Source of the DNA: Candidatus Cloacimonadota bacterium | GTDB lineage: Bacteria > Cloacimonadota > Cloacimonadia > JGIOTU-2 > B8-G9 | Length of the DNA: 60,244 bases | Assembly: GCA_003647765.1 (NCBI GenBank) | Contig: QMNM01000001.1 | Span: forward strand, 1-60,244 | Direction of reading: 5' to 3' | In this document: positions 1 through 60,244 of the stretch, one piece after another | Position numbering within the stretch: position 1 is the first letter of the stretch | Layout of the letters: each line of letters begins with the position of its first letter | The notes under the pieces: model-generated | Seen by the model: only the letters and a program-made list of their open reading frames with translations | The model's database searches: none | Told to the model about the DNA's origin: nothing | Position numbers and translations under genes: made by a program

Positions 1-123
1 AGAGAAAAGAGAAGAAGATATATTGAAGTGGCTGGATGATAACACTGAATCCTTACCTGAAGATTCTTTTCATCCTGAACTTATACCTGATTATACTCCG
101 ATTCCTTCCAAGCCTGTTTTGAA
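1..123. repeat. Terminal direct repeat copy A, identical to 60122-60244. Indicates a circular or circularly permuted genome of 60,121 bp.
   Basis: The window start agagaaaagagaagaagatatattgaagtgg...aagcctgttttgaa recurs exactly at the window end. Confidence 0.95.
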
Positions 124-3100
124 ACGGAAGCCCGAAAGGGTCTCTATGTTTTCTTTTGGTGTAGATTCAGATTTATCTCTGAAGAAGAAGATAGAATCAG
201 CGTATTCTATTTTTCAGAATGATTGGAGAGAGTTTTTACAGGCAAGGAAGGAGAGGCTTTCTCTGGCATGGAAGGCTGTATCAAAAGGCATAATTTCTCC
301 TGAAGAAGTAGATAAATTTGATTTTGTAGTTTCTGCTCTTGAGTGGGTAAAAGGAACTGATTTTAAGCATTTAATTAAGCGTGGGTTAGTAAATGAAAAG
401 GAAGCAAGGGTAAGGATTAAATTTTTTGAGACTTATGCCCAGAGAGTATGGAATGCTATTGGTGAAAGGCTTACAGGTTTAGATAATGTTTTAAAGAGCT
501 GGGCAAGGGGTGAGTTAAATTCAATAGATCCCAAAGATACTATTCATATAAGAGGATTGATTGAAGATGCTTTATCTGATTATCCTGCTTATACTCTCCA
601 GCAGTTAATAGAATTGCGTCGTGCTCATCGTATAGAGATTATTAGAAGGCTCTCAAAGAGTTATGCTTATACTTTACTGGACAGGTTTATTGAGAAAGGC
701 AGGAAGATAGATAAGAGTAGTTTAGATGCGATTTATAAGCAGTTAAGGAAATATGTAATCGGGTCTTATGTTTTAGCGATAGAAGGGAATGAGCGGAGTC
801 CTTTATTGAAAGAGTTAATGGGAGCTGGGTTATCAAAGCAACAAGCTATTCAACTTGTAAAGAATTCTTCTGCCAGAGCGACCCTGTTTTATCTTGATTA
901 TTTCTGGAGCAATTATGTTAAGGAATCAATGGGATTTTACAGGCTGGATACTCCTTTAGGCTGGGCTGGTGGTTTATTTAAATGGACCTGGGATTTAATC
1001 AAACTTGATTTCAATGCTCTACCTGCCAAATCAAAGAGATTACTGGTTGGCGAACTAGAAGATAACATTCTTCCTACAATAGATAAATTTATAGAGTTTG
1101 GTGATAAGTTATTAAGCATAAGGAAGACTCTGGAGCTTCCAGAGTATAAGCATATTTCAGCTATTAGGGCTTTAATGAAGAAGTTGCGGGATACTATTGA
1201 TGCTTATTTAAATAAGTCTTTGGATGTGAAGAAAGCCCAGAGAGAACTGGAGCATATCTGGAATGTTATTGTAGATAAATATGCAGTAGGGAATCACAGG
1301 GTTTTAGCCAAACTGGTTGCTAGAGAATTATTCCTTACTAATGCAAGGATTGGTTTACATAGGAAAGATGTTTCTGATTTTGAGAGATATAAATATCAAT
1401 CTGATGGTTTCCTGCGATTCTTGAAGCGGTATAATGATGCTTATAGTGCTTTATTGTATCTGGCAAAGAATGGAGAAGGTGCGACAAAGATTGTTGCAGA
1501 GCATTTATTGAAACTTCCTTATACCAGTATAGTTCTTCCACATGTTCCTATTAGGTTTGTAGAGAATTTATTTGGTGGAAAGACGACTGGTTTATATCGT
1601 CCCTATGAAGGTAACATGTTTGGAGAGATTATTGTTGATCCGAATGCTCTGCCCGATATTTTTGAAGCTACCATTTTTCATGAAATTTTACATGCATTGA
1701 CATTACATACACTTCATTTTTCCAAGAAAAGAGAAGAATATAGGGAAAGAATTAATAGTATTATAAACGATATTCGTCCATTGATTTCGGAGGAAGAATA
1801 CAAGTTAGGAAAATGGATAGTAGAAAATGAAGCAAGGCTTACCAAGCATGAATTGAAGGAAAAGATTGATAAGACTATTGCGAAAGATAGTCTTTTACAG
1901 GAGCATGTAGCTAGGTATGGAAAGCAGTCGTGGTTATCTTTTCTTGTTTCTCTACATGATCCTGATGAGTTTATTGTAACAGCTATAACTGAACCTGCGG
2001 GCAAGTTGTTCCTTATTGAGCATGATAAAAAATCCATCTGGAGAAAGATTCTTGATTTCATCAGGAACTTGTTAGGATTTCCAGTTGAAAAGAGAGAATT
2101 GTTTATCAGGACAGTTGACACTTTGATGGATATTGTTGCGGAATCTCATCCTATTTATGTTGCAGCTTTCAGGAAATACTTTAAGTTGCCTATAAATAAA
2201 ACTTTATATCAATTAGCTATGGCTTCTGCTGAAGAACTTTCTGATTTGGCTAACAGGATACAGAAAGAACATGAGTTAACAAGGCAAAGAATTAATCTTT
2301 CTGATTTTGAAGATAAGGTAAAAGATTTTGTTGAGCATATAAGGACATACAAAGCTCCTCCGCAAATGAAGGATATTAATATAATCAGGGAAAAATTTGG
2401 ATTACCTTTCTGGACAGCACTTCAAAATGAGTCTTTTAAGCCTTTATTTGATCATGTTACAAAGACAATGGAGAATAAGAATTTCACTTTACATGCTATT
2501 CTTCAGAAAGGAGAGACATATTTTAATGGGCTTGATGAAAAAAGAAGAAAGTATGTGGATTCTGCTATAAAGATAAGCGATGCTTTACAGGTCAGATTTA
2601 CGGAGGAGCATTTAAGGAATTTTCCAAGAGTTATTTCTAACATGAAGATTGCGTTCAATTTGATGTATCAGCTTTTGAAGCAGGAAGAAAGGTCTGGGTT
2701 AAATAGAAAGCAGAGAGCAGAGAGAAGGCAGGTTGTCCTGCAACGATTAAATGAAGCCACAAAGTTAGATTTACCAAAAGAATACTCTCAACCGCAGTAT
2801 GTTATCAGGTTTAAGCATTTCTTTGATTATGCAAGATTGCCAATAGACAAGTTATCCGATGAAGAAATAAAAGCATATAATAATTATGCAGAAGTAACTC
2901 AAGAGACTTTGAATCATCTAGGCGATACTTTCTTATCTCTGGTTTGTAAGCTGGTAATAAAGAACTATTTACAGAAGTTAAAGATAGATGTTCCTTCTAC
3001 TGTTCAGACTCAATGGATAAATACTTTAGTGGAGTTTGGTAAGGATATAGAGCAGGCTAGAGAGCGGGTTGCCCGAATGAATCCAGAAGCTAGAGAGATT

Positions 3101-5302
3101 TGGGAATCATTACTCAATGATTTGGAGGCTCATTCTCTCTATCAGAAATACAAAGAGATTCAGGATTTGATTAAAGATACCAAATTCTATTCTCCTCGTA
3201 TGAGAGATCCTGATGCTTCTGATATGATTGTAGTTGTAGAGAGAGAAAAATTCTTGGAAGAATACAGGAAGGCTTATAGAGAGACAGGTAATAGAGCGAA
3301 GGCTTTACAGCAAGCGTATTATGCGACTGCGAATGCCAATGGTGTCTATTTAAGAGAGCATGTTAGAAGAATAGATCCTGATTATAAGAGAAAGTTAGAG
3401 CATATTCAGTCTGTATTTAAAGATAGCAGGTTTCTTGTGCAGAGATTACCTAATTACAAGTTAGCGGAATCTGTCTGGGGCAATGTAAGTGAAGGAGATC
3501 TAGGAGCATTTCTCTCTGCTGTTGCAGAAAAAGTAAGGAAAGAAAATGTTGATTCTGAAACTTTAATGGGATTCTTGGAGAAGGTTGCAGATACAATTCA
3601 GACTGAATTGTTAGCTAAAAGTAGAGCAAAACAGAGATTTATTAAGAGAAATCCTTATCTGATTTTAGGATATACTCTGGATAATGTAAGGGAAGAATTA
3701 TTCAATTATGTAAACAATGCTTCTAATTATGCTGCCCGAATGGTAGCATTGGTAGAAGGATTACCTTTATTGAATCAAATAGATCCTTATCAGCAGAGAA
3801 GGTTGAGAGATTATGCTCATAAATGGTTCTTTGATCAATTGAAGCCACAGAGCCAGTTTGATCGTATTGTAGGAAAAGTAAAATCCTTGATGTTTATCTG
3901 GTATTTGGGCGGAGTGATTCGTCCTGCTTTAATTCAATTTACACAAATGTTTATTTCTACCATTCCAATGACAAGTATTGTTTATGATATTCCAATAACC
4001 AGAAGTATCTCTGTTTTTATGAAGGCTTATAGAGATGTATTGGATCACAGGAATTTAGATGAAAATAAGTATTTGACTGCGGACGAAAAAGAGTTCCTGC
4101 GGATTACATATACAAGTGGAATAACCACAGCTCAATTTATCAATCAGATGAGAGATGAAGTTGCGGGCAGAGGAAAAGTTCTCTCTACTCTGGCTACTTG
4201 GTTGACTACTCCTTTTGCATATATGGAAGAAAATAACAGGCTGGCAACAGCTTTAGGAATTTACAGGATTTTGAAAGAGAAAGGAATAGTCAGGCATGCA
4301 AAGGATAAGAAAGCTATGGAAGAAGCTACAACAATTGTTAATATGTCTCATTATTTAATGGGTAAACTCAATCTTCCTATTATAGCAACAGGTGGAGATG
4401 TGGCTTCTGGTTTAATGCGTCTAGCTCTTACTTTCCGTTCATTTACATTAAACTTATTAGAATCTTATATTTACATGCTCCGACATCTGCCTAAAGGACA
4501 GAGAGTTTGGGGTCTCAATAAAGAAGGATTGAGATTTGTTGGATATAGTTTTGCTGCCTTTACCTTATTCGGTGGAATTCTAGCAATACCTTTCCTTGAT
4601 GACTGGCTACAATTATTAGAAAGATTGACAGGAATTCCTATAAGAAAAAGGTTAGTTACTGTATTTGGAAATCCAGATTCTCCGCTATCTGTTGCTTTAG
4701 AAAGAGGATTACCTGCTGCCCTGATAGGTATGGATTTAAGCGGTTCATTGAAGATAGAATTCCCAAGACGACCAGAAGATATTTTGAATACTATTTTTGG
4801 AGTATATGGTGGACTTTCAAAGAGTTTTGCGGACGCAATGGTTGCTTTAGATGGTTATGATAGTTTGAACATCTTGTATAGGATTATGCCACAAGTGTTT
4901 GCCAATCCGATCAGGGCTTATGAAGCATATAAAGGAATAAAGAATCAATACAATAAAGTAATTCTGGACGAAGAAGGGCGACCATTGAGACTTACAGAAG
5001 GAGAAGCTGTCCTACTTGCACTTGGAATTAGACCAACAAGGTTGGGCAGAACTTATCTCTATAAGAGCACAAGTAGGAACATAGAAAAATACTTTGATAG
5101 TAAGCGGAAGGCTATATACAATGCTTATAGAAGTGCAAAGACTGCATCAGAGAGATGGAAAGTTTACAGGATGATTTATGAATATAACATGGAAGCTGCC
5201 AAATATGTATCTATTCCAAAGATTACTTTACAATCCCTGAAGGCAGCTTCCAAACCTGTTGAGAGCAAGCTAACACAAGAATTGAAACTTAAGGGTTATT
5301 AA
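1..5302 (+). CDS. Giant virion/ejection, polyvalent-like protein, C-terminal part. It is the continuation of 57084..60244 across the circular junction.
   Basis: The frame is open from base 2. Positions 23 and 60144 are equivalent and in frame with the ATG at 57084. An HExxH motif (HEILH) lies at 1679-1693. Several hydrophobic TM-like segments occur near the C-terminus (SLMFIWYLGGVIRPALIQF, FVGYSFAAFTLFGGILAIPFL). It is the last gene of the structural operon. Confidence 0.8.
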   Translation, partial: EKREEDILKWLDDNTESLPEDSFHPELIPDYTPIPSKPVLKRKPERVSMFSFGVDSDLSLKKKIESAYSIFQNDWREFLQARKERLSLAWKAVSKGIISPEEVDKFDFVVSALEWVKGTDFKHLIKRGLVNEKEARVRIKFFETYAQRVWNAIGERLTGLDNVLKSWARGELNSIDPKDTIHIRGLIEDALSDYPAYTLQQLIELRRAHRIEIIRRLSKSYAYTLLDRFIEKGRKIDKSSLDAIYKQLRKYVIGSYVLAIEGNERSPLLKELMGAGLSKQQAIQLVKNSSARATLFYLDYFWSNYVKESMGFYRLDTPLGWAGGLFKWTWDLIKLDFNALPAKSKRLLVGELEDNILPTIDKFIEFGDKLLSIRKTLELPEYKHISAIRALMKKLRDTIDAYLNKSLDVKKAQRELEHIWNVIVDKYAVGNHRVLAKLVARELFLTNARIGLHRKDVSDFERYKYQSDGFLRFLKRYNDAYSALLYLAKNGEGATKIVAEHLLKLPYTSIVLPHVPIRFVENLFGGKTTGLYRPYEGNMFGEIIVDPNALPDIFEATIFHEILHALTLHTLHFSKKREEYRERINSIINDIRPLISEEEYKLGKWIVENEARLTKHELKEKIDKTIAKDSLLQEHVARYGKQSWLSFLVSLHDPDEFIVTAITEPAGKLFLIEHDKKSIWRKILDFIRNLLGFPVEKRELFIRTVDTLMDIVAESHPIYVAAFRKYFKLPINKTLYQLAMASAEELSDLANRIQKEHELTRQRINLSDFEDKVKDFVEHIRTYKAPPQMKDINIIREKFGLPFWTALQNESFKPLFDHVTKTMENKNFTLHAILQKGETYFNGLDEKRRKYVDSAIKISDALQVRFTEEHLRNFPRVISNMKIAFNLMYQLLKQEERSGLNRKQRAERRQVVLQRLNEATKLDLPKEYSQPQYVIRFKHFFDYARLPIDKLSDEEIKAYNNYAEVTQETLNHLGDTFLSLVCKLVIKNYLQKLKIDVPSTVQTQWINTLVEFGKDIEQARERVARMNPEAREIWESLLNDLEAHSLYQKYKEIQDLIKDTKFYSPRMRDPDASDMIVVVEREKFLEEYRKAYRETGNRAKALQQAYYATANANGVYLREHVRRIDPDYKRKLEHIQSVFKDSRFLVQRLPNYKLAESVWGNVSEGDLGAFLSAVAEKVRKENVDSETLMGFLEKVADTIQTELLAKSRAKQRFIKRNPYLILGYTLDNVREELFNYVNNASNYAARMVALVEGLPLLNQIDPYQQRRLRDYAHKWFFDQLKPQSQFDRIVGKVKSLMFIWYLGGVIRPALIQFTQMFISTIPMTSIVYDIPITRSISVFMKAYRDVLDHRNLDENKYLTADEKEFLRITYTSGITTAQFINQMRDEVAGRGKVLSTLATWLTTPFAYMEENNRLATALGIYRILKEKGIVRHAKDKKAMEEATTIVNMSHYLMGKLNLPIIATGGDVASGLMRLALTFRSFTLNLLESYIYMLRHLPKGQRVWGLNKEGLRFVGYSFAAFTLFGGILAIPFLDDWLQLLERLTGIPIRKRLVTVFGNPDSPLSVALERGLPAALIGMDLSGSLKIEFPRRPEDILNTIFGVYGGLSKSFADAMVALDGYDSLNILYRIMPQVFANPIRAYEAYKGIKNQYNKVILDEEGRPLRLTEGEAVLLALGIRPTRLGRTYLYKSTSRNIEKYFDSKRKAIYNAYRSAKTASERWKVYRMIYEYNMEAAKYVSIPKITLQSLKAASKPVESKLTQELKLKGY

Positions 5303-7673
5303 AACTCAAATCCTTTCCTATTTTTCCTTCAGTTTCAATGGGGTATCCAACATTGATGCCCCAATGCTTTTTTATGTATTCTTTCGTTCTATTTTCAAAA
5401 CAATCTTTCAATATCTCTTGTGCTTTTTCGGCAACATCTTCTCTTGCTCTATAATAGTAGGCATCGTGGATAAAAAGGTTAGTCAGGATTACTTTATCTT
5501 TCAGGTCGGGGCGGGATTTTATTTCCTTCCAGAACAACATTATTCCAAGACATGCTAGTTCGCTACTGAAATTCTGAACAGGAGTATTGATTGCCTGCCT
5601 TTCCGCTTTACTTCTCAACCTGAAATCATCAGAATCAATATGCGGTAAATGTCTTTTCCTTCCTAAAACACATCTTATATACTTATGCTTTCTTGCAAAC
5701 TTAACCATTCGTTCATGATATAAAGGAAGTTTCCAGTATCCATTGGGTTTAGAGAAGAAAAGTTCTCTATATCGCTCTGCTTCTTCTAAAGTGAAGACGA
5801 CATCATAGTTTTTAAAAGCATAATCAACCAGAGAATTTGCCTGCATTCCGTATATTAATCCAAAATTTATCGGCTTTGAGAGCTGTCTCAAGTCTTTAGT
5901 AATTTCTTCTAAAGGCTTTCCTGAAATAAGGGAGGCTGTTCTTTTATGTAAATCTATCCCTTCATCTAAAGATTTCAGGATATTTTCATCTTGAGCCAGC
6001 CAGCCTATTATTCTCATTTCACTTTGACTTAAATCCTGACTGCATATAACCCAGCCATCTTCGGCTACAATATTTCCCAAAACCTTTTCAGAGAATTCTC
6101 CGTGTGCTGGAAATTGTTGCATAGGAGGGTCTAATATTACAGTTCTCCCTGTTACTGTTCCTGTTAGGAATATCTTTGGGTAAATATATCCATCTGGATA
6201 CAGATTTTTTCTTATTGCTTTGATGTAAGTGTTCAGAATTTTGCTTATCTGTTTATATCTTAATAGCTTTGCGACCCATTCGTTATCTTTGAATCGTTTT
6301 AGATGATATTTATCGGTAGAAGGTTGTTTTGTTTTTTCTGTAAATTCAACAGGTTTCAATCCCAGCCCTTTCTTTGTAAACATAAACTTTGCAATGATGT
6401 CGGGAGTTAATGAGTCTGCATCTTTCTTTATTGATTTAGGGATAGCATCCATTAATTCCTTTTCCAATTTTTTCATCTCTGTATAGAGAGAATCTTCGTT
6501 TTCATCTAGTTTATTCAGGTCTATTTTCCATCCGTTCGCAGATACATCGCTGAAAACGTTTTCAACGGGAAGGCAGTAATATTTGTAATATCTGGTTAAT
6601 TTTTTATCTTCCATAATCTTTTTCTTCAGGACATTGAAGACTTCAATAGTAACTTTAGCATCAAGACTGACATAATTCAGGAGCTTGCTTTCTTCTAATT
6701 TTTCCATCTCTGTCCTATTTCTATTCACTACATCTTTTATATTGTAGTAGGAAGTGAAGACATTTGCCAGATGCTCTAGGGAATAGGAAGCTAGGTTTTC
6801 ATCTACAACATGAGCCATTGTCATTACATCAAATATTTGTCCTTTAACTTCGCAACCAAGATTCTTTTTACATACAAGTTCATCAAAAGGACGATTATGC
6901 ACGACTTTCTTTATATTCTCATCTTCCAGTATTTTCTTTATACTTTCTTTGAGTTTATTGTCTTTGGTAAGGGATGCGTAGGGCAACCCTTCTTTTCCTG
7001 CCAGACCTATACATAAGACTTTTCCTTTCATGTGTGCGACCCGCAGGTTCTCTGTTTCAAGGTCAAAAGCTATTATTTTTCCTTTGGGCAAATTGATTGT
7101 TGTATATTCATGTTTAAAATCTTCCTTCTGTTTATAGAGAGCGACAGCATGTTTGATGTCGGCATAAAACAATTTCTCTACTTCATTCATCTTTTCTAAT
7201 GGAATATACGGATACCCACGCTTGCATTGTCTTAAAACATAGGCAGGATGAAATGTTGGAATAACAACAGCATCTCCGAAGGGAAATTGTAGTCCTCTGA
7301 AACTGGAAATTCTTTTCTTATTGAACATCTGATAGAGAGCCAGTTCTCCTAATAAGACAATCACTTTGGGTTTGAGGATTCCCAGAGCTTTTACAACATG
7401 TTCTTTACAGCACTTTGATGCTTTTTCTAAATCGGTTTTTTTATCCTGCCCTAATTTCTGGCACATTGTAGCATTCAAGATAGATATATCTACTCTAGAC
7501 ATCCCAAAGAGTGAAAACGTTTTCATTAAGAGTCGCCCACTTTCTCCTACAAAAGGACGACCTTCTCTTACTTCTTCCCACCCAGGACCTTCTCCTATAA
7601 CCACAAATTCAGGATTATTTTTCTCATATTTAACTTTCTTTCTTCCTTTAAAAGGACAATCTTTACAGCTCAT
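5289..7673 (-). CDS. polA: Family-A DNA polymerase fused to an N-terminal family-4 uracil-DNA-glycosylase-like domain and a 3'-5' exonuclease domain.
   Basis: UDG4 motifs GEGPG..PFVGESGRLL and HPAYVLR, plus N-terminal Cys residues. Exo I motif FDLETENL. Pol motif A DLSQSEMRI and motif B RQLSKPINFGLIYGM. Motif C-like IHDA. Confidence 0.9.
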   Translation of the reverse strand: MSCKDCPFKGRKKVKYEKNNPEFVVIGEGPGWEEVREGRPFVGESGRLLMKTFSLFGMSRVDISILNATMCQKLGQDKKTDLEKASKCCKEHVVKALGILKPKVIVLLGELALYQMFNKKRISSFRGLQFPFGDAVVIPTFHPAYVLRQCKRGYPYIPLEKMNEVEKLFYADIKHAVALYKQKEDFKHEYTTINLPKGKIIAFDLETENLRVAHMKGKVLCIGLAGKEGLPYASLTKDNKLKESIKKILEDENIKKVVHNRPFDELVCKKNLGCEVKGQIFDVMTMAHVVDENLASYSLEHLANVFTSYYNIKDVVNRNRTEMEKLEESKLLNYVSLDAKVTIEVFNVLKKKIMEDKKLTRYYKYYCLPVENVFSDVSANGWKIDLNKLDENEDSLYTEMKKLEKELMDAIPKSIKKDADSLTPDIIAKFMFTKKGLGLKPVEFTEKTKQPSTDKYHLKRFKDNEWVAKLLRYKQISKILNTYIKAIRKNLYPDGYIYPKIFLTGTVTGRTVILDPPMQQFPAHGEFSEKVLGNIVAEDGWVICSQDLSQSEMRIIGWLAQDENILKSLDEGIDLHKRTASLISGKPLEEITKDLRQLSKPINFGLIYGMQANSLVDYAFKNYDVVFTLEEAERYRELFFSKPNGYWKLPLYHERMVKFARKHKYIRCVLGRKRHLPHIDSDDFRLRSKAERQAINTPVQNFSSELACLGIMLFWKEIKSRPDLKDKVILTNLFIHDAYYYRAREDVAEKAQEILKDCFENRTKEYIKKHWGINVGYPIETEGKIGKDLSFNNP
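6551..6564. repeat. TGAAAACGTTTTCA palindrome, perfect copy, inside polA.
   Basis: Read as E-N-V-F. Confidence 0.95.
7512..7525. repeat. Palindrome, perfect copy, inside the polA UDG domain.
   Basis: Read as K-T-F-S. Confidence 0.95.
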
Positions 7674-7692
7674 TATTGCCCTCCTTTATCTT

Positions 7693-8892
7693 TCATTGTA
7701 ATTTTAGGAAAGAAAAAATCCATGCTATTACATCAACAGTCCAAGCATTGCCTATTGTTTTATATCTTTGTGTGTCAGATATTTGTTTAATTCTGCCGTT
7801 TTCAAAAATTCCGTATTTTGTATAGTTATCGGGTAAAGTTTGTAATCTTTCACATTCAAGAGGAGTTAATCTCCTAATTTTTACTTTACTTCTATCTTTT
7901 TCAAACACAAGTTGTCTTCTATGCTTTTCAAAATACTGTTTCAGGTTTCCTCCTTTATAATAATTAGCATCAATACATAACGATTTGTTTCTATCTGTGA
8001 TATATTTTTCTTCAATTATTTTTGGTTGTCTGTAACCACCCTGCATTGTAGTCAATGTAGGAGATTTACCTTCAGAACTATAAATTCTTTTTATACAATC
8101 CTGTCCTTTTATAGCCAGCTCTGCTACTTGCCTGCATCTCAAACTTTCATTTACCCAACAATTTCCGTTTGAGAAATTTGTTCTCAATGTAGTAGCTTTT
8201 CCGTCAGTAATGTTCCTTCTGTTGTAAGGGTCTATAATAAAATCAAGTTTATCAGGAAGGTATTTAAAAGGCTTTTTTATGTAATATTTTTCATCTACTT
8301 CACTCTCCAAAATATCTTTCAGTAAAATACCTTTATCTTCTGGCAATCCTTTTATAGGTATATTTGTCCAATATAATCTCTTTCTATTTTGAGCTGATAC
8401 TAAAGCAGAATTGATTTCAACAGGTTCTACTTCCAGAGTTTCTGTTATTACTTTTTCCCATTTTTTCTGCATTTTTACATTTTCAAGCAAAAACCATTTA
8501 GGTCTAATTTCCTTTAATAATCTTACAAATTCCCAGAACAGATAAGATTGTCCTTCAAATTCAAATTTCTGCTGTTTTAATTCCAGATATTGTTCTAAAG
8601 TAGTAACTTCTATTTTTGTTTTAGTTGACATTCCATATCTTTTCCCACACAAAGAAAATCCCTGGCAAGGACTTCCTCCCATTATTAAATCAATATCTTC
8701 AAAATCTTCTCCTTTCAAATTTCTAATATCACCAACAAAGATTGTATTGGGAAAATTATATCTTGTTATTGCAATTGCATATTTATCAATCTCACTTGCA
8801 TAATAATTTTCATATTCAATACCTGCTCTATTCAGAGCTAATCTTCCACAAGAAATACCATCAAAAAGACTTAAGATATTCCTTAATTTCAT
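7693..8892 (-). CDS. DNA (cytosine-5)-methyltransferase.
   Basis: Motif I LFDGISCG, motif IV GGSPCQGFS, motif VI LLENV, motif X QRYKTIGNAWTV. Confidence 0.9.
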   Translation of the reverse strand: MKLRNILSLFDGISCGRLALNRAGIEYENYYASEIDKYAIAITRYNFPNTIFVGDIRNLKGEDFEDIDLIMGGSPCQGFSLCGKRYGMSTKTKIEVTTLEQYLELKQQKFEFEGQSYLFWEFVRLLKEIRPKWFLLENVKMQKKWEKVITETLEVEPVEINSALVSAQNRKRLYWTNIPIKGLPEDKGILLKDILESEVDEKYYIKKPFKYLPDKLDFIIDPYNRRNITDGKATTLRTNFSNGNCWVNESLRCRQVAELAIKGQDCIKRIYSSEGKSPTLTTMQGGYRQPKIIEEKYITDRNKSLCIDANYYKGGNLKQYFEKHRRQLVFEKDRSKVKIRRLTPLECERLQTLPDNYTKYGIFENGRIKQISDTQRYKTIGNAWTVDVIAWIFSFLKLQ

Positions 8893-8919
8893 ACTCCCCT
8901 TCTCCTATTTTCAGGGTTT

Positions 8920-9228
8920 TCAGGATTTCAAAAGTTCTAAAAAGTCTTTAACTCTAATAATCACAAAATCATTTTCATGTCTTTTTCCTGTAATATGCAC
9001 GACTACAATAGGGATCTTTCCTTTTGCCAGCGGGTCTTTTTTAGTGTATTCTTCCGCTTGCCGATACCATTTTTCTCCCACAAACTTCTTTCTTGATTTC
9101 GCTTCAATACAGAATTTCTCCGTTATTACATCGCTTTCTCCCAGCACTCCGACATCCTTTCCATTAAACAATTCAGCTATTGCTTTCTGGTTAGCCTTTC
9201 CTCTCCTTCTATTTCTCTTTGGATTCAT
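8920..9228 (-). CDS. Small PD-(D/E)XK nuclease, a possible Holliday-junction resolvase.
   Basis: GESDV...CIEAKSRK resembles a D...ExK core. The start was moved to the ATG at 9228, which has AAGGAGG 5 nt upstream. Confidence 0.55.
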   Translation of the reverse strand: MNPKRNRRRGKANQKAIAELFNGKDVGVLGESDVITEKFCIEAKSRKKFVGEKWYRQAEEYTKKDPLAKGKIPIVVVHITGKRHENDFVIIRVKDFLELLKS

Positions 9229-10018
9229 TTTTGTCCTCCTTAAAACATATACTTCTGAAAACACACTTCCTTGCAGGAGGAGATAATCTTGAATTACATA
9301 TTTTAGGAGAGTCTTTTGTGGGATTGAATAAATGCATGAGAAGTTCTTTTATTCTGTTTTCTATTGAATATTCGTTTTTATCCACAAAGAAAGGTTTGAT
9401 TTGCAGGTTTTGAAAGTCTTTTTTGAAATAGAGAACTACCGCTTTGTCTTTTCTGATATGGAATTTTTGTAATCCTTCGTCCAGCTTTACTTTCTTTCGT
9501 TTGAACATCCATAGGTAAGTTAGCACTTGAAAAACATGGTCAAATAAAGGTTCTTGTAAATCATCAAATTGTCGGGCATTTATGCTTTTAATTTCAGCAA
9601 TATAAATTCCTGTTGGGTCTTTATAGAGAGCATCAATGTTCCCTACCAGTTTGAACTTTTTATTTGATAATTCCAGTCTGTAATCTTCCTGAACCAGATG
9701 TTTGCAGGGAATACGATTCCAGTCCCTATAAGACAAATAGTAAACGGATTTGCATTTTGGGCATCTCCATTTTGAGATTAGATAGGAGCTATATCTAGAA
9801 AAGAAATGTTGAATCAGGATGCCGTAGGCATAGGCAAGCATAACGGGTTTAGCATAGACAGGAGATTTTCTGAAGGGCATATTGGTTTTTCTGCTGTAAT
9901 AGACCGCACGGGGGCAGATTGTTGGAAGGTCGGATACATGAAAATACAAATCATTTCTCTCCCTACCTTTAAACTCTGCCTTTAAATTGTTGTATATATC
10001 TTCAACTATTTCCTTCAT
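9209..10018 (-). CDS. Cas4/RecB-like PD-(D/E)XK exonuclease with a Cys cluster.
   Basis: NIDALY...IAEIKS (D..ExK), QVLTYLW (QxxxY), an N-terminal Cys (ICPRAVYY) and C-terminal CNSRLSPPARKCVFRSIC. Confidence 0.7.
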   Translation of the reverse strand: MKEIVEDIYNNLKAEFKGRERNDLYFHVSDLPTICPRAVYYSRKTNMPFRKSPVYAKPVMLAYAYGILIQHFFSRYSSYLISKWRCPKCKSVYYLSYRDWNRIPCKHLVQEDYRLELSNKKFKLVGNIDALYKDPTGIYIAEIKSINARQFDDLQEPLFDHVFQVLTYLWMFKRKKVKLDEGLQKFHIRKDKAVVLYFKKDFQNLQIKPFFVDKNEYSIENRIKELLMHLFNPTKDSPKICNSRLSPPARKCVFRSICFKEDKNESKEK

Positions 10019-10238
10019 CTAACATCTCCTTCTTTGTTTCGTTTAAAATAGACATGAGTTTGATAAATTTTTCCAATCTTTTATAGTTCAAAGGTTTTTC
10101 TACCAGAAGTCTATATACCTGTTGCATCTGGAATTTCAGAAGGGTCTCAAGAATTCGTTTTGCTTTCTCAAAATTTTTATCTGTCCAGTTATCTGGGTTT
10201 AGATAAATATTCATTAATTCTTCTACCAAACTCATCAC
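10002..10238 (-). CDS. Hypothetical protein.
   Basis: ORF in an operon with overlapping start and stop codons. No motif recognised. Confidence 0.5.
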   Translation of the reverse strand: MMSLVEELMNIYLNPDNWTDKNFEKAKRILETLLKFQMQQVYRLLVEKPLNYKRLEKFIKLMSILNETKKEMLDEGNS

Positions 10239-10666
10239 AACACTCCTATTTTTTTCAGAATTAGTTTATCCAAAATGAGCAAATTACCATATTCTTCCCT
10301 GAACATCCTTGCTTTCTTTTTCGCTCCAGCTTCCCATATACCTTTAATTTCAATGAAGTGTCCATTAACTTCAAAATCAGGAATATACCACTTCAGGTTG
10401 CTCAATCTGAAAGCATAAGGTTCATATTTCCATTTAAGTCTATATGCTTCGCAGAATTTTTTAGCGAAATCCAGTTCCCATCTGCTTCTGAAATTAAAAT
10501 GTGGAGGAAGTGGGAAGCCTCCTTTAATTCTCTGCGGAGGATAAGAAATCAAGTAATTAGCAAAACACTTTCCACTACAAAAAACACTATACTTATCCAC
10601 AAAAGGCATGATTACTCTTTTCTTACACCATAGACAATAATGTATCATTTTTTCCCCTCCCACCAT
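10235..10666 (-). CDS. Zinc-ribbon plus PD-(D/E)XK nuclease (DUF1064/TnsA-N-like pattern).
   Basis: CLWCKK...CSGKC followed by RSRWELDFAKK...YEPYAF...YIPDFEV..HFIEIKG. Confidence 0.55.
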   Translation of the reverse strand: MVGGEKMIHYCLWCKKRVIMPFVDKYSVFCSGKCFANYLISYPPQRIKGGFPLPPHFNFRSRWELDFAKKFCEAYRLKWKYEPYAFRLSNLKWYIPDFEVNGHFIEIKGIWEAGAKKKARMFREEYGNLLILDKLILKKIGVL

Positions 10667-11628
10667 TTGTTTATGATTTGGTTTACTAAATTATCCCTGA
10701 ACTCTAAATTTTCCATCAAAGTTTTTTCTATCTCTTTTTGTGTCTTATATTTATTTCCAGCGTATTCATAGGAAGATTTATTTCTATTGATTATTCCCAG
10801 ATCAAGGGCAAATTTCAGGATAAGATTTTCATCAACAACCTTTCCCTGCTGAATATCAATTTTAAACTCTCCGCTAATGCGTGGGTAACCAGCTTTATTC
10901 TTTTCTATTGTGAATTGATGAACAGCTCTGTAAGGAATATCTCCTTTAGTTTCATATTTGGACAGGTATAAATGCACTATGAGATAGGAGAGATGTTCAA
11001 CTATATATCCTCCTGGCATTCTGATTTTTGATTCAAATTTCCTTGCTCCGACATTAGCCCTAGCTTGGTTTATCAGGATGCAGGTCAAAGGTCGCTTTTC
11101 CTTTTGAGCATTTGCCATACTAACCAATAACTTATTGAGCATTTTCCTTATTAACCTTGCCGACCCAGCTACTTGAGTATCTTCACTATCGTTTTCAACT
11201 TCACTAATAGAGATAATGGCAGGCAAGCTGTCTATCACAATAAGACTTACAGCGGGTTCTAAACTCATCTGATAAGCCAAATCCACTCCTTGTTCTCCAT
11301 AATCAGGAGAGATTATAACGATCCTTTTCATATCAGATACAAAATTAGACATCCATTCTTTGTTTAATGCCTGTTCAAAGTCAATATAGACAACATAATC
11401 CTGTGAAAACGTTTTCAAAAAGGAATCAATTACTTTAAAACTGAATGTGGTTTTGCCCGAACTCTTTGTGCCCCATAGGGTCGTAAATTTATTTACAGGA
11501 ATCCCTCCACCTGTAAGCAAATCAAAAGTAAATATTCTTGTAGGGATTTTTGTTATATTTGGGAATGTCTCTCCTATATTCAAAACATTCCCATATTCTT
11601 TTGTTATCTTTTCAAACAGTTCCTTCAT
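10645..11628 (-). CDS. RecA-family recombinase.
   Basis: GGIPVNKFTTLWGTKSSGKTT resembles the RecA GGLP..GRI.EI.G.ESSGKTT motif. YIDFEQAL is present. Walker B is LIVIDSLPAI. Confidence 0.8.
   Translation of the reverse strand: MKELFEKITKEYGNVLNIGETFPNITKIPTRIFTFDLLTGGGIPVNKFTTLWGTKSSGKTTFSFKVIDSFLKTFSQDYVVYIDFEQALNKEWMSNFVSDMKRIVIISPDYGEQGVDLAYQMSLEPAVSLIVIDSLPAIISISEVENDSEDTQVAGSARLIRKMLNKLLVSMANAQKEKRPLTCILINQARANVGARKFESKIRMPGGYIVEHLSYLIVHLYLSKYETKGDIPYRAVHQFTIEKNKAGYPRISGEFKIDIQQGKVVDENLILKFALDLGIINRNKSSYEYAGNKYKTQKEIEKTLMENLEFRDNLVNQIINKWWEGKK
11404..11417. repeat. Palindrome, perfect copy, inside the recA-like CDS.
   Basis: Read as K-T-F-S. Confidence 0.95.
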
Positions 11629-11909
11629 TTTTTAAACCCCCATTTTGTTAATCTTTCTTTTATCCTTTTTTCAACAAACTTTCTTGCTTCTTCATAAGTT
11701 TGTTGTATTTCTCCCTTCCTGCAAGGAACTGTTACTCCCACCCGCAGAGATAGACTTTCATATTCAGCCAATTTCAATGTTCTTTTTAACTCATAAGTAA
11801 CCCATGCGGGTTCTTCATCTGCGGGAGTTTTAGATGGGATTTGAACCATCTCATTATCTTCCACTATTGTCATCTGAACTGTTTTGTTCTTCATATCTTT
11901 TTTTGACAT
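11625..11909 (-). CDS. Hypothetical protein.
   Basis: ORF with an AGAGGAGG SD upstream of the ATG at 11909. Confidence 0.55.
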   Translation of the reverse strand: MSKKDMKNKTVQMTIVEDNEMVQIPSKTPADEEPAWVTYELKRTLKLAEYESLSLRVGVTVPCRKGEIQQTYEEARKFVEKRIKERLTKWGFKK

Positions 11910-12018
11910 AGTTCCAAACCTCCTCTGGTTTATGATAGGGTTTTTGTCTAAAATAGTAATAAGCCTCCTCCAAGATTTTCAGAGAAACACCTTTCTCTGC
12001 CAAATATCTGGCTTGGAG

Positions 12019-12249
12019 TCAGAAATCAAATAGCCAAGTAAACCTTGCAGTATTCTCTACAACACCTTTGCAGGGATTTGTCATTCCTACTCTATATAAG
12101 CAAACGCTTACAGGATAATTTTTATAAAACCCAAATTTTCCTTCTAGTTTATAGTATAGCAAAGTATTTATTTTGTTCTTCAGGAAAACTTTTGCTTTTT
12201 TTGGAGAGAGATTTCTCTTTTTTGCTAGTGGAGTATTTCCTCTTGGCAT
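12019..12249 (-). CDS. Hypothetical protein. The frame stays open after its TGA stop (see findings).
   Basis: ORF in the operon. No motif recognised. Confidence 0.4.
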   Translation of the reverse strand: MPRGNTPLAKKRNLSPKKAKVFLKNKINTLLYYKLEGKFGFYKNYPVSVCLYRVGMTNPCKGVVENTARFTWLFDF

Positions 12250-12260
12250 CCAGCCCTCCT

Positions 12261-13556
12261 TTAGAGTTTGATTATTTTAATTTTACAACCTTCATAATCC
12301 TTACTGCGTTTAGTGAAATAATTTCTCATCAAGGGAGAAAAGTTATCCACAATATCAACAATTATTGGCTGTCTTTTGTGTTCACTGATTCTCAAAACTC
12401 TCCCTATTGCCTGTTTGACTGAAGTTCTGGGAGTAGCCAGAATTAGACAATCAATATCAGGAGCATCAAACCCAATTCCCGATGCCTGATATGTCCCTAA
12501 AATAATCCTTTCCTTTCCTGTATAAGTTTTCTTTTCTCCTATAACCCACGCTTTATCAGGAACATCTATCAGCTTATTATACTCATAGAGCAATTCAAGA
12601 ATATCACTCAATATCAGAACTTTGTATCCTTTTTTGTAAGCCTTCAATGCTAGCTGGGCAACAATCTTATTCCTGCGTGGAATATTCAATTTCTTCAGGA
12701 ATCTACTTTTTATAAATCGCTTATTAATGAAACAATCTTTTGTGCTGGTCAATGGACTGTTGAATTCAATCTTCAGCACCTTTGGAGTAAGCAGGGTTGC
12801 TTCAGTCTTGGCTATAATAGGACCTATATGCCAGAAGAACAGATTTTCCATTCCATCTTCTCTATGCGGAGTAGCTGTCAGCCCTGTCCTGAATCTGGGA
12901 TTAAACAAAGTAACAGTTTGATTAAACTTCTCTGCTCCCAATATATGAACTTCATCATAGATTACATGTCCAAAATATTCTTTATAGGGAACTTCTTTCT
13001 TTCGTAATAATGTCTGGATCATGGCTATTGTAACAGGACGCAGGTCTTCTTTCTCCTGCCTGATTTCTCCCACTTCCATACCTAAAAATTCCTTTACCGC
13101 TCTTTTCCATTGTTCATAGAGTATTTCAGTATGAACGACAATCAGAGTGCGGTATTTTAATAGAGTAGCAAGATATAACCCAACAACTGTTTTTCCTGTT
13201 CCTGTTGGCATCTGGATAATTCCACCATAAGGAGCTTTTGTCTTTACTGCTTTTGCGTATTGAATCAGCACATCTTTCTGATATGGACGCAATTTGATGT
13301 TGTGTTTTAGCTTAACCCTTTCCCACTTTCCTTTTACTGGAGGATATTTTTTCAGCTTTAGGAAATAACGGGGGACTCCCACATAGTCCCCCTTGTTTTC
13401 ATAGAGAATGAGTGGCTCTTGCTCCCTACCAAAGTAGTCCTGTCTGGTTATAACCAGACGATTTAAATCTACTCTGGATTTGGGAACATAGAGCCACTCT
13501 TTACAGACAATTTTAGAACGGGACTTCATCGTCGTCATCGTCTCCTTTCTCATCAT
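12261..13556 (-). CDS. SF2 (DEAD/DEAH, XPB/Res-like) DNA helicase.
   Basis: LRPYQ, motif I MPTGTGKT, motif II DEVH, motif III GLTATP, motif VI QAIGRVLR. The exact start is uncertain because several ATGs lie between 13529 and 13556. Confidence 0.88.
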   Translation of the reverse strand: MMRKETMTTMKSRSKIVCKEWLYVPKSRVDLNRLVITRQDYFGREQEPLILYENKGDYVGVPRYFLKLKKYPPVKGKWERVKLKHNIKLRPYQKDVLIQYAKAVKTKAPYGGIIQMPTGTGKTVVGLYLATLLKYRTLIVVHTEILYEQWKRAVKEFLGMEVGEIRQEKEDLRPVTIAMIQTLLRKKEVPYKEYFGHVIYDEVHILGAEKFNQTVTLFNPRFRTGLTATPHREDGMENLFFWHIGPIIAKTEATLLTPKVLKIEFNSPLTSTKDCFINKRFIKSRFLKKLNIPRRNKIVAQLALKAYKKGYKVLILSDILELLYEYNKLIDVPDKAWVIGEKKTYTGKERIILGTYQASGIGFDAPDIDCLILATPRTSVKQAIGRVLRISEHKRQPIIVDIVDNFSPLMRNYFTKRSKDYEGCKIKIIKL

Positions 13557-14352
13557 CTAAATCGCTAAAATCTAAATCGTCATCTTCTTCGTCTTCTTCT
13601 TCGTCAATATCATTTTCTTCATTATCTTCTTCATCTTCTCCATCATCATTTTCTTCAAAGAGATCATCAAGTTCTTCTTCTTTTTCTTCTTCGTTATCTT
13701 CTTCCACAAAGAGATCGTCCAGTTCTTCATCAAGATTTTCTTCAGACCCGACAACAGTTACATCAAAACCCATGTTTTCTAATTCTTCATCAGTAGGAGG
13801 AGCTAGGACTTTCTCATAATCATAAGGTTCGGAGTCCTTTAGCTTCTTCAAATCTACTCTACCCAGTCTTTCAAATACAGCTCCGCAGTTTGGATCTTGG
13901 GCTGTATATCTTTTCACTTCAAATACAAGACCTCTTAAATTCTTTACCTTCTTCTTAATGTCTTCAATGATATTTATTGCACTCCCTTTTAAAGGCAACA
14001 GAACCTTCCTGTTTTTGAGCTTCCTTCCATCACTTGTTACGATTGTTCTAGTATCTATAATTGTGTAATATGCGGTATATGTTGGTCTATCTCCGCTCTG
14101 GCAGACAGGACAAGGCTTGAAGTCAGAAGTGCAGGTTACATAGTTGCCCCATCTTCCTGCTATTTTTAGGTTATGCTCTTTGATGTAGAAACCATCTGAA
14201 TCAAGAAAGATGATCTTCGCAGTTTCCTGCGGTCTTAACCTGAAGCGTGGGACGCTTTTCTCTTTCTTCATTTCAGCTATTGCATCTAATCTCTGCTTTT
14301 CCTTGAAACCTTCTTCTCCGATCCTAAACCATGTTGCATTTTTCTTTGCCAT
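13513..14352 (-). CDS. ssb: Single-stranded DNA-binding protein with a very long acidic tail.
   Basis: The C-terminus ...DDDDDEVPF resembles the bacterial SSB tip DDDIPF. CPVCQSGDRP is a Zn-like element. The gene sits beside the helicase and primase. Confidence 0.65.
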   Translation of the reverse strand: MAKKNATWFRIGEEGFKEKQRLDAIAEMKKEKSVPRFRLRPQETAKIIFLDSDGFYIKEHNLKIAGRWGNYVTCTSDFKPCPVCQSGDRPTYTAYYTIIDTRTIVTSDGRKLKNRKVLLPLKGSAINIIEDIKKKVKNLRGLVFEVKRYTAQDPNCGAVFERLGRVDLKKLKDSEPYDYEKVLAPPTDEELENMGFDVTVVGSEENLDEELDDLFVEEDNEEEKEEELDDLFEENDDGEDEEDNEENDIDEEEDEEDDDLDFSDLDDEKGDDDDDEVPF

Positions 14353-14364
14353 AACAGACCTCCT

Positions 14365-15291
14365 TTATATTTTTTTGATTGATTTTAATGCCTTGTTAAT
14401 AACTCCTTTTTCAACCATCTCTGCGGGATCATTACATCCTTGATAATCCTTTACTTTGTAGAAGACCATGTAATCTTTGAGCTTCTCATAAATTCTTTTT
14501 TCAGCTTTCTCTCCTGCCTTATCATTGTCAAAAAACAATACCAATTCTTTAGCTTCGCAGGTTCTCAAAGTTTTCAATTGAGCATTACTTATTTCCGATC
14601 CTCCCGCAGACCATACATTGTATATCCCAACATCCCATAACTTCAAAAGATTCCTTTCTCCTTCTACCAGAATTAAAGGCTCATCTGGATTTATAGGAAG
14701 ATGATAACCAAACCATACTCCCAAGCTGTGGGGCATCTGCCCCCCAAACTCTTTGTAAAATCTATATCTTGGTTGCTCTGGATCTAACCCTAAATATCTT
14801 CCTTTCAAGGCTATTACTCTATTGTTGTAGTAGCGAATTGGAATCACGACCCTTCTCTCTTTCGGATCATATCTCAATGAAAACGTTTTCACTGTTTCCT
14901 TCTTGAATAATTTTCCTGTGTAAATAGGGAAAGGAATATAGTTTATATATCTTGGTTTCTTCGGAGATATATCTCTGAACAGAGTAGGGATAAACAATTC
15001 CTTCTTCCCAAACTCTTTTAGAGAAGGATCATCTATTCCTGTTACATTTTTCCATGTATTATAGATACGGCTGACATGTCCTTTTATTCCGCACCCAAAA
15101 CAATGAAAGACACCGTTAGCTAGATTGATTCCAAACGATGGATTTCTATCCACTCCACCTTCATGAGTCCATTTTGCGAATGGGCAAGAGCTGTTTATCC
15201 AGTTCCCGTTTTTTCTGACCTGCGGGTTTTCTATCCCTAATCGGCGAAGCAAGTCTATATAAATGTGCAGGTTCATATATGTTTTGCCCAT
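14365..15291 (-). CDS. dnaG: DnaG-like primase (zinc finger plus TOPRIM).
   Basis: CPFAKWTHEGGVDRNPSF...FHCFGCGIKGH, then TOPRIM motifs LVEGERN and FFDNDKAGEKA. The start was set at the ATG at 15291, preceded by AAGGAGGAGG. Confidence 0.85.
   Translation of the reverse strand: MGKTYMNLHIYIDLLRRLGIENPQVRKNGNWINSSCPFAKWTHEGGVDRNPSFGINLANGVFHCFGCGIKGHVSRIYNTWKNVTGIDDPSLKEFGKKELFIPTLFRDISPKKPRYINYIPFPIYTGKLFKKETVKTFSLRYDPKERRVVIPIRYYNNRVIALKGRYLGLDPEQPRYRFYKEFGGQMPHSLGVWFGYHLPINPDEPLILVEGERNLLKLWDVGIYNVWSAGGSEISNAQLKTLRTCEAKELVLFFDNDKAGEKAEKRIYEKLKDYMVFYKVKDYQGCNDPAEMVEKGVINKALKSIKKI
14878..14891. repeat. Palindrome, perfect copy, inside the primase CDS.
   Basis: Read as K-T-F-S. Confidence 0.95.
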
Positions 15292-15514
15292 TTTCCTCCT
15301 CCTTTTCAGGTTTTCTAATGTTCCATTTTTTAAGATATTCATCATATAAATCCCACTCCTTATCTGTCATTATTAATTCTGGCTCTCCCATAAAACACAT
15401 TACAACAAACATCTCCATCATATAGGGAGTCCAATCTAAAGCCTGTTCTCCGAAATAGTGAATAAATGTCCTTATGATTCTATGTTGCTCTGGATGCAGT
15501 TTGATTTTCTTCAT
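15161..15514 (-). CDS. Hypothetical small protein overlapping the primase 5' end in another frame.
   Basis: 117-codon ORF. Its first roughly 75 codons fill the gap between dnaB and the primase start. Confidence 0.4.
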   Translation of the reverse strand: MKKIKLHPEQHRIIRTFIHYFGEQALDWTPYMMEMFVVMCFMGEPELIMTDKEWDLYDEYLKKWNIRKPEKEEENGQNIYEPAHLYRLASPIRDRKPAGQKKRELDKQLLPIRKMDS

Positions 15515-16697
15515 TTTTCACCTCCGAAAAATCCATTCTTTCCCAGTCCCAATTGATTTCAAAGGACTGGGTTATTCCTTCTCTATTTGCAAAAACATCT
15601 ATCACTTTTGTAGGAGAATTATCTTCTCCATGAATTCCTATTGCAACCGAAACTAATTGGCTCAAAGCATCGGTCAATTGTATCTTTTCCAGATCTCCTC
15701 CTTTAGTTCTTGATGCTTGTCTATTAAATTGGAACGAAACCACAAAAGGTTTGGAGTAAGTAAGAGCAAGGTTCTTTAGCTCATTGGCTAATACAGTCGC
15801 ATTCTCCCACAAACTCTTATAGTGCTTCTGGATTTTAATCAGATACCCGCCGTCAATGAACACAATATCTGGATTATATTTCTCTACAAGGAATGCAATA
15901 TCATCTATGGTTTTTGAAAACCTGCCTTCAACATATAAGAAAGGTAGTTCTGTATCCAGCAAGGAAGCGATTTCTCTTTCTGCAAATGAACTGATTTCTC
16001 CTGTATGAAGTGCAGAGAAATTCAGCTTGGAATGCAGAGCAATAATCCTTTTAGCTTGTTGCTTTATACTCATCTCCATTGAAATAAGCATAGGAATATA
16101 TCCCTGTTGGGCTACATGTAGAGCAGAATAAGCCATGATAAGAGATTTTCCCATCTTCGGTCGGGCAACAATCAGGTCCAAATCTTCTGGTTGATAGCCT
16201 CCAGTCAAGAAATCCAGCGTATCCCAGCCTGTTGGAATCCCAATTGGCTTATCTATCTTTGTTCTTTTCTCCTGAATATAATCCAGAACTGTTTGGGCTA
16301 AATCTCTGAAAGTTTTAACTCCATCTTCTATTTGCTTCAATCTCTTATATCTGGCAATAAACCTTTCCATTCTGGAAATAAGAGCATCAATCTCATGCTT
16401 CCGTATATCTTCTTCTATTTCAGTAGAGAGATTTAACAAATCTTCTTTGAGTTTCCTTTCTATGCACCGTTGATAGAGAAGATCAATAGGAGCATCGGGC
16501 ACTAGGATTTCTTCTTCATCTATCAGCTCGGCAAAGGTCTGGATTGATGGAAGGCTTCTATATTTCTCTACATATTCCTTTATTATTTTATATTGTTCCT
16601 TTTCGTAATCAATGAAAATGTTTTCATTCAGCAAACGAAATAACTTCAGATCCCTGTCTCGCAGTATTGCTACCAACAAATTTGTCCCGATTGACAT
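15480..16697 (-). CDS. dnaB: DnaB-like replicative helicase.
   Basis: GIPTGWDTLDFLTGG, Walker A ARPKMGKS, Walker B VFIDGGYL, then FQFNRQ. Confidence 0.9.
   Translation of the reverse strand: MSIGTNLLVAILRDRDLKLFRLLNENIFIDYEKEQYKIIKEYVEKYRSLPSIQTFAELIDEEEILVPDAPIDLLYQRCIERKLKEDLLNLSTEIEEDIRKHEIDALISRMERFIARYKRLKQIEDGVKTFRDLAQTVLDYIQEKRTKIDKPIGIPTGWDTLDFLTGGYQPEDLDLIVARPKMGKSLIMAYSALHVAQQGYIPMLISMEMSIKQQAKRIIALHSKLNFSALHTGEISSFAEREIASLLDTELPFLYVEGRFSKTIDDIAFLVEKYNPDIVFIDGGYLIKIQKHYKSLWENATVLANELKNLALTYSKPFVVSFQFNRQASRTKGGDLEKIQLTDALSQLVSVAIGIHGEDNSPTKVIDVFANREGITQSFEINWDWERMDFSEVKNEENQTASRAT
16613..16626. repeat. Palindrome variant TGAAAATGTTTTCA, inside dnaB.
   Basis: The central CG is TG. 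Read as E-N-I-F. Confidence 0.9.
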
Positions 16698-17169
16698 CTA
16701 TGATAACTCCTTCTTCTTCTAAATATTCTATGTTTTTCCCAAATATTTCCTGAAGTTCCAGCTTTCCCAGAACATCCATAACGATTTCTTTCTTTAACCG
16801 AAGGAGCTTAAATATATGTTTATACTTCACATCTGTTGTGGAAGAATCTACCAGCACCACCGACCCTTGAACTTCAGGATAGATAGAAAGAGAATCTACC
16901 TTTAAATTCCCATACTTGTAAATTTTATATAATTTTTTAGCAACACAATAACAAACAAGGCTTTCCTTTTTGATTGATTTCCTTCCCATTAGGATAATAG
17001 GATTTCCGTTTATTCTCCGCAGGAACTCCTTTTCATACCCGTAATCATAGGGAGAAAGAATCCTGATTCCGTGCGTTTTCATCACAACAAACACTGGGTT
17101 AGTCTTCATCATTCTTAAATCTCCTGTAAATCTTGCCATAATTAAAACAGAAAGATACAAGACTTCCAT
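16624..17169 (-). CDS. Hypothetical protein.
   Basis: ORF in the operon. No motif recognised. Confidence 0.5.
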   Translation of the reverse strand: MEVLYLSVLIMARFTGDLRMMKTNPVFVVMKTHGIRILSPYDYGYEKEFLRRINGNPIILMGRKSIKKESLVCYCVAKKLYKIYKYGNLKVDSLSIYPEVQGSVVLVDSSTTDVKYKHIFKLLRLKKEIVMDVLGKLELQEIFGKNIEYLEEEGVIIDVNRDKFVGSNTARQGSEVISFAE

Positions 17170-17449
17170 TATAGTTCTTAATCTTCCAAGCTAAATAATC
17201 TTCATTCTGGATTGCAAATCGGATCACTTGTGGAAGATCATCTGTGGCTATTTCATTAAGAAACTTTTTCAGGATTGCTTTGACCTTATATGTCATAGGA
17301 ACTAAATCGCTGGCAAGCCCTTCTACTTTGTGAGCCAAAACCCAAAATTTAACCAAATCTTTTTCTTTCCAACCTTTGCTTTTATACAATTTGATAAGGG
17401 ATCTCAAAGATTCTTCTCTGTCAACGGAAGGCAACCTTAAAACTTTCAT
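17099..17449 (-). CDS. Hypothetical protein, first gene of a leftward transcription unit.
   Basis: The ATG at 17449 has a GAAGGAGGG SD. A promoter lies just upstream. Confidence 0.55.
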   Translation of the reverse strand: MKVLRLPSVDREESLRSLIKLYKSKGWKEKDLVKFWVLAHKVEGLASDLVPMTYKVKAILKKFLNEIATDDLPQVIRFAIQNEDYLAWKIKNYNGSLVSFCFNYGKIYRRFKNDED

Positions 17450-17472
17450 TCCACCCTCCTTCGTTTTTCAAT

Positions 17473-17501
17473 TATATAACATCAGTATTTGTTTTTGTCA
17501 A
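17473..17501 (-). promoter_or_regulatory. Sigma70-like leftward promoter.
   Basis: On the minus strand the sequence reads TTGACA, 17 nt, TATATA(AT), about 25 nt upstream of the 17449 start. Confidence 0.6.
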
Positions 17502-17553
17502 TATCAAAAATAAAAATTTTGATTTTCTTTTCAAAATATGTTAGAAAGAAAGT

Positions 17554-17823
17554 ATGCAAGAGTTAATTCCAGGATTCCCACCTTTTCCGCTTGAGAAAAA
17601 AGTTAGGAGAGAGACAAAACTTTTCTGGACTTTCTTTGCAAGATGTCCGAAGGTTGATAATTTTTGTATCTACTATCGTCCTGCGTGGAGAAGATGTATG
17701 TTGTTGAAGGACAATAAGGGTAGGGAAGGGCGACCGATTAAGCAAGTAAAAGAATGTCCAGATGAATACGGATTCAAGTTTGGTCCTTCTGCATATAGAA
17801 AGATATATGAACCTTTAGATTGA
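17554..17823 (+). CDS. Hypothetical Cys-rich basic protein. It is the only plus-strand gene inside the leftward replication block.
   Basis: 89-codon ORF with a weak SD. Its TGA stop is the first triplet of a palindrome copy. Confidence 0.4.
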   Translation: MQELIPGFPPFPLEKKVRRETKLFWTFFARCPKVDNFCIYYRPAWRRCMLLKDNKGREGRPIKQVKECPDEYGFKFGPSAYRKIYEPLD

Positions 17824-17834
17824 AAACGTTTTCA
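17821..17834. promoter_or_regulatory. Palindrome, perfect copy, intergenic.
   Basis: Its TGA is the stop codon of 17554..17823. Confidence 0.95.
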
Positions 17835-17848
17835 CTCTAAAAATTAAA

Positions 17849-17868
17849 ACCCCCTCATTTGAGGGGGT
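17849..17868 (-). terminator. Intrinsic terminator for leftward transcription, placed after the AAA+ gene.
   Basis: Stem CCCCCTC/GAGGGGG with loop ATTT. On the minus strand it is followed by TTTTAATTTTT. Confidence 0.65.
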
Positions 17869-17934
17869 CGGAAGAAGGAGGGGAAGGAGGACTTTTGGGT
17901 ATCAGTTATATTTTACTGTTTTTTGTTTGAATAG

Positions 17935-19461
17935 TCAATTCAATAATACCTTTTTATTTGCGGATTTTTTCTTTGTGGTAGAAGAATTAGCAAGTCTTGC
18001 TCTTGTCTTTCCCCATTCCCGCAACGCTTCAATTTCTTCTTTCCTGCTTACAGACAAAGGTATAGTTTCTTCTATTGCTTCCAGTATATCGTTATCATTC
18101 ATGTCTCTATCTTCATAGAAAGCCTTGAGTTTTGCTTGTTTTATTGCAGTTTCTATTTCCGCTCCTGTAAATCCTTTTGTTGCTTCTGCGATTTTATCCA
18201 GATCAAAGATTTCTGGTTTCTCTCCTACTTTTCGCAGATGTATCCTTGCAATTTCTTTCCTTTCATTAGGAGCGGGCAAATCCACAAACCATATCTCATC
18301 AATTCTTCCTCTCCTTTCTAATTCTGGAGGAAGGGCTAGGACATTATTAACTGTAAATGCAAAGAAAAGTGGAGCTGTATTTTCCTGCATGAAATAGAGA
18401 AAAGAACTAATTACTCTTGCAGTAGTTCCTGCATCAGAAGAATCTGATGAAGATAACCCTGAAAATGCTTTTTCCGCTTCATCTATCATTACCACTGCGG
18501 GAGCTTGGGCTTCTATTTCCTTTAAGACCTTGCGTGTGTTTGCTTCTGTTTCTCCTAATCTACTGTTAAATAACTTTCCTATATCCACACGCAATAAAGG
18601 AATCTGGAAAAGGTTAGCCAGAATTTTACAGGAGAGAGTCTTCCCTGTCCCTGGAACTCCAGCCAAAAGCATTCCTTTAGGGACAGGAACTTTCTTTTTT
18701 ATTGCCTGTTCTCTATTCTTGAAAACTTTGCTGACCATTATTGCCCATTGTCTTAAATTATCCAGCCCGCCCAGATCATTAATTGTTTCCTGTGGAGCGA
18801 TATATTCAACCAGCCCTTCTTTCTTTACCTTTTCCGCTTTCAATCTTTGAATCAATTGCGGATCTATTTTTCCTTTACCTTTCACAATCGCTATTTCAAA
18901 CATCTTTTGGGCTTCAATCAGAGTAAGCCCTGATAAATACTCCGCACATTCTTCTAATAAAACTTTCCTTACTTTCAGTTCTTCTCTTTTACAGATCTCT
19001 TTCAGGAGATCAAAAATTTCAGTCTTTGAAGGTAGCGGAATATCAATTACTTGGCAGTATTGGCTGATTTCTGGTGGCAGATTGAATTCTCCCTGCAGGA
19101 TTACATGAACGAATTTAGAACTGTTCGCTATTTTCCTGATAAAAGAAATAATCGCAGGAACATTTAATCCTTCCCTGATGAAGCGATGATAGTTTAGTAG
19201 GAGATAAATGGTAGGCTCATCTTCTTCTTCAGCGATATGCCGAAGGATGTCAAGATAATTAGCATATTCTCTATTCCCAAGTCCATCAATAGCGTCCCAG
19301 ATTTTTAATTGGTATTCGCTCAAATCTTCTATGCGGGAAGATTCTTTTAGCTTCTTATTCAGAACTCCCACCTGTTCCTTAACATATTCAATTGCTCTTT
19401 CTGTTTCTATTGTGTTTAAGACAATTATTTTACATTGACTTCTGATCAGAAGTTCCAGCAT
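17935..19461 (-). CDS. AAA+ ATPase (classic AAA clade, Ycf46-like architecture).
   Basis: Walker A GVPGTGKT and Walker B VVMIDEAEKAF. The AAA domain is in the C-terminal half of a 508-aa protein. Confidence 0.85.
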   Translation of the reverse strand: MLELLIRSQCKIIVLNTIETERAIEYVKEQVGVLNKKLKESSRIEDLSEYQLKIWDAIDGLGNREYANYLDILRHIAEEEDEPTIYLLLNYHRFIREGLNVPAIISFIRKIANSSKFVHVILQGEFNLPPEISQYCQVIDIPLPSKTEIFDLLKEICKREELKVRKVLLEECAEYLSGLTLIEAQKMFEIAIVKGKGKIDPQLIQRLKAEKVKKEGLVEYIAPQETINDLGGLDNLRQWAIMVSKVFKNREQAIKKKVPVPKGMLLAGVPGTGKTLSCKILANLFQIPLLRVDIGKLFNSRLGETEANTRKVLKEIEAQAPAVVMIDEAEKAFSGLSSSDSSDAGTTARVISSFLYFMQENTAPLFFAFTVNNVLALPPELERRGRIDEIWFVDLPAPNERKEIARIHLRKVGEKPEIFDLDKIAEATKGFTGAEIETAIKQAKLKAFYEDRDMNDNDILEAIEETIPLSVSRKEEIEALREWGKTRARLANSSTTKKKSANKKVLLN

Positions 19462-19510
19462 ATCTCCCTCCTTTTTATAGCCCCAGCATAGAGCTGGGGC
19501 ATTTGTTTGC

Positions 19511-19843
19511 TTATAGAGAGCGGTATCTTACATAGAAGAACTCAAAATCATCTTCTCCTACTTCCTTTCCTTTGTCTGCGGGATTGCTAACCCTGTATTT
19601 CAATTTCATAACCAGCATCTCATCTCCATCATTTAAATCAGTTTCCGCTCTATTAAGTGGAACTTCTATTCCTGTCCATTTTCTTATTAACTCAACATTC
19701 TGCGGATACCCTATATAAGACTCTAACTCACCCCTTTTGTGGGCTTTTTGGAGCAAGAGCTTAAACTCCTGAAAAGAAATTTTGTATGCAGAATACTGCC
19801 CTTCCTTTGGCATTACTGCAGAATTTAACAACTTTACTGCCAT
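19511..19843 (-). CDS. DUF1874-like protein (family of the AcrIII-1 viral ring nuclease). By-eye assignment.
   Basis: LLNSAVMP..., ...YIGYPQNVELI..., ...LNRAETDLNDGDEMLV... match my memory of the DUF1874 pattern. Confidence 0.5.
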   Translation of the reverse strand: MAVKLLNSAVMPKEGQYSAYKISFQEFKLLLQKAHKRGELESYIGYPQNVELIRKWTGIEVPLNRAETDLNDGDEMLVMKLKYRVSNPADKGKEVGEDDFEFFYVRYRSL

Positions 19844-19957
19844 GATAAACCTCCTTTTTTGGTTTTTATCCGCAAGGGATTATTTTGCACTCTTTACAAT
19901 TCTTGAACGGGCAGATGGAGCACTCACTTAAATCCATATCCACCTGCCCGTTCTCTC

Positions 19958-20131
19958 CTATTCGGAGACAGATATAATGCAATCTGTCTCCGTCAGATCT
20001 TCTTGTTCCAGAATTATTCCTAGTCTGTCTGTAATTTGCCTTATTGGTTCTCTGCATTCTTCCCCCCAAAAATTTTGCCCTTCTATTCTTACTTCCCCGT
20101 TTTCTTTGATTTCAATTTTAATTACAGGCAT
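19958..20131 (-). CDS. DUF2997-like small protein (57 aa). It is not in the supplied ORF track.
   Basis: Hand translation gives MPVIKIEIKENGEVRIEGQNFWGEECREPIRQITDRLGIILEQEDLTETDCIISVSE. An AAGGAGGG SD lies 5 nt upstream of the ATG at 20131. Confidence 0.6.
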   Translation of the reverse strand: MPVIKIEIKENGEVRIEGQNFWGEECREPIRQITDRLGIILEQEDLTETDCIISVSE

Positions 20132-20142
20132 GTATCCCTCCT

Positions 20143-20403
20143 TTATAGTTGTATAAAAATTGTGTTTTCTTTCTGTTCTACTATACCATTAACGAAATTT
20201 GATAAATAATCTGCAACAATACCAGTCAATTTTTCCGTATCCATATTATCGTATTTTACATATCCGTTATCATCTACATAAATAGGAGCGAACAAGCCTT
20301 GCCCAGTTATACGACCATTTTTCACTTTAAATCCTTTGCGTCTGGCACTTTCTAAAAACAAATTCTTTTCTACCTTTAGGCTTAATTTTACTCTTTGAGA
20401 CAT
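20143..20403 (-). CDS. DUF1257 (Ycf35)-like protein.
   Basis: N-terminus MSQRVKLSLKVEKNLFLESARRKGFKV. The size and its adjacency to a DUF2997-like gene fit the family. Confidence 0.45.
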   Translation of the reverse strand: MSQRVKLSLKVEKNLFLESARRKGFKVKNGRITGQGLFAPIYVDDNGYVKYDNMDTEKLTGIVADYLSNFVNGIVEQKENTIFIQL

Positions 20404-20421
20404 AATGACCTCCTTTATCTT

Positions 20422-20877
20422 TTACCACCAAAGTTTTTTATTGGATTTCTTTAATATCTTTAATTCTTCTTTTCCTTTAGTGAAAATGTTTTCAATGTTT
20501 CCTTCTACAAAGAACTTGGTTTTCGTATGGACTATTTTCTTATAACTAGCTTTCTTGCTCACCTTTGCTCCCACAATAGTCGCAGAATAAGGATGCCCAA
20601 ATACTATAAATACAATTCTCATCACGATCCAGATTCCGTCTGGAAGCCATACCGCCATCTCTCTACTGTTCATGTAAGGATACTCGTTTACAGGACGCAA
20701 GTATTCTATTTCGTCTGCAAGGAATCGGTAATTTATATAAGCATTCCACTCCGACAGCCTTATTGCGTTCTTTGGCAAAGTATTTGCTTTCCCTATCGCT
20801 ACTCGCAAGCTCCTTTCCGTATCCAGCGTATATGTTCCACAAAAAAACCTTATTTTATTCTTCATTGAACAATTCAT
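20422..20877 (-). CDS. Hypothetical protein.
   Basis: ORF in the operon. It contains a variant palindrome copy read as ENIF. Confidence 0.5.
   Translation of the reverse strand: MNCSMKNKIRFFCGTYTLDTERSLRVAIGKANTLPKNAIRLSEWNAYINYRFLADEIEYLRPVNEYPYMNSREMAVWLPDGIWIVMRIVFIVFGHPYSATIVGAKVSKKASYKKIVHTKTKFFVEGNIENIFTKGKEELKILKKSNKKLWW
20481..20494. repeat. Palindrome variant (TG centre), inside CDS 20422..20877.
   Basis: Read as E-N-I-F. Confidence 0.9.
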
Positions 20878-21466
20878 TTTCCAACTCCTGCCTATTTACC
20901 AGAAATTCTTGGCAAATATATTCTAATGCAGAACTAACACTTTCTACTCCTATCTCTTTCTTCGCTCTTTCCACTGCGGATATTATCACATCATACTGGT
21001 CGTTTTTCAACTTCAGGGTCAAAGTGGTAGTCTTTTCTTCCCTTCCGCCCACTTTCTCTTTTCGCTGTTTAATTTCAGCCTCTAATTCCCTAAAAGACAT
21101 AGAAGGAGCTTTTTTTAATAACTCCTTTATATCTTCAATAGACTCTAATTTTGCTATTTCTTTTAATTTAGTCCATGAAATTTCCATAACCACTTGTCGT
21201 GGGAGATCAAATCGCTCTATAAATTCTCCAATCTGGGCATACCACAACCCTACTCTATAAGGAATGCCCAGATCCTCCTCTATCCATTCCCTAAACTTTG
21301 AGAATCCCCAATTCACAAACAGTTCTTCCTTCTTAACCTGATACACTTTTAAGTAAAGATCATACTTTTTTTCATCTATTTCCCGCAACAACTCTTTTAT
21401 CTCCTCTCGGATTGTCTTCTTTACTTGTTTTGTCTTCTTTGTGGAAAGTTTTTTACTCATCTCCAA
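20855..21466 (-). CDS. Hypothetical protein, possibly DNA-binding (helix-turn-helix-like segment).
   Basis: FSKFREWIEEDLGIPYRVGLWYAQIGEFIERF. The similarity judgement is weak. Confidence 0.45.
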   Translation of the reverse strand: MEMSKKLSTKKTKQVKKTIREEIKELLREIDEKKYDLYLKVYQVKKEELFVNWGFSKFREWIEEDLGIPYRVGLWYAQIGEFIERFDLPRQVVMEISWTKLKEIAKLESIEDIKELLKKAPSMSFRELEAEIKQRKEKVGGREEKTTTLTLKLKNDQYDVIISAVERAKKEIGVESVSSALEYICQEFLVNRQELENELFNEE

Positions 21467-21827
21467 CCTCCTTTATTTTCTTTAAGGAGTAACGGAAATA
21501 ACCTGTTGTTTTCTTAATATACTCCTGTAGCTCCGTCTGCGGTATGTATTTTTTCACCGCAGATGTTACAGTAACAACTTTCACAAAATCCTTTTTTAAT
21601 CTCTTTGCGACCTTTACAGGGTCATATTCCGCCCGCTCACTGTAAGAAATCGTCAGCTTAAACCTCTCTCCATAATAAGTTCCTTCTTCCTGCGGAAGAA
21701 GGGCTTTTAACTTTTCTTTTTCTTCATTTAATTTTTTTATCTTCTGATCAATCTCTCCATATTTATCAATTAATTTTTTCAAATCAACCTTCTGTCCGTT
21801 TTTCCTTCCATTATTTTTCCTTGCCAT
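21453..21827 (-). CDS. Hypothetical coiled-coil protein.
   Basis: ORF with a good SD. Confidence 0.5.
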   Translation of the reverse strand: MARKNNGRKNGQKVDLKKLIDKYGEIDQKIKKLNEEKEKLKALLPQEEGTYYGERFKLTISYSERAEYDPVKVAKRLKKDFVKVVTVTSAVKKYIPQTELQEYIKKTTGYFRYSLKKIKEVGDE

Positions 21828-21846
21828 GATACCCCTCCTTTGTTTG

Positions 21847-22044
21847 TTATTTTGTTTTTTGGTATATTGTTAACCATTTGTGCAAGGTTTCTTTCTTACA
21901 ATATTCACAGTATTGTAGGAGAAACGGATTCTTTACATATTTGCTTTTTATGAATGGTATATCTTTATCCGATACTCCCATCATATAAAAGATATTAGTT
22001 TTACCACATCTTACGCACCGTGCTTCGTAAACCCATTGTTTCAT
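21847..22044 (-). CDS. Small zinc-ribbon protein, first gene of the leftward replication operon.
   Basis: CVRCGK...CEYCKK, with an AAGGAGGAAAAGG SD. Confidence 0.55.
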   Translation of the reverse strand: MKQWVYEARCVRCGKTNIFYMMGVSDKDIPFIKSKYVKNPFLLQYCEYCKKETLHKWLTIYQKTK

Positions 22045-22088
22045 CCTTTTCCTCCTTTGTTTGTTTTTGTTAAACTTTTGTTAATTCT

Positions 22089-22117
22089 AATTTAATCACA
22101 GGTTTTGTTTTTGTCAA
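22089..22117 (-). promoter_or_regulatory. Sigma70-like leftward promoter.
   Basis: On the minus strand the sequence reads TTGACA, 17 nt, TAAATT. Confidence 0.5.
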
Positions 22118-22125
22118 GAAAAAGT

Positions 22126-22153
22126 TTGAAAATTTTTTCAAATTTATTATAAT
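22126..22153 (+). promoter_or_regulatory. Sigma70-like rightward promoter for the terS block.
   Basis: TTGAAA, 16 nt, TATAAT. A palindrome copy starts 7 nt downstream of the -10. Confidence 0.65.
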
Positions 22154-22159
22154 TGTCAG

Positions 22160-22173
22160 TGAAAACGTTTTCA
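22160..22173. promoter_or_regulatory. Palindrome, perfect copy, between the -10 element and the terS SD.
   Basis: It starts 7 nt after TATAAT and ends 12 nt before AAGGAGG. Confidence 0.95.
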
Positions 22174-22199
22174 ATTCAACAAAAAAAGGAGGTTGAGCG

Positions 22200-22676
22200 A
22201 TGAAATATTATTTGCCACCACCAAGAGAGTTCACAGATGAAGAATTGGAAGGTTTTGACAAACTTGGAGAGAAGGTCAAGAAGTTTGCCCACTATTATTT
22301 GACTACAAGGAAGCCTGTATCTTCTGCAATAAAGGCTGGGTTTAGTAGGGAGAAGGCAAGGTCAGCTGCGAATCGCTTACTCCAGAACAAGAAAGTCCGA
22401 AGGTATATTGAATATCTCAAAGCACAAATGAGACAGATGGCAGAAGTGGATAGGGATTATATTGTGTTAAAGCTCAAGGAGATTGTAGAGAAAGAGAATG
22501 CATCAGATCAGGTCAAGATTTCGGCATTGAATACGCTGGCAAAGATCGGAGGCTTTCTCCAAGATTCAAAGCCTCCGCAAACTTTCGTGTTAAATGTGAT
22601 AGGGCTAGATGAGGAAAAAGATAAAGTGAAGGAAGTTGGAGTGAGTGTTCAATTTGACAAGGTTGATAAAATTTAA
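22200..22676 (+). CDS. terS: Terminase small subunit.
   Basis: KFAHYYLTTRKPVSSAIKAGFSREKARSAANRLLQNKKVRRYI matches the Terminase_2 HTH pattern (NATKAAI.AGYS...A...). Confidence 0.8.
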   Translation: MKYYLPPPREFTDEELEGFDKLGEKVKKFAHYYLTTRKPVSSAIKAGFSREKARSAANRLLQNKKVRRYIEYLKAQMRQMAEVDRDYIVLKLKEIVEKENASDQVKISALNTLAKIGGFLQDSKPPQTFVLNVIGLDEEKDKVKEVGVSVQFDKVDKI

Positions 22677-22716
22677 GTGAAAGCAAAAAAACAAAACCAA
22701 AAAAAGGAGGGGAGTT
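22638..22716 (+). repeat. Conserved cassette leader, copy 1. It overlaps the terS 3' end.
   Basis: ggagtgagtgttcaatttgacaaggttgataaaat...gaaagcaaaaaaacaaaaccaaaaaaaggagggg. Confidence 0.8.
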
Positions 22717-22941
22717 ATGGCAAACTTTATAAGCAAAAGAGCACCTAAAAACTGGTATCCTTCACCGCACGAATGGGTAAAAGGAAAAAGTGGGAAGAAG
22801 GAGTATGTAGGAAGGGTTATCCCTTCCATCAAAAATGAGAAAAAACCTGCAATATTTAGGAAGGGGCGGGGGGTCTTCTGTTACATTTTGACTCCCGCAG
22901 GGAAAAGAGTGGCTGTTTATGAATTAGAGCCATTAACCTAA
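22717..22941 (+). CDS. Hypothetical protein.
   Basis: ORF with an AAGGAGGGG SD. Confidence 0.55.
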   Translation: MANFISKRAPKNWYPSPHEWVKGKSGKKEYVGRVIPSIKNEKKPAIFRKGRGVFCYILTPAGKRVAVYELEPLT

Positions 22942-22963
22942 ACTAAACAGAAGGAGGGGAGAT

Positions 22964-23473
22964 ATGATTTGTCCTGTATGTAATCTCAATTATCCTGATA
23001 GGCAGTGTCCTAGATGTGGCTGGAAGCCAGGGCACTGTCCTAACTGTGGTTTTGTTCTCATTAATGATGAGTGTTTTAGGTGCGGATTTAAACTCCTAAA
23101 AATTGAAAACGTTTTCACTCAAAAGGAGGGGAAAATGCTTAATTTAAGGCTAATTAACGAAGAAGGTAAAGAAAAAGAAATAACCGCATTAGATTTTGAA
23201 CATTTAGCAGAGAAGGTTTTTGATTTCTATTACAACGGTCAACCTAATTTCATCACTCCGCACATTTTAGAATACAGCCATAAACGGAATGGAAATAGAT
23301 TTCTGTTCGTAGAATTAAGTAAGGGAGAAGGGATTTATCATGAGCGGATATATGGAGTTACAGTTTTGGAAGGCAGACTAAAAGGGAACAAACTGTATCT
23401 GAAGCGGAGAATAGACAAAATGAAGTGTTTTAAGAATATCAATGAAGCCAAGACCTACATCAGAAGTTTATAA
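22964..23473 (+). CDS. Hypothetical protein with an N-terminal triple CxxC zinc ribbon. A second SD and ATG lie in frame at 23135.
   Basis: CPVC..CPRC..CPNC..CFRC. A palindrome copy plus AAGGAGGGG precede the internal ATG. Confidence 0.55.
   Translation: MICPVCNLNYPDRQCPRCGWKPGHCPNCGFVLINDECFRCGFKLLKIENVFTQKEGKMLNLRLINEEGKEKEITALDFEHLAEKVFDFYYNGQPNFITPHILEYSHKRNGNRFLFVELSKGEGIYHERIYGVTVLEGRLKGNKLYLKRRIDKMKCFKNINEAKTYIRSL
23104..23117. promoter_or_regulatory. Palindrome, perfect copy, before the internal SD and ATG at 23135.
   Basis: It ends 5 nt before AAGGAGGGG. It is also read as E-N-V-F in the long ORF. Confidence 0.95.
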
Positions 23474-23484
23474 AGGAGGGGGAG

Positions 23485-23853
23485 ATGAGACCAATAAAGC
23501 GAAGGTATTATAAAGTGATTATTGAGGAGTATTGTTGTAGGTGTCCACGAGAGGTCAATAAGATGGTTTTAAGCAATGTAATCGCAGAGACTTTTGAAGA
23601 CATGGAAGGGGTAGAATGGTTTTTGGAGGAGCGATACGGTAAGATTCCAAGAATAAAGAAACATAACCTTCTCTATGATGATGAGGAAAGGGAAGTTGGT
23701 TTTACTTATTCCTTCTGGAATAGGGATATTAGAGACTTCTCTACGAGATGGTGGCAAGTGGACTTCATTTTTATCTTTAAAGTGATAGAGGAAAGAGATC
23801 CTGTTCATAGGTTTTTACACAGACAAAAGAAAGTGAATGCAAAAGTTGCATGA
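23485..23853 (+). CDS. Hypothetical protein.
   Basis: ORF with an AGGAGGGGG SD. Confidence 0.55.
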   Translation: MRPIKRRYYKVIIEEYCCRCPREVNKMVLSNVIAETFEDMEGVEWFLEERYGKIPRIKKHNLLYDDEEREVGFTYSFWNRDIRDFSTRWWQVDFIFIFKVIEERDPVHRFLHRQKKVNAKVA

Positions 23854-23896
23854 TTTGTTAAAATAAAAACAAAAAACCAAAAAAAGGAGGGGAGAG

Positions 23897-24910
23897 ATGA
23901 AGCACTATTATTCAAATTACGAGCTTATAGAGATGTTCGTTGAGGGAAAAATCCCATCTGGAGAAGTAATTTATAGTTACAATGGAAATCTTACAGCGAT
24001 GGACAAGATTATTTGGACCTATAACTCTCCATTGGGAATAAAGAAAAACGGATTTATCTTAGTGAACGGTGATAATTACTCTTTTACTTCAAATAGGCAT
24101 AGAAACATGTTGCTAGAATGCACTAACACTAGAGGAACAGGGGTAGCGGTTTCATTTTCCGCTATTTCAAACCTTATAGAAGAGTTTGACTGGGACTTTA
24201 CTAGGAACTGGGATTCTGACGATAAGATTCCTGTATTACCGTTTAAAGCAAAGAGTGCATGGTTTGATTGGGTTGAGGTTATTGACTTTATACCTGATAA
24301 GCATGAATATCATGATTTTAAGTATGAGTGGAAAGCTGAAGAAAAAATGAAGGGGTATCCTGAAGATGTAAAAGTTTGTTTAGAGAGATTGAGGAAGAAT
24401 TACACAGCGACGGGAGTGAGTAAATCTAGGTGGAATGGTAAACTTATCTTTACTGTTTGGGGACACACAGCGGCGACAGTTCTCCTACGGATCAGAGGTC
24501 TGAATATCTTAGCTGGATTTGATGAAAGAAGTTATTACTGTTCTTTATTACCAAGTGGGGCTTGCACTGTAAAAGAAGCATTTGAGATATTAAAACCTGA
24601 ACCTGTAAAAAGAGCGGAAGCTGAAGGTAAGCAAGTTTTAAGACAAGGGGAATGGTTTTTTGTTAAAGTTGCGGACGATCCCAAAGAGATCGGGTTAAGA
24701 AATAAAGACTTTAAAAAGAGCTGGTTGCCATGCAGGAAGGGCGGAAGTCGGCACTGGTGCAGACTTCTCTATAAAGATGAGAAAATTTATGCTACTGGAT
24801 TAGTAAGGCACGAAGGTAGGGAACACAGGGCTTTGAAGCTGGACGGCATTTACCAAGCATATTACAATACGGCAATAATGAGTGTGAGTGCCGACTCCAG
24901 AGTTGACTAA
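23897..24910 (+). CDS. Hypothetical protein.
   Basis: 337-codon ORF with an AAGGAGGGG SD. Confidence 0.6.
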   Translation: MKHYYSNYELIEMFVEGKIPSGEVIYSYNGNLTAMDKIIWTYNSPLGIKKNGFILVNGDNYSFTSNRHRNMLLECTNTRGTGVAVSFSAISNLIEEFDWDFTRNWDSDDKIPVLPFKAKSAWFDWVEVIDFIPDKHEYHDFKYEWKAEEKMKGYPEDVKVCLERLRKNYTATGVSKSRWNGKLIFTVWGHTAATVLLRIRGLNILAGFDERSYYCSLLPSGACTVKEAFEILKPEPVKRAEAEGKQVLRQGEWFFVKVADDPKEIGLRNKDFKKSWLPCRKGGSRHWCRLLYKDEKIYATGLVRHEGREHRALKLDGIYQAYYNTAIMSVSADSRVD

Positions 24911-24945
24911 CTCCAAACTCCATATTCCACAAAATAAGCCAATAA

Positions 24946-24968
24946 CACCGCACCTTTTCGGTGCGGTG
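24946..24968 (+). other. GC-rich intergenic hairpin.
   Basis: Stem CACCGCACC/GGTGCGGTG with loop TTTTC. No T-run follows. Confidence 0.5.
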
Positions 24969-25022
24969 AATGTTCAAGTTGACAAGAAATTTAAAATAGA
25001 AGCAAAAAAAGGAGGGTTTGCT
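24964..25022 (+). repeat. Conserved cassette leader, copy 2.
   Basis: cggtgaatgttcaagttgacaagaaatttaaaatagaagcaaaaaaaggaggg. Confidence 0.8.
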
Positions 25023-25388
25023 ATGTTAAAGATTAAGTTTAAAAAAGTTTATATCTATGAGCCTGAATTGGGGAAAAAATATTGCTGCAGGTTATACGTG
25101 TATTTACCAGCCTGCAATAATTGCTTACTAAAAAAAGAACTATTAAGCGAAACCCAATTGTTGGGATCCGTTCTGCATGAAAATTGGGGAACTTTCATAG
25201 ACGAAAATGGCGAATACTGGCGACGAAAACATATCGTCTTGTTCGCAAAACATGGGTGGCAAGACCTACAACAACAGGTCAACGATGAAATAAAACATAT
25301 CATTAACCAGCTGAAAGAAATAGTAAACTTCAATAAGGAACAGGAACAAAAGAAACCTAGCGACGAGTCCCTTATAGTTGAAATATAA
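25023..25388 (+). CDS. Hypothetical protein, paralogue A of a tandem pair.
   Basis: The ATG at 25023 follows AAAGGAGGG. The N-terminus MLKIKFKKVYIYEP matches that of the next gene. Confidence 0.6.
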   Translation: MLKIKFKKVYIYEPELGKKYCCRLYVYLPACNNCLLKKELLSETQLLGSVLHENWGTFIDENGEYWRRKHIVLFAKHGWQDLQQQVNDEIKHIINQLKEIVNFNKEQEQKKPSDESLIVEI

Positions 25389-25396
25389 TAAACCGT

Positions 25397-25410
25397 TGAA
25401 AACATTTTTA
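25397..25410. promoter_or_regulatory. Degenerate palindrome TGAAAACATTTTTA, intergenic.
   Basis: It follows the stop of 25023..25388 and precedes the hairpin at 25414-25434. Confidence 0.7.
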
Positions 25411-25474
25411 ATCGGGCTACCACAACGGTAGCCCTAGACCTTACCTATAATTAAACCAAAAAAGGGGGTTGAAA

Positions 25475-25840
25475 ATGTTAAAGGTTAAAGTCAAAAAAAG
25501 TTACATTTATGATCCGACTCACAAAAGACCTTTTATTGGAATGTTAGAAGTATCCCTTCCAGCAGAAAAATGTTATATTAAAGAGCCTCTCAGGAAGTAT
25601 AAGGTTTATCTGTTTGACGAAGAATTACTTGAAAGCTGGGGTTGTTATACAGAAGATAAAGACGGTAAATGGAGATCCAGAACATATATCACCTACAAGT
25701 CTTCATGGGAAGAAGCAAAAGAAGATCTAAATAAAAAGACAGAAGAAGTGATAAACACCTTGCGTCAAATTTATAGAGAATATAAACAAAATGTCGAATC
25801 CGCTCCTAATGAAGAAGAAAACATCTATATCATAGAATAA
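25475..25840 (+). CDS. Hypothetical protein, paralogue B of the tandem pair.
   Basis: N-terminus MLKVKVKKSYIYDP. It has the same length as 25023..25388 and shares W.G...D..G.W and IN.L motifs. Confidence 0.6.
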   Translation: MLKVKVKKSYIYDPTHKRPFIGMLEVSLPAEKCYIKEPLRKYKVYLFDEELLESWGCYTEDKDGKWRSRTYITYKSSWEEAKEDLNKKTEEVINTLRQIYREYKQNVESAPNEEENIYIIE

Positions 25841-25845
25841 ATCAT

Positions 25846-25859
25846 TGAAAACATTTTCA
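25846..25859. promoter_or_regulatory. Palindrome variant (CA centre), intergenic.
   Basis: It follows the stop of 25475..25840 and lies directly before the terminator. Confidence 0.9.
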
Positions 25860-25861
25860 AC

Positions 25862-25890
25862 GGGCGGGCTTTTTGCCCGCCCTTTTTTTT
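25862..25890 (+). terminator. Intrinsic terminator.
   Basis: Stem GGGCGGGC, loop tttt, stem GCCCGCCC, followed by T8. Confidence 0.85.
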
Positions 25891-25923
25891 GCTCTCACTC
25901 TATAGACCTACGACCTAGCACAG

Positions 25924-26170
25924 CCTATATAGACTAATACTCCATTATAAATCTCTTAAAGAGATTTATAATGGGTATATGTCTATAAGGTCGTCAGCCT
26001 GTATAGACTTATATCCCATATAAAATATCTTAAAGATATTTTATATGGGTATTAGTCTATCAGGTCGGATATATACAGCTAGCACTATAGACGAGCACTC
26101 CACCCTTATATGTCTATATGCTATTATTAATTCTTTAAAGAATTAATAATAGCTATAAGACATATTAGGG
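25924..26170. repeat. Three tandem extended hairpins (25924-25990, 25998-26064, 26104-26170).
   Basis: Perfect inner palindromes of 33, 35 and 34 nt lie at 25942-25974, 26015-26049 and 26120-26153. They share the centre TCTT(T)AAAGA but have different arms. Their bases carry TATAGAC/GTCTATA. Confidence 0.9.
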
Positions 26171-26174
26171 CGGG

Positions 26175-26244
26175 CTGGAGTGAATGTCCAGGTTGACAGG
26201 TTTGATATACTGGAAGCAAAAAAACAAAACAAAGGGGGTCGCTT
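26175..26244 (+). repeat. Conserved cassette leader, copy 3.
   Basis: ctggagtgaatgtccaggttgacaggtttgatatactggaagcaaaaaaacaaaacaaaggggg. Confidence 0.8.
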
Positions 26245-26526
26245 ATGGAACTCATTATTAAAAGCATTGAAAAAATGTTCTTAAAGAGCGGGGAAAAATC
26301 TAGTAATGTGGACAAAGGAAAATTGATTGTAGATAGGGACAAATTGATTTATAAAAACGGTAAAGAGATTGAAGTAGAGCTGGAGCGGGTAGAAAAAGAA
26401 AAAAGTTATTCGTTATTATACGCAAGACTTGAATTAGAGGGCGGGATTGTTGCTCAATTAAATGTGTATGAATTGAAAAGAAAAGAAAAGAAAAATCAAC
26501 GAAAAAAATCCAGTAGCTTGATTTAA
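26245..26526 (+). CDS. Hypothetical protein.
   Basis: 93-codon ORF after AAAGGGGG. A terminator follows it. Confidence 0.5.
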   Translation: MELIIKSIEKMFLKSGEKSSNVDKGKLIVDRDKLIYKNGKEIEVELERVEKEKSYSLLYARLELEGGIVAQLNVYELKRKEKKNQRKKSSSLI

Positions 26527-26533
26527 AGTTGCA

Positions 26534-26565
26534 AGGGGCGGACAAAATGTCCGCTCCTTTTTTTT
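26534..26565 (+). terminator. Intrinsic terminator.
   Basis: Stem AGGGGCGGAC, loop aaaat, stem GTCCGCTCCT, followed by T8. Confidence 0.8.
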
Positions 26566-26639
26566 GCCCAAATAACCCCACCCCTATCGGACACAGGGGG
26601 GTTTATATAGGGGACGGGGCGGGGCTTTTTGTGAACCTC

Positions 26640-26935
26640 TCACAAAAATCCCGAATTTCAGAAAATCCCAAATTCTAGAAAATCCTAAACTTTTAAAAAT
26701 TCTAAATTTTAACTTTCTCACAAAAATCTTAAATTTCAGATGAACTTCTCACAAAAATCCTAAATTTCAGAAAATCTTAAATTTCACAAAAATCCTAAAT
26801 TTTGTAAAAATCTTAAATCTTGAATTTTGTAAAAATCCTGAATTTTAGAAAACCTTAAAATTGAAAAATCCCGAATTTCAGAAAATCTTGAATTTTGTAA
26901 AATTCTGAATTTAGGAAATCCTGAATTCTTCTATA
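26640..26935. repeat. About 15 contiguous degenerate 17-18-bp units with consensus AAAATCYYRAATTTYAG.
   Basis: Examples are aaaatcccgaatttcag, aaaatcccaaattctag, aaaatcctaaatttcag, aaaatcttaaatttcac and aaaatcctgaattttag. CTCACAAAAAT is interspersed three times. Confidence 0.85.
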
Positions 26936-26980
26936 AGGAATTTTAAGAGTTTTTATATAGGGAGAGTTTTTGGGTAGGGA

Positions 26981-27000
26981 AGCCCGCAGGTGGGCGGGCT
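26981..27000. other. GC-rich hairpin immediately before the twin palindrome copies.
   Basis: Stem AGCCCGC, loop aggtgg, stem GCGGGCT. GGGCGGGCTGGAGTGAA (26992-27008) is identical to 26168-26184. Confidence 0.6.
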
Positions 27001-27004
27001 GGAG

Positions 27005-27018
27005 TGAAAACGTTTTCA
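27005..27018. promoter_or_regulatory. Palindrome, perfect copy, first of a twin pair.
   Basis: Its start is 29 bp from the start of its twin (15-bp gap). It lies at the convergent junction. Confidence 0.95.
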
Positions 27019-27033
27019 ATCCGTCCCTGCCAG

Positions 27034-27047
27034 TGAAAACGTTTTCA
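27034..27047. promoter_or_regulatory. Palindrome, perfect copy, second of the twin pair.
   Basis: It ends 3 nt before the stop of the 27050 gene. Confidence 0.95.
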
Positions 27048-27049
27048 AT

Positions 27050-27595
27050 TTAAACAGTTACATAAGACGCACCATAGTAAATTTTGTCGTCTCTATTAAT
27101 CTTAATTACCCGCACATCGTTTTTTATCCCGTCCAGCATCCGCTCTAAACAATGATGAATAAAAAATCCGTCCCGATCATCATACCCATCAGGCAACTCA
27201 TATAACAAAATTACATCATATAACTTGTCCACAGACTCAACACATTTCCTTGCCTGCACAAAATATTCCGCAAGAAAAGGATACTTCGCTACCTGTAAAA
27301 GAATATAGGAGAAAACATCAAATATCGTCCTGTCCGCTACAAAACTGGGCATCGTCCTTACACAAAATAAATAAGATAAAAGAATCGCTGACTCAAACCT
27401 TGCCCACGAAACTAAATCCTCCTTCGCTGGATTCCTCCAGTTAAAATGAGTTAATTTCAATAAATCCCTCGCAAACTCTGGAATCAATGGTAAATCAGAA
27501 ATTCTGCTTAACTTTGTAGCAAGCGTGGTCTTCCCTACTCCATGTGCTCCAGAAATACCAATTCTTTTATACTCACTTAAATCTAAAACCTGCAT
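27050..27595 (-). CDS. P-loop NTPase (AAA_28/NadR-like kinase pattern).
   Basis: IGISGAHGVGKTTLATKL. The start was moved to the ATG at 27595, preceded by AAGGAGGG and a palindrome copy. Confidence 0.6.
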   Translation of the reverse strand: MQVLDLSEYKRIGISGAHGVGKTTLATKLSRISDLPLIPEFARDLLKLTHFNWRNPAKEDLVSWARFESAILLSYLFCVRTMPSFVADRTIFDVFSYILLQVAKYPFLAEYFVQARKCVESVDKLYDVILLYELPDGYDDRDGFFIHHCLERMLDGIKNDVRVIKINRDDKIYYGASYVTV

Positions 27596-27612
27596 ATTAC
27601 CCTCCTTTTCAG

Positions 27613-27626
27613 TGAAAACGTTTTCA
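27613..27626. promoter_or_regulatory. Palindrome, perfect copy, upstream of the SD of 27050..27595 (minus strand).
   Basis: It lies 5 nt from AAGGAGGG. Confidence 0.95.
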
Positions 27627-27833
27627 ATGTTTGAGTTTGAATCTCGGCACAAGTTTGCCATTATAAAATACAACTTCTTCCCACATAGAAAGCGGTCTCG
27701 CCCACACAACATCAGGACTCCTTATATCATGATAAATTACCATATCTTCCTTCGTCTCCGTATGCTTCGCAATACACAAAACTTTATACAAACCTCCTTT
27801 AAAATGCTTATAAATCCTCCCAACTTTTACCAT
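27624..27833 (-). CDS. DUF1653-family protein.
   Basis: YKHFKGGLYKVL..AKHTET.E.MVIY......VWARPLSMW.E......VPRF. Confidence 0.7.
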   Translation of the reverse strand: MVKVGRIYKHFKGGLYKVLCIAKHTETKEDMVIYHDIRSPDVVWARPLSMWEEVVFYNGKLVPRFKLKH

Positions 27834-27845
27834 CCTTTCCCTCCT

Positions 27846-28334
27846 TTAAATCCCAGTCTGCCCAATCCCTCCTCTATTCTCATTTAACAACCTTTCAACT
27901 TCAATAAACTCAATCTTCTCCATATTCTTTATTATTCGGAATTGACAGAGTCGGGCATATAAAGGAACAAAAGTCCCTCTGGTCGCATAAGCAAGAAAAT
28001 GCCAAATATCATCATCTCCACAATAAGAATTATCAATAACCGCAGGAGGATTCGTCTGCTGTAAACCATATCTTCCAAATGTAGAAGACCTTGCCACAAT
28101 CCATGCTTCATGTCCTTGTGGTAATTCTATAGAAACTCCAAGCCCAAATTTTACATACTCTCCCCCACCAATAAACCAACCTTTCTGTTTCTCTCCATTA
28201 ATTTCCCATTCAACAGGTTTCCGTTCTTTCTCATCTATAATCAATTTTGTCGCATACAAATCAATCCAGTCTCCTTTCTCTATAACTTTCAATCTGGGCA
28301 TTGAAGGATCATGATATTTAACTTTTATCTTCAT
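27846..28334 (-). CDS. dut: dUTPase.
   Basis: KGDWIDLYA, IELPQGHEAWIVARSS, AVIDNSYCGDDD, LCQFRI. Confidence 0.8.
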   Translation of the reverse strand: MKIKVKYHDPSMPRLKVIEKGDWIDLYATKLIIDEKERKPVEWEINGEKQKGWFIGGGEYVKFGLGVSIELPQGHEAWIVARSSTFGRYGLQQTNPPAVIDNSYCGDDDIWHFLAYATRGTFVPLYARLCQFRIIKNMEKIEFIEVERLLNENRGGIGQTGI

Positions 28335-28693
28335 CGGATAGCCTCCTTTACAACCAGAGACTCTAAAATGTTCTCTACTATCAAATAAAGCCTGTAATTA
28401 TCTTTCAAAACCACATCGCTTACTTTCATTCCCATGATTTCTTCAATAGGGAATCCGACCATATCCATGATTCCATGTGCCGTGTCCACAATCACAGTAG
28501 AATTGATAAAAACCAGCTTATTTTTATTTTCTTCATATTCTCCATTCTTCGCATCAAGCAAAATCCTGATCGCATCGTCTATTCTTTCTTTATACGCTTC
28601 ACTTCTCCTGCTCAAACTCTCCTTCGCTACATTTAAATTTGCAGAAAGCATATTCTTCTTTTCCATATAGTCTAAACATTCCTTTACTGTCAT
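28331..28693 (-). CDS. Hypothetical protein.
   Basis: ORF in the operon with overlapping stop and start. Confidence 0.5.
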   Translation of the reverse strand: MTVKECLDYMEKKNMLSANLNVAKESLSRRSEAYKERIDDAIRILLDAKNGEYEENKNKLVFINSTVIVDTAHGIMDMVGFPIEEIMGMKVSDVVLKDNYRLYLIVENILESLVVKEAIR

Positions 28694-29118
28694 AATTCCC
28701 CCCGCAAAGTTTTGACTAATACTCTAGTTAAATTATTGATTCCGTAATAATATGCTCCGTTCCTATCCCGATACCATACAGTCCGCACAAGACTTTCTCT
28801 AATGTCAATATGCCACCCTGGATTGTTCCAGAATGGATAAAACCCAATTGCTCCTATTTTTCTAAATTGGGACAATAAACAAAATTGCTCTAAATAGGAA
28901 AATCTATCTGGACTCACTTTCCAATGAAAATCCACTGCCATTCCTTTATAATGGAGTGATTTAGGAGAGTGCCCGCTGTCGTCCCACGCAACATGGATTA
29001 TAATCGGAAACCCAGACGCTTCTCTTATTTCATCCATCAGAAATACAAGGGAAGGAATAACTTTGTCGGGATCTTTCCTGAATTCTTCTTTTTTAAAATG
29101 TTTTACTCTCTCCCACAT
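28690..29118 (-). CDS. Peptidase M15-type peptidoglycan hydrolase (endolysin candidate).
   Basis: HFKKEEF, SGHSPKSLHYKGMAVDFH and GWHIDIR form a His/Asp/His Zn-ligand pattern. The ATG at 29118 follows AAAGGAGG. Confidence 0.7.
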   Translation of the reverse strand: MWERVKHFKKEEFRKDPDKVIPSLVFLMDEIREASGFPIIIHVAWDDSGHSPKSLHYKGMAVDFHWKVSPDRFSYLEQFCLLSQFRKIGAIGFYPFWNNPGWHIDIRESLVRTVWYRDRNGAYYYGINNLTRVLVKTLRGEL

Positions 29119-29164
29119 AAAATCCTCCTTTAATTTAAAATGATGTTGTGCAAAGAAAAGCAAA

Positions 29165-29760
29165 ACTCAACAATGCCACAGCAAGGGATTGGTAAACTTG
29201 GCACTGCCGTTGCCGCTCCTTACGAAACAATGCCTATGCTACTCTTTACGAAACAACACCTATCCTTACGAAACAGCACCTATGCTGCTCCTTACTGAAC
29301 TATACCCTGGCGATTCCTTACAAAACAATGCCTCTGCGATTCCTTGCCATACTAAACCTACGCCGAACACAACGATACTGCACTTAACCCCTGCCTATAC
29401 AACGCTACGCATTGTAGCACACCGCCCTTGCTATGATATTCAGTGCTTTGCCAATGCAAAACTTCTTGAAGCATTGCTCCGCCTTTGCTAAACCTGACTC
29501 TGCTAATCTCTGCCTCTGCTATACCTAGCCACTCCTTACTACTCATCACCACTGCTGGACAACTCATTACTTTCCGTCGCTTCACCGTTGCGAAACTAGG
29601 TATTACTTCGCCATTGCAAATCAGCACTCTACTTGACCATGCCTTTCCATTGCGTCCCACAACCCAACCATACAGAGCAATACCATAGCTTAACGGCACA
29701 GCACTAAACCATCGCCCGACTGGGCAACGCCTCTGCTCTGCAAAAATATACTATACGATG
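29165..29760. other. Non-coding island of roughly 600 bp. The plus strand is G-poor and C-rich, with degenerate roughly 26-bp repeats. Candidate ncRNA or cis element.
   Basis: In 29221-29280 I count 19 C and 6 G. Repeats of CCTTACGAAACA.. occur at 29216-29345. The three overlapping ORFs here have no SD and an atypical amino-acid composition. Confidence 0.7.
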
Positions 29761-29766
29761 CCATTA

Positions 29767-30390
29767 CTACTTAACTCTTTCCCAAGTAAATCTTCCATAC
29801 CCACCATTTCTCCATTGCCCTAGTCCCTTCAGTTTTCCATAATCCAGCAATGTTTCTATTACTTTCCAATTCAATTCTTTATGTGGAAGAAGGGCTATTT
29901 CTATTTCAAATTCAACAGGATCAATAAAATCGGAACTGATTAATGAAACTCTAGGACCTTGTGGAGTGTTGGCACGCAGAGACCGCTCTAATCTTCCATC
30001 AGGCTTCTCTTTCAACCAGATATATCGTGGAAAAACAAACACATAATTGTCAATCTTGCTCCGCAAGTTCTTTATTTTCAGTATATCTTTCAACACATTC
30101 CCAGCTTCTTTCAGGAAACCTTTGATATGATAATCCATTAAATAAACTCCATCAGCGTCAGTGTAGAAACCAGTTTCTCCCTGCCCTTCAGGAGCTAATT
30201 TCTGTTCTATCTGCATCTGCATTTCTTGCTCATCTAACTGCTCTGGATCAGCATCCATTAAATCTTCTTCCTTTCCATAATACTTTGCCTGAACATATCT
30301 TGTGAAAACTTTTAAATCTTTAGGGATACTGCCCAGCAATTTCTCAATCAAAATGATTTTATACTTTCTCTTATCCATCTCTATACCCAT
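29767..30390 (-). CDS. RAMP/Cas6-like protein. Tentative.
   Basis: The C-terminal GLGQWRNGGYG (29794-29826) fits the Cas6 glycine-rich loop pattern GhGxxxxxGhG. HIKGFLKEAG resembles the RAMP ..KG.lR.. motif. The N-terminal strand is KYKIILIEKLLG. Confidence 0.35.
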   Translation of the reverse strand: MGIEMDKRKYKIILIEKLLGSIPKDLKVFTRYVQAKYYGKEEDLMDADPEQLDEQEMQMQIEQKLAPEGQGETGFYTDADGVYLMDYHIKGFLKEAGNVLKDILKIKNLRSKIDNYVFVFPRYIWLKEKPDGRLERSLRANTPQGPRVSLISSDFIDPVEFEIEIALLPHKELNWKVIETLLDYGKLKGLGQWRNGGYGRFTWERVK

Positions 30391-30401
30391 CACGCCCTCC
30401 T

Positions 30402-30857
30402 TTAAAAATATTTTTCTATCAAATCCAAATCTTTTAAAGCCTCATCCATATAACTTTCAGCATTGATTTCTGGATCAAAGTAGAGATAAATATTGAACAG
30501 ATGCTCAAGAATTTTGCCGAAATAGGCAAACTCAAACCTGTTCCTGACCGACGACCAGATGTCATCTCCTAATGCCAGCAGAAAATTCAAATAATACCTG
30601 ACATCAAACTCTTTCTTACTTTTCTTCACATCTTCAAAAAATTCTTCTGCCTTCTTGCTAGTAATCGCAAGCTCTTTTCCTAAATCTCCCTTGAATGTAG
30701 CATAGAGATACTCCCGAAGTCTATCTCTCCTTCTCTTGATTGCATTTAACCATGCCCAAACTTTAATAGGGAGATGCTTCTGCCTGAACATTTCAATGAA
30801 GGCTTCATCAGATAGGCAGGCAAGATAGAAGAATTTACGCTGATCTTTGCGTGCCAT
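30402..30857 (-). CDS. Hypothetical helical protein.
   Basis: The ATG at 30857 follows GGAAGGAG and a variant palindrome copy. Confidence 0.55.
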   Translation of the reverse strand: MARKDQRKFFYLACLSDEAFIEMFRQKHLPIKVWAWLNAIKRRRDRLREYLYATFKGDLGKELAITSKKAEEFFEDVKKSKKEFDVRYYLNFLLALGDDIWSSVRNRFEFAYFGKILEHLFNIYLYFDPEINAESYMDEALKDLDLIEKYF

Positions 30858-30871
30858 CTCCTTCCCCTTAT

Positions 30872-30885
30872 TGAAAACATTTTCA
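30872..30885. promoter_or_regulatory. Palindrome variant (CA centre), upstream of the SD of 30402..30857 (minus strand).
   Basis: It lies 6 nt from GGAAGGAG and abuts the stop of the 30886 gene. Confidence 0.9.
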
Positions 30886-31134
30886 CTACAACTTTTTCTT
30901 CTTATACTTCCTTGCCATGTTCACTTTTCTCAATCTAACACTCTTTGGCTCTTTATAATGCTTGGACAACTTCTTCCTGCCCTTCGCAGTCAAATCCAGC
31001 GTCCCTTTTTTCAAATATCCCAACTTTTGCCAATGTCCAACAATAATCCTATACGCTTCCTCTCTTGGAATCTTTTTCTCTCTCATTAAAGCTGCGACAG
31101 CATGCTCTACTGGTTCTGGAACTTTCTTTCCCAT
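30886..31134 (-). CDS. Small basic protein.
   Basis: 82-codon K/R-rich ORF. Confidence 0.5.
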   Translation of the reverse strand: MGKKVPEPVEHAVAALMREKKIPREEAYRIIVGHWQKLGYLKKGTLDLTAKGRKKLSKHYKEPKSVRLRKVNMARKYKKKKL

Positions 31135-31207
31135 CCCTTCACCCCTTTTTGTTAATGTTTACTTTAATTACTAATTTTAAAAATGTCAATACTAAAATTT
31201 TAATTTT

Positions 31208-31414
31208 TTATTTTCTCTTACTCAATTTTCTCAAAGTAAGAGCAAGTCTTGCTTTTCTCGCAACCCTTCCACTTCCTTTTGCTTTCTTTCTCAACCATGA
31301 AACTTTGATTGTTCCATCAGGATTCAATGCTCCTTCTCTCTTTGCAATTGCCCGCAGAGACCCTGGTCTCTTAATTGCCTTCTGAATCCATTTGTTATCT
31401 TTCTTCTTTGCCAT
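31208..31414 (-). CDS. Small basic protein, first gene of the leftward block.
   Basis: The ATG at 31414 follows AAGGAG. N-terminus MAKKKDNKWIQKAIKRPGSLR.... Confidence 0.5.
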   Translation of the reverse strand: MAKKKDNKWIQKAIKRPGSLRAIAKREGALNPDGTIKVSWLRKKAKGSGRVARKARLALTLRKLSKRK

Positions 31415-31832
31415 TTTTCTCTCCTTTTTCTGATCTTCCGAAATTATTTCCAATTTTCCAAAAATATCTCCGATTTTTAAAAATTATTCCCAATCCTATC
31501 AAAATATTCCCAAATCTCCAAAATTCTAAAATTTTCTCCTTTTTTCTGATTTATTTACCAAAATCCCTGATTATTTTCAATCTCCAAGTATTGAGCAGGG
31601 AATCAAAAATTTTGACATTAACAAAAAGTTTACATAATTCTCCGTCGGCGTGCTAGGTCGTATTAGTGTATTGATAAAGACGGGAAAATTTGTTTTTGTT
31701 TTCAAAAAGTTGTAGAGAATCCCTACTAGAAAATTCCAATTAGAGTCAAAAAATTAATTTTTGCAAAAAGTTTTTCAATTTTTCTCAAAATTTCTCAAAA
31801 TTTCTTCACAAAGCTCAATGTCAGTTCAGATA

Positions 31833-31855
31833 GCCTTAAGCCTTAAGCCTTAAGC
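31833..31855. repeat. Tandem heptamer (GCCTTAA) x3.
   Basis: gccttaagccttaagccttaagc. Each junction creates CTTAAG. Confidence 0.9.
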
Positions 31856-31899
31856 AGACCAAAATAAACCACGAGTTCTGGAAAGAAAAGAAAAGTGCA

Positions 31900-31978
31900 T
31901 CTCTAAATAAAATATTAAAATATTTTATTCAGAGACTTATAGTAAAATATAGACATTTACATGTCTTATATTTTACTA
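31900..31978. repeat. Two adjacent AT-rich hairpins. The second carries TATAGAC/GTCTTATA.
   Basis: 31900-31935 reads tctctaaataaaatatt..aatattttattcagaga. 31940-31978 reads tagtaaaatatagacat-ttac-atgtcttatattttacta. Confidence 0.75.
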
Positions 31979-32259
31979 AAGGCAAAAGAAAAGAAAGATA
32001 AACAACTAAATAAAACTAAAAATAAAAAAATATATAAATAGCCCTAGCACTATACCCTTAAGCCATTTTTTATTTTACTTTCAATTTTTGTAGGGAGACA
32101 CTTGATTTCTCCTATAAACCATTGAAAAATAAAGTTTCGCTGGAAATTTTTGATTTTGTCAGTTTAAATTTGAAATGTTGGTAAGGCAGAGAAAGCAACG
32201 CTTCCTGTTGTTTGATTTTGTCAAAAATGAAATTTCTCTATTTTTTATTGAAGTTGTTA

Positions 32260-32288
32260 TTGACAAAATGATTTTTGTGTATTATTGT
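32260..32288 (+). promoter_or_regulatory. Sigma70-like promoter of the structural (rightward) operon.
   Basis: TTGACA, 17 nt, TATTGT, about 20 nt before the ATG at 32309. Confidence 0.6.
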
Positions 32289-32308
32289 TAAGGAAAAAGG
32301 AGGTGGGC

Positions 32309-32659
32309 ATGGAAGAAAAATTGCGGAATAAGTTGATTGACTGGTATTACAAAGAAGGGCTTTCTCCTGGAGAGATTGCGGACAAGATTGGGAGGAGCAG
32401 GTCTGCGGTTTATTTTTTGCTTCGCAAGTATGGTCTTCCATTGAGAGGAGATGAGAAGGGAAGGAAATTGTTATCTCCTGCCTGTCCGAAGTGTGGCTCT
32501 CATGAAGCGATTACGCTAGTGTCTGCGAATGGAGGGAGTGAAATTATCCGCTACCGAATTTGTAGAAAGTGCAAGTATAAGTTCAGAACAAAGGAGGTGA
32601 TAATTGGAAGGGCAGATAGCGATAGTGGAGACATGGTCTCCAGCAAACAGGACTCTTGA
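32309..32659 (+). CDS. HTH plus zinc-ribbon DNA-binding protein (candidate transcription regulator).
   Basis: GLSPGEIADKIGRSRSAVYFLLRKYG is the HTH. CPKCGS...CRKCKY is the ribbon. The start is the ATG at 32309 after AAAGGAGGTGGG. Confidence 0.6.
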   Translation: MEEKLRNKLIDWYYKEGLSPGEIADKIGRSRSAVYFLLRKYGLPLRGDEKGRKLLSPACPKCGSHEAITLVSANGGSEIIRYRICRKCKYKFRTKEVIIGRADSDSGDMVSSKQDS

Positions 32660-33059
32660 TATTACAGTGATAGCAGAGACTTTAGATGAGATTGTAGATA
32701 AAATTGGTTTAGTCAAGCATGGAGATGCGAGGATAATAACTTATGATCCCATCCCTTTACACCCCTTATTGGTGCAGTATGTAAAATTGCCTAAAAACGA
32801 AATAGAAGGAGGTTTGAGCGTTTTACAGCCATTAGAAGAATCTTACATTGCGATGGATTTTTGGACTGATGTTTATTACAGGCTTCTATTGGAAAAAAAG
32901 ATTGATAAATCTGTGCCTGAGTTTGTGTATGGGAACATTGTATTGAATTCTTGCAAGAAGTTTGATCCGAATGTTATAATAAGAGTGTTGGAAAGGAATT
33001 TCTTGGCATGGAAGACGAAGGTGAAGGTTTTTCGTTATACTGGAAATCCAGCGGATTGA
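32604..33059 (+). CDS. Hypothetical protein with a TTG start that overlaps the 3' end of the regulator gene.
   Basis: AAGGAGG lies 6 nt before the TTG at 32604. The TGA stop is part of a palindrome copy. Confidence 0.5.
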   Translation: MEGQIAIVETWSPANRTLDITVIAETLDEIVDKIGLVKHGDARIITYDPIPLHPLLVQYVKLPKNEIEGGLSVLQPLEESYIAMDFWTDVYYRLLLEKKIDKSVPEFVYGNIVLNSCKKFDPNVIIRVLERNFLAWKTKVKVFRYTGNPAD

Positions 33060-33070
33060 AAACGTTTTCA
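33057..33070. promoter_or_regulatory. Palindrome, perfect copy, upstream of the terL SD.
   Basis: Its TGA is the stop of 32604..33059. It ends 4 nt before GAGGAGGG. Confidence 0.95.
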
Positions 33071-33083
33071 CTAGAGGAGGGCG

Positions 33084-35966
33084 ATGGAGAGTTTCTCTAT
33101 AAACGAAGTTCCTTATAACTTCAATGATGTTCCTACCATTAAGAAGTTTTATCTTTCAAACAAGAAAATCAGGGCTATTGTAGGACCGTATGGTTGTTTT
33201 CCAGAATATTGTGAGTATTTGAGTTTTTCTGATGGAGAATATCGCTGGAAGAAGATCAAGGATTATCAAGAAGGGGAAAAGATTGCGGTTTATGATTTTG
33301 AGACAAAGGAGCTTCGGTTTGAGAAGCCTTTGGCTTATGTAAAGCTCCCTATGAATGATCTCTGGATTCATATTCGTGGCAGTAGATTTTTTGAAGCGAT
33401 AGTTTCTCCTGAACATGTCTTTCCCTATATTGTGTCTCATTCTGGGAAATATGGAGTGAAGTCCATTACTGAATTGATTAAGTGGGGGATTACGAATGCA
33501 AGGGTGGTTAATACTTTTCGCATTTGTGGGGAGACTTTTGGTTTAGATGAGTGGTTGGTCAGGTTTATAGCGATGCTTTCTGCTGATGGGCATAAGTGTT
33601 CTGATACCAGATGGCAGGTTTCTTTGAGGAGACGGAGGAAGATTGAGAGGTTGGAGTTTTTGTGCAGGAAGGTAGGAGTTCCTTATTCTCGTAAAGTTTA
33701 TGATTCCCGTCCTACTGAAAATGTTTTCATTTTAGATTTATCTTCTCATCCGCAACTTGCGGGGTTGACCAAGAAGTTTCCGAATTATTTTTACAATTTA
33801 TCTTCTGATTTACTTGATGTTTTAGTGGATGAGATTTTGTATTGGGACGGCTCATTTTACAATGGGAATGATAGGAGATATTTTACGACCATTAAGGAGA
33901 ATGCTGAATTTATCCAGTATGCTTCTCATGCAACGGGCAGGCGTGCTTCCGTTCTTAAAGTTTCGTATCCGAAAGATAATTGGAAGGATTGTTATATTGT
34001 TCATATTTCTGGGAAGGGGGTAAAGAAGACCTGTTTTATTGACAAGGATGCTCCTAAAGATAGGTCAATAAGGTATATTTCTCCGAAGGAAGGTGAATTT
34101 AAGTATTGTTTTACCACTTCAACAGGGTTTTTTCTTGTTAGGTTTAATGGAGCTGTTTATATTTCTGGGAATTCGGGCAAGTCATCTGGTTGTGTTATTA
34201 CTATGCTTCGTCATACTTGTGAGCAGATGCCAGATCCGCATGGGATAAGGAGAACTAGATGGGTTGTTGTTAGAAATTGTTATTCTGATGATACAGAGAT
34301 TCTGACAGAGAAGCGGGGCTGGGTATTGTTTAAAGATTTACTTCCTGATGATAAGGTGGCTCAATATAATCCTGCGACTGATAGATTGGAATTTGTAAAG
34401 CCGACTTATTATTATCGCTCCTATTATAGTGGAGATATGATTTGGGTTCATTCCAGTAGAAAGGAGCTTGATCTTCTTGTTACTCCAGATCATAGGCTTT
34501 ATGTTGCTGATTATAAAGATGGAAAGTGTGGGTCTTTTGATTTTAAAATGGCAAAGTTTTGTTATGGGAAGAAAGTTGCTTTTATTGGTTCTGATGGAGA
34601 GTTGATAGTTGCAGATGAATCTGATTGGGATATGGTAGCTTATAGTGGAATGGTTTATTGTGTAGAAGTTCCTACTCATATCATTTTGGTTTGCAGGAAT
34701 GGAAAACCAGTTCTTTGTTCCCAGACTTACAGACAGCTGAAGGACACAACCAAAAAGACAATAGACTACTGGTTGCGGTTTGCAGAATGGAGAGAATCAG
34801 AGTTTAAGTATATTCTCAAGTTCAGGTTGCAGGATAATACGATAGTGGAGTCTGAATGGCTTTTGAGAGCGTTGGACAGACCAGAGCATATTGCGAATTT
34901 ACTTTCTTTAGAGATAACGGGTGCGTGGTTGAATGAAGCAAGGGAGATTCCGAAGGAGATTTTTGATGCGATAGAAGGAAGATTGCGTTATCCTCCTACA
35001 ATAAGAGACAGAGATGGGAAAGTTTTATATGGTCCTACTTGGTTAGGGATTTTGTTAGACACGAACCCTCCTGATGAAGATCATTGGTTTTACAAGTATT
35101 TTGAAGAAAATAGACCAGAGAAAGCGGAGATTTTTCATCAGCCATCTGGTTTATCTCCTGAAGCGGAGAATATCAGGAATCTTCCTCCGAATTATTATCA
35201 GGATCTTTGTGTTGGCAAGGATCAGGATTGGATAGATGTTTATGTGCATGGGAAATATGGTTCTGTAAGGTCGGGCAAGCCTGTATTTTCTCTCTACAAT
35301 GATGAGATTCATTGTGCGAAAGAGCCGTTAGCTCCATTGATGGGATTTCCGTTGATAATTGGAATGGATTTTGGTTTAACTCCTGCTGCTGTGATTTTAC
35401 AGAAGCCTCCACGCAGGTTATTTGTTCTTGATGAAGTTGTAGCTGAAGAACCGATTGATGTAATTGAGTTTATTCGTTATATGCTTCTTCCTTTTATGGA
35501 GGAGAAGGAATTTTATCGGGGCAAGAATTTCATAATTGTGGGAGATCCAGCAGGTAAGGCAAGGTCGCAGGTTGATGGAAGGAGTGTATTTGAAGCGATA
35601 AATCAGTTAGGGTTGCGTGCTTATCCTGCCTATACGAACTCTTTACAAATCAGGTTAAATGCGGTAAATCAATATTTAACAAGATTGGATACTTTTGCTG
35701 GGGAGATGAAGCCAGCGTTTTTATTATCTCCTACTTGCAGGATGCTGAGGCAAGCCTTGAAAGGGAAGTATAGGATGAAAAGGGTAGCGACTGGGACAGA
35801 TATGTATTCTGATGTTCCTGTGAAGGACAAGTGGTCGCATGTTGCGGATGCGTTGCAATATGGAGCTTTAGGGTATAGGAAGCCGACTTTTAATGAAGAA
35901 TTTGATGAGTTTTCTAACATAGAAGGGCGGGGAGGACCAACGCATTTAGGAACAGGTATTTATTAA
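33084..35966 (+). CDS. terL: Terminase large subunit interrupted by two inteins. The spliced product would be about 485 aa.
   Basis: The split Walker A is IVGPYG / SGKSSG. VVVRN / TYRQLKDTT is also split. Walker B-like WLNEARE. Nuclease motifs IIGMDFGL, GDPAG and HVADALQY. Confidence 0.9.
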   Translation: MESFSINEVPYNFNDVPTIKKFYLSNKKIRAIVGPYGCFPEYCEYLSFSDGEYRWKKIKDYQEGEKIAVYDFETKELRFEKPLAYVKLPMNDLWIHIRGSRFFEAIVSPEHVFPYIVSHSGKYGVKSITELIKWGITNARVVNTFRICGETFGLDEWLVRFIAMLSADGHKCSDTRWQVSLRRRRKIERLEFLCRKVGVPYSRKVYDSRPTENVFILDLSSHPQLAGLTKKFPNYFYNLSSDLLDVLVDEILYWDGSFYNGNDRRYFTTIKENAEFIQYASHATGRRASVLKVSYPKDNWKDCYIVHISGKGVKKTCFIDKDAPKDRSIRYISPKEGEFKYCFTTSTGFFLVRFNGAVYISGNSGKSSGCVITMLRHTCEQMPDPHGIRRTRWVVVRNCYSDDTEILTEKRGWVLFKDLLPDDKVAQYNPATDRLEFVKPTYYYRSYYSGDMIWVHSSRKELDLLVTPDHRLYVADYKDGKCGSFDFKMAKFCYGKKVAFIGSDGELIVADESDWDMVAYSGMVYCVEVPTHIILVCRNGKPVLCSQTYRQLKDTTKKTIDYWLRFAEWRESEFKYILKFRLQDNTIVESEWLLRALDRPEHIANLLSLEITGAWLNEAREIPKEIFDAIEGRLRYPPTIRDRDGKVLYGPTWLGILLDTNPPDEDHWFYKYFEENRPEKAEIFHQPSGLSPEAENIRNLPPNYYQDLCVGKDQDWIDVYVHGKYGSVRSGKPVFSLYNDEIHCAKEPLAPLMGFPLIIGMDFGLTPAAVILQKPPRRLFVLDEVVAEEPIDVIEFIRYMLLPFMEEKEFYRGKNFIIVGDPAGKARSQVDGRSVFEAINQLGLRAYPAYTNSLQIRLNAVNQYLTRLDTFAGEMKPAFLLSPTCRMLRQALKGKYRMKRVATGTDMYSDVPVKDKWSHVADALQYGALGYRKPTFNEEFDEFSNIEGRGGPTHLGTGIY
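33195..34172 (+). mobile_element. Intein 1 (326 aa) with a LAGLIDADG homing-endonuclease domain, inserted in the terL P-loop.
   Basis: It starts with Cys38 (CFPEY...). Block B is VSPEH. The LAGLIDADG-like segments are FIAMLSADGH and VDEILYWDGSF. It ends ...VYISGN, followed by Ser. Confidence 0.85.
33716..33729. repeat. Palindrome variant (TG centre), inside the intein 1 endonuclease domain.
   Basis: Read as E-N-V-F. Confidence 0.9.
34278..34724 (+). mobile_element. Intein 2, a mini-intein of 149 aa, in terL.
   Basis: It starts CYSDDTEILTEKRGWVLFKDL. Block B is LVTPDHRLYV. Block F/G is VYCVEVPTHIILVCRNGKPVLCSQ, followed by Thr. Confidence 0.8.
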
Positions 35967-35973
35967 GGAGTGA

Positions 35974-37980
35974 ATGATGTTGGAGTTTATACCAGTTTCA
36001 GCTCTCCCGCAATCAGAGACAGGTGAGCCTGTTGAAGAAATGCAGGAATTGAAAGTAGATTCTCCTATAACGCAACAGAATTTAGCTGCTTATGTTTTAT
36101 CAAAGTTTGAAGAAGCAAAAAGGGCGAAGCAACCAATTGAAGAAAGGTTAGTTGATTGTTTGGAGCGGTATCAATCAAAGTATTCACAACAGAAGTTAGC
36201 TGAATTAAGGGAGATAAATGCTCCTGAAGTTTATATTCCATTGACTTCAATTAAGTGCAGGGCTTTGACTGCATGGCTTGTGGATATTTTATTTAGCACT
36301 GATGAATTGCCTTATGATATTTCTCCTACTCCTATTCCCGAACTTCCGCTTGAAGTTCAGAATGTAATTTGGGAGAGGGTGAAGGATGCGGTTGCTCCTA
36401 TTGTAGAGCATATTCCTTTTGATGAATTGCGTTCTTTAGTTATGGATGCGAAGACTTTAGCTGAAAGGGAATTGAAGAAGCAGATAGAGAAATATTCTGT
36501 GAAACTTGCGGAAGGGTTTAAGAAAAGATTAGATGATGTTTTGATTGAAGGTGGGTTTCATGAAGCCTTATCCAAATTTTGTGTTGATATTGCGATTTAT
36601 CCCACTGCGATAATCAAAGGTGGGGTGTTGAAGAAAGAGAAAGGGTATGTCAGGACTGCGTATGGGTTAGAACCGCAGGACAAAGAAGTTTATGTTTTCA
36701 AGACAGTTTCTCCTTTCAATATTTATCCATCTCCTTATTCAGTGAATTTTGATGATTATGTGATTGAAGTTTTACAGCTTCTTCCGCAGGATTTGTATGA
36801 TTTAAAAGACCTTCCTGGGTATAATTCTGATGTAATAGAAGATGTTTTGAACAGGTATGAGTCTGGGTATAGGTTTCATCATTTAAATTATAAGTGGGAT
36901 GTGGATAGTTTGGAAGGTAATGAAGGGGCAGTGGAAGCTGATTATCCCTATATTGATGTTTTAGAATTTTGGGGATCTGTTAGAGGCAAGCTACTTCAGG
37001 ACTATGGAATAAATGTGAAAGATCCAGATCGTTATTATGAAGCGACGGTTTGGGTTATAGAGAATCATGTTTTGAAAGCTGTTTTGAATGAAGATCCGTT
37101 AGGAATGAAGCCTTATGCGAAGGCTTCGTTTATCAATGTTCCTTATTCTTTTTGGGGCATTGCCTTACCTGAAGTTCTTGCTCCGATTCAGGATTCTATA
37201 AATGCGATGGCTAGGGCTATTGTAGTGAATGCGGTTCTTTCTTCAGGACCAATTGTTGAAAGGAATATAGATAGGATTTCTCATTCTGATCCAAAGGTAT
37301 TGATGCCCTGGCATATATATGATGTGCATGAATCTGCGATGAACAATGCTCCTGCTTACAGATTTAATTATCCGCAATTGACTGCGGACAGGTTAATAAA
37401 CACAATGATGTTTTATATCAAGTTAGCGGATGATACTTGTGGGATTCCAAGTTATACTCATGGGAGTTTGATGCCGACTGGTTCTGTTGGTCGCACTGCG
37501 ACTGGGTTATCAATGTTTATTAACAATGCGACCAGAGGAATCAAGGCAGTTCTTCGCAATATTGATACTGGGATAATTGAGCCGATAATCAAGCGGATGT
37601 ATTATACTTTAGTAACCAAGTCTAGGTTGACTGATATTCCTGATTTAAAGATAAGGACGAAGGGAACTATTGCTCTTGCTGAAAGGGAGATGGAAGCCAA
37701 CAGGGCGTTGGAGCTTCTCCGAATTATATCCAATCCATTAGATCAGCAGTTAACTGGGCTTGAGGGTCGCAAGTATCTTCTCACTTCCATTGCCAAGTCA
37801 ATTGGTATTGATCCAGACAAGGTATTTGCTCCTACTGATGAGATACAGGAGTTATTGCGTCCTATTATTGAGCAGACGCAGGCACAAATGGCACAAACCA
37901 AGAGTCCTTTGAATTCTGTGCAGAATGAAGCTGTGCAGAAAGGGTTAGATGTATCTCAATTTGTGGAGGAGAATGGATGA
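35974..37980 (+). CDS. Portal protein.
   Basis: 668 aa and immediately downstream of terL. The size and position are typical of a portal. Confidence 0.7.
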   Translation: MMLEFIPVSALPQSETGEPVEEMQELKVDSPITQQNLAAYVLSKFEEAKRAKQPIEERLVDCLERYQSKYSQQKLAELREINAPEVYIPLTSIKCRALTAWLVDILFSTDELPYDISPTPIPELPLEVQNVIWERVKDAVAPIVEHIPFDELRSLVMDAKTLAERELKKQIEKYSVKLAEGFKKRLDDVLIEGGFHEALSKFCVDIAIYPTAIIKGGVLKKEKGYVRTAYGLEPQDKEVYVFKTVSPFNIYPSPYSVNFDDYVIEVLQLLPQDLYDLKDLPGYNSDVIEDVLNRYESGYRFHHLNYKWDVDSLEGNEGAVEADYPYIDVLEFWGSVRGKLLQDYGINVKDPDRYYEATVWVIENHVLKAVLNEDPLGMKPYAKASFINVPYSFWGIALPEVLAPIQDSINAMARAIVVNAVLSSGPIVERNIDRISHSDPKVLMPWHIYDVHESAMNNAPAYRFNYPQLTADRLINTMMFYIKLADDTCGIPSYTHGSLMPTGSVGRTATGLSMFINNATRGIKAVLRNIDTGIIEPIIKRMYYTLVTKSRLTDIPDLKIRTKGTIALAEREMEANRALELLRIISNPLDQQLTGLEGRKYLLTSIAKSIGIDPDKVFAPTDEIQELLRPIIEQTQAQMAQTKSPLNSVQNEAVQKGLDVSQFVEENG

Positions 37981-38204
37981 TTGATTTGAAGCAATTAAGG
38001 AAAGTTATTCGTTCCAATCCTGCTCTTTATCAGAATTTAAGAGAGTATTTTCAGTCCAGATTGCGGGAGAATTTTTTAAAGATGGTATCCTGTGAGGATA
38101 CCACGAGGCTTCATTTTCTTCGTGGTGTAGCTTTTAGTAATCTTCAGGTTATAAATGATCTTTTTGAAGATAAAGAGGAGAAACAGACAGGAGTGAAGTT
38201 ATGA
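37977..38204 (+). CDS. Hypothetical protein.
   Basis: Its start overlaps the upstream stop, suggesting translational coupling. Confidence 0.5.
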   Translation: MIDLKQLRKVIRSNPALYQNLREYFQSRLRENFLKMVSCEDTTRLHFLRGVAFSNLQVINDLFEDKEEKQTGVKL

Positions 38205-38545
38205 TATGGGATTCACTCAATTTTGGTGTTTCTCTTTTAACAACTATTACAGGTATAGCAATTGTATGGGGGAAGATGGTGGAGAGGGTAAAGAGGATTG
38301 AGGATGATGTATTAGGGTTGAAGAAGGTTTTGGGGAGGACAGGGAACGGCTCATCGCTCTATATTACTTCCAGAGAGCATGAGAAGGATATAAATGTTTT
38401 AAGGGAAGACATACAGGAAATAAAGGATATGGTGAGACAATTGCAATTGGATTTACAGGAGCATGCAAGGCAGAATACTGAAGAATTACAGGCAATTCAG
38501 GCAACGATAGGCAAGATGCAGTATTATTTAGATACGCACAAGTGA
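38201..38545 (+). CDS. Membrane-anchored coiled-coil protein.
   Basis: An N-terminal TM-like segment LNFGVSLLTTITGIAIVWG is followed by a coiled coil. Confidence 0.5.
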   Translation: MIWDSLNFGVSLLTTITGIAIVWGKMVERVKRIEDDVLGLKKVLGRTGNGSSLYITSREHEKDINVLREDIQEIKDMVRQLQLDLQEHARQNTEELQAIQATIGKMQYYLDTHK

Positions 38546-38556
38546 AAACATTTTCA
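38543..38556. promoter_or_regulatory. Palindrome variant (CA centre), intergenic.
   Basis: Its TGA is the stop of 38201..38545. It ends 4 nt before AAGGAGGG. Confidence 0.9.
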
Positions 38557-38573
38557 ATCAAAGGAGGGTTCTG

Positions 38574-38855
38574 GTGCTGGTAAAAGTTCCCTTTAATCAA
38601 ATTCAGGTAAACATGGTAGCGTTTGAGGGTGCGGAGGTTATTTTTCCTTATGGAGATAAATGGTTCAGAATGAAGTGGGACGATGTTCCTACGAGGTTCA
38701 AGCAACTGTATGTTCTCAAGTTAAGGCTAGGAGGGGTCAGAGTTCCTGATGCTTTACAACAGCATTTTGTTGATAACATAGATGTGGTTGATTTAAGTAT
38801 AGAATTGGATTTAGACAAAGCTGAAGAAATAGATGAGAGTTATCCTGTGAGGTAG
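38574..38855 (+). CDS. Hypothetical protein with a GTG start.
   Basis: AAGGAGGG lies 5 nt before the GTG at 38574. Confidence 0.5.
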   Translation: MLVKVPFNQIQVNMVAFEGAEVIFPYGDKWFRMKWDDVPTRFKQLYVLKLRLGGVRVPDALQQHFVDNIDVVDLSIELDLDKAEEIDESYPVR

Positions 38856-38861
38856 AGATAA

Positions 38862-40484
38862 ATGCCAATTTCCTATGACAGTTCAACCAATACAATATCA
38901 GTGGTTGGCGGAAGCGAAGCAAGTCCCTATTCTTTTGAAGATATTTATCAAGCGGATCAGAATAATGGTTGGGGTGTTGTAAGCAAGCCTACTGGTGATA
39001 GTTATGTTATTGGGTCTAAGTTAGTTATTGGAGATGGTTCAACATGGACTTATTTTGCAGATAAGGAAAAGCTGGTTATATTCACGCCTACTTTAGATTA
39101 TCATGAGGCAATAATTTTAATAAAGAGGCATGCTTATTTTTGGATTGGAGAAGGAGATGAAGATACTCGGACTGGGCATAAAGGGTGTGTATTTGATGTT
39201 AGGGAAGCAGTATTTAACAGCTGGGCTTTTGTAATTTATAATGAGTCTGAAGGAGATATAAGATTATATGGAGTAACGATATTTAACAAGAGGTTTGAAG
39301 GCTATAGGCACAATTTATGGCTTAGAGGTTCTGTTAATAGAGTATGGAGTTGTCAAGTGAAGGGAGGGGGTTCGGGGATATATCCGACTGAGAATTTAGA
39401 TATAAATGAATTTTTGGTTCAAGATTGTGGTCAAGGGTGGATTTATGGTTATAATCCTGTATATCCGATTACCAAGATAAATGTTGAGTATAATAATACT
39501 GGAGTTTATTTTTATGCTGATCAGGTGTATAATCTTAGGAATGCGAGGTTTATGAAGAATAATAGGACAATTCATACAAGTGATTTGAGAGCTTCGGCGA
39601 GGCTAACTGATTGTGAAGCGGATGATTGGAGTATAGACTGGGCAGGAAGTCCAGATTTAGATAAAGCTAAAGTAGAAAGGGCTTATACTTTTAGTGTTAA
39701 GATTACGGACAGGAGTGGTAATCCTATTCAAAATGCTTTAGTAGAGTTATATGACAGAGATGGTAATTTAGTGTTTGCAGAGTTGACTAATGTAGATGGG
39801 GAGATTTCTGAACATTCAATAGTTTCTATAACCTATACTCCGACTGAGACTATTGATAATAATCCTTATACGGTTAAGATAACCAAAGATGGTTATACTT
39901 CTTTGGAAGCTCAAATAACAATAGATAGACCAATGAAAAATCTTATCTGGCAGTTAGATGCTCTTGATTATACTTTAGATGAGATTATGCAGGAGCTTCA
40001 GAGTCATCGTGATGCGGTAGAACCAAAGATAGATGTTTCTATATCTTCCCGCAGTTCTCACACTCCTGCCGATGTCTGGACTTATCCTACAAGAGAGCTA
40101 ACTAACCCAGACAATTACAAAGCTGATATAAGCGACCTAGCTAGAGAAAGCACTGTTCAGGCTATAAAGTCTCAAACGGATAAATTACAATTTAATACGG
40201 ATAGTGATGTGAAGGCGACGCTTGATGGAGAGAGAGTAAGGCTGACTTCGGATATTGAATTATTGTTAAATATCATTTTAGGTCTTGTTCAGCATAATTA
40301 CAGGTTGTTTAATACGACTTATACAGAGATAAAGGGAATGAAGAAGCTGACTTCTGCTACTGTTAAAGTTTATTCTTCAAGGGAAGATTGTGAGAATGAT
40401 GTGAATCCTTTGAAGGTTTATGATTTACAGATAAGTTATGATGAAGATGGTTGTGTAGTTGATTATAGGAGTGTGGAGTCCTGA
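38862..40484 (+). CDS. Virion fibre/spike-like structural protein.
   Basis: It contains a CarboxypepD_reg-like segment, FSVKITDRSGNPIQNALVELYDRDGNLVFAELTNVDGE. Confidence 0.5.
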   Translation: MPISYDSSTNTISVVGGSEASPYSFEDIYQADQNNGWGVVSKPTGDSYVIGSKLVIGDGSTWTYFADKEKLVIFTPTLDYHEAIILIKRHAYFWIGEGDEDTRTGHKGCVFDVREAVFNSWAFVIYNESEGDIRLYGVTIFNKRFEGYRHNLWLRGSVNRVWSCQVKGGGSGIYPTENLDINEFLVQDCGQGWIYGYNPVYPITKINVEYNNTGVYFYADQVYNLRNARFMKNNRTIHTSDLRASARLTDCEADDWSIDWAGSPDLDKAKVERAYTFSVKITDRSGNPIQNALVELYDRDGNLVFAELTNVDGEISEHSIVSITYTPTETIDNNPYTVKITKDGYTSLEAQITIDRPMKNLIWQLDALDYTLDEIMQELQSHRDAVEPKIDVSISSRSSHTPADVWTYPTRELTNPDNYKADISDLARESTVQAIKSQTDKLQFNTDSDVKATLDGERVRLTSDIELLLNIILGLVQHNYRLFNTTYTEIKGMKKLTSATVKVYSSREDCENDVNPLKVYDLQISYDEDGCVVDYRSVES

Positions 40485-40657
40485 TGTTATTTTTGGGCAA
40501 GATTATATTTGGTGGAGAAGTTTTTTATACAGGAAATTACACATTGCCTTTGCAATTGAAAGTGAAGAAAAGCGAATTTAAGTTAGTTGTTAGGAAGAAA
40601 GGGATAGTTGTGAAGTTGACTATTCCCAATTATAATATTTTGATAGACAAAAAGTGA
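40484..40657 (+). CDS. Small hypothetical protein (57 aa). It is not in the ORF track.
   Basis: Its start is coupled to the upstream gene by an ATGA overlap. Hand translation gives MLFLGKIIFGGEVFYTGNYTLPLQLKVKKSEFKLVVRKKGIVVKLTIPNYNILIDKK. The TGA stop is part of a palindrome copy. Confidence 0.4.
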   Translation: MLFLGKIIFGGEVFYTGNYTLPLQLKVKKSEFKLVVRKKGIVVKLTIPNYNILIDKK

Positions 40658-40668
40658 AAACGTTTTCA
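40655..40668. promoter_or_regulatory. Palindrome, perfect copy, intergenic.
   Basis: Its TGA is the stop of 40484..40657. It ends 7 nt before GGAGGGAG. Confidence 0.95.
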
Positions 40669-40685
40669 ATTTTTTGGAGGGAGAT

Positions 40686-41033
40686 ATGGCTGGCATTCCT
40701 GATTTTTACAGGGGGGACACGCAGATATATGAGCTTACCATTACTGATGAGAATGGTAATCCTGTGGACATAACTGGTGCTACTGTTTGGTTTACTTTAA
40801 AGACGGATAAGAGTTTGCCTGATAATGAAGCAGTGATTCAGAAGGTAGTAACCGACCATGTTGACCCTGCGAATGGGAAGACGAAGGTAGTTTTGACTGC
40901 TGATGAGACAGCGAATTTAGTTCCCAATACTTATTATTTTTATGATTTTCAGATTAAGTTTCAGAATGGGGATGTATTTACGCTTATTGCGGACAAGGTA
41001 AAGATTTTAGAAGATGTAACCAAGTCATCGTAG
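40686..41033 (+). CDS. Ig-like small structural protein (candidate decoration or fibre accessory protein).
   Basis: The ATG at 40686 follows GGAGGGAG. FYRGDTQIYELTITDENGNPVDITGATVWFTLK. Confidence 0.5.
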   Translation: MAGIPDFYRGDTQIYELTITDENGNPVDITGATVWFTLKTDKSLPDNEAVIQKVVTDHVDPANGKTKVVLTADETANLVPNTYYFYDFQIKFQNGDVFTLIADKVKILEDVTKSS

Positions 41034-41042
41034 GGCAGGGCG

Positions 41043-42521
41043 ATGGCGATAATCAAGTTAAATGTCTCTATAAAGAAGCCAGTAATAAATTGTTCTATTC
41101 AGAAGAAGGAAATTAAGTGCACTTTTAGGGAAGTGCTTTTTACTTATAATGAGGATTATGAAGTTGATTTTTTAGCGAATCATTTAGAAGGTGCGGGCAA
41201 CATAAAGATAACCGAAGATGAGCAGAATAAGAAAGTTATTATAGATGATACACATGATCATGATTCGCAGTATTTAAAGAAGGATGAGAAGGCTGTGGAT
41301 TCGTTCAAGCTGGACGGCAAGGATTCTTCCTATTACACTACTGCCCAGAATATAACTTATGATAATTCCACATCGGGGCTTTCTTCTACAAATGTCCAAG
41401 ATGCAATAGATGAATTAGATGATGCGTTGGACAATTTATCTACTGATGCAAAGGATATAAATTATGATAATTCTACATCAGGCTTATCTGCTACCAATGT
41501 TCAGGATGCTTTAGATGAGATAGACAATAATGTAGATTCGTTAGAGAGTGATGTAAGCAATTTGAATAATGAAGTGAGTGGTTTAAATAATGATGTAGGT
41601 AATTTAAGTAATGAAGTTAGCAATTTAAGCGATGAGTTTGATGCACATAAGGCAGATACCAATAATCCGCACAATGTAGTAGCGTCGCAGGTTTCCTACG
41701 ACAATACCACTTCAGGTTTAAGTGCGGGCAATGTTCAATCTGCTATTGATGAAGTAGTTTCGGATTTAATTTCTCATATAAATGATCAGAATAATCCGCA
41801 TAATGTAACAGCGTCCCAGATAGGGGGGCAGAATATTTTAAATGAGCTTTTGAATGTAGATGGTAGCGGGTCGGGTTTAGATGCTGACCTATTAGACGGT
41901 TTTCATGCGGATACCAATCCTGCTCCAAATACTATTATTCCTTTGAATAATGTAGGTATTTTGGATTTATCGGAGACTTCAGCTAAGATAAATGCTTATA
42001 CTATCAGAAGGGTGGATTTGACTGATGCAGAAGAAGATTATTTTCTGGAGGTTGGGGAGGAAGCATATATAGAATTTACAAACACAACAGAAGTTCCTTT
42101 GCATATAGCTACAAGTAGTGGTTCTTATTATGAGCTTGATTTACTTCCCACTAATGAAGGTAGTCAAAGTGGGGGAGGAGTAGCTCCTATTTTTCTCAAA
42201 CCTAACAACACAACCTATTCAAATGCTTTTAAGTTTGCTCAAATGTTCAGGAATAGAGATACACACAGTTCTTCTTATGAAACTTTTTCGGCTTTTAGAA
42301 TTGGTTTTAATTGGGCACATATAAGATGTTATATATGGAACACGACGCAATATAAATCTATAATTAGTTTAAATAATCTGTATGGAGGTGATCCTGATTA
42401 CCCTGGTTTAGTAATTGCAAGCACTAATTGGCGGAATACAACTACTCCCTGGACTTCTCTTGGGACAATAACTTTTCCACAACTATCGTCAGGAAAAATT
42501 CTTATAAGGAGAATTTTATAA
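41043..42521 (+). CDS. Tail fibre protein with internal repeats.
   Basis: There are three copies of YDN(S/T)TSGLS..NVQ.AIDE. NNPHNV.ASQ occurs twice. Confidence 0.7.
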   Translation: MAIIKLNVSIKKPVINCSIQKKEIKCTFREVLFTYNEDYEVDFLANHLEGAGNIKITEDEQNKKVIIDDTHDHDSQYLKKDEKAVDSFKLDGKDSSYYTTAQNITYDNSTSGLSSTNVQDAIDELDDALDNLSTDAKDINYDNSTSGLSATNVQDALDEIDNNVDSLESDVSNLNNEVSGLNNDVGNLSNEVSNLSDEFDAHKADTNNPHNVVASQVSYDNTTSGLSAGNVQSAIDEVVSDLISHINDQNNPHNVTASQIGGQNILNELLNVDGSGSGLDADLLDGFHADTNPAPNTIIPLNNVGILDLSETSAKINAYTIRRVDLTDAEEDYFLEVGEEAYIEFTNTTEVPLHIATSSGSYYELDLLPTNEGSQSGGGVAPIFLKPNNTTYSNAFKFAQMFRNRDTHSSSYETFSAFRIGFNWAHIRCYIWNTTQYKSIISLNNLYGGDPDYPGLVIASTNWRNTTTPWTSLGTITFPQLSSGKILIRRIL

Positions 42522-42592
42522 GGTTGGTATTTGTAGCTTTACTTGACACATATAAAAAGTTTCGTTAATAAATAAAATAAAGGAGGTCAGAT

Positions 42593-43426
42593 ATGCCTGA
42601 AAATGCAGTAAGGAAGGATGAAGATCAGTTTACACAACAGCAAGATGCTCAACAGCAGGATAGTCAGCAGGATATTCCTGATGAAGGGATGCAGGGAGAA
42701 CCGCAAGCTCCTGCTGTTGATTGGGAACATAAGTATAAAACCCTTCAAGGGAAGTATAATGCGGAGATAGGCAGGCTTCAGACTTCTCTGCGGGATCTTC
42801 AAGCGGAGAATGAAGCGTTGAAGACGGAGTTAAAGACTTTGAAAGAGATGATTGAAAAGAGGAATACGACTGAAGCGAATGAAGAAATGTTGCAGAATTT
42901 GAAGGAGACTTTTCCTGAAATATATGATGTTTTGAAGCAAATGAGTTCTAGGTTTGTAACCAGAGATGAGTTAGAGAGGATCAAGCAGGAAGTTGCTCAA
43001 GAGATTCAGCCTGTTATGAAGACCACATTTGAAGCTCAATTGACAGCTCTTGTTCCTGATTGGCAGGAGTTAAATTATGATCCAGATTTTATTAATTGGT
43101 TACAGCAGAAAGCTCCTTTTTCAACCAAGACTTTACATGAGTTGATGTTAGATGCTTATAATGCGGGCGACGCACAAGCGGTTGCCCAATTTTTTATAGA
43201 GTATAAGAATCAGAAGAAGCAGAAGTCCACTTTGCCCCCACAAAGCAATGTAAGTCCTGTGGGGAGACAAGTGGCGAGGACGACTACATCTCCCAGACTG
43301 ATAAAGCGGGAGGAGATTGTGAAGTTTTATAGGGATTGTGCGTTAGGTAGATATACTCCTGAAGAAAAGGCAAAGAAGGAGGAGGAGATCAGGAAGGCTA
43401 TTGAGGAGGGAAGGGTGATAGACTAA
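42593..43426 (+). CDS. Scaffolding protein candidate.
   Basis: Q/E-rich coiled-coil protein directly upstream of the capsid gene. Confidence 0.5.
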   Translation: MPENAVRKDEDQFTQQQDAQQQDSQQDIPDEGMQGEPQAPAVDWEHKYKTLQGKYNAEIGRLQTSLRDLQAENEALKTELKTLKEMIEKRNTTEANEEMLQNLKETFPEIYDVLKQMSSRFVTRDELERIKQEVAQEIQPVMKTTFEAQLTALVPDWQELNYDPDFINWLQQKAPFSTKTLHELMLDAYNAGDAQAVAQFFIEYKNQKKQKSTLPPQSNVSPVGRQVARTTTSPRLIKREEIVKFYRDCALGRYTPEEKAKKEEEIRKAIEEGRVID

Positions 43427-43447
43427 CTCTAACAGGGAGGTGTGGTC

Positions 43448-44371
43448 ATGCCAATACCAAGACTTCCGAATTATCCTGATTATAATGCAACCAAGAATAT
43501 TCCTGTAATATTTGCGGGGAAAACTCTTGAGAAATTTTATGCTGCTTCTACTGTGGCTAATATAGCCACAACTGATTATGTGGGGGAGATTAAGAATCAA
43601 GGAGACACTGTTTGGATCAGGACTGTTCCATCTATTACTATCAAGCCATATAAGAAAGGGCAGAGGTTAGAGCTGGAATATCCAGAATCTACATATGTAG
43701 AGTTTACTGTTAATCGTGCTAAATATTACAATTTTGCTCTTGATGATATTGATATTAAGCAGTTTGATTTGAATATGATGGATAAATATGCTCAAGATGC
43801 CAGTCAGCAGTTAAAGATTGTGTATGATAGGGAAGTATTTGGGACTATTTATGTGGATGTAGATGAGAATAATCGTGGTCCTAATGCAGGAAAGCAGACT
43901 CATGCGTTTAATTTAGGAGAGACTGGTTCTCCGCTTGAAGTAACGAAAAATAATATAATTGATCTTATAGTAGATATGGGAACTGTTCTTGATGAGCAGG
44001 ATAGGCCAAGAACTGATAGGTATATTGTTCTTCCTCCGAAGATTGCTGGTCTTATCAAGAAATCTGAATTGAAAGATGCATCTCTTACTGGAGATAGGCA
44101 GTCAGTATTGAGAAGTGGTCTTATAGGCAGGATAGATGATTTTGATATTTATATTTCTAATTTACTTCCTATTGTAGAAGATGGTGGGAGCAAGTGCACT
44201 TACATTTACTTTGGGCATAAATCTGCGTTAGTATTTGTAATGCAGTTAGTAAAGGAAGAAACCTATCGTCCACCTGATACTTTTGCGGAGGCAATGAAGG
44301 GGTTAGTTGTTTATGATTTTAAGGTATTACAGCCTGCAAGTTTAGGTGTTGCTTATGTTAAATTAGTATAA
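43448..44371 (+). CDS. Major capsid protein.
   Basis: Its position follows the scaffold gene and it is about 307 aa. The pattern GDTVWIRT...YYNFALDDIDIKQ...RYIVLPP...IGRIDDFDIYISN is typical of HK97-fold coat proteins. The ATG at 43448 has better SD spacing than the alternative. Confidence 0.75.
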   Translation: MPIPRLPNYPDYNATKNIPVIFAGKTLEKFYAASTVANIATTDYVGEIKNQGDTVWIRTVPSITIKPYKKGQRLELEYPESTYVEFTVNRAKYYNFALDDIDIKQFDLNMMDKYAQDASQQLKIVYDREVFGTIYVDVDENNRGPNAGKQTHAFNLGETGSPLEVTKNNIIDLIVDMGTVLDEQDRPRTDRYIVLPPKIAGLIKKSELKDASLTGDRQSVLRSGLIGRIDDFDIYISNLLPIVEDGGSKCTYIYFGHKSALVFVMQLVKEETYRPPDTFAEAMKGLVVYDFKVLQPASLGVAYVKLV

Positions 44372-44383
44372 GGAGGTAAACAA

Positions 44384-44818
44384 ATGGCAGTAATAGATGC
44401 ATTAAACGGATATGAAGCAGGAGTCCCATTCAGGACTTCTGGGGCATTATTTGTATTAGAGAACACTATTGATTTTGATGCTTTAAATGTAGCCAGTGGA
44501 GATGTTATTCAAGCTCTTCCTGTTGGTGCGGGCATGAGAGTTTTATTAGTAGAGACTGAGATAGTAACTCCTTCTGATGCTGGCACTTCTGCTACTGCTA
44601 CAATAGGAGATGGAGATGACGATGATGGTTTTGATGCTGATGTGGATTTAAAAGCGACAGCGGGCACAATTGTTTCTACTGGTTCTGGTGATGCTTATGC
44701 TGTATCTGGAAAGAGATATACTGAAGATGATACTATAGATATTATTCCTACTTGGAGTGGAGATGTTTCTGTAAAAGGTAAGGTGAAAATCAGGGCACTT
44801 GTTGCCAAGATGGGATAA
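44384..44818 (+). CDS. Capsid-associated (decoration-like) protein.
   Basis: It lies immediately after the major capsid gene and is followed by a terminator. Confidence 0.4.
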   Translation: MAVIDALNGYEAGVPFRTSGALFVLENTIDFDALNVASGDVIQALPVGAGMRVLLVETEIVTPSDAGTSATATIGDGDDDDGFDADVDLKATAGTIVSTGSGDAYAVSGKRYTEDDTIDIIPTWSGDVSVKGKVKIRALVAKMG

Positions 44819-44825
44819 TCAAGAA

Positions 44826-44847
44826 GGGGGCGGTTGCCCCCTTTTTT
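44826..44847 (+). terminator. Intrinsic terminator after the capsid genes.
   Basis: Stem GGGGGC, loop ggtt, stem GCCCCC, followed by T6. Confidence 0.8.
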
Positions 44848-44850
44848 AAT

Positions 44851-44864
44851 TGAAAACGTTTTCA
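44851..44864. promoter_or_regulatory. Palindrome, perfect copy, just after the capsid terminator.
   Basis: It ends 4 nt before AAGGAGG of the 44878 gene. Confidence 0.95.
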
Positions 44865-44877
44865 CTAAAAGGAGGCA

Positions 44878-45066
44878 ATGATGGCAAAGAAGAAAGATAT
44901 AATAGAATTAGTAGATCAGAAGGCAGAGAAGGAAGAAGTGAAGGTAAAGAAGGAAGAACCTGAACATCCTCCTTATCTTAAGCATGTTCCTACTGGAAGG
45001 ATTTATCCTTATCATCCGATTACAGCCCAGCGGGGGGATATGATTCCTTATTATAAGAAGGAGTAG
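44878..45066 (+). CDS. Hypothetical small protein.
   Basis: ORF after a palindrome copy and an AAGGAGG SD. Confidence 0.5.
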   Translation: MMAKKKDIIELVDQKAEKEEVKVKKEEPEHPPYLKHVPTGRIYPYHPITAQRGDMIPYYKKE

Positions 45067-45069
45067 TGA

Positions 45070-45687
45070 ATGACCCGACTTGAAGTATTGGATCAGGTGC
45101 GGAAGTTTTTATCAGATGAGAAAGCTCCTTATTTATGGAGTGATGATGAATTAAATTTTTATTATGATTTAGCTGTAAAGGAGTTTTGTAAGCATACAAG
45201 GATTTTTCTGAAGACGGTAGAGTATAGCACGGAGGCTGGGAAGTTTCTCTATGATTTTCCTTCATCTTTAATTGATATTGATTTTGTTTCTGTGGAAGGT
45301 AGGGATTTAGACAAGATTCCTTATGAGTTTATTTCTTCTCATAAAGGGATTTTAGGAGAGGTTAGATGGTTTTGTTTGGATTATCGTCCTGATAAAGTTT
45401 TATTGCATTATGCTCCAGAGTCGGATGGGATGAAGGTAGAGATAACAGGACCAGCAATTCCTGAAGGTGCGGAGATTGATTCTGCTGTTCCTGTGAAGTA
45501 TTCTCATTATTTAGTTGATGGAGTGATAGCCACTGCTTTTACGAAGACTGATACGGAGACGATTTCTCCGTTAGCTGAAAAGTATTTAGCGTTATGGATG
45601 GCTGATATTGAGAAGGTAAAGAGAGATTTAGAAAGGCAGTATCAGCATTATATTAACAGGACTATAATACCGAAAGGTTTGTTATAA
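45070..45687 (+). CDS. Head-tail adaptor candidate.
   Basis: Assigned from position and size only. Confidence 0.35.
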   Translation: MTRLEVLDQVRKFLSDEKAPYLWSDDELNFYYDLAVKEFCKHTRIFLKTVEYSTEAGKFLYDFPSSLIDIDFVSVEGRDLDKIPYEFISSHKGILGEVRWFCLDYRPDKVLLHYAPESDGMKVEITGPAIPEGAEIDSAVPVKYSHYLVDGVIATAFTKTDTETISPLAEKYLALWMADIEKVKRDLERQYQHYINRTIIPKGLL

Positions 45688-46409
45688 TGGCAAAGGCAGG
45701 AGCGGATTATAGAAGGGATTTATTAAAGGCTTTTGGTTTCAGGGGGGAAGCCAAACTTCCTCCCTATCATGTTTTTAATCAGCAAGAGCCTTATGTTCCT
45801 TCTCTTATAAATGGATTTATTACAGATGATTTTACCATAAAGAATCAGCCGATTTCTGGGCTTATTTTTGTAGGGGAAGCGAAAGTTCCTCCATTACATT
45901 TTACTTTCAGGGCATTAGCTCGTGAGTGGGAAGTGAGAGATAATGTTCTTATTTATTCCAAGCCTTTTGGGAAGTTAATTAAAGGAGATTTACATTTTCA
46001 GGATGAGAGTTTGAAGCCGATTATTTTTGATTCACTTATTAATGCTGTGAGTATTTCTCCCAGTGGAGAGACTCCACGCTGGGGTCTTTATATTTCTACT
46101 CATCAAGGAGTTTATGAATTAAAGTTTTCTGAAAGCAAACCTGTTGTATCAAGGGTTATAGATGCTCCTGCGTGTGGGAGTATTGGAGTATTTACTTTAG
46201 AGAAAAGCACTGAAGATTTAGTTGCGGGGACGCAGGTTTGTGTTATTCCGACCAAAGTTGGGATTTATCTTGCCACTTCTTCTGGGATTAAGATTTTGAC
46301 TCCGCAGGAATCTGATGTTTTGAAAGATATTGATTATGTGCATATTGCTTTAAAGAATGATGATTATGGGCAGTATCTTTTGTTTTTAGTTGCTCCATAT
46401 AAGCAATAA
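45687..46409 (+). CDS. Virion structural protein.
   Basis: Assigned from its position in the structural operon. Confidence 0.45.
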   Translation: MAKAGADYRRDLLKAFGFRGEAKLPPYHVFNQQEPYVPSLINGFITDDFTIKNQPISGLIFVGEAKVPPLHFTFRALAREWEVRDNVLIYSKPFGKLIKGDLHFQDESLKPIIFDSLINAVSISPSGETPRWGLYISTHQGVYELKFSESKPVVSRVIDAPACGSIGVFTLEKSTEDLVAGTQVCVIPTKVGIYLATSSGIKILTPQESDVLKDIDYVHIALKNDDYGQYLLFLVAPYKQ

Positions 46410-46411
46410 AT

Positions 46412-46425
46412 TGAAAACGTTTTCA
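46412..46425. promoter_or_regulatory. Palindrome, perfect copy, intergenic.
   Basis: It ends 5 nt before AGGGAGG of the 46443 gene. Confidence 0.95.
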
Positions 46426-46442
46426 ATTTTAGGGAGGTAGGT

Positions 46443-47243
46443 ATGGGAAATATAATGATTTCAACAGGGTTAGCTGGTGCTTTAGCAACAAAAGGTTCTC
46501 TAAAAGAGCTTTTAACTGATTTTGTGTTAGAGATATTTAGTGGTGCGATTCCTGCTTCTGCTGATGATGCAGAGAGCGGGACTAGGTTAGTAACCATTAC
46601 TACTGATGGGGAGGATTGGAGTCCTTCTAAAAAGCAGGTAGTTTCTTTTGATGTAACCAATGAAGGGGCTGAAGGGGATTCTGTTACTATAACCATAACT
46701 CCTGTTGTTCCATCTGGGAGCAATGAGGTTATTCAGTATAACAGGACTGCTGATGATGATACTACTTTAAAGGTTGCGTTAGGTATTGCAGAAGCGATAA
46801 ATGCGAATTCTAATTTAGTGGAAGCGGTAGCTTGTGGTTCGGGCACGGTAGTTGTATCCAGCAAGTATAAAGGAGATGGGTTTTCTTTGAATGTAGTGGC
46901 AAGTGGTTCTCTTGCTGTTTCTGATGTGCAGGAGGTTGTAGCGAATGTAAGGGGCAAGGGATTACATTTTGAGAGTCCGCAGACTGTTACTGCTGGGGTG
47001 TTAGAGAAAGCCAATGATGATGTATGGAAAGGGACTGTGGTAGCGACTGGGACAGCTTCTTATTTTCGTATAAAGGCTCATGATGATAATGGTGGTGCGG
47101 ATTCAAGCAAGTTAAGGATACAGGGCACTGTAGGCACTCTTTCAGATTCTCCATTGCAGATTTCAGGTTCTTCTACTTTAACTGCTGGCACTAGTGTAAC
47201 GATTGGGACTTTTTCAATAAGAATTCCGTTAAACAATGGTTAA
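46443..47243 (+). CDS. Virion structural protein that shares terminal domains with 49155..50006.
   Basis: IFSGAIPASADDAESGTRLVTIT and ASYFRIKAHDD...LRIQGTVGT. Confidence 0.5.
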   Translation: MGNIMISTGLAGALATKGSLKELLTDFVLEIFSGAIPASADDAESGTRLVTITTDGEDWSPSKKQVVSFDVTNEGAEGDSVTITITPVVPSGSNEVIQYNRTADDDTTLKVALGIAEAINANSNLVEAVACGSGTVVVSSKYKGDGFSLNVVASGSLAVSDVQEVVANVRGKGLHFESPQTVTAGVLEKANDDVWKGTVVATGTASYFRIKAHDDNGGADSSKLRIQGTVGTLSDSPLQISGSSTLTAGTSVTIGTFSIRIPLNNG

Positions 47244-49143
47244 GAAGATATTACAGGGGGATGTGTGGCACAAGTATGTTGGTCTTGCCCAGCATTTATT
47301 TAACAAGTTACCTGCTGGGCAGAAGAAGGTTTATCGTGTTGGTGATGCGGTAATAGAAGTATGCAAGAAGAATCCTAGTGATTATATTCGGATAAGGGTT
47401 TCGGAAGAACGGGGGAAGGATGTTGCTATTTTCGCTACTTTTCAATGGGATTTTGCTGGGGATGAAGACCATTTTAAGTTAGATTTAGCTTTTTGGAAGA
47501 TAGATAGTGCAGGGAATATTGACACGATTTGGGCTGACCAGTTTGACTGGTATAATGGATATATCAATGAGCCTTTATGTGGTCGCTTCGGAGTAATCAA
47601 TCCTTTATCCTTCTATTTATATTTTTATGACAATCTTTCTCATACAACCACTGATAAGGAGAATGTTAGGGTTTGTTATGATAGGTGGGGTAATGAGAAG
47701 CGTGTTTTTTGTGATAGAGAACATTCTTCTTATACCAGAGCGTATGTTTACAGGTTTGATTTAGATTATAAGAAGCTCTCCTTTTCGGCTAAAAAGATAA
47801 AGACTTATACGGATAGTAGTTATTATGAGTGGCAATGGATGCATCCTTATTGTGAGCAATATGATCCCAATGATTGGCATTGGGATGATTGGTTGAATGC
47901 GTGGTCTTATGCCAAGTTAGGGAATCGCATATTTGAGAAGAAGTGGAAGTCTGTTTTAGATATTTATCCTTTAGGAGATGATATAAAAGAGCTTTATCTG
48001 GAGCATCATTCAAAGGTTCAGTATTTTGATATTAATGATGTTCCTTATAATCCTGAAGGGCAGGCTAGTGAATATTGTCCTGCCAGTCGTTATACTCATT
48101 ATCCTAGATATACGCAACTTGAAGAAGCGTATAAGCGTGATCCCAGAGCCAGAGCGAGTGTGCATAATTCCCTAAAGTATAATGGTCATAGTATTACTTT
48201 AGAGAATACGAAAGTTCATTGTTGTATGCGTTTTTATTATACGGGGTTGTATTATGAAAGAGATATTCCCTGTTTTGGTGGGAGAGATGTTTCAAAGAAT
48301 CCCATAAATGCTTTTATTGTTAACGAATCGGATTTTGTGTGGTGTTATTATGAGAAAAGGGATATGAATCATTTTTATGTGGATTGTATTCGTAAGTCTT
48401 TGGGTTCTTATGATATTCCGCAGGAGTTATATGGTCCTTATACTTATGTTTCCTGTTATGATCCTTATCAGCCTGATGGGTTTTTGGGTGCGGGAGTTCC
48501 CTATTGTCATGTAGCCCAGCATCATGGGTATGTGAAAAGAGTAACTTTTCCTGCTTTATCTTTATTGACCAGAAACAGGATGGTTTTTACTGCGAATTTA
48601 AGGATAATCAGGGAGTTTTCTTATGCGGATAATGTATTTGATGTAGTTCCGCTGGACGAGATTTCTTTTTTTACAGACAAGCATGGGAATGATGCGTTAA
48701 TTTTTGATAGAATGGTTTTAATGTATCCTGATCCTGCTTTTGAGAAATCTGATCAGGAGCGGTATAAAGGTTTCCTAATAGTTGATGATGCGGATTATAG
48801 TTATTGTGGATTGGGTTTTTCTAATCCTATTTTTTTCAAAGGTCCTTATTTTCTTCCTTTTGTTCAGTTTAAGATAGAGGATGATACTATTTTTTATAAG
48901 CCAAAGAAGAAGGAACATTTTGGGCAGAGTTTATTGAATCCCACATATTGGGATTGTATAATTTTTCCTAGAATTCCAGATGCAGGGTTTTTTATAGGGA
49001 AGCAGGGTGCTCCTCCAGGGTTAAAGAGTGTTTTGTTGGGGGAGAGAGTTTTATTAGATGTTCAATACTTGCAAAAGTATAAAGACAAGTGGTATAAGAA
49101 TGGTGATGAATTAGAAGATTTTAATGAAAAACTTTTAGGATAA
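47236..49143 (+). CDS. Large tail structural protein.
   Basis: 635 aa, rich in W, Y and D. Assigned from position. Confidence 0.5.
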   Translation: MVKKILQGDVWHKYVGLAQHLFNKLPAGQKKVYRVGDAVIEVCKKNPSDYIRIRVSEERGKDVAIFATFQWDFAGDEDHFKLDLAFWKIDSAGNIDTIWADQFDWYNGYINEPLCGRFGVINPLSFYLYFYDNLSHTTTDKENVRVCYDRWGNEKRVFCDREHSSYTRAYVYRFDLDYKKLSFSAKKIKTYTDSSYYEWQWMHPYCEQYDPNDWHWDDWLNAWSYAKLGNRIFEKKWKSVLDIYPLGDDIKELYLEHHSKVQYFDINDVPYNPEGQASEYCPASRYTHYPRYTQLEEAYKRDPRARASVHNSLKYNGHSITLENTKVHCCMRFYYTGLYYERDIPCFGGRDVSKNPINAFIVNESDFVWCYYEKRDMNHFYVDCIRKSLGSYDIPQELYGPYTYVSCYDPYQPDGFLGAGVPYCHVAQHHGYVKRVTFPALSLLTRNRMVFTANLRIIREFSYADNVFDVVPLDEISFFTDKHGNDALIFDRMVLMYPDPAFEKSDQERYKGFLIVDDADYSYCGLGFSNPIFFKGPYFLPFVQFKIEDDTIFYKPKKKEHFGQSLLNPTYWDCIIFPRIPDAGFFIGKQGAPPGLKSVLLGERVLLDVQYLQKYKDKWYKNGDELEDFNEKLLG

Positions 49144-49154
49144 GGAGGTTTGTT

Positions 49155-50006
49155 ATGGCTTTCAGGTTTTCAACAGGGTTAAAGAACAAACTTTTAGGCA
49201 AGACTGTTGATATAATTGAGAATGGGTCTTTTAGTTCAGATGCATCTGGCTGGTCTGCTATTGATGCCACACTTCAGGCTGTTGAAGGTGGATATGAAGG
49301 TAAATGTTTACAGATTACTAACACGACTACTGCGAAAGGGTATGCATATCAAGGTAAGCCTGTAAAGATGGGGCATCGGTATATGCTGGAGTTATATCAT
49401 AAGAATGGGACTGCGAAGGGTAGGGTGAAGGTAGGACCAGACATAAATGATGGTTCTTATGTAGATCAGCAGTTAGATGATTCGGAGTGGACTCGTCATC
49501 TTTTTCTGATAGAAGTTCCTGATGATGTGAATACTATTTATATAACTCTTGTTGTGGATTCTGAAACTGCGAATGATACGACACTTTTTGATGAGATTAA
49601 GTGCACTTGGGAGGCTTCTTCTATTAAGGAGATTTTTAAGAATTCCAAGCTCATAATTTATTCAGGCACTCAACCTGATAGTCCTGATGAAGCTCCAGTA
49701 GGGACGAAGTTAGTGGAGATTACGAAGAATGCGAGTGGTAATTTTGATTTAGAGTTTGCGGAAGCGGAAGATGGTTCTATTGACAAAGTTCCAGTAGATA
49801 ACTGGTCTGGGTATGCTACTGCTGATGGAGATGCGGGCTGGTTTAGACTTATAACCAATGGAGATTCGGGGGTATATTCTGAAACAGATTGTCGTATAGA
49901 TGGGTCAGTGGGAACTGCGGATGCAGAGTTAATTATGGCGGATACACATATAACCAATGGGTCTATTCAGACGATTTCAGTGTTTAGGATAAGTATCAGT
50001 ATTTAG
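49155..50006 (+). CDS. Structural protein with a CBM-like central domain.
   Basis: IENGSFSSDASGWSA is a CBM_4_9-like start. IYSGTQPDSPDEAPVGTKLVEIT and AGWFRLITNGD...CRIDGSVGT are shared with 46443..47243. Confidence 0.5.
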   Translation: MAFRFSTGLKNKLLGKTVDIIENGSFSSDASGWSAIDATLQAVEGGYEGKCLQITNTTTAKGYAYQGKPVKMGHRYMLELYHKNGTAKGRVKVGPDINDGSYVDQQLDDSEWTRHLFLIEVPDDVNTIYITLVVDSETANDTTLFDEIKCTWEASSIKEIFKNSKLIIYSGTQPDSPDEAPVGTKLVEITKNASGNFDLEFAEAEDGSIDKVPVDNWSGYATADGDAGWFRLITNGDSGVYSETDCRIDGSVGTADAELIMADTHITNGSIQTISVFRISISI

Positions 50007-50028
50007 AATAAGTATAGGTATGTAAGCT

Positions 50029-52311
50029 ATGGGATTTAAGGACAAAAAAGAGTTTAGTTGGAAAGTTTTTGAGAGAGGAGCTTATTGGACTATATATACT
50101 CATGTTGGCGTGTTTGGATGGAAGAATTTTTATTTTATTTTGAGGCAGTATGGAAATGTTCTTTTCTTGAGAAAATATAAATTTCCCGATGTATTACTAT
50201 GGGAAAGAAAGGTATATAATAAACCAGACTGGAAAGCTCTACCATTAGGAGCTGGGGTAGTAACACCATCTAGGATCTATTTTGCTAGATGGATAGATGA
50301 AGATGTAGGATGGATAGAACATAAAGATGATGTAGGGGATTATCCTACTTTCCATCCTATTTTATCGGCAGGTGGTAGAAAAGAAAATTTACAAGGACTT
50401 GCGTCTGTAAAAAAATGGTCAGCTACATTATACAGAGATGCTTATTTGTTTCATTGTGATGTAGGAGCACATCGTATTTTAGTTACTGATCTTGATGGGG
50501 GGTATATAGGAGAATTTGGAAGTTATGGTAGTTTACATGGGCAATTTAAAAAACCGCATCAATGTGCTTTATATTGGCATCCTGTATTTGGAGATATACT
50601 TTTTGTAGCGGATTATGGTAATGGGAGAATAACGGTATGGCAGATAGAGTCTATAAATCCTTTTAAAGTAAATCCAGTGGCAGGTGGGATTGAAGGTTTA
50701 GTTGATGATGATCGTCCGTGTGGGGTAGCGGTTTGGAGGAATCAACTATATATAAGATGTTATAAACATAAAGTAAAAGAATTTAAAATAAATTCGGATT
50801 TAACATTGGAGGCGACTGGAAATGAAGATTCTTTTGATTCTGATTGGGTTAATGGATTATGTATGTATTTAGCAAAAGATTCTAATTCTCTTGTTACTCT
50901 TGTTCAGAGTTATGCTGGTGAATTTCAGGCTTCAAGAGTAAATTTAGTTACTTATACAATAACTGCCATTGAAAATACAATGGAAGGTTCGGTAGGGTTT
51001 CGTTGCGATGCTTTGAGTTTTGGGATTGAAAATAGTTTTGGGTTTAGTATTCGTGCTGGACATCAAGGAGTATGGAAAGGATTTGATTTAGAATTTGAAG
51101 GGTATGCACCACCTCCTCCTGTTGTAGATGTTGATTTTAAATTTTCCTGTTCTGCGAAGCATGATATTCGTGCAATGATTCGCTCCTTTGGTTTCAAAGG
51201 ACGTGTAGAACAAAGGCAGATAATAGAATTTATATTCTTCTCTTTTTTAGGACATTCTAATTATATGTTTGGAAATGTAGATTTTTCCATAGACATGGAT
51301 ATAATCGTTACTGAATTTCTCACTGGTGAAAACATTTTCAATTTTAAGATGATAGCGAATGCTCCGCTGGTTTATACCTGCCATCTTGACACAAAGCCTA
51401 TTGAACTTGAAGGAGAGCTTATTAATTCTTCTTTTGTTTCCTGTTCTCTTGAATTACCTTCATTAGAGATTGTTATCAGAGAGAGTCCTGCAGGGAGCGT
51501 TGATTTACCTGCGATAGATATTTTTGGAGAGATAGAAGTTCCTGTTGTTGGTAATGTGGGTTTGAATTTAGCAAGGTTGCAATCATCAGGGCAGATAGTA
51601 AATCCGTTCTTTGTTGGTGGGCAGGCAATTGTGCCTGCAATGAAAGTTTCTGGTCTTATTTATCGTCCTGATTTAATCAGTGGTAATTTAATTTTCAGAG
51701 CTTTACAGACAAATGGAATTGGGTATGCGTCGCTGGATAGATTAGATATTCATTGTATTTTGAATGAGTTACAAATGAATAGTGAAATTCTTGTGAATCC
51801 TGTTTTGGTAGGAGAGTGTGAACTGGCTCTATTTGAAGTAAGGGCTGTTGAAAGGAAGGAGATTTCTTCTACTGAAGAAATTTATCAGAATGATGAATTG
51901 AATGTTGTTTCTGCTGAATATCCTGAAGTTGAAGGTAGGGAATTGTTAGGTGTTGCTGTAAATCTTTTGAACAAGGGAATTACGAAATTAGCGAATACTT
52001 CAAATATGGTTATAGATTTAGGTTATATAGACCTTCACAAGTCTGTAATAAATCAGTATTTGGAAGTTTTTATTAGTGGAAAATCTGACCAGCCAGCTAT
52101 TGGAGAGTTAATTATAGGAGATTATTCTTATTCAATTGATGAGTGGGTAACGGAAGGGGAGTGGAGGATTCTTGTTGGTAAAGGTTTGACAAGACGCACG
52201 GCTTCCAATCCTGATAAAAGATATATTCCTATTAAGTTAAAATTAGTTTCAGGTTTTGAGTTAAAGAGTGTGGTTGTGAAGGCAATACCAGTTGCTAGGA
52301 GAGGAAGGTAA
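50029..52311 (+). CDS. NHL-repeat (beta-propeller) tail protein.
   Basis: GSYGSLHGQFKKPHQCALYWHPVFGDILFVADYGNGRITVWQI. Confidence 0.55.
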   Translation: MGFKDKKEFSWKVFERGAYWTIYTHVGVFGWKNFYFILRQYGNVLFLRKYKFPDVLLWERKVYNKPDWKALPLGAGVVTPSRIYFARWIDEDVGWIEHKDDVGDYPTFHPILSAGGRKENLQGLASVKKWSATLYRDAYLFHCDVGAHRILVTDLDGGYIGEFGSYGSLHGQFKKPHQCALYWHPVFGDILFVADYGNGRITVWQIESINPFKVNPVAGGIEGLVDDDRPCGVAVWRNQLYIRCYKHKVKEFKINSDLTLEATGNEDSFDSDWVNGLCMYLAKDSNSLVTLVQSYAGEFQASRVNLVTYTITAIENTMEGSVGFRCDALSFGIENSFGFSIRAGHQGVWKGFDLEFEGYAPPPPVVDVDFKFSCSAKHDIRAMIRSFGFKGRVEQRQIIEFIFFSFLGHSNYMFGNVDFSIDMDIIVTEFLTGENIFNFKMIANAPLVYTCHLDTKPIELEGELINSSFVSCSLELPSLEIVIRESPAGSVDLPAIDIFGEIEVPVVGNVGLNLARLQSSGQIVNPFFVGGQAIVPAMKVSGLIYRPDLISGNLIFRALQTNGIGYASLDRLDIHCILNELQMNSEILVNPVLVGECELALFEVRAVERKEISSTEEIYQNDELNVVSAEYPEVEGRELLGVAVNLLNKGITKLANTSNMVIDLGYIDLHKSVINQYLEVFISGKSDQPAIGELIIGDYSYSIDEWVTEGEWRILVGKGLTRRTASNPDKRYIPIKLKLVSGFELKSVVVKAIPVARRGR
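51327..51340. repeat. Palindrome variant (CA centre), inside the NHL protein CDS.
   Basis: Read as E-N-I-F. Confidence 0.9.
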
Positions 52312-54278
52312 TGGATTTAAATGAGTTAGTGAATTATTACAATCAGATTACGAATAATATTTCGGTGATAGGGAATGAGATTGTGAATTTTTCTGATGAA
52401 GTAAAGAGCGTTGTGGTTAACACTTTTACCGTGCCTGAAGGAGATGATGATCCGTCTGCCTATGATCATTTTGCAGGAGATAGCTGGACAGATTTTTTAG
52501 ATGAATTAGAAAATAAAGTTCCTGATATAGATATAGACATTCCAGATTTCAGCGTGGATTCTTCTGATTATAAAGCGATTATTTCGTCTTTAAATGATGC
52601 GTTGGATCAACTTTTTGAAGAAGCGTCTTCCTATGTAATAAACCTTCCTTCTATTTCCATTCGTGAAGGAGATGATATTCCTGATTATTCTTTTGAATAT
52701 ACTTATCCAGAGAATATTTCTCCTTCTATTCCAGAGTTGCCGACGATTCCCGACCCTTATATTTTTCAGATTCCTGATTTAGATATTGAAGTTCCAGACA
52801 AGGAGACTTTTTCTGTTAATGATTTATTGATTTACATAAATGATTATGTAGCACAAATTGTGGAGGCTCTGGATAGTATTTCGGTTAATTTAGATGTATC
52901 TCATGATTTCAATTTAGATATTGATACTTCTTTTTATAGAGACGCAAAGAGTCTTGATGACTGGAAGAAGGATTATGATAGGGTTTTAGGGTATCAGGGT
53001 CGGATTGATTTGAATTTGATTAAGGAAGTGGTGGAAGGGGAGCGGTTGGATTCGTATGTATTTTCAGAAGAAATGATAAAATCTCTGGCTGATTTTTCAG
53101 AGAGAGTAGTCAGGGTTGCTCCATTGAAGCATTTGAAGACTCTGGAATTAGAGAAAGAATTAGACCAGCTTTCAAGCGAAGCTGTATCCAGAGGCTTTTC
53201 TGATGATGTGATTGATGGGAGTCTTTATTATGATATTTCTCTACATAAGTTAAAAGTTAAGAATGAATTAGCTGAAATTAAAGCTAAAGTGCTTTCTGAA
53301 TACGGTGAGCGTGTGTGGAAAATGGTGGAGAACAAATCTGCTCTATTCAATATTTTTTCTTCTTTCTTACTTCTTTCTTATTTTTCATTAGTTGATATGG
53401 TTTCAAAGATTTATATGACAGAGATACGCAGGGTAAATCAGTATATTTCAATACTGGAGAGATTCTGGCAGTTGAAGATTCGGCAGGTTGATTCTTTGAT
53501 AAACAAAGTAAAATCCAATCTTTCTATGCTTGTTGCGGATGTGCGACAGAAGTTATTAAATGAAACAATTGATTTAGATAGTGAGATTTTTTCCAAACAG
53601 GCTTTGTCTCTATTGGTAGAGAATGTAAATCAGAAGATTCAGAGATTTTTGCAGACATTGAAAACATTTTCAACGAAGGTGCGGGAAGAAAGAACGAAAT
53701 TAGACCTTTATCAGATTAAGTCTTATTTAATTCAGCAACAGATGAGATTAGAGACGATAAAGAGCGACCAGTATATAGTAAAGAACAGGAATAATCTTCT
53801 TACTGCTTTAAGAGATATAACAGATATGGATATTTTGAGTTCCAAGCTGGATTTTATAAGCAGGAGTCAGCGGGCTAAATTGGAAGTAGTCAGGACTTAT
53901 TTAGATTATATTTCAACCGCATTGCGGAAGTATAACAATGTTCCAGATTTAACCAGACGGATTGAGAATTTGCGGGCAGAGATAGACAAGTTCTCTATTC
54001 AATCCAATGCAGAGAGCAGGATAAAGAATTTGTGGTTATCTACTATGGATGAGAGAGCGGGGAGAGATACTTTTGATTATAGATTGTTTATGAAGAAGGC
54101 TTTATTTGATGTGGACAGGGCTGTTGATTTTGCTTTAATGCATTTAAGGGACAGGTTGAATAAAGACACGACAAAGTATAGGATTTTAGGAGAGTATTAT
54201 GAAAGGAATATTCGTGGAGTGTTATCTGCGGCACATACAATTGTTTCCATGACTGATAAGCTATTGGAGGGTGGTTAA
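52311..54278 (+). CDS. Internal virion/ejection protein candidate, paralogue 1.
   Basis: An acidic, IPD-rich N-terminus is followed by a long helical C-terminus. NLLTALRD is shared with the next gene. Confidence 0.5.
   Translation: MDLNELVNYYNQITNNISVIGNEIVNFSDEVKSVVVNTFTVPEGDDDPSAYDHFAGDSWTDFLDELENKVPDIDIDIPDFSVDSSDYKAIISSLNDALDQLFEEASSYVINLPSISIREGDDIPDYSFEYTYPENISPSIPELPTIPDPYIFQIPDLDIEVPDKETFSVNDLLIYINDYVAQIVEALDSISVNLDVSHDFNLDIDTSFYRDAKSLDDWKKDYDRVLGYQGRIDLNLIKEVVEGERLDSYVFSEEMIKSLADFSERVVRVAPLKHLKTLELEKELDQLSSEAVSRGFSDDVIDGSLYYDISLHKLKVKNELAEIKAKVLSEYGERVWKMVENKSALFNIFSSFLLLSYFSLVDMVSKIYMTEIRRVNQYISILERFWQLKIRQVDSLINKVKSNLSMLVADVRQKLLNETIDLDSEIFSKQALSLLVENVNQKIQRFLQTLKTFSTKVREERTKLDLYQIKSYLIQQQMRLETIKSDQYIVKNRNNLLTALRDITDMDILSSKLDFISRSQRAKLEVVRTYLDYISTALRKYNNVPDLTRRIENLRAEIDKFSIQSNAESRIKNLWLSTMDERAGRDTFDYRLFMKKALFDVDRAVDFALMHLRDRLNKDTTKYRILGEYYERNIRGVLSAAHTIVSMTDKLLEGG
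53659..53672. repeat. Palindrome variant (CA centre), inside CDS 52311..54278.
   Basis: Read as K-T-F-S. Confidence 0.9.
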
Positions 54279-56119
54279 TGTCCACGATAGGTAGTTTAAT
54301 AGACGAACGAATTAATACGATTCTTACTGAATCCGCAGAGATAACTTCTGCTATAAATCATTATGTTGAAGAAATCAGGAGAAGGGGAAGCATCAGGATA
54401 ACAGCTCCGCCCCCGCCAGACATTGATTTTGATTTATATCCCTTACCTGATTTTCCGACCGAATCTCCCATATCAGATATAGATGAATTACCAGAGAGAG
54501 TTTATCCTGATAGGGATATTGTTGATTTTGATGTGTCTTCTTATCTGTCGGAGATAGAAGATTTGATTAAGGAAGTGAGCGTTCAGTCTCCTACTTTTGA
54601 TTCCATTAATTTGGAAGTATCTTCTGTATCTCCTCCAGAGATTCCTGATGAATTACAATCAATAGAATCTCCGACTTTAGATTCTTTACCTTCTTTTACT
54701 GCTCCTGAATTAGAAGGGATTGAGCGTCCGCTTCTATTCAATCCAAGATATGATTTTGATTTTTATCAGGATGATTTAGTTATTGAGTCTAAAAAGTTTT
54801 TTGAGCAGATAGATTCTCTATTGAATCAGGATTTACAATATGGGATATGGTTGAAACAGCTTATTGAAAAGAGAAGGTCGGATGTAGAAAGGGTAATAGG
54901 TTTTTATGAGCAGGTTATTTCTATTTTAGAGAGTAAGGATTTTCTTGAGCGTTCGGAGCTGGCTAGGCAAAGGATTGATTCTATCATTAGTGATAAATAT
55001 GACCAATATATTGAGCCTGTTTATGATGTTTATACTGCCAATGCTCCTGCATTTTTAAAGGAGAAATTGAGCAAGTTAGACCAGCAAATAGACAATCTTG
55101 TTAGTGGTCGGGCAGATGAGTTGGTTTTCAGTGAAAACGTTTTCAAAGATAAAGATAGGCAGGACAGGCTTTATGAGCTGATAATGAAAGCGAAGGAAGA
55201 ATTAAACAGGCAGGAAGAATTATTTGTAAACACTTTAGTTTCTCTACAAGAGCTTTTTCAGTCTTATGTTTTGCTTTATCTCAATCGGGTTTATTTAAAT
55301 GCGTATATTTTGTATGAGAAGGAGAATTTATTAACTGCTTTGCGGGATGTTTATATTGTGGTTGTGGGACGATATGTTTCTCTATATAAGGAAACTTATT
55401 CTGATTATTATTCTGTTATTCTCAAAAGAAGTCGGGCAGTTCTGGAGTATATAGATTCAATTTTGAGAAAGAACAATGCTTTGTGGCAGGCATATAATAA
55501 TCAAGTTTCTCTATTAGAAGATTTTGTAAATCAATATCAGTCTTTAGCTAGGACTTATAGTTCTCGTGTGGATTTTGAAGCTAGCAAAGTTTCTCTAATG
55601 GAGGGTATGTTTAGGATCAATCAATCCAAACAGGATTTATTTGAAGCTATTGCAAGGAAAGTGAGAAATATGTATTCTTTAAGAAAGGAGAAGATACAGG
55701 AGATACTTACAAAGGCAGATGCGGAGATGGGATTAGAGAGAATGTATCAGCAGATAACACAGGAGAAGGGCAGGGTTCTGGAGAATATTCAAAGGCTTCA
55801 ATCTCAAGTTTTATCTACTGATGTAATCAGGTATGGGAAGGAATTTAATAAATGGCTTGAAGATATAATGGTAGATTATAGGGCAAAAGTCAGGGCTAAT
55901 GCGGTAAAGATTAATTTATTATCGCAAGCGTATGATACTTTTGTGCGGAGGGCACTCAAGTATGCTTCCTATTTAAGAACAGCACAAGGAATGATTAATG
56001 ATTTTACAGAGAGATTAGCCCTGATGGCATTTAGTCCATTGGCAGAGATGTCTAATGGGCTAAATAGTGCAATAGATGCAGTAGTTAATGGTATGTATGA
56101 GTTTGTAGTGGAGGCTTAA
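54278..56119 (+). CDS. Internal virion/ejection protein candidate, paralogue 2.
   Basis: Same architecture as paralogue 1. ENLLTALRDV and R.RAVLEYIDSILRK parallel RAKLEVVRTYLDYISTALRK in the previous gene. Confidence 0.5.
   Translation: MSTIGSLIDERINTILTESAEITSAINHYVEEIRRRGSIRITAPPPPDIDFDLYPLPDFPTESPISDIDELPERVYPDRDIVDFDVSSYLSEIEDLIKEVSVQSPTFDSINLEVSSVSPPEIPDELQSIESPTLDSLPSFTAPELEGIERPLLFNPRYDFDFYQDDLVIESKKFFEQIDSLLNQDLQYGIWLKQLIEKRRSDVERVIGFYEQVISILESKDFLERSELARQRIDSIISDKYDQYIEPVYDVYTANAPAFLKEKLSKLDQQIDNLVSGRADELVFSENVFKDKDRQDRLYELIMKAKEELNRQEELFVNTLVSLQELFQSYVLLYLNRVYLNAYILYEKENLLTALRDVYIVVVGRYVSLYKETYSDYYSVILKRSRAVLEYIDSILRKNNALWQAYNNQVSLLEDFVNQYQSLARTYSSRVDFEASKVSLMEGMFRINQSKQDLFEAIARKVRNMYSLRKEKIQEILTKADAEMGLERMYQQITQEKGRVLENIQRLQSQVLSTDVIRYGKEFNKWLEDIMVDYRAKVRANAVKINLLSQAYDTFVRRALKYASYLRTAQGMINDFTERLALMAFSPLAEMSNGLNSAIDAVVNGMYEFVVEA
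55132..55145. repeat. Palindrome, perfect copy, inside CDS 54278..56119.
   Basis: Read as E-N-V-F. Confidence 0.95.
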
Positions 56120-56120
56120 T

Positions 56121-57074
56121 ATGGCTACTTTTGATTGGAGAGAACAATTTAGGAGAGAGAATAGGCAGTTTTTGAAAGAGATAGAGCCATATATGGTTGG
56201 GATGATGGGTGGGCTTGGTGGTAAGTTTGGGAGAGGATTAGGGAAGGTTGCGAAGTGGGCATTACCTACTTTTGGTTTATACTGGTTTATGTCTGGGAAG
56301 AAAGAGAAACCACAACAACCTGTATCTGCGATCCCGCAGACTCCTGTTATTACACAGGAGCAATATGAAGCTGTAAAGAATATGGTAAAGGGAATGGTAT
56401 CTGGGGCAGGGACTCCTGATTATTTTACACAGGCTTTAAATCTCCCACAGAGTTTCCTACAACAATATCAGGATATTGTTTCGGCATTAGGGAAGACTCA
56501 AAAAAGGCAGAGTCGGGCATTAAAGAATTTAGCCAGTGCTATTCCTTTAGTATCAACAAGTGGGCTGGCTTACTGGAATCCCAATATTGTTTCTGCGTTA
56601 GAAGATAGGATTACGACTTTAGCCAGTATGGCTATTCCCAGAGATACAAGTTGGGATTCTCTGTTAAGAGCGAAGTATGCAAGGAGAGCATTACAGGCTT
56701 TATTGCCAGCGTATTCTAGATTAGTTTCTGCTACAAGGCAGACGATTACTCCTTCTGCTGTTGCTCCTAATTTATTAGTTCAAGCTATGCAATTAGAGAC
56801 TGCCCCACAGACAGCTTTATTACAGGCATTACCTTCTGTTTATGAATGGCAACAGAGAGCATTAATTGAAGCTGCAAAAGCTCAAGCAAAGGCAGAGCAG
56901 GAAAAGAGAGCATTGATTGATAAAGCGATACAGCAACAACAGGAGATACCAATCAAGGTAGCACAGGCATTATCAAGGTTGACTTTATCTCCAGAGCAAA
57001 CACAGGCATTATCCAATTTCTTATTTAGTCTTTTGAATTTACAGAGAAGTGCTTTACCAATTCCTACTATGTAG
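56121..57074 (+). CDS. Internal virion protein candidate with a TM-like segment.
   Basis: VAKWALPTFGLYWFMSG. The C-terminus is Q/A-rich. Confidence 0.45.
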   Translation: MATFDWREQFRRENRQFLKEIEPYMVGMMGGLGGKFGRGLGKVAKWALPTFGLYWFMSGKKEKPQQPVSAIPQTPVITQEQYEAVKNMVKGMVSGAGTPDYFTQALNLPQSFLQQYQDIVSALGKTQKRQSRALKNLASAIPLVSTSGLAYWNPNIVSALEDRITTLASMAIPRDTSWDSLLRAKYARRALQALLPAYSRLVSATRQTITPSAVAPNLLVQAMQLETAPQTALLQALPSVYEWQQRALIEAAKAQAKAEQEKRALIDKAIQQQQEIPIKVAQALSRLTLSPEQTQALSNFLFSLLNLQRSALPIPTM

Positions 57075-57083
57075 GAGTGAGTT

Positions 57084-60000
57084 ATGGCAGAAAAGAAACA
57101 GGTTTTACCAACAATAGATGATCAATATGTAGAATTTCTTACTCGCAGGATGTTAGGGCTTCCTTTAACAGGACAGCTCAATTTACCTAAAGAGAAAGAT
57201 TTATTAAAGGTTCAGAGTCAAGGGCAGACAGCTTTACCTGTTTCAGTTCCGACGATGCAAGTTCCGCAAGCTCCTTCTGTTCCTATTCAGACACAGCAAG
57301 AAGAAGGCTGGCTTCCTGTTCTTGGTAAAGCGGTAGCCAGAGGATTAGCTACTCCTGTAATAGGTGCTACTGGAGCAATATCTGCTCTGGGAGAGCGGTT
57401 AGGTTTTGATACAAGTAAAATTCAGAAGTGGGCGAATGAGTTGTCTAACTTATTAGCTCCCAAAGTGGGTAAGAATAAAGCGAAGGCTTATGCTTATGGG
57501 ATTATAGATTCAACGATAAATAGTATTACTCAATTTCTCCTTTCAAGGTTTACCAGAGTTCCGCTTCTTCCTATGTTTGGTATTACTTCTGGTGGTGAAA
57601 AGTTCTTACAGGCAAGAGCGGAAGGGTATCCTTATGAGAAGGCAATAAAGACAGCTGTTCCTACTGGTTTATCTGAAGCTCTGACAGAGATGATTCCCTT
57701 CCACAGTCTTACAAAGACAATGAAGAAATCTATCATTAAGGGAGTTGTTGAGTTATTTGGTGGTGAGTTAGTGGGAGAGAATTTAAATACTATTGTTGAA
57801 AACATATCTGATCAGCTAGCTTTAGGTAAGCATAAGACTTGGAGTGAATTTTTACAGGATTTAGTGGACACAACTATTACCACATTAGGGCAGACTGCTC
57901 TTACTGCTGGATTGGGAGCGGGGGTTCACAGATTAGCACGAAGGGTAGAAAAGAAAGCAAAGGCAATAGAGCAACCTGCTCCTGAAGTTCCTCCACAACC
58001 ACAACCAGCTCCAGCAACATCTCCTTATGAATTACTAACTGCTTTACCACAGAAGCCAGAGCAGGTATCTGCGGGAGTAGCTTCTATATATGATAGGATT
58101 GCGGATAGGTTAGAAGGAAAACAGAAAGAAAGGGCAAGGAAACATGCTTCTGTATTGAGAGATATAAGTCAGAAGAAAGTTCCTGCTGTTGAAGATATAA
58201 AGGAAGTTAGGGAAGATATAAGTAAATCTGAAAGGTTGCCTAAATCTGTAAAGAATATTTTAGTAAAGCATTTAGATTCTCTGATTAAGCAGGCTGAAGA
58301 AAAGAAAAAGAAAGAGCTTATTCCTAAAGAAACCAAGCCAGAAGTTAAAGAAGAAAAGCCGAAACCAAAGGAAGAAAAGCCAAAGGAAGAAGTCAAAACA
58401 GAAGAAAAAATTGAAAACGTTTTCACTCAACCAGAAGAAGAAAAGTTGACTGATGAAGAAATAAAGATTTTGAAGGATAGAGGATTTACTGACAATCAGA
58501 TTAAGAAACTCCTTCCTGAAGAAGGGAGGAGGTTAATAAAAGAAAATCTTGCTCCTGAACAGGTAAGCGTTCTCCCTAATGGAAAGGTAAAAGTTATAGA
58601 GAAGAAGAAGGAAGTTTCTGTTCCTGAAAAAGAAGAAGCGAAGGAAAAAGAACCCTGGCAATTGACGAAGAAAGAATGGGAAAGTTTATTGGAGAAAGAT
58701 TTAACTCCAGAAGAAGCAAACAAATTCTTTCCTAAAAAGCGAATTGATAAATACAGAATTTATCACAAGAAGTATGGGGAGAAAGTTGTTCCTACATATA
58801 AGCGTATAGATAAAAAGACGAAGGGCACTTTTGAGATAAACAAGTATATTTTACAATCTGAACCTGATTTGATTGATGTAATTAGGAGATGGCATGTAGA
58901 GCAGGCTTTAAAGGAAGGTAAACCCGTTCCTGAAGAAGTTTTGAAGGAATTTCCTGATTTAGTAAAAGAAGAAAAGAAACCAGAAAAAACCAAACCTTTA
59001 TTTGAAGGAGTAGATAATTATCGTCTTACTTCTAAAGGACATGAGTTAAGGGTTGTAAGGGCAGGAGAAGCACTTTCTCATCCTGATAGGAAAGGGACTT
59101 GGTTTGTTGTTGAAAAATATAAAGGGCAGATTCCTCCGTATGCAACTTCTCCTATAACAAAAGGTGGAGTTGCTGGTGTTGGTGGAAAAGAGATATGGAG
59201 GACTTCTGTTACTTTGCGTAATCCTTATTTGTTTGAGATTCCTGAAGATATAAAGAGTGAAGGAGAGATTCCTTTAGCTCTCTATAAGGAAGTTACAGGG
59301 AAAGAGCCTCCAAAGAGAGGATTAAAAGGAAAGAATGCAGAAAAAAGGTTTGCGAAATTAGAAAGTGAGATAGCGGATACTTTAAGAAAGAAAGGTTATG
59401 ATGGAGTAATTCTTTATCAGAGAGTTGGGGAGAATACTTATCCCGACCAAGTATTTGTTTTTAGGGATACAGAGGCTCATAAAGAGTTGGAGAAAAGTTT
59501 AGAGAAGAAATCAGAAGCGAAAGAGAAAGAGACCAAGAAAGAACTTATCCCTGCTGAAAAGAAGGAACAGAAGAAGGAAACCAAGCAAGAGCTTATTCCT
59601 ACTGAAGAAAAGAAGGAAAAGAAAGAACAGAAGAAGAAGGAACTTATCCCTTCTGCTGAAGAAGTAAAGAAAGCGAAACCTGTTTCTAAAATTTCTTTTG
59701 AATATGGAAAGACCAAGAGTCAGATGAAAGTAAGGCATGAGGTTTATGGAGAGTTGCCTTTCTTTATAAAGAGAGGGTTTAAAGGCTGGAAATTATATGG
59801 AGAGAGAGCTGTAAAGTTAAAGAATGGCAGGGTTGTTATTGTTCGTCAATTAAGGGCACAGGGATTAAAATCTGTTGAAGATGTTAGGAAGAAGATTCAG
59901 TCTTTTATTGATGAAGGTGAGCCTGTAATTATAGCTGATAAGGATGTATTGAAAGAGCGTCCGCTGGAGGATATAAGCGGGAAGGTAATCAGACCTGAAG

Positions 60001-60244
60001 ATATAGATTTGAAGGAATTAAAGAAGGTTGCTGTTTTTAAGGAGATAGGGAAGAAGGCAAAGCAGGAATCTGCGGAGATTAGGGAAAGGGTAGATGAAGT
60101 TGAGGAGATTCTTTCTGAAGTAGAGAAAAGAGAAGAAGATATATTGAAGTGGCTGGATGATAACACTGAATCCTTACCTGAAGATTCTTTTCATCCTGAA
60201 CTTATACCTGATTATACTCCGATTCCTTCCAAGCCTGTTTTGAA
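57084..60244 (+). CDS. Giant virion/ejection, polyvalent-like protein, N-terminal part. It runs off the window end and continues at base 1.
   Basis: The ATG at 57084 follows TAGGAG. I translated the whole stretch by hand and found no stop. It is absent from the ORF track because it has no stop inside the window. Confidence 0.8.
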   Translation, partial: MAEKKQVLPTIDDQYVEFLTRRMLGLPLTGQLNLPKEKDLLKVQSQGQTALPVSVPTMQVPQAPSVPIQTQQEEGWLPVLGKAVARGLATPVIGATGAISALGERLGFDTSKIQKWANELSNLLAPKVGKNKAKAYAYGIIDSTINSITQFLLSRFTRVPLLPMFGITSGGEKFLQARAEGYPYEKAIKTAVPTGLSEALTEMIPFHSLTKTMKKSIIKGVVELFGGELVGENLNTIVENISDQLALGKHKTWSEFLQDLVDTTITTLGQTALTAGLGAGVHRLARRVEKKAKAIEQPAPEVPPQPQPAPATSPYELLTALPQKPEQVSAGVASIYDRIADRLEGKQKERARKHASVLRDISQKKVPAVEDIKEVREDISKSERLPKSVKNILVKHLDSLIKQAEEKKKKELIPKETKPEVKEEKPKPKEEKPKEEVKTEEKIENVFTQPEEEKLTDEEIKILKDRGFTDNQIKKLLPEEGRRLIKENLAPEQVSVLPNGKVKVIEKKKEVSVPEKEEAKEKEPWQLTKKEWESLLEKDLTPEEANKFFPKKRIDKYRIYHKKYGEKVVPTYKRIDKKTKGTFEINKYILQSEPDLIDVIRRWHVEQALKEGKPVPEEVLKEFPDLVKEEKKPEKTKPLFEGVDNYRLTSKGHELRVVRAGEALSHPDRKGTWFVVEKYKGQIPPYATSPITKGGVAGVGGKEIWRTSVTLRNPYLFEIPEDIKSEGEIPLALYKEVTGKEPPKRGLKGKNAEKRFAKLESEIADTLRKKGYDGVILYQRVGENTYPDQVFVFRDTEAHKELEKSLEKKSEAKEKETKKELIPAEKKEQKKETKQELIPTEEKKEKKEQKKKELIPSAEEVKKAKPVSKISFEYGKTKSQMKVRHEVYGELPFFIKRGFKGWKLYGERAVKLKNGRVVIVRQLRAQGLKSVEDVRKKIQSFIDEGEPVIIADKDVLKERPLEDISGKVIRPEDIDLKELKKVAVFKEIGKKAKQESAEIRERVDEVEEILSEVEKREEDILKWLDDNTESLPEDSFHPELIPDYTPIPSKPVL
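58412..58425. repeat. Palindrome, perfect copy, inside the giant ORF.
   Basis: Read as E-N-V-F. Confidence 0.95.
60122..60244. repeat. Terminal direct repeat copy B, identical to 1-123.
   Basis: Same 123 bases as the window start, and in the same reading frame as the giant ORF. Confidence 0.95.

Follow-up and report, generated by a model that had tools for sequence, protein, structure and literature searches.

The product of the giant gene that ends the virion module of a hydrothermal-vent phage is probably an internal virion (ejection) protein belonging to the PLxRFG/IVP-D class of giant "polyvalent" proteins. Members of this class occupy 14–25% of many ~60-kb podophage genomes, and the protein described here is a new, enzyme- and cargo-poor member of this known class of giant proteins of short-tailed phages. 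We report the gene, its domain memberships, the conservation of its residues and its synteny, and use these to propose how the protein might function.

Gene model and gene neighborhood

In the window, i.e. the whole stretch of 60,244 nucleotides that was analysed, a sequence comparison showed bases 1-123 to be identical to bases 60122-60244; the contig is therefore circular, with a length of 60,121 bp. The giant gene crosses the junction as one open frame of 8,340 nt (57084..60121 joined to 1..5302), encoding 2,779 aa plus a TAA stop, which confirms the product that a preliminary sequence-only reading had reconstructed across the contig ends. An AGGAG lies 6 nt ahead of the ATG. Both the open reading frame and the circularity of the genome are established.

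57084..60121, + strand: 5' part of the giant gene, with ATG at 57084; codons 1-1012 plus bases 1 and 2 of codon 1013
1..5302, + strand: 3' part, continuing from 60121; base 3 of codon 1013 through the TAA stop (5300-5302)
60122..60244, no strand: assembly overlap, an exact duplicate of window 1-123 that adds no extra sequence

On the + strand the giant gene comes last, behind the MCP, tail and large unknown genes, and is convergent with polA. It has the same orientation as the virion genes, and only 9 nt separate its start from the stop of the upstream gene. The portal nearby is of the SU10 type (podovirus), the MCP and tail-fibre-like genes also adjoin, and no sheath or tail-tube genes were found in the phage genome. 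The gene order is the same in three related ~61-kb contigs (L003, L006, L007); order and synteny thus agree with the earlier placement of the gene as the last in a virion operon. Such encoding alongside late or virion genes is a criterion for polyvalent proteins (Iyer et al. 2017). The two genes upstream (655 and 613 aa) had been considered paralogous internal-protein candidates; their similarity is limited to a 109-aa stretch with 28% identity (E 0.003).

The C-terminal PLxRFG domain

The NCBIfam model NF032893 ("tail-700 / PLxRFG domain") scores the final ~770 aa with 117.8 bits (E 5e-34), against a curated cut-off of 100 bits, the match spanning aa ~2221-2758 of the protein and positions 106-657 of the 681-position profile. 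At least 2,562 clusters, in which proteins reach 6,710 aa, terminate in this domain, which lies at the extreme C-terminus in the vent-phage protein, in all 150 relatives listed, and in Pavtok gp27 and POI1126 gp30.

125..1432, + strand: lineage-specific conserved region (aa 1055-1490), found only in the relatives P0002-P0005
2984..5257, + strand: C-terminal PLxRFG/tail-700/IVP-D-like helical domain (aa ~2008-2765), from NF032893, the C-terminus of phrog_10089, tblastn, AF2 and Foldseek
3191..3211, + strand: SPRMRDP (aa 2077-2083) at the position of the eponymous motif, where the name-giving relatives read PLSRFG
4535..4591, + strand: sole clearly TM-like segment, FVGYSFAAFTLFGGILAIP (aa 2525-2543; Kyte-Doolittle 1.67), within the weak alignment to T7 gp16 aa 1093-1175

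Searches of the giant protein with tblastn matched Pavtok, POI1126, PBC5 (p23) and others. AF2 pLDDT values across the tail domain are mostly 80-95, and the model of aa 1500-2699 (pLDDT 81.5) is almost wholly helical. Foldseek matches of the tail domain in BFVD reach E 3e-21, whereas nothing significant was found in the PDB (best E 0.25), and a PDB sequence search with a five-sequence profile of the whole-protein family returned no solved relative. The site aligned to PLxRFG reads Y-S-P-R-M-R-D-P, with Y2076, P2078, R2079 and R2081 invariant in the lineage; as no more than 2 of 165 relatives have PL.RFG literally, PLxRFG is a name and not a requirement. The sequence-only reading had also noted several long hydrophobic segments in the C-terminal third that would fit membrane insertion. 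One clear TM-like helix is indeed present, but "several" was an overstatement: only one 19-aa window (aa 2525-2543) reaches a Kyte-Doolittle value of 1.6, with five or six others at 1.0-1.4.

Annotated relatives bear LPD39, LPD37, LPD3, InPase, SLT, Eco57I MTase and SNF2 domains, and others ART-PolyVal; in cultured phages the domain occurs in genes of the virion module. The closest systems are the giants of ~60-kb podophages, namely Pseudomonas F116 p60 and H66 gp60, Erwinia Pavtok gp27 and PEp14, Ochrobactrum POI1126 gp30, Sinorhizobium PBC5 p23 and the 495-kDa protein of Klebsiella Lastavirus. These share with the vent-phage protein the C-terminal ~700-770-aa domain, the place as last gene in the virion module of a ~60-kb genome, and zincin module(s) upstream of the tail; many also have ART-PolyVal-type modules, and some share its conserved N-terminal end domain. 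In contrast to them, it lacks a DarB-type methylase, SNF2 helicase, lytic transglycosylase, peptidoglycan hydrolase and Pfam LPD domains, has ~1,000 aa (aa 1055-2000) that are conserved only in a vent/sediment lineage of 4-5 members, contains long K/E linkers with ELIP motifs, and replaces the literal PLxRFG by SPRMRDP.

The family phrog_10089 carries the PHROGs label "DarB-like antirestriction", but only its C-terminal 470 profile positions (4144-4613 of 4647) match the giant protein, in which neither Pfam nor NCBIfam detects an N6-adenine methyltransferase or SF2 helicase module. The DarB-like label should not be transferred; a fitting name is internal virion (ejection) protein with PLxRFG domain. 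Over the whole protein Pfam gave only noise, with no enzyme domain, and the N-terminal 1,053 aa have no PHROGs match.

Relationship to T7 gp16 and N4 gp50

F116 p60, H66 gp60 and PBC5 p23 have been assigned to the extended T7 gp16 (IVP-D) family, with an HMM-HMM link of the F116-group giants to T7 IVP-D at E 8e-19 (Hardies et al. 2016, PMC4819975). Our tail-domain profile scores the giant protein with 559 bits and recovers F116 p60 with E 2e-92. At the profile level the protein is thus similar in sequence to the extended IVP-D family, the link of the F116 group to T7 being that of PMC4819975. Directly, T7 gp16 aa 1093-1175 matches the tail profile weakly (11.2 bits, E 3e-6 in a single comparison) over the TM-like helix, and Foldseek matches the "internal core protein" (1,315 aa) of RSB3, a T7-order phage (E 4.7e-5). 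Gene order and the AF2 model also fit IVP-D, a large and mostly helical protein whose gene follows the tail genes and closes the internal-virion-protein block. T7 gp16 is likewise the last and largest helical protein of its block; unlike it, the vent-phage protein is twice as long, lacks an N-terminal lytic transglycosylase, and has a zincin and extra N-terminal modules. Direct similarity between the two is marginal, and Foldseek against the PDB returned no T7 gp16 structure.

N4 gp50 is also the last gene of its virion operon, with a similar layout of HExxHA(S/L)T, ~82-96 aa, (N/D)EF and a long helical C-terminus, whose 1,400 aa are IVP-D-like in the published view. Only the region of the HExxH helix matches the vent-phage zincin, and weakly (hhalign probability 42%, E 2.6e-4). 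NF032893 matches neither N4 gp50 nor Bcep22 gp75; our profiles gave nothing significant against the N4 gp50 C-terminus or Bcep22 gp75, whether compared with single sequences or with a six-member N4-family alignment (HMM, hhalign), and tblastn found no match in Schitoviridae. An N4-type virion RNA polymerase was rejected: in contrast to N4 gp50 the protein has no RNA polymerase domain and no DxDxD, and no RNAP family of Pfam, PHROGs or NCBIfam matches it, which bears out the earlier view that, with no DxDxD or T7-RNAP-like motifs, a virion polymerase is not supported. The accompanying proposal of a polyvalent, injected multidomain virion protein at the T7 gp16/N4 vRNAP position gains support from the tail-700 membership, the zincin and the ART-like module. 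In the extended family the giant relative JC1 gp69 has been detected in virions by mass spectrometry (PMC9144972). Nothing useful was found in the literature on phage 8P proteomics.

A zincin-like domain next to the tail

Directly upstream of the tail domain, an arrangement that recurs in other giants, lies a predicted zincin-like metallopeptidase domain.

1475..2062, + strand: zincin-like domain (aa ~1505-1700), with an N-terminal helix, three strands, the HExxH helix, a helical insert and the Glu helix, from AF2 and conservation
1679..1693, + strand: HEILH (aa 1573-1577), in which H1573, E1574 and H1577 are the predicted zinc ligands and general base
1967..1969, + strand: E1669 in DPDEF (aa 1666-1670), predicted to bind zinc as the third ligand and unchanged in each of the five full-length relatives

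The HExxH occurs once in the protein, with DPDEF downstream, as had been read from the sequence; the invariant Glu follows it at a distance of 96 residues. In the AF2 model the two lie on helices 1564-1586 and 1667-1676, preceded by a helix (1507-1524) and strands 1530-32, 1542-44 and 1555-58; the helices have pLDDT 80-94, and the sheet only 55-60. H1573, E1574, H1577 and E1669 are conserved in P0002-P0005, P0072 and P0111, and the HExxH with a downstream E[FM] motif is common to all of these and N4 gp50. In relatives with 18-46% identity the H, E, H and distal E are strictly kept despite an insert that varies from 50 to 96 aa, which argues for selection on a metal site. Judged from these alignments the HExxH is not a chance motif, its zincin-like context being conserved in orthologues. 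Curated models and solved structures gave no Pfam, PDB sequence or significant Foldseek PDB match, and MPTase-PolyVal misses the domain; it is therefore zincin-like by motif and predicted topology, and is assigned to no named peptidase family.

The phage-type polyvalent proteins of Iyer et al. 2017, which have a zincin-like MPTase as hub, are likewise giant multidomain proteins encoded among late genes, and their MPTases combine an HExxH helix, a Glu on a later helix and a variable insert, as seen here. The vent-phage protein also resembles them in its ART-PolyVal-like and small nucleic-acid-binding-like modules, but has few recognisable activities, with Pfam MPTase-PolyVal and ART-PolyVal below threshold, and does not have the His that some phage MPTases conserve at the end of strand 2.

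N-terminal modules

The N-terminal part is a series of small modules, which differ between orthologues in the middle.

57291..57953, + strand: Gly-rich helical domain (aa ~70-290), conserved and with counterparts close to the N-termini of other PLxRFG giants
58446..58598, + strand: HhH/TALE-like helix-turn-helix plus β-hairpin module of ~50 aa (aa 455-505), present in 2-4 copies in orthologues
59046..59465, + strand: compact domain, a divergent ART-PolyVal-like module (aa 655-794), with Arg at the usual His position and Gln at the Glu position
59685..59918, + strand: small β-rich domain (aa ~868-945), shared only with P0002 (phmmer E 4e-4); AF2 strands have pLDDT 50-73

Local HMMs of the N-terminal domain matched P0030 (E 1e-55) and also P0016, P0018, P0121 and P0149, and its low-confidence AF2 helices gave weak Foldseek matches to the first chunks of the same giants. 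The HhH-like module is well modelled (pLDDT 83-94), and an alignment of seven copies matches the Topoisomerase V HhH (E 3.5e-4) and BurrH repeats. For aa 1-1053 as a whole the mean pLDDT is 50.6; the model is unusable for the compact and N-terminal domains, and a BFVD search with it yielded one match below 1e-3. With the N-terminal part as query, tblastn found nothing in 50,697 phage records.

The compact domain had been thought reminiscent of the enzymatic modules of large polyvalent proteins of phages and conjugative elements. A local ART-PolyVal HMM of 42 domain copies, seeded on a PF18760-positive region, scores its C-terminal two-thirds only with 19.1 bits (E 1.2e-7), and hhalign gives a probability of 87% in local and 46% in global mode. 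The global alignment, uncertain in the N-terminal third, sets the consensus YHGT against VRAG and dEyivF against DQVFVF of the compact domain, and the catalytic His...Tyr...Glu-type triad of ART-PolyVal is not matched. PF18760 itself has no match on the giant protein at E <= 1, nor does the domain match any PHROG; a word-based search with aa 645-965 across proteins 1,528-4,863 aa long found no homologue. The corresponding module of P0002 looks similar by eye (GGK..LRNP..GYD[GA][VI]), but this was discarded at a BLAST E of 0.43, and neither the P0002 nor the P0045 module matches the ART profile. The compact domain is thus weakly but specifically similar in sequence to ART-PolyVal modules, in line with the earlier suggestion, and is probably an ART-like module without the usual catalytic residues. 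Polyvalent proteins combine several domains of disparate biochemical activity (Iyer et al. 2017); candidates for such domains here are the zincin, the HhH-like module and the probably inactive ART-like module, and Pfam and profile comparisons found no second confidently active enzyme.

Proposed function and alternative explanations

The giant protein would be a late product, expressed together with the structural genes. Like T7 gp16 and N4 gp50, it would be carried inside the capsid and leave through the portal and short tail at infection. Packaging and ejection we infer from relatives, as the phage and its close relatives are known only from metagenomes. The conserved C-terminal ~1,280 aa, comprising the zincin, a helical connector and the tail-700 domain, would constitute a delivery scaffold; its tail-700 part has a single TM-like helix besides several helices of amphipathic character. 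At or in the cytoplasmic membrane this whole block probably refolds and helps build or extend a DNA conduit. The N-terminal ~1,050 aa hold another conserved end domain and, after it, long disordered K/E-rich linkers in which sit the HhH-like, degenerate ART-like and small β modules; these small modules would be delivered to the cell. Polyvalent-protein MPTases have been proposed to cut their own polypeptide or a partner (Iyer et al. 2017, PMC5512222), and this is the most likely role of the putative zincin here, with the ELIP linker motifs as candidate sites; both membrane action and proteolysis are presumed. As the protein lacks methylase, helicase and lysozyme cargo and keeps both end domains and the zincin by the tail, it marks out a minimal "delivery scaffold", which suggests that the zincin is part of the scaffold rather than cargo.

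It might be argued that the protein serves purely as a structural part of the ejectosome or core, like an elongated gp16; the HExxH would then be a structural or inactive relic, the N-terminal modules would not act as effectors and no processing would occur. The poverty in cargo and Pfam enzyme domains, the Arg and Gln in the ART-like module, the constant adjacency of the zincin to the tail as if part of the scaffold, and the packaging of N4 gp50 unprocessed although it bears a zincin domain (PMC5512222) would all suit such a protein. Strict retention of the predicted metal site across divergent relatives, and middle modules that vary among orthologues as cargo does, make this reading unlikely.

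Convergence on polA and the replication module, together with the PHROGs label of the tail family, might instead point to a late cytoplasmic anti-defence or replication protein that is never packaged and merely abuts the replication genes at the operon end. Given the missing methylase and helicase, the co-orientation with the virion genes at a 9-nt distance, and the presence of the tail domain both in virion-module genes of cultured phages and in proteins annotated or shown to be structural, we consider this very improbable. A tape-measure or fibre-like protein, which the large size, helical content and late place in the structural block might recall, is scarcely credible: the only tape-measure match in Foldseek has E 2.5 and comes from a low-confidence model, sheath and tail-tube genes are missing beside a podovirus-type portal, and the C-terminus is an IVP-D/PLxRFG domain. 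The sequence-only reading had named a single tape-measure or fibre fold, with the HExxH in a non-catalytic context, as the result that would speak against it; profile and Foldseek searches returned no such fold and the HExxH context is zincin-like, so that its proposal of an injected protein stands on this count.

ELIP motifs in the linkers

Within the preferred reading of a packaged and ejected protein, the conserved ELIP peptide motif at domain borders is one unexplained feature.

58314..58325, + strand: ELIP copy 1 (aa 411-414), in a K/E-rich disordered linker
59541..59651, + strand: ELIP copies 2-4 (aa 820, 836, 853), in a K/E-rich linker
77..88, + strand: ELIP copy 5, in PELIPD (ELIP aa 1039-1042), at a position conserved in orthologues, just ahead of the conserved C-terminal ~1,700 aa

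Four K(K/Q)ELIP repeats in K/E-rich linkers had been noted earlier and lie where described (aa 409, 818, 834 and 851; nt about 58308-58325 and 59535-59651); to these a fifth copy, PELIP at aa 1038-1042, can be added. Five copies are observed against 0.09 expected from composition, and none of 20,000 shuffles gave five. The motif is found only in disordered linkers at domain borders, and orthologues keep it with synonymous codon changes; it is all but missing in 160 other giants and elsewhere in the phage genome. A prohead-protease site was rejected because the motif is absent from the MCP, the portal and other real ORFs. A more speculative and, in our estimate, rather doubtful possibility is that [K/Q/P]ELIP marks recognition or cleavage sites of the protein's own zincin, making the giant a self-processing polyprotein that would be cut in the capsid or after ejection into about five pieces: the N-terminal end domain with a helical segment, the HhH-like and ART-like modules, the small β domain and a 1,700-aa delivery body. 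The linker motif is a concrete candidate for the long-proposed autoprocessing of polyvalent proteins and, were this reading true, ELIP would be the first cleavage code to be defined for an MPTase of polyvalent proteins.

Membership of the giant protein in the PLxRFG / IVP-D virion proteins

The giant protein belongs, as a divergent member with little cargo, to the PLxRFG / internal virion protein D (IVP-D) giant virion proteins. The sequence-only reading, which placed a polyvalent or injected protein without an RNA polymerase at the position of T7 gp16 or the N4 virion RNA polymerase, is supported. No DxDxD motif occurs in the protein. By analogy with its relatives and the literature, we infer that it may be packaged, ejected and active in membrane interaction and proteolysis.

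Genomic context

Bases 60122-60244 are identical to bases 1-123, and the contig is therefore a circular genome of 60,121 bp with an assembly overlap. Positions 57084..60121 joined to 1..5302 form a single open frame of 8,340 nt, encoding 2,779 aa followed by TAA. An AGGAG lies 6 nt 5' of the ATG, overlapping the stop of the preceding gene, and at its 3' end the gene overlaps the 3' end of polA, which runs towards it. The giant gene closes the virion block; the replication genes are on the other strand.

Virion block of the genome
33084-35966, + strand: large terminase
35974-37980, + strand: SU10-type portal
43442-44371, + strand: major head protein
several genes, + strand: structural or fibre-like proteins
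50029-52311, + strand: NHL-repeat protein, 760 aa
52311-54278, + strand: protein without family assignment, 655 aa
54278-56119, + strand: protein without family assignment, 613 aa
56121-57074, + strand: protein without family assignment, 317 aa
57084-60121 joined to 1-5302, + strand: giant gene, final gene of the block

Genes for a sheath, tail tube or tape measure were not recognised. The 655-, 613- and 317-aa proteins, for which no family match was found, are in the position held by internal proteins of the T7 gp14/gp15 type; the two upstream genes previously called paralogues proved barely similar (one 109-aa stretch, 28% identity, E 0.003). The 760-aa protein matches the NHL (β-propeller) domains of TRIM71 and Thin (E 1.6e-14) and may serve in receptor binding or as a tail fibre. 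The N-terminal half of the 960-aa terminase (33084-35966) matches PHROGs labelled PhoH-like and ribonucleotide reductase.

Gene order is kept in three related contigs of ~61 kb each, whose orthologues of the giant protein (2,962, 2,590 and 2,556 aa) share 42-46% identity with it. A distant full-length relative (2,775 aa, ~20% identity) is encoded on a 93-kb contig. In the family A DNA polymerase (5289-7673, - strand), the 3'-5' exonuclease and polymerase domains are preceded by a fused N-terminal domain of the uracil-DNA-glycosylase superfamily, a fusion also present in all three related contigs. Near-identical DNA occurs in hydrothermal vent metagenome runs (39-46% of sampled 31-mers), with weaker 31-mer shares in marine sediment and marine metagenomes.

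The C-terminal tail and its link to ejection proteins

The NCBIfam model NF032893 ("tail-700", PLxRFG domain-containing protein) matches aa ~2221-2758 with 117.8 bits against a cut-off of 100, and FYSPRMRDP (aa 2075-2083) aligns with the motif that gave the domain its name, which reads YFPLSRFG in two relatives. In tblastn searches this C-terminal sequence (~450-550 aa) forms the extreme C-terminus of phage giants (Pavtok, PEp14, POI1126, Parlo, PBC5, Skulduggery, Itty13, 8P and others). When 1.84 billion cluster representatives were searched exhaustively with a profile, 2,562 clusters matched at E <= 1e-3, with targets of up to 6,710 aa. Among the matches listed, all but the three clusters of this lineage align only from aa ~2000 on, and the alignment always stops ~100 residues short of the target C-terminus because the query lacked its final 90 aa. 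Several long hydrophobic segments had been proposed for the protein, which holds only in part: one 19-aa window stands out (aa 2525-2543, Kyte-Doolittle 1.67), and the five or six others reach only 1.0-1.4.

Pavtok gp27 (5,007 aa) and POI1126 gp30 (4,841 aa) are likewise final virion-module genes, ahead of the lysis genes. Their cargo comprises LPD39, LPD37, LPD3, InPase, cell-wall hydrolases, an Eco57I-type methylase and an SNF2 helicase, and both qualify as genuine polyvalent proteins as defined by Iyer et al. (PMC5512222). The giant protein also matches, over aa ~2302-2764, the extreme end of a 4,647-position PHROG profile labelled "DarB-like antirestriction". This label is not transferable because the tail alone matches and the methylase and helicase are absent.

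The extended IVP-D family was defined by HMM-HMM matching (E 8e-19), which joined the F116 group of giants (F116 p60, H66 gp60, PBC5 p23 and BcepMigl gp69) with phiRIO-1 gp37, epsilon15 gp17, the C-terminal domain of N4 gp50 and T7 gp16 (Hardies et al., PMC4819975); H66 gp60 is on record there as a structural protein. Our tail profile of 164 sequences scores the giant protein at 559 bits and detects F116 p60 (aa 959-1626) at E 2e-92, and PBC5 matches the giant protein directly in tblastn. T7 gp16 (aa 1093-1175) is matched weakly (11.2 bits, E 3e-6 in a single comparison), in a stretch comprising the xTF(K/R)xF motif and the TM-like helix.

An AF2 structure prediction of aa 1500-2699 (34-row alignment, mean pLDDT 81.5, pTM 0.67) has no significant PDB match. 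At E <= 1e-3 it matches 54 BFVD models, and the majority of those listed are the last chunks of phage giants annotated as methylase, helicase, LPD-containing or PolyVal ART (E to 3e-21, TM 0.4-0.5 over ~1,300 columns). The matches also include a structural protein of Cellulophaga phi14:2 (E 7e-9) and, from the T7-order phage RSB3, a 1,315-aa "internal core protein" (E 4.7e-5).

JC1 gp69, a Bcep22-type giant, was detected by mass spectrometry in CsCl-purified virions (PMC9144972). Neither NF032893 nor our profiles match Bcep22 gp75, so this virion evidence applies only via the published family. N4 gp50 is missed by both NF032893 and the tail profile and showed no significant relation to either end of the giant protein in these comparisons. 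Published work places Bcep22 gp75 and N4 gp50 in the IVP-D family despite these misses. The IVP-D family is so divergent that no single model can cover it.

The zincin-like domain

The single HExxH signature noticed earlier is HEILH, at aa 1573-1577 (nt 1679-1693), and the downstream DPDEF falls at aa 1666-1670. H1573, E1574, H1577 and E1669 are kept in all full-length relatives and in two more distant giants (P0072 and P0111), even though the insert between the HExxH and Glu motifs differs in length (50 to 96 residues).

Predicted elements of the zincin-like domain (AF2)
aa 1507-1524: helices
aa 1530-32, 1542-44 and 1555-58: three short strands
aa 1564-1586: HExxH helix, followed by a helical insert
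aa 1667-1676: helix bearing E1669

Confidence is 80-94 for the helices and only 55-60 for the sheet. The predicted order of helices and strands is that of the core of the polyvalent-protein MPTases described by Iyer et al. (PMC5512222). N4 gp50 has the same layout (HELVHAST, 82 aa, NEFMAWG), with weak similarity in its HExxH region (HMM E 0.0056; hhalign probability 42%, E 2.6e-4). Searches of the giant protein against Pfam, PDB sequences and PDB folds gave no match to a curated zincin model or a solved structure. In seventeen other giants the profile match begins in the zincin or connector region, and the top BFVD matches span the entire 1,200-aa model; the zincin, connector and tail therefore look like a conserved super-module.

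The N-terminal 1,050 residues

A helical, Gly-rich domain at aa ~70-290 is also found close to the N-terminus in other PLxRFG giants (P0030, E 1e-55; P0016, P0018, P0121 and P0149). Small islands interrupt the remainder, which consists largely of K/E-rich linker (pLDDT 30-50).

Features of the N-terminal region
58446-58598, + strand (aa 455-505): ~50-aa module LKxxGFSDxQIxKL…VSVxxxGxIKV, pLDDT 83-94
58314-58325, 59541-59651 and 77-88, + strand: five [K/Q/P]ELIP copies in disordered linkers

The aa 455-505 module, present in 2-4 copies in the orthologues, may bind DNA. The first 20 residues of the module are similar to HhH/TALE-like repeats (Topoisomerase V HhH repeats, E 3.5e-4; TALE-like BurrH, E 7e-38 summed over many BurrH repeats). 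The compact domain (aa 655-794) has no homologue by Pfam, PHROG or word search. A local HMM of the ART-PolyVal module, built from 42 copies in the giants collected here and seeded on a PF18760-positive region, matches the C-terminal two-thirds of the compact domain (…LRNP…, …KKGYDGVIL…) with 19.1 bits (E 1.2e-7; hhalign probability 87%). In a global alignment Arg and Gln occupy the usual ART His and Glu positions, so this ART-like module may be altered or inactive. Modules of the middle part vary between orthologues, as would be expected of cargo.

The four K(K/Q)ELIP repeats already pointed out lie at aa 409, 818, 834 and 851, and a fifth copy, PELIP, at aa 1038-1042. Composition predicts 0.09 copies, and none of 20,000 shuffles reached five. 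The copies, whose codons differ from one to the next, occur only in disordered linkers at domain borders. The motif is kept in the three orthologues (3-4 copies in P0003 and P0004; [S/P]LIP three times in P0002), is very rare in 160 other giants (6 occurrences in 434,451 aa), and has no occurrence in the remaining real ORFs of the genome. ELIP may be a cleavage or docking site for the zincin in cis.

Follow-up and report, generated by a model that had tools for sequence, protein, structure and literature searches.

Dispersed, invariant dyad repeats are known in a few phage groups and, beyond the stoperators, their function is unknown. In the Cluster O mycobacteriophages, 17-bp dyad repeats (TGTTCGGNNNCCGAACA) are present in 34 copies in Corndog, ~40% of them intergenic and the rest in genes or near 5′ ends; they are predicted to bind a dimeric protein, their function is unknown and most show no association with promoters (PMC4351075). 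The stoperators of Cluster A phages (L5/Bxb1 type) are dispersed copies of the operator of a single repressor, often found at stop codons within short gaps between genes, and block elongation as well as initiation (PMC9283540, PMC6550527). Both provide precedents for a network of dispersed sites in a phage. The KorB operators of plasmid RK2 and the ParB-parS and Noc-NBS systems also rely on 13–16-bp palindromes spread over the promoters, intergenic gaps and genes of a single replicon, and on one helix-turn-helix protein. Within-operon cre sites, read by LacI/GalR-type regulators, act as roadblocks.

The window (the whole stretch of DNA analysed, 60,244 nucleotides) is a complete circular phage genome of 60,121 bp with a terminal overlap of 123 bp. 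A first-pass annotation had reported in it 16 exact copies of the 14-bp palindrome TGAAAACGTTTTCA; all of them were found, against none in 100 dinucleotide-preserving shuffles, and 26 copies were observed with at most two mismatches where 0.59 are expected. The motif is non-random, and the shuffles rule out chance or base composition as its origin. The same annotation had listed nine near-copies. Eight of these indeed carry a single mismatch, each altered solely at the central CG, to TG or CA, and the ninth, at 25397, combines a CA centre with one additional mismatch; a 26th copy at 22127 (TGAAAATTTTTTCA) had been missed. When compared to TGAAAAYRTTTTCA, 24 copies are exact, two have one mismatch and none has two. 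The core is a perfect palindrome without a loop, embedded in a full site that is an 18-bp dyad, AGTGAAA-RYRW-TTTCA(C/A)T. The alternation of G..A and T..C flanks described previously is real but is better read as one asymmetric 18-mer, AGTGAAAACGTTTTCAAT, that fits 18 of the 26 copies and occurs in both orientations and on both gene strands; relatives often carry the fully symmetric form AGTGAAAAYRTTTTCACT. Variation is almost entirely confined to the centre and found there only as a pyrimidine–purine step (CG, TG, CA or TA). These features support the earlier suggestion of a symmetric, dimer-type site, one that acts at the DNA level. No regular spacing around the genome was apparent when coordinates were compared by hand: the gaps look random, the largest being 8.3 Kbp.

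Non-coding DNA amounts to 6.8% of the genome and holds 14 of the 26 copies (P = 1.8e−10), the other 12 lying inside genes. Four copies had been credited with supplying the TGA stop of the upstream gene, and all four do so: the exact copies at 17821..17834 (ORF 17554–17823, followed after 14 nt by a terminator hairpin at 17848–17869), 33057..33070 (ORF 32604–33059, with the terL Shine-Dalgarno 5 nt on) and 40655..40668 (ORF 40484–40657, before the next Shine-Dalgarno and with a 10/12 promoter-like site upstream), and the CA-centre copy at 38543..38556 (ORF 38201–38545, before the Shine-Dalgarno of gene 38574). A fifth had not been listed, the TG-centre copy at 16613..16626, which overlaps the 5′ codons of dnaB and gives the minus-strand TGA stop of ORF 16624–17169; in one relative, L014, this site is a CG copy. 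The location of nine copies just ahead of a Shine-Dalgarno also stands, with GGAGG 5–14 nt downstream. Among the copies so placed, the exact one at 23104..23117 has its Shine-Dalgarno 7 nt downstream, then an ATG at 23135, and is internal to ORF 22964–23473 if this ORF begins at its first ATG; the exact copy at 27613..27626 is just upstream of the Shine-Dalgarno of a minus-strand AAA_28 gene starting at 27595, and the CA-centre copy at 30872..30885 is upstream of that of gene 30402–30857 (minus strand). The exact copy at 44851..44864 lies between a GC-rich terminator and the Shine-Dalgarno of gene 44878; it is missing as an indel in L033, and L172 carries the variant TGAAAGCGATTTCA at the equivalent terminator-to-Shine-Dalgarno position. 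The exact copy at 46412..46425, before the Shine-Dalgarno of gene 46443, is kept in position in three relatives (L033, L073 and L168). The weakest copy, TGAAAACATTTTTA at 25397..25410, follows the stop of ORF 24888–25388 and is itself followed by a hairpin, and a terminator (25862–25882) begins 2 nt after the CA-centre copy at 25846..25859. A twin pair at 27003..27049, two identical 18-mers AGTGAAAACGTTTTCAAT 29 bp apart, directly follows an iteron-like array.

The in-gene copies translate as ENV/IF or KTFS, as had been noted. Two are in polA (5289–7673, minus strand): an exact copy at 6551..6564, read ENVF, has no counterpart at the homologous position in relatives, whose aligned sequence departs from it by substitutions, and an exact copy at 7512..7525, in the UDG domain and read KTFS, is nucleotide-identical in L056, L007 and L095, that is among genomes with 61–73% protein identity there, distant homologues having other residues. 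Exact copies are also found at 11404..11417 in a recA-like gene (10645–11628, minus strand; not conserved in L095) and at 14878..14891 in the primase gene (14365–15345, minus strand). TG-centre copies lie at 20481..20494, in the 3′ part of ORF 20422–20877 (minus strand), and at 33716..33729, inside terL. Further along, CA-centre copies are located at 51327..51340 (ORF 50029–52311) and 53659..53672 (ORF 52311–54278), and exact copies at 55132..55145 (ORF 54278–56119) and 58412..58425, the latter inside a 2779-aa ORF across the circular junction (57084 to 5302). The synonymous positions of in-gene copies are frozen. The copies align to relatives without length change, indicating that they arose by substitution and not by insertion, as is also the case for the primase copy, whose alignment to relatives without the site is gap-free; a mobile mini-element is rejected on the same ground. 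The in-gene copies are the product of point mutation under selection.

The window contains an overlapping pair of sigma-70-type promoters at 22126..22174, one on the plus strand (22126–22153, TTGAAA-16-TATAAT) and one on the minus strand (22174–22146, TTGAAA-17-TATAAT), which have 11 of 12 matches each and are the top two between 16 and 34 Kbp. Two motif copies coincide with them, each providing the −35 for one promoter and covering the start site of its partner. The degenerate TT-centre copy at 22127..22140 has the rightward −35 TTGAAA within it and sits on the leftward start site, and the exact copy at 22160..22173 lies over the rightward start site and provides the leftward −35, with the terS Shine-Dalgarno 14 nt downstream. 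In five lineages (L275, L281, L324, L016 and L086), the equivalent terS promoter has a motif copy between −43 and +40, at differing offsets that suit a repressor rather than a geometry-dependent activator.

Searching related phages, as had been proposed, shows the motif to be a conserved trait of a ~60-Kbp metagenomic podophage family whose members diverge down to 38% identity in PolA and 44% in the capsid protein, with no compensatory change in the motif arms. No near-identical phage was found in GenBank, where the capsid and portal proteins have distant relatives only (Rhizobium phage RHph_TM3_14A and HMO-2011-type phages), and a literature search with the TA-centre word GAAAATATTTTC gave nothing relevant. 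In the relatives, arrays of 5–8 copies are located downstream of a terminator and upstream of a strong early promoter, TTGAC-17-TATAxT. The 29-bp spacing of the twin pair recurs in these arrays, which follow no single helical phase and display only recurrent spacings of 22–23, 29 and 33 bp.

By this layout, the Cluster O repeats are the closest described analogue. Both features number in the tens of copies per genome, combine inverted arms that do not vary with a centre that does, occur in intergenic and genic DNA without orientation bias and mostly away from promoters, and belong to phages that are not obviously temperate. In contrast, the sequences are unrelated, with arms 3 bp apart in Cluster O and abutting in the window; the Cluster O phages have Actinobacteria as hosts and form an unrelated family as judged from capsid and portal relatives; and the paper describing them reports no arrays, no overlap with an early promoter pair and no resemblance to a known operator class (PMC4351075). 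The stoperators share with the window the many dispersed copies at stop codons (26 copies in the window, 14 intergenic and five giving the stop), but they are asymmetric, oriented with transcription and bound by the monomeric immunity repressor of a temperate phage, whereas the window site is palindromic and unoriented. The same kind of feature is now present in an unrelated, uncultivated metagenomic phage family, with testable handles: a clear overlap with an early promoter pair, arrays in relatives and a well-understood operator class.

We propose, with a probability of about 0.5, that the copies are a network of operators and roadblocks, spread over the whole genome, for a predicted dimeric DNA-binding protein. 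An operator network was among the first suggestions made for this motif, and it is strengthened as the best reading by the two copies overlapping the divergent early promoters and by the recurrence of a copy in the same promoter region of five lineages. From sequence features, we infer that a dimeric, sequence-specific protein would bind the 18-bp dyad on double-stranded DNA, kinking or bending the central pyrimidine–purine step. Occupancy of the two copies at 22126–22174 would occlude, and so repress, both early promoters. The intercistronic, terminator-adjacent and in-gene copies would act, in a stoperator-like manner, as roadblocks or boundary elements to the elongating RNA polymerase; alternatively, the copies outside promoters could serve as a reservoir holding the protein. 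A good sigma-70 promoter lies upstream of only 3 of the 24 Shine-Dalgarno-proximal copies of the phage family, compared to 5% in controls, so that for most copies the roadblock role is assumed rather than indicated. The idea of a sigma-70 promoter ahead of every Shine-Dalgarno-proximal copy was rejected from these counts. The short distance to the Shine-Dalgarno would mostly come from the genome being compact; a copy would itself be the main reason why its spacer exists. Against this reading, roadblocks in an apparently lytic phage would hold back its own late transcription for as long as the protein is neither removed nor overridden, ordinary transcription-factor sites are not usually near-invariant at 12 positions as the motif is, and copies abutting the Shine-Dalgarno (0 nt, in L172 and L026) suit a translational operator equally well. 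No repressor or integrase was found when most ORFs were scanned with Pfam and PHROGs; many ORFs lack a family assignment.

The phage has no LacI-family gene of its own and a Firmicute host is improbable, so that either a phage protein or a host regulator could be the binder. Three candidates are equally open: an early helix-turn-helix protein (gp20855), the product of gene 32309–32659 and a LacI-type factor of the host may each be the binder. The first, encoded at 20855..21466 on the minus strand, is a 203-aa helical protein of the leftward early operon, which is under the motif-covered promoter; it is conserved, with synteny kept, throughout the close relatives and also in L086, a distant member. 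Pfam, PHROGs and a sequence-profile search against the PDB placed it in no sequence-level family; PHROGs gave families of unknown function only. Its AF2 model (pLDDT 67) has ParB or Noc DNA-binding domains as all of its top eight PDB fold matches, at non-significant E values of 2–4. The second gene, at 32309..32659 on the plus strand, encodes a helix-turn-helix and a zinc ribbon, has its own promoter (TTGACA-17-TATTGT, 32260–32288) and adjoins terL in relatives too. Its product shows weak Pfam matches to UPF0122 and to the NrdR zinc ribbon, and fold matches to the NrdR DNA-binding zinc ribbon (E = 4e−3, rmsd 1.1 Å). It is therefore a plausible DNA binder, although not the obvious candidate it had been taken for. 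If the binder is a phage protein, the phage family would hold a compact global regulator–operator pair that is constant across deep divergence.

The binder could instead be a LacI/GalR-family regulator of the host, of the CcpA, PurR or Cra type, with the genome studded with perfect operators; we regard this as possible but doubtful. Host metabolism would then gate early promoters and operons, or the replicating phage genome would draw the regulator off its host genes. The motif had not been recognised as a described one, which was mistaken: as judged by its letters, it belongs to the described LacI/GalR operator class (Firmicute cre/CcpA and E. coli PurR), the sequence class being identical. 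All 16 CG copies fit the cre consensus TGWAANCGNTNWCA perfectly, which a random 14-bp palindrome does with a probability of 1/512 (arithmetic estimate), the RegPrecise cre consensus of Streptococcus thermophilus, ATGAAAACGTTTTCAA, has the motif as its core, and the central 12 bp of the motif are the PurR crystal operator. The L172 variant TGAAAGCGATTTCA changes only at “N” positions of the cre consensus. A site identical over deeply diverged phages is expected if a conserved host factor sets its specificity, and the phage itself encodes no LacI-family protein (none below E = 1 in a phmmer search of six-frame ORFs ≥ 30 aa with CcpA, LacI and PurR queries). In cellular genomes, a LacI-family gene lies at most 8 Kbp from 12 of 42 paired copies, some directly upstream of ccpA-like genes, and arrays of TGAAARCGYTTTCA are carried by other Bacillota mobile elements; no prophage relatives were detected by tblastx at these 42 loci. 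On the other hand, the 10 copies with a TG, CA or TT centre fail the cre consensus, the central CG, the defining feature of LacI-type operators, is missing from ~30% of copies, and the degeneracy typical of cre is missing, the copies being far more uniform. Among 74 metagenome stretches containing the 18-mer, only two have a LacI-family ORF, at least 19 being from the phage family. The genome was submitted as part of a Candidatus Cloacimonadota MAG, although binning is not proof of host, and its endolysin is of the M15A/DUF882 type, with its nearest named cellular homologues in Desulfobacterales; both make a Firmicute host with CcpA and HPr unlikely. Were the binder nevertheless a host regulator, we would have a clear example of a lytic phage whose entire genome is tied to a host sensor, or which titrates that sensor. 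A similarly tentative version supposes a virulent phage of a non-Firmicute host, with ~24 perfect LacI/GalR-type operators and no LacI-family protein of its own, whose lytic programme is gated by the host regulator or which sponges it, and in which the variants and a lineage-specific methyltransferase would betray a conflict between purging ACGT and keeping sites; the ACGT core would then be purged to evade a host restriction enzyme, against retention of the site.

It is unlikely that the sites are primarily genome-organising or centromere-like, serving partition, bridging or condensation through a phage ParB/Noc/KorB-like protein rather than transcription control. Dispersed 14–18-bp palindromes in one replicon and a clustered array beside iteron-like repeats give a ParB-like layout, the gp20855 model points to this fold, and the site specificity of ParB-family proteins can stay constant across deep divergence, which fits the constant site. 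Against this, the fold resemblance is not significant, no ParB N-terminal CTPase domain and no ParBc or ParA match was found in a general Pfam scan of ORFs, inspection of the gene set brought no ParA to light, and nothing suggests a plasmid or prophage state. An element acting on RNA, as a 5′ hairpin or a translational operator close ahead of ribosome-binding sites, or as an RNase processing site at cistron boundaries, is quite improbable, even though the palindrome reads alike on either transcribed strand, nine window copies and many in relatives lie 0–14 nt before a Shine-Dalgarno, and early transcripts would start at or near a copy. A loopless palindrome is poorly suited to a hairpin. The core hairpin reaches −1.5 kcal/mol (−5.0 for the symmetric form), the predicted in-context fold often skips it, with non-significant z-scores, and the invariant arms show neither covariation nor G–U changes; moreover, the arrays of the relatives sit in non-transcribed DNA, after terminators and upstream of promoters. 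With no Rfam family, tRNA or stable RNA hairpin found, the motif lacks the stable, covarying stem of an intrinsic terminator or structured RNA element, which leaves the RNA-processing and 5′-UTR proposals of the first-pass annotation weak. A middle or late promoter for a phage RNA polymerase or sigma-like factor would account for a sequence as uniform as T7-type promoters that precedes many genes, sometimes straight after a terminator, but the site is symmetric and lies either way round with respect to genes, 12 of the copies fall within genes and the 5′ UTR would be only ~5–15 nt; we give this almost no credence. No phage RNA polymerase or sigma factor was matched by Pfam in the proteins scanned (most, not all ORFs). 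A role as a modification, restriction or nicking target, for example of a phage C5 methyltransferase at the central CpG/AACGTT, or as a selfish repeat spreading by insertion, is also very unlikely. The phage does encode a C5 methyltransferase, the variants are C-to-T transitions at CpG, and all 16 AACGTT and 16 of the 18 ACGT sites of the genome lie within the motif. Yet 14–18 conserved bp far exceed a restriction–modification site, the methyltransferase is missing from every motif-bearing relative, ACGT is not avoided in relatives, nicking at a palindrome would lead to double-strand breaks, and the in-gene copies arose by substitution; the earlier suggestion of a modification or nicking site finds no support as regards the primary role.

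Outside the motif, ACGT is purged from the genome, with two occurrences versus ~54 expected, and 16 motif copies retain it, which speaks for selection on the DNA itself. This interplay with restriction avoidance would amount to a natural experiment on which site positions are dispensable.

The 14-bp perfect palindrome TGAAAACGTTTTCA (hereafter the motif, its copies being named by their start coordinate) occurs in 16 exact copies in the window, at the positions reported by the first-pass annotation (6551, 7512, 11404, 14878, 17821, 22160, 23104, 27005, 27034, 27613, 33057, 40655, 44851, 46412, 55132 and 58412), and no exact copy arose in 100 dinucleotide-preserving shuffles. With up to two mismatches allowed, we counted 26 copies against 0.59 expected; the 25 copies noted earlier are all present, the one missed being copy 22127, which has a TT centre. 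In eight out of eight single-mismatch copies the sole change turns the central CG into TG or CA, and copy 25397 carries one mismatch beyond the central change. The degenerate form TGAAAAYRTTTTCA describes 24 copies exactly and two with one mismatch, with none at two mismatches, and the motif family is therefore “digital”, not graded. The flanks make clear that the real unit is 18 bp long, AGTGAAAACGTTTTCAAT: the alternation of G..A and T..C flanks described earlier corresponds to one slightly asymmetric 18-mer in two orientations, which 18 of the 26 copies fit. The fully symmetric 18-mer, AGTGAAAAYRTTTTCACT, is frequent in relatives.

Non-coding DNA, which makes up 6.8% of the window genome, holds 14 of the 26 copies (P = 1.8e-10). 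Nine copies, as many as had been noticed, stand 5–14 nt ahead of GGAGG, and five, instead of the four first counted, supply a TGA stop. That copies lie so near Shine-Dalgarno sequences is largely a matter of necessity, since the motif-bearing spacers are about as long as the motif plus a ribosome-binding site; elsewhere in the window, genes are spaced by about 6–15 nt or overlap. Terminator hairpins adjoin five intergenic copies, most copies are intra-operon, and within the phage family just 3 of the 24 copies close to a Shine-Dalgarno sequence have a good sigma-70 promoter upstream.

The motif characterises the phage family as a whole. An exact 14-mer search of viral sequences returned at least 120 stretches, ~30 of which share window proteins among the matches listed, and distant motif-bearing members have a PolA 38% identical and an SSB about 50% identical to those of the window. 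Three near-complete relatives carry 13–16 copies each. Three relatives share the position of polA copy 7512, and the positions of dnaB copy 16613 and of the copy ahead of gene 46443 are also kept; those of copies 6551, 11404, 14878 and 44851 are not kept in relatives. Where relatives miss an in-gene copy the alignment shows no length change, so point substitution is the origin of these copies. In genomes whose protein is 61–73% identical around the polA copy, this copy has exactly the same nucleotides, and distant homologues have other residues there; selection therefore acts on the DNA word and not on the peptide. In L172, a relative with similar G+C and a capsid protein 59% identical, TGAAAGCGATTTCA takes the same terminator–motif–Shine-Dalgarno position, and L202 (IMGVR_UViG_3300036845_000459), a high-G+C capsid relative, carries another palindrome, TTACGACTGTCGTAA, five times at 4243–11892, including once shortly before the Shine-Dalgarno sequence of the capsid gene. 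The L202 sequence suggests that lineage-specific dyad words recur within this broad phage group.

Avoidance of 4-bp palindromes is extreme in the window (observed/expected: CCGG 0/61, CGCG 0/33, GCGC 0/65, GTAC 0/101, TCGA 1/74, GGCC 1/56), and CTNAG, GCNGC, CCAGG and several 6-mers (AAGCTT 0/19, GATATC 0/24) are also avoided; the sets of avoided sites differ among relatives. For ACGT, 16 of the 18 window occurrences lie inside the motif: otherwise purged yet present there, it indicates that the site is retained despite restriction pressure. The TG and CA variants of the centre abolish ACGT. The only other ACGT-avoiding relative is L172 (2 observed versus 11 expected), whose motif has a GCGA centre, and ACGT-tolerant relatives keep ACGT in the motif; positions 6–9 of the 14-mer are therefore partly free. 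Flanked by polA and the gene that follows is a gene for a C5 cytosine DNA methyltransferase (PF00145; 7693–8892, minus strand), of which no homologue was found among the 325 fetched loci, syntenic regions of relatives included; one role that this enzyme could have is to protect the motif at its CpG or AACGTT.

The two best sigma-70-type promoters of the 16–34 kb region overlap each other at 22126–22174. The degenerate copy 22127 contains the rightward −35 and sits on the leftward start site, and the exact copy 22160 contains the leftward −35 and sits on the rightward start site. In five other lineages a copy accompanies the equivalent terS promoter, at about −43 to +40, with an offset that differs: it overlaps the −35, falls at +6 or sits on the start codon. 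Such flexibility suits occlusion or a roadblock, not a fixed-geometry activator. Relatives also carry arrays of 5–8 copies, many with TA centres, which follow a terminator and iteron-like repeats and stand upstream of a strong TTGAC-17-TATAxT promoter. Array spacings of 22–23, 29 and 33 bp recur, and the window repeats two of them, 29 bp in its twin pair and 33 bp in its promoter pair. Directly before the twin motif lies an iteron-like array (26632–26920; at least 10 copies of AAAATCCYRAATTT... with a 17-nt period), to which the repeats ahead of the arrays in relatives are analogous. Another non-coding stretch, about 0.8 kb long (31440–31560 and 31760–31860), contains similar short repeats together with GCCTTAAG three times in tandem. 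Three long AT-rich near-perfect palindromes at 25921–26173, two in 74-nt repeat units with 16–17-bp perfect arms around CTTAAAG and the third with 37-nt arms, may be an origin or packaging structure. In the relative L257 (1215–1345 and 1397–1626), a TTGACA-17-TATATT promoter lies after an 8-copy array and appears to drive a tRNA-like gene, called from a T-arm sequence read by eye.

The motif is a perfect palindrome that lacks a loop; its arms are invariant and its centre is limited to pyrimidine–purine steps, as would be selected by a dimeric protein kinking the centre of its site. Given this site form and the presence of copies in non-transcribed arrays and on the promoter pair, the operator network proposed in the first-pass annotation is the best reading, and from these sequence features we infer that the copies are operators for a predicted dimeric DNA-binding protein, the binding itself, repression and roadblock action belonging to the same inference. 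On the early promoters the copies would repress initiation; copies located between cistrons, beside terminators or in genes could act only as roadblocks, boundaries or a reservoir. An RNA-level element, also put forward initially, is disfavoured: the predicted hairpin is very weak, at −1.5 kcal/mol for the consensus of the window and −5.0 in its symmetric form, and is often omitted from the predicted fold in context, the copies compared across the family display no compensatory arm changes, and Rfam gave no match for the motif.

Two phage-encoded proteins, gp20855-21466 (minus strand) and gp32309-32659 (plus strand), are candidate binders. The former (203 aa) belongs to the early operon under the motif-covered promoter, and its conservation, synteny included, extends to the distant member L086. 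The top eight PDB matches of its structural model (pLDDT 67) are all ParB/Noc DNA-binding domains (E = 2–4), a resemblance for which sequence-level searches (Pfam, PHROGs, PDB sequence-profile) gave no support. The latter, favoured initially, combines a helix-turn-helix domain with a zinc ribbon matching the NrdR DNA-binding ribbon (E = 4e-3, rmsd 1.1 Å over 42–44 residues), and is conserved adjoining terL.

The window comprises a complete circular genome (60,121 bp) and a 123-bp assembly overlap (1–123 and 60122–60244), which shows the genome to be circular or permuted. Across the circular junction (57084 to 5302) runs an ORF of 2779 aa that contains an HExxH motif and whose last 1759 residues give no Pfam hit. 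The genome encodes a UDG–exonuclease–PolA fusion, the C5 methyltransferase, RecA, helicase, primase, DnaB and an AAA ATPase, as well as TerS, dUTPase, TerL and an SU10-type portal; no tRNA was found in the window. Of two small minus-strand ORFs (19511–19843 and 31208–31453), one has a match to the STIV B116-like archaeal-virus family (E = 7e-13) and the other a weak match to fusellovirus VP2. The nearest isolates, Rhizobium phage RHph_TM3_14A and HMO-2011-type podophages, are very distant (capsid protein 43%, portal 31% identical). An identical capsid protein is deposited under a Candidatus Cloacimonadota MAG (62-kb contig; the same contig is in ENA), the endolysin is an M15A/DUF882 peptidase with its nearest named cellular homologues in Desulfobacterales, and the IVYWREL fraction of 0.426 presumably corresponds to a warm growth optimum, as a rough figure 60 °C. 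On these grounds the host is probably Gram-negative and not a Firmicute.

The first-pass annotation did not recognise the element as a described motif, whereas the word is a textbook LacI/GalR-type operator that matches cre, the CcpA operator of Firmicutes, and PurR sites. The 14-mer fits the cre consensus TGWAANCGNTNWCA (a random 14-bp palindrome does so with a chance of 1/512) and forms the core of the cre consensus that RegPrecise gives for Streptococcus thermophilus, ATGAAAACGTTTTCAA; the 12 bp at its centre are identical to the PurR operator of the crystal structure, and a LipR/CcpA site in Bacillus thuringiensis is a related 18-mer. The L172 variant TGAAAGCGATTTCA differs only at “N” positions of the cre consensus. 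Several points speak against membership of this operator class: the host is probably not a Firmicute, the central CG is missing from about 30% of family copies, and the copies are far more uniform than cre sites. Nor was a LacI-family gene found in the phage, as phmmer with CcpA, LacI and PurR queries against six-frame ORFs of at least 30 aa gave no hit below E = 1. Likewise, of the 74 metagenome stretches that contain the 18-mer, 19 or more are of this phage family and only two carry a LacI-family ORF. For paired copies in cellular genomes, LacI-family genes are near in 12 of 42 loci, with some copies directly upstream of ccpA-like genes.

The nearest known analogue is the 17-bp dyad repeats of unknown function in Cluster O mycobacteriophages, which are not obviously temperate: Corndog has 34 copies, 14 of them intergenic, whose arms are invariant and whose centre varies, and the predicted binder is dimeric (PMC4351075). 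Cluster A stoperators work as proposed here but, unlike the motif, are asymmetric, oriented and bound by the immunity repressor (PMC9283540, PMC6550527). Dense sets of cre-type boxes may be a more general feature of mobile elements. Three low-G+C mobile-element-like contigs unrelated to the window phage, L161 (Bacillota MAG JAJBWD010000249.1), L097 and L103, carry arrays of 5–12 cre-like boxes (TGAAARCGYTTTCA) around TTGACA promoters.

Follow-up and report, generated by a model that had tools for sequence, protein, structure and literature searches.

The gene at positions 19511..19843 (minus strand, stop codon included) of the window, by which we mean the whole 60,244-nucleotide stretch of DNA that was analysed, encodes a protein of the DUF1874 family in which the catalytic general-acid histidine of AcrIII-1 and Crn2 is absent and a tyrosine, Tyr46, stands in its place in every alignment. 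The sequence comparisons indicate that this is a clade-wide state, coupled to coordinated changes in the lid loop, and not a single loss. The first-pass annotation had implied one isolated substitution, whereas Tyr is found in 205/205 of the clade and the lid loop has changed with it. The protein most likely neutralises cyclic tetra-adenylate (cA4), which it would either cleave with the help of Tyr and Lys or sequester, and the divergent nuclease and the cA4 sponge that were proposed at the outset are still the two leading explanations.

The gene is an intact open reading frame of 110 aa that runs from ATG to TAA, and a strong, consensus Shine-Dalgarno sequence, AAGGAGGT, can be read off the minus strand at 19849..19856, 5 nt 5' of the ATG. 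The product scored 54.2 bits against Pfam PF08960 (STIV_B116-like, formerly DUF1874; E 1.7e-14, gathering cut-off 26 bits), with profile positions 2-84 of 101 aligned, and matched PHROG phrog_5063 with E 5.9e-10. Sequence searches of the PDB returned DUF1874 proteins only. The top match was the Crn2 domain of Marinitoga Csx1-Crn2 (8Y7F, 8Y6Z, 8Y7G), with E 1.8e-08 for the single sequence and E 3.6e-14 in a profile search; AFV3-109 (2J6B) and STIV B116 (2J85) were also found, and SIRV1 gp29, which is AcrIII-1 (2X4I, 6SCF), was matched in the profile search. An AlphaFold2 model, calculated with 20 homologues as input, had a mean pLDDT of 90.4 and a pTM of 0.83. Comparison of this model with the PDB using Foldseek gave 17 matches at E < 0.001, every one of them a DUF1874 chain, with TM scores (normalised to query length) of 0.66-0.83. 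The best, at 0.83, was the cA4-bound Csx1-Crn2 domain, and AcrIII-1 (6SCF) reached 0.74; no fold outside DUF1874 was matched in the PDB below E 0.3, the next match lying at E 0.34. The protein belongs to the DUF1874 family and has its fold, as had been proposed from the motifs LLNSAVMP (residues 5-12), SYIGYPQ (42-48), LNRAETD (63-69) and GDExLV (GDEMLV, 73-78), all of which are present.

Tyr46 (codon TAT, 19706..19708, minus strand) occupies the column of the catalytic His47 of AcrIII-1 and His495 of Crn2, and two alignment methods agree with the earlier mapping of His to Tyr. HMMER places SYIGYPQ opposite SAIGHES in Crn2, SAIGHQA in AFV3-109 and NAIGHDS in B116, and MAFFT, run with full SIRV1 gp29 (NC_004087), places Tyr46 in the His47 column. 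The MAFFT alignment needs no change in loop length and pairs further gp29 residues with those of the 110-aa protein as follows: Ser49 with Gln48, Thr50 with Asn49, Arg66 with Arg65, Gln81 with Lys80, Arg85 with Arg84, Glu88 with Asn87, Gly89 with Pro88 and Leu92 with Lys91. The lid loop, Arg84-Val-Ser-Asn87-Pro88-Ala-Asp-Lys91-Gly92 (19568..19594, minus strand), was delimited by alignment with SIRV1 gp29, Crn2, B116 and Fnu1. It lacks the glutamate that supports the histidine in the known enzymes (Glu88 in AcrIII-1, Glu536 in Crn2): counted in register from Arg84 the residue is Asn87, and an alternative gap placement by HMMER sets Lys91 opposite the Glu, the residue being other than Glu in both alignments. 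The first-pass annotation had described an Arg/Glu motif as kept. This stands for the Arg of LNRAE, Arg65 (codon at 19649..19651, minus strand), which the alignments equate with the scissile-phosphate binders Arg66 of AcrIII-1 and Arg514 of Crn2. It fails for the neighbouring Glu67, whose column is not conserved (E 54, Q 45 and K 22 in Tyr-type sequences, mostly Q in His-type ones), and for the conserved pair Arg85/Glu88 of the lid loop, which reads Arg84/Asn87 with the Glu replaced. Equivalents of the cA4-contacting residues are present at Asn7 (N8/N451), Ser8 (S452), Arg65 (R66/R514), Lys80 (K529), Leu81 (L530) and Arg84 (R85/R533), all of them conserved in Tyr-type and His-type proteins alike; in the known enzymes Asn8/N451, Arg66/R514 and Arg85/R533 grip the scissile phosphate and lock the lid. 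The ligand-contacting positions that are altered are 48/49 (S49/T50 in gp29) and 68 (I69/I517).

When 1.84 billion cluster representatives were searched exhaustively with phmmer, 532 relatives emerged at E <= 0.001, 261 of them at E <= 1e-10. A first set, consisting of the best 150 of these 532 matches and 20 from a word-indexed search (169 distinct sequences), has Tyr in column 46 throughout (169/169). A second search with a mixed Tyr/His profile yielded 205 Tyr-type and 56 His-type sequences, reference sequences included, and across both types the column holds Tyr (205) or His (56) and nothing else. Not one Tyr-type sequence carries Phe at this position, with pairwise identity in the type falling to about 20-40%, whereas Tyr, Phe and Trp interchange freely at the aromatic core positions 100, 102 and 107 of the retrieved relatives; this contrast points to selection on the Tyr46 hydroxyl itself. 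Around the ligand site the two types (n=205 and n=56) part company at position 83 (Tyr in 187 Tyr-type sequences; Ser, Gly or Gln in the His type), 87 (Asp 79 and Asn 69; Glu 54), 88 (Pro 135; Gly 53), 91 (Lys 199; Leu 53) and 92 (Gly 177; Thr 33 or a gap in 14), and they also differ at position 74 (Asp in 194; mostly Gln). The coupled lid changes at Lys91, Asp/Asn87 and Pro88 map to the zone of contact between lid and ligand. Common to both types are Asn7, Gly15, Tyr17, Ser42, Gly45, Arg65 (195/205 in the Tyr type, 56/56 in the His type), Lys80, Leu81 and Arg84 (202/205 in the Tyr type), a set that includes the cA4 phosphate and adenine contacts of the two solved complexes.

A neighbour-joining tree built without columns 46, 83, 87, 88, 91 and 92 has one branch that parts all 56 His-type sequences from all 204 of the Tyr type that were left by the coverage filter. 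Tyr-type sequences are on average 39% identical to one another and 25% identical to those of the His type. Monophyly of the Tyr type across the whole DUF1874 family is likely, short of proof, since the His-type sample is small and made up mostly of Fusobacterium-phage-like and Firmicute-element proteins. In an all-against-all search the clade comprised at least 150 clusters at 50% identity; the distinct Tyr-type sequences retrieved number 205.

The absence of these two residues has to be set against what is known of the His-type enzymes. His47 of AcrIII-1 has been termed the absolutely conserved general acid, and its replacement by Ala lowers the rate >2500-fold (10.1101/778746). In Crn2, the N451A, H495A, R514A and E536A variants all have markedly reduced ring-nuclease activity, which is abolished in R514A or H495A; the proposed role of E536, the equivalent of Glu88, is to keep hold of the His495 imidazole, and H495A retains cA4 binding with a Kd of about 32-62 nM (PMC11317161).

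The reading that we prefer, tentatively and at somewhat less than even odds, is Tyr/Lys-assisted cleavage of cA4 by an early phage DUF1874 protein. We infer a small dimeric protein, expressed early by a tailed phage, that would bind cA4 in the conserved dimer-interface pocket beneath the mobile lid loop and cleave it to A2>P without a metal ion, keeping cA4-activated effectors off. In place of the His47/Glu88 pair stands the invariant Tyr46, together with Asn/Asp87 and the clade-specific Lys91 of the lid loop. We propose that the Tyr hydroxyl and the Lys ammonium act on the leaving group and the transition state, by donating a proton or by stabilising them, at a rate probably unlike that of the His-type enzymes and most likely slower. 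The retained pocket, the retained lid Arg and a cA4-bound Crn2 domain as best structural match all suggest cA4 or a close analogue as the ligand. Cleavage is favoured because a Tyr hydroxyl that never varies, and that occupies the place of the general acid, speaks for a re-built rather than a dead active site. Tyr and Lys are also used by Cas6 and the tRNA splicing endonuclease, which are metal-independent RNA (2'-OH) transesterases, and we counted this precedent in favour of Tyr/Lys cleavage; a point against it is that at neutral pH Tyr performs poorly as a general acid. Further support comes from the near-invariant Lys91, which occupies the lid position whose backbone (Leu92) touches cA4 in gp29 (10.1101/778746). 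On the other side, AcrIII-1 without its His is slowed >2500-fold, Crn2 without its His is inactive and E536A is crippled, so the loss of both residues here could mean no catalysis at all. Also against this reading, the ligand-contacting positions 48/49 and 68 differ, and no Tyr-type gene was linked to a type III CRISPR locus among the loci examined; SIRV2 gp37, a His-type homologue, had no anti-CRISPR action in native infection (10.1101/2023.01.10.523387).

Sequestration by a non-catalytic or very slow cA4 sponge, with the pocket kept, the general acid lost and cA4 held under a closed lid, is a possibility that we regard as doubtful. AcrIII-1 and Crn2 carrying a His-to-Ala exchange still bind cA4 tightly without cleaving it, and a sponge would be compatible with the lack of the catalytic His and of the Glu that partners it, with conserved phosphate- and base-contacting residues, and with the additional lid Lys, which could increase affinity; it is, moreover, well established that phages use sponges against other immune nucleotides. 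A sponge has no obvious need, however, for an invariant Tyr hydroxyl (0/205 Phe). It would also be required in stoichiometric excess, and the genomic context has no sign of unusually high expression, and one small domain that offers each dimer a single site would be less economical than the known multi-site sponges. The same fold might instead serve another ligand, such as cA3, cA6, a CBASS cyclic oligonucleotide or a different adenylate signal, which it would cleave or bind. The clustering of clade-specific changes at the ligand site (46, 48/49, 68, 83 and 87-92), the deep split from the His-type proteins and the fact that Tyr-type genes were never beside type III cas genes in the loci examined are all in line with such a switch; we nevertheless think it unlikely, given that N7, S8, R65, K80, L81 and R84, which make the two-fold cA4 phosphate and adenine contacts, are retained, that the cA4-bound Crn2 domain gives the best superposition with the model, and that the alignment with gp29 involves no altered loop length. 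A more radical variant, to which we likewise assign a low probability, would make the Tyr/Lys clade a mechanistically distinct anti-defence class, either retargeted to a nucleotide other than cA4 or acting as a single-use covalent trap. In the trap, Tyr46 would attack the cyclic nucleotide to give a phosphotyrosyl adduct, from a setting flanked by two Arg and a Lys that would resemble the arrangement in topoisomerase IB and tyrosine recombinases.

A function unrelated to nucleotides seems improbable, whether inhibition of a host protein, as reported for SIRV2 gp37 and its target SiL_1451, or the DNA-binding role first put forward for AFV3-109 and B116. A second role has indeed been reported for a DUF1874 protein, SIRV2 gp37 binding the lysine methyltransferase SiL_1451 (10.1101/2023.01.10.523387), relatives are annotated in GenBank as "DNA binding protein", and the gene studied here sits among replication genes; yet those neighbours are not conserved in the relatives, gp37 is an active ring nuclease as well, and conservation peaks precisely at the cA4 pocket and lid. 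The notion of a decaying or inactivated copy, or of a His CAT read in error as a Tyr TAT, has in its favour that the two codons are one base apart, and it is extremely improbable nonetheless: the reading frame is intact with a strong ribosome-binding site, the identical protein occurs on other contigs, and Tyr is found in 205/205 relatives along with many further invariant positions. We consider sequencing error and pseudogene to be ruled out by this conservation.

The window covers the greater part of the genome of a tailed phage, about 62 kb in size, with a small terminase (22200-22676), a large terminase of 960 aa (33084-35966, plus strand), a head-tail adaptor (phrog_332, 35974-37980), a tail-fibre-like protein (41043-42521) and a major head protein (43442-44371). 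Replication and DNA-modifying functions are encoded by a family A DNA polymerase (5289-7673), a DNA methyltransferase (7693-8892), a Cas4-like exonuclease (9209-10018), a UvsX-like recombinase (10645-11628) and helicase, primase and DnaB genes (12261-16697). The DUF1874 gene is wedged between the gene for a DUF2997 protein of 57 aa (19958-20131, minus strand; 30.9 bits against a cut-off of 24.1), itself preceded by an unassigned 86-aa ORF (20143-20403, minus strand), and its 3' neighbour in the same operon, the gene for a 508-aa AAA+ ATPase (17935..19461, minus strand; Pfam AAA E 1.2e-23, phrog_8638 E 4e-108). The ATPase also has a sub-threshold match to the model of the anti-phage ATPase IteA. 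Between the DUF1874 stop codon and the ribosome-binding site of the ATPase gene lies a GC-rich hairpin of 8 pairs, 7 of them G-C (19480..19500), which the terminator scan reported on the plus strand only. Since a T-run follows it on the non-coding strand and none lies 3' of it on the minus (coding) strand, it probably serves RNA stability or attenuation rather than full termination.

The operon with the DUF1874 gene likely starts about 2.3 kb upstream, in a divergent control region where a consensus scan found two sigma-70-like promoter matches that point leftward (11/12 and 10/12; 22089..22174, minus strand). The total of such matches was not above shuffled expectation, and a promoter function at this site is suggested by its position alone. 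The DUF1874 gene is about the seventh in this leftward operon, ahead of the replication genes, an order that makes early expression plausible. No CRISPR array was found in the window, and no cas or CARF domain among the neighbours of the DUF1874 gene there. A thermophilic host, which the first-pass annotation had suggested, is plausible in view of the composition (36-39% GC, a coding strand strongly loaded with purines, and an IVYWREL fraction that at 0.429 corresponds to about 67 C by the Zeldovich relation) and of the closest genome-collection relatives, which are from Persephonella and Caldisericaceae MAGs.

Several other features of this genome deserve a record. In an ORF of 1759 aa (23-5302, plus strand) the C-terminal 460 residues match the DarB-like anti-restriction phrog_10089 (E 1.5e-18), and this ORF, the DNA methyltransferase and the Cas4-like exonuclease are several candidate counter-defence genes. 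The large terminase is unusually long, with an N-terminal PhoH-like ATPase match and, at residues 500-597, a short match to a ribonucleotide-reductase PHROG; it could be a fusion or carry an intein. Dense short direct repeats with the core AAAATCCYAAATTT, in at least 10 copies and several registers, fill 26632-26919, where there is no ORF of 90 aa or more, and look like an iteron cluster or replication origin, or like an array of regulator-binding sites. At 29191-29358, where ORFs on opposite strands overlap, an 18-nt motif, TCCTTACGAAACAAYRCC, occurs in at least 5 copies, mostly 26 nt apart.

The Tyr-type gene is carried by 28 IMG/VR viral contigs, and on long contigs it is found within blocks of small early genes or beside replication genes. 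Its other neighbours are orphan DNA methyltransferases (often), terminase and a relaxase/zeta-toxin plasmid backbone. Both of the closest genome-collection relatives have an orphan N6/N4 DNA methyltransferase within 1-1.5 kb past the Tyr-type gene; the regions noted near the gene are 9322-10080 in one (L001) and 9578-10669 and 11035-11580 in the other (L002). The Persephonella contig also has a 181-aa ORF that matches a portion of the profile for Druantia DruA (E 1.2e-08). On a circular-looking 47-kb ENA contig (L040) the Tyr-type gene (8001-8429) is accompanied by a relaxase, a giant zeta-toxin/helicase protein and a HepT/MNT toxin-antitoxin pair, and its presence on this plasmid-like element means that the clade is not confined to phages.

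No cas genes were found near Tyr-type genes in the Persephonella, Caldisericaceae and Omnitrophota MAGs, one further MAG and seven long contigs, in every one of which the genes seen were those of phages or plasmids. The AAA+ ATPase and replication genes were considered as conserved partners and rejected, being absent beside the Tyr-type gene in 32 other loci, and neighbours were held in common by one group only, of 8 syntenic phages. Fusions to CRISPR-related domains were likewise dismissed: ten longer homologues carry just NUMOD3, HTH or N-methylation motifs, or nothing, and their extensions are most likely gene-call read-through. A six-frame profile search for a second DUF1874 copy or a His-type paralogue found none, each locus having one copy. 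A megablast search with 20 kb of the sequence against GenBank phages gave no match, and tblastn found no Tyr-type gene in those phages, only nine His-type matches at identities of 36% or below. The BFVD viral structure library contained no Tyr-type sequence and nothing above 26% identity, NCBIfam has no model, and a full-text literature search found no paper on a Tyr-type DUF1874 variant, including the biochemistry of any member. The clade thus seems to be known from uncultivated elements alone, and the GenBank annotation of relatives is still "DNA binding protein".

AcrIII-1/Crn2 is, to our knowledge, the main known viral counter-measure to type III CRISPR signalling, and its mechanism is taught as relying on an absolutely conserved His. 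A large clade without that His or its Glu partner, in which the cA4 pocket is kept, contradicts this picture, and the protein described here is best regarded as a member of the DUF1874 fold that fails two catalytic hallmarks rather than as a simple AcrIII-1. It follows that virome surveys which count "ring nucleases" by HMM lump together two groups that differ biochemically and that anti-CRISPR predictions based on the His are incomplete. If a covalent trap or retargeting were true, His chemistry would be one of at least two solutions on the DUF1874 fold. In type III CRISPR-based diagnostics, a thermostable Tyr-type member would also be a handy reagent with which to switch off cA4 or buffer it.

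Among known systems, the phage sponges Tad1, Tad2, Acb2 and Acb4 resemble the Tyr-type protein in a possible mode only, the sequestration of immune second messengers, and are unlike it in sequence and fold (Pfam, PDB and BFVD); Acb4, considered as a relative, has a dsRBM-like fold and is unrelated. The His-type DUF1874 proteins of bacterial phages and ICEs, such as Fusobacterium phage Fnu1 gp081 and P0245 of a Firmicute element, likewise stand alone, measure 105-110 aa and are encoded on mobile elements of bacteria, with about 28-32% identity to the Tyr-type protein, but they keep IGH and R-x-x-E-G-x-x-L and fall on the other side of the tree. AcrIII-1 (SIRV1 gp29; 2X4I, 6SCF) shares with the Tyr-type protein the Pfam family, the fold (TM 0.74), a length of about 110 aa, carriage by a virus, equivalents of Asn8, Arg66 and Arg85, and an S-x-I-G motif that carries the catalytic residue. 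Its location on a mobile element outside a CRISPR locus is also paralleled, the relatives of the Tyr-type protein lying on phage and plasmid contigs. Identity to AcrIII-1 is nevertheless only about 21%, His47, Glu88, Gly89, Leu92, Ser49 and Thr50 are replaced, and AcrIII-1 is a protein of an archaeal rudivirus whereas the Tyr-type protein studied here belongs to a bacterial tailed phage. Adjacency or fusion to type III cas or effector genes, as for Crn2, was seen neither here nor in the relatives examined. Crn2 (8Y7F, 8Y6Z, 8Y7G) is all the same the best structural match, with TM 0.80-0.83 at about 30% identity, and its N451, S452, R514, K529, L530 and R533 are all matched in the Tyr-type protein. 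The two differ in that Crn2, which works with His495/Glu536, is part of a CARF-HEPN effector fusion encoded at a type III CRISPR locus, whereas the Tyr-type protein is stand-alone and phage-borne and has Tyr46/Asn87 together with Lys91.

Follow-up and report, generated by a model that had tools for sequence, protein, structure and literature searches.

Three tandem perfect palindromes in an uncultured tailed phage: a candidate DNA-level element of replication control

Our analysis of an uncultured 60-kb tailed phage revealed three adjacent palindromes that, judging from the sequence, are probably not RNA genes but would act at the DNA level, as hairpins or cruciforms within a region of replication control. 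The reading that we favour, at a probability of roughly 40%, is that this array would be a DNA-level element and the dyad-symmetry part of a replication origin. The window (the whole stretch of 60,244 nt analysed here) had been described in an earlier note, which proposed to look for the hairpins in close relatives; all three are present in L151 and L152, two variant strains approximately 92% identical in the flanking genes, and the right arm of the third hairpin also occurs in a relative at approximately 80% identity. Relatives with the array were found via AAA_28 homologues (86-87% identity) and then via cluster members at ≥90%. The array comprises the following features.

25896-25907, plus strand: solitary box 1, CACTCTATAGAC
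25921-25993, no strand: H1, imperfect palindrome of 73 nt with a perfect core of 33 nt at 25942-25974 and its centre at A25958; boxes TATAGAC at 25928 and GTCTATA at 25981, both exact
25995-26067, no strand: H2, imperfect palindrome of 73 nt with a perfect core of 35 nt at 26015-26049 and its centre at A26032; boxes TATAGAC at 26002 and GTCTATC at 26055 (right box 6/7)
26083-26092, plus strand: solitary box 2, CACTATAGAC, kept in L151 and L152
26096-26182, no strand: H3, imperfect palindrome of 87 nt with a perfect core of 34 nt at 26120-26153; boxes GTCTATA at 26112 on the left and TATAAGAC at 26154 on the right (1-nt insertion)

The three perfect cores are exactly those that the earlier note had given, as is their common centre TCTT(T)AAAGA, which reads TCTT-A-AAGA in H1 and H2 and TCTTTAAAGA in H3, whose core is of even length and thus without a central base. 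The hairpins themselves extend slightly further than had been proposed, and the solitary boxes exist at the corrected coordinates listed above. The TATAGAC/GTCTATA inverted repeats described as hairpin bases are exact in H1, whereas the right box of H2 reads GTCTATC. The boxes of H3, GTCTATA on the left and TATAAGAC on the right, diverge rather than converge; H3 has an additional outer helix, CACTCCACCC/GGGCGGGCTGGAGTG. With 79% identity and a period of 74 bp, H1 and H2 represent a tandem duplication and not separate insertions, since the flanks are common to both. The paralogue comparisons among H1, H2 and H3 each differ at 4-9 arm positions, all of them mirrored. The A+T content of the perfect cores is 76-82%; TTAAA or TTTAAA forms their centre, with predicted loops of TAA or TTAA. 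TATAGAC occurs 16 times in the window compared with 7.0 expected, with six exact copies inside the array and eight exact or near boxes in its 280 bp, and CACTATAGAC is not enriched at ≤1 mismatch (4 genome copies versus 2.2 expected, two of the four in the array). The palindrome centres are spaced 74, 104.5 and 178.5 bp, which corresponds to 7.05, 9.95 and 17.0 helical turns and places them on the same helix face; the spacing is the same in L151. No called gene lies over the array, and the only ORFs that extend into it are mechanical ones of 30-71 aa, in agreement with the earlier observation that no ORF accounts for the region.

Conserved non-coding elements are dense around the hairpin array. 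The block at 25.85-27.05 kb contains the following additional features.

25845-25860, no strand: copy of a palindromic motif, TTGAAAACATTTTCAA, abutting the stop codon of a 121-aa gene
25862-25890, plus strand: strong intrinsic terminator, GGGCGGGC-TTTTT-GCCCGCCC, with 8 G-C pairs and then T8, ending the upstream gene
26203-26211, plus strand: extended -10-like element TGATATACT, putative promoter of the 93-aa gene as read from the sequence
26245-26526, plus strand: 93-aa gene, conserved, with a basic C-terminal tail, between hairpins and iterons
26533-26566, plus strand: terminator of the 93-aa gene
26570-26630, no strand: G-tract block, conserved, GGGGGG..GGGG.CGGGGCGGGG; it contains H4, a weak hairpin around the conserved loop ACCCCTATCGGACACAG
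26645-26928, plus strand: iteron array of direct 17-bp repeats AAAATCCTAAATTT(CAG), 15 copies by script and approximately 17 by eye
26992-27048, no strand: GGGCGGGCTGGAGTGAA and two copies of TGAAAACGTTTTCA, abutting the stop codon of a minus-strand AAA_28 gene

The array thus lies between a strong terminator, correctly recognised as such in the earlier note, and the promoter-like element of the 93-aa gene. A simple hexamer promoter scan did not pick up this extended -10 element, whose counterpart is identical in L151 and reads TGATATTCT in L143. The 93-aa gene differs from that of L151 at 22 nt and at just 5 aa; its product has no match in Pfam, PHROG or NCBIfam, and its structure model (pLDDT 45) is unusable. 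The motif GAAAACGTTTTC (≤1 mismatch) has 24 genome copies, one of which is the copy at 25845-25860, and GGGCGGGCTGGAGTGAA is the 17-mer that also closes H3. The iterons are located approximately 460 bp 3′ of the hairpin array and are absent elsewhere in the genome. The script that gave 15 copies here finds 6 each in L151 and L143 and 10 in L142, with additional degenerate copies seen by eye.

An origin had already been suggested as one option in the earlier note, which overlooked the iteron array that now provides the main support. We propose that the three tandem AT-rich palindromes would leave the duplex as hairpins or cruciforms, and that palindromes, small conserved gene, G-tracts and 17-bp iterons would together form a composite cis-acting block in which the iterons load an initiator and the palindromes, being easy to melt, supply an unwinding, helicase-loading or priming structure. 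Both the extrusion of the palindromes in vivo and the role of the block at 25.85-27.05 kb as origin are what we infer from this arrangement. The phage encodes its own replisome genes, namely PolA, a DnaB-like helicase and a Toprim primase. Of the features expected of an iteron origin, direct non-coding repeats are present, adjoining the hairpin array and not inside it, and the cores (76-82% A+T) represent an adjacent AT-rich putative unwinding element. A Rep or initiator family was found in none of the ORFs scanned, a DnaA-box cluster was not found, and GC skew tracks the direction of transcription with no origin mark at the array. The 93-aa protein and the neighbouring proteins show no informative homology and no link to hairpin recognition in Pfam, PHROGs or NCBIfam. 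Alternatively, the iterons could serve as a centromere or as a site for terminase or for a regulator.

A second hairpin locus is found further downstream.

31900-31978, no strand: AT-rich palindrome at 31900-31935 and hairpin at 31940-31978 with TATAGAC/GTCTTATA arms

The TATAGAC-containing hairpin of this locus, already reported in the earlier note, is real: together with the adjacent palindrome it has a joint z = -7.7, and the two centres are 42 bp apart, equal to 4.0 helical turns. The locus is inside a non-coding region of approximately 900 bp between divergent transcription units, and this region (31.4-32.3 kb), with its repeats and hairpins, is an equally good origin candidate.

In dinucleotide shuffles of the window (n = 20) the longest palindrome arm was at most 13 nt, compared with the observed 16, 17 and 17 nt, and the array has a fold z-score of -14.8 as RNA and -16.2 as DNA. 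A genome-wide scan of 90-nt windows placed H3 first (z = -6.4) and H1 second (z = -5.9) in fold stability, and of the five local folds that rank highest in the genome, four are in the composite block. Plus- and minus-strand folds of each hairpin are at most 2 kcal/mol apart, G·U pairs amount to 0-1 per hairpin among 29-37 predicted pairs (2 of 98 in total on the plus strand), and the symmetry continues through the hairpin loop. Rfam 15 gave no match at the gathering threshold across the whole window; in a permissive scan the best match was mir-280 with 32 bits against a threshold of 70, and the sub-threshold matches were generic miRNA-like hairpins with less than half the gathering scores. Strand-symmetric folds, few G·U pairs, the palindromic loop, the position between terminator and promoter and the lack of an Rfam family together argue for DNA rather than RNA, so that of the two options left by the earlier note, RNA or DNA hairpins, the former is the weaker.

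That the hairpins act as RNA, either as read-through or antisense small structured RNAs or as RNase III-type processing or 3′-stabilising hairpins of the flanking mRNAs, is possible but unlikely. The RNA z-score and the complementarity retained between strains would fit such a function, the three H3 pair changes in L151 described below are all transitions and therefore compatible with stepwise G·U intermediates, and a weak minus-strand promoter-like site, TGGACA-17-TAATAT (9/12), is directed into H3. Long near-perfect duplexes are also substrates of RNase III, as in the T7 early mRNA sites. However, besides the equal folding of both strands and the symmetry through the loop, the array is located 3′ of a very strong terminator and 5′ of the next gene's own promoter-like element, there is no good plus-strand promoter upstream, the minus-strand -35 element is lost in L143, and the A/T flips at the palindrome centres are a DNA phenomenon. 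The T7 RNase III hairpins and the three stem-loops of the G4 origin are likewise intergenic elements of 50-70 nt with structure more in common than sequence. The T7 sites are, however, within transcribed polycistronic mRNA and have asymmetric internal loops, whereas the array is 3′ of a terminator and strand-symmetric, and G4-type priming sites act on packaged single-stranded DNA, whereas the phage studied here has double-stranded DNA.

Comparison with the variant strains shows that the two arms of the palindromes evolve in concert. Between the window and L151 four stem pairs are altered, each of them on both arms with no one-sided change, and 99.6% of cells are paired, compared with 34-47% in slid controls; with the mirrored differences among the paralogues, this bears out the earlier claim that structure is kept as the sequence diverges. 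Specifically, the H1 pair C25953:G25963 is A:T in L151 and L152 and the H1 centre changes from A to T, and in H3 of L151 three adjacent outer pairs are altered (26112-14 GTC to ACT, 26159-61 GAC to AGT), all of which remain Watson-Crick. After the change the H1 core of L151 equals the H2 core over 19 nt, which suggests that it may have been one conversion event from H2. Divergence between the window and L151 is 4.6% in stems, 6.1% at unpaired positions and approximately 8% in the flanking genes; stem sequence thus drifts at a near-neutral rate, about as fast as the loops. The centre motif TCTT(T)AAAGA is conserved in all three copies and all strains. The TATAGAC base, which the earlier note had described as shared, is not kept in L151, where the boxes of H3 are replaced with pairing retained; solitary box 1 reads TATACAC in L151 and L152, with a 7-nt duplication just 3′ of it. 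The terminator at 25862-25890 recurs in L143, where a TATAGAC hairpin comes after it.

A stretch of 5,916 bp has the same sequence in L151 and L152 except at one base, the H2 centre, which is A in the window and in L152 and T in L151. Such an A/T difference is the expected product of inverting an odd-length palindrome, and the probability that one random difference falls on the H2 centre as the complementary base is approximately 1e-4. The A/T centre signal consists of single bases in metagenome assemblies, and sequencing error may be the source of the H2 difference. An assembly artefact was rejected for H2, since k-mers of k ≥31 reach from the centre to position ±18, where the flanks cease to be symmetric, and the assembly path is therefore unique for error-free reads.

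Template switching between arms is an established mechanism by which quasipalindromes become perfect (PMC7202029), and mirrored changes therefore need not mean selection. In the Ripley model, with hotspots in E. coli thyA and T4 rIIB, complex multi-base changes are templated by the opposite arm (PMC7202029), as would fit both the triple change mirrored in H3 and the A/T flips at the centres. The mirrored stem changes may thus stem from arm-to-arm templating, and the two-sided changes, the stem drift, the A/T centres and the mechanism itself suggest that the arms interact in DNA and would mend each other by template switching. Template switching is a mutational mechanism and not a functional class; it explains the co-evolution of the arms and not the retention of the element. 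Where the earlier note took conserved structure as a signature of selection, the conservation stands but need not be such a signature, as template switching yields the same pattern, and for the same reason palindrome "covariation" is not readable as selection on RNA structure. Concerted arm evolution and centre flipping are expected in any long palindrome, functional or not.

It is conceivable, if rather improbable, that the phage actively uses the palindromes as flipping hairpin or cruciform elements, either as hairpin primers or as the resolvase-cut start of recombination-dependent replication. Repeated extrusion of each palindrome would then result in frequent interconversion of flip and flop forms, and the cutters would be the phage's endonuclease I-like or RusA-like resolvases. 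If this were true, it would be a case of cruciform-triggered initiation, which has so far been associated with parvoviruses and poxviruses and not with phages.

We also consider it improbable that the array is functionless, a duplicated quasipalindrome that is tolerated in a non-coding gap and owes its perfect arms to template switching alone. Perfect palindromes of such length tend to be unstable and to be deleted, which speaks against mere tolerance. Furthermore, the three copies persist at the same place and spacing at approximately 8% divergence, the right arm of H3 persists in a relative that is approximately 20% diverged, centre motif and flanks are conserved where the arms drift, and the surrounding block is rich in other conserved non-coding elements. 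What a functionless array would explain is the plain tandem duplication of H1 and H2, the near-neutral drift of the stems and the resemblance of the H1 change in L151 to a conversion from H2, and template switching alone accounts for perfect arms, clustered mirrored changes and centre flips (PMC7202029).

A programmed break or processing site, at which extruded cruciforms are cut by junction-resolving nucleases of the phage and the resulting ends start recombination-dependent replication or set the packaging ends, has a similarly low probability. The phage has genes for a T7 endonuclease I-like protein (10235-10666), a RusA-like resolvase (8920-9264), a UvsX/RecA-like recombinase and a Cas4-like exonuclease, a Terminase_2-type small-terminase-like gene is at the head of the same operon, and the perfect AT-rich cores should readily extrude. 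However, a single cut needs no three tandem sites, and there is no sign of genome ends here, as the breakpoints of two independent, circularly permuted assemblies are at other positions. The contigs of L143 and L152 do end at H3 (L143 at most 2 nt from the centre, L152 13 nt beyond it), which is accounted for by a perfect palindrome of even length that is not shorter than the assembler k-mer. Such palindromes split short-read assemblies exactly at the centre, and this may systematically hide elements of this kind.

Binding of a protein to the duplex without extrusion, in which palindromy mirrors the symmetry of a dimer that reads the TCTT(T)AAAGA centre, the TATAGAC boxes or both in an operator, a centromere or a terminase recognition site, is improbable. 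It would be consistent with the conserved centre, with the accumulation of TATAGAC boxes in the array and in the window, with the position of the centres on one helix face and with the related box pair between divergent promoters at 31.9 kb. Yet a dimer has no need of 16-17 base pairs that vary in sequence and are nevertheless mirrored perfectly, L151 has lost the H3 boxes and box 1 with pairing retained, the half-site spacing is unequal (one central base in H1 and H2, none in H3), and a candidate binding protein was not found.

Very improbable are promoters of the phage N4 type, that is hairpins extruded from supercoiled DNA and read by a virion-injected RNA polymerase, possibly located in the 2779-aa giant protein: this protein shows no RNA polymerase similarity in Pfam or PDB, its PHROG matches are only DarB-like and unnamed families, it lacks D.DGD and HD[SAC][FYW]-type catalytic motifs (very remote homology would still be possible), no other ORF resembles an RNA polymerase, CACTATAGAC is not enriched in the genome, and strong sigma-70-type promoters are found at the head of the early operons. 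The giant gene is at the end of the structural module, as this reading would expect, and solitary box CACTATAGACGAG resembles the -8 to +5 core of SP6/T7 promoters. The N4 hairpins are upstream of early genes at the leading genome end and are read by a T7-like virion RNA polymerase; we found no polymerase in this phage, and its assemblies are circularly permuted. Early promoter hairpins of N4 number exactly three, extrude from supercoiled DNA and need only keep the hairpin at non-conserved stem bases (PMC4496689), which is similar to the three hairpins described here with some positions conserved and others needing only pairing. By the stem criterion an N4-type promoter was nevertheless rejected, as the GC-rich stem in N4 is 5-7 bp long, its loop has 3 nt and the conserved heptamer, likewise GC-rich, has its centre at -11 (PMC4496689), whereas the stems here have 29-37 predicted pairs with cores of 76-82% A+T and loops of TAA or TTAA.

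The preferred reading, a DNA-level element of an origin, has counterparts in layout among eukaryotic viruses. In herpes simplex virus, oriS and oriL contain an AT-rich palindrome between inverted short recognition boxes, and oriP of Epstein-Barr virus has a dyad-symmetry element and, approximately 1 kb away, a family of direct repeats. The array resembles these in its AT-rich palindrome between TATAGAC and GTCTATA and in the 17-bp iterons at a distance of 460 bp; there is, however, no homology, an origin-binding protein was not found, the flanking boxes are not kept at H3 in the variant, and the likeness is architectural only. Baculovirus hrs are tandem units of approximately 64-72 bp, each with a palindrome, that serve as replication origins and enhancers (PMC4535591). 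The 74-bp units of the array, with palindromes of 33-35 bp, are similar in structure. The hrs are spread over several non-coding loci of a large dsDNA virus genome, and the phage has one further hairpin locus at 31.9 kb, but there is no sequence relationship to this phage, which is not an insect virus. Furthermore, hrs palindromes are imperfect and bound by a dimer of the viral IE-1, whereas the cores here are perfect, and only three units are present at the array, with two different hairpins at one further locus.

Several other identities were considered and rejected. A protelomerase target (telRL) does not agree with three tandem unlike palindromes, and no tyrosine-recombinase or protelomerase family was found in the ORFs scanned; the start of H1, CCATTATA, resembles N15 telO, and the starts of H2 and H3 do not. 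A MITE, REP or REPIN element is contradicted by the single locus in the phage, the lack of an HUH transposase and the origin of H1 and H2 as a tandem duplication. T7/SP6-type promoters were rejected on the grounds that no RNA_pol family was matched and that CACTATAGAC is not enriched in the genome, and type III toxin-antitoxin or CRISPR-like repeats because the units are not identical direct repeats and have no cognate gene.

Searches outside the relatives gave no further copy. The array region had no match among INPHARED phages or PLSDB plasmids, and a scan of IMG/VR for TATAGAC-N-TCTTAAAGA returned at least 120 unspecific matches, none with comparable palindromes. The strict two-box architecture was found in none of the IMG/VR viral contigs and in none of 185,579 species genomes, and its seven matches in metagenome contigs were all non-palindromic and due to chance. 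The conserved anchors (terminator, H3-closing 17-mer and a 23-mer around box 2) had no match in IMG/VR or the species genomes. Contigs with homologues of the 337-aa neighbour (approximately 33% identity) carry no hairpins, nor does a 37-kb contig with an AAA_28 relative of 46% identity, which has another gene order; the contig of the 121-aa homologue ends at the stop codon. The structure model of the 337-aa protein matches only uncharacterised DUF8033-like phage proteins.

If the proposed reading is true, the array would be a clean natural case of long perfect DNA palindromes that are retained by a phage despite their usual instability, and ordinary metagenome assemblies would show, at the sequence level, how the arms correct each other and the centres invert. 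The phage block would also provide a testable candidate origin, composed of dyad-symmetry element and iterons, for an uncultured phage lineage without a known replication signal.

The weak hairpin H4 in the G-tract block was considered as a fourth covarying hairpin and rejected, since its fold (z = +0.5, -2.3 and 0.0 in three strains) is unexceptional and no better than shuffles in two of the three. In L143 its base is TATAGAC/GTCTATA, and among strains its pairing varies between G:C, A:T and T:A, which we regard as a hint only.

Our analysis recovered everything that an earlier note had described in the sequence, namely three tandem hairpins (H1-H3) with perfect palindromes at their cores; the positions were re-found, and shuffled sequences and fold z-scores agree. 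The palindromes measure 33 nt (25942-25974), 35 nt (26015-26049) and 34 nt (26120-26153) and are enclosed by imperfect hairpins of 73, 73 and 87 nt. Arms longer than 13 nt occurred in none of 20 shuffles of the window, fold z-scores of the array were -14.8 (RNA) and -16.2 (DNA), and H3 and H1 ranked first and second in fold stability in a genome-wide scan of 90-nt windows. H1 and H2 form a 74-bp tandem duplication with 79% identity. H3 has the centre and the box type (TATAGAC/GTCTATA) in common with them, but its boxes face outwards.

No relatives of the element were detectable in phage, plasmid, IMG/VR or species-genome collections, and seven metagenome-contig matches proved to be non-palindromic chance hits. 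Variant strains were reached via neighbouring proteins: L151 (NCBI GCA_053938045.1, 9,904 bp), where the whole array is read through, and L152 (Logan SRR32938009), whose sequence extends into H3. In flanking genes these two share ~92% identity with the window, while contigs L143, L144, L145 and L142 are ~80-88% identical to it in DNA. L143 ends 2 nt from the centre of its H3 homologue, and L152 breaks at the same palindrome, 13 nt beyond the centre. A perfect palindrome of even length that equals or exceeds the assembler k-mer should fold the de Bruijn path back on itself, so that these breaks give indirect evidence for H3 being a perfect palindrome in L143 and L152, too. Such breaks of short-read contigs may systematically hide palindromes of this kind in metagenomes. 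Contig L149 stops at a repeated terminator or motif. Upstream of the array the window carries two paralogous small genes (24888-25388 and 25475-25840), which in L151 (7807-8588) are replaced by a different gene pair (121 and 124 aa) that does not align to window 25394-25840 at the DNA level; a variable gene cassette directly adjoins the array.

Structure kept while sequence diverges had been taken as a signature of selection. The pairing is indeed kept: out of 98 pairs compared between the window and L151, four changed, each time on both sides, and no pair changed on just one; 99.6% of cells were paired versus 34-47% with partners slid. The L151 array folds as strongly as that of the window (z = -13.1). 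The changes from window to L151 are:

C25953:G25963 to A:T, inner stem of H1
GTC 26112-14 to ACT and GAC 26159-61 to AGT, outer stem of H3, three adjacent pairs, all still Watson-Crick
G26178 to A, outermost helix of H3, one C·A mismatch in L151
All other array changes, in loops, one bulge and spacers

Divergence amounts to 4.6% at stem positions, 6.1% at unpaired positions and ~8% in flanking genes. As these rates are similar and all pair changes two-sided, the arms drift at about the neutral rate and always together. The change in H1 makes its core identical to that of H2 over 19 nt and may therefore represent a single conversion event. Template switching at quasipalindromes has been described to render arms "perfect or more perfect" and to leave templated changes in clusters (PMC7202029). 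This mechanism explains the perfect cores as well as the triple mirrored change in H3 and flips of the central bases. Over 5,916 bp, L151 differs from L152 at a single base, the centre of H2 (T versus A), and the centre of H1 is A in the window and T in both strains. Since inversion of an odd-length palindrome changes the central base alone, to its complement, these differences are the expected footprints of flip/flop; the probability of one random difference falling on either of two odd-length centres as the complementary base is ~1e-4. Judged by this pattern, pairing between the two arms would evidently occur at the DNA level in vivo. Template switching gives the same picture as selection, and the "covariation" of the array is therefore no proof of it.

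Out of the interpretations offered before, structured RNAs or DNA hairpins, the maintained structure most probably belongs to the DNA level. This is favoured because the strands fold symmetrically (plus and minus folds differ by at most 2 kcal/mol, with 0-1 G·U pairs per hairpin), the symmetry also takes in the loop (H3 being perfectly palindromic, with even length), no Rfam family fits the array, and the A/T differences at the centres are those expected from flipping. It is also favoured by the position of the array, between one of the region's strongest terminators upstream and, downstream, the conserved extended -10 element TGATATACT of the following gene. No good promoter was found upstream of the array. 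RNA hairpins are a less likely alternative; in their favour, all three pair changes in H3 are transitions, which are also allowed via G·U intermediates in an RNA. The covariation is certainly no proof of RNA structure.

The TATAGAC box, claimed as the common hairpin base, is enriched (16 copies versus 7.0 expected), and the array has eight copies of it, exact or near. L151 keeps solitary box 2 (26083-26092) and both the H1 and the H2 boxes unaltered, but its solitary box 1 (25896-25907) reads TATACAC with an adjoining 7-nt duplication, and both H3 boxes are replaced with pairing kept, so that the box is dispensable, at least at H3. Solitary box 2 resembles the core (-8 to +5) of SP6 and T7 promoters; no single-subunit polymerase for such a reading was found in the phage, and the motif is not enriched.

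The array opens a mostly non-coding block of 1.2 kb in the gap between convergent transcription units; this block holds four of the genome's five most stable local folds. The order is a terminator; box 1, H1, H2, box 2 and H3; a promoter-like element with a conserved 93-aa gene; a second terminator; a G-tract segment; iterons; another copy of the H3-closing 17-mer; and two copies of a palindromic motif found genome-wide. The repeat-rich features of the block and of a second non-coding region are:

26570-26630, conserved G-rich segment, four or more G-tracts, GGGGGG..GGGG.CGGGGCGGGG
26645-26928, direct 17-bp iterons AAAATCCTAAATTT(CAG), 15 copies by script, ~17 by eye
31415-32308, non-coding region of ~900 bp between divergent units

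The 93-aa gene differs from that of L151 at 22 nt, yet at only 5 aa. A G-quadruplex is possible in the G-rich segment, which also contains an invariant 16-nt stretch ACCCTATCGGACACAG, flanked by TATAGAC and GTCTATA in L143. The iteron occurs nowhere else in the genome, relatives carry 6-10 copies scored with the same script, and the iteron array could be an initiator, centromere or terminase binding site. Two copies of the 17-mer GGGCGGGCTGGAGTGAA, at 26168-26184 (closing H3, 100% conserved in L143) and 26992-27008 (distal end of the iteron block), lie on either side of the 93-aa gene plus iterons. The region at 31415-32308 contains a 20-bp repeat (4.5 copies, 31436-31525), TTTCTCAAAA (2.5 copies), AGCCTTA (3.4 copies) and two hairpins (31900-31978), together with a promoter, TTGACA-17-TATTGT, that serves the structural operon. 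Palindrome centres in the array are spaced by 74, 104.5 and 178.5 bp (7.05, 9.95 and 17.0 helical turns; the same in L151), and the two hairpins at 31.9 kb lie 42 bp apart (4.0 turns). This phasing, a post hoc argument, points to a duplex-DNA architecture.

The array may consist of DNA palindromes able to extrude as hairpins or cruciforms, which would make up the dyad-symmetry component of a composite, origin-like region with iterons 460 bp away. Against an origin, no initiator was found in the phage, there is no DnaA-box cluster, the GC skew follows transcription, and the repeats and hairpins at 31.4-32.3 kb are an equally good origin candidate and alternatively a regulatory region. Less likely readings are a duplex protein-binding array, a site where the phage's two resolvases would cleave cruciforms, and functionless self-perfecting palindromes. 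The idea of N4-type hairpin promoters fails, as neither the length nor the composition of the stems fits (PMC4496689). The giant 2779-aa protein of the phage showed no detectable polymerase domain. The closest analogues include HSV oriS/oriL and EBV oriP, by architecture and not homology. The same kind of likeness links the array to baculovirus homologous regions (hrs), tandem ~64-bp units with one palindrome each that are active as origins and enhancers (PMC4535591). From its sequence the array would belong among the palindromic dyad elements of viral non-coding control regions.

The window is a rotated circular map of a single phage genome with 123 identical terminal bp at both ends, giving a unit length of 60,121 bp; an ENA contig of 62,106 bp is 99.97% identical, with its breakpoint elsewhere. 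The proteins of the window's contig carry a Cloacimonadota MAG label at NCBI, and by portal the phage has its closest relatives in culture among Rhizobium and HMO-2011-type podophages (26-31% identity). Three large genes are:

57084-60244 joined to 124-5302, 2779-aa gene crossing the circular junction of the window
5289-7673, family A DNA polymerase, N-terminal uracil-DNA-glycosylase-superfamily (UDG-like) domain (residues 16-150) fused to exonuclease and polymerase domains
33084-35966, large terminase (TerL) ORF, 960 aa

The 2779-aa protein has no Pfam or PDB similarity, and its PHROG matches are weak, confined to the C-terminal third and to giant DarB-like virion proteins. Matches of the terminase ORF to relatives or Terminase_3 are confined to residues ~363 or 537 to 930, leaving an N-terminal extension of 360-540 residues without explanation. 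Also recognisable are a C5 cytosine methylase, one ResIII/DEAD and one DnaB-like helicase, a Toprim primase, a Cdc48-type AAA ATPase, a UvsX/RecA-like recombinase, a Cas4-like PD-(D/E)XK nuclease, a T7 endonuclease I-like protein, a RusA-like resolvase, a capsid protein, and portal and adaptor proteins of SU10 type. No RNA polymerase, integrase, protelomerase, HUH enzyme or partition ATPase was found in the phage genome.

Early operons are headed by near-consensus sigma-70-type promoters. Two of this type overlap divergently at 22126-22174, each with TTGAAA, a 16-17 nt spacer and TATAAT (11/12 matches), and the TTGAAAACG motif itself supplies one of the -35 elements. The palindromic motif (T/G)TGAAAACGTTTTCA(A/C) occurs in 24 copies genome-wide (12-mer core, at most 1 mismatch), e.g. 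at 22161-22172, 23105-23116, 27614-27625, 33058-33069, 40656-40667, 44852-44863 and 46413-46424. At least 11 copies lie 4-12 nt upstream of a Shine-Dalgarno sequence on the gene's own strand, and other copies directly after stop codons or within ORFs; the motif could act as an operator, in translational control or in RNA processing.
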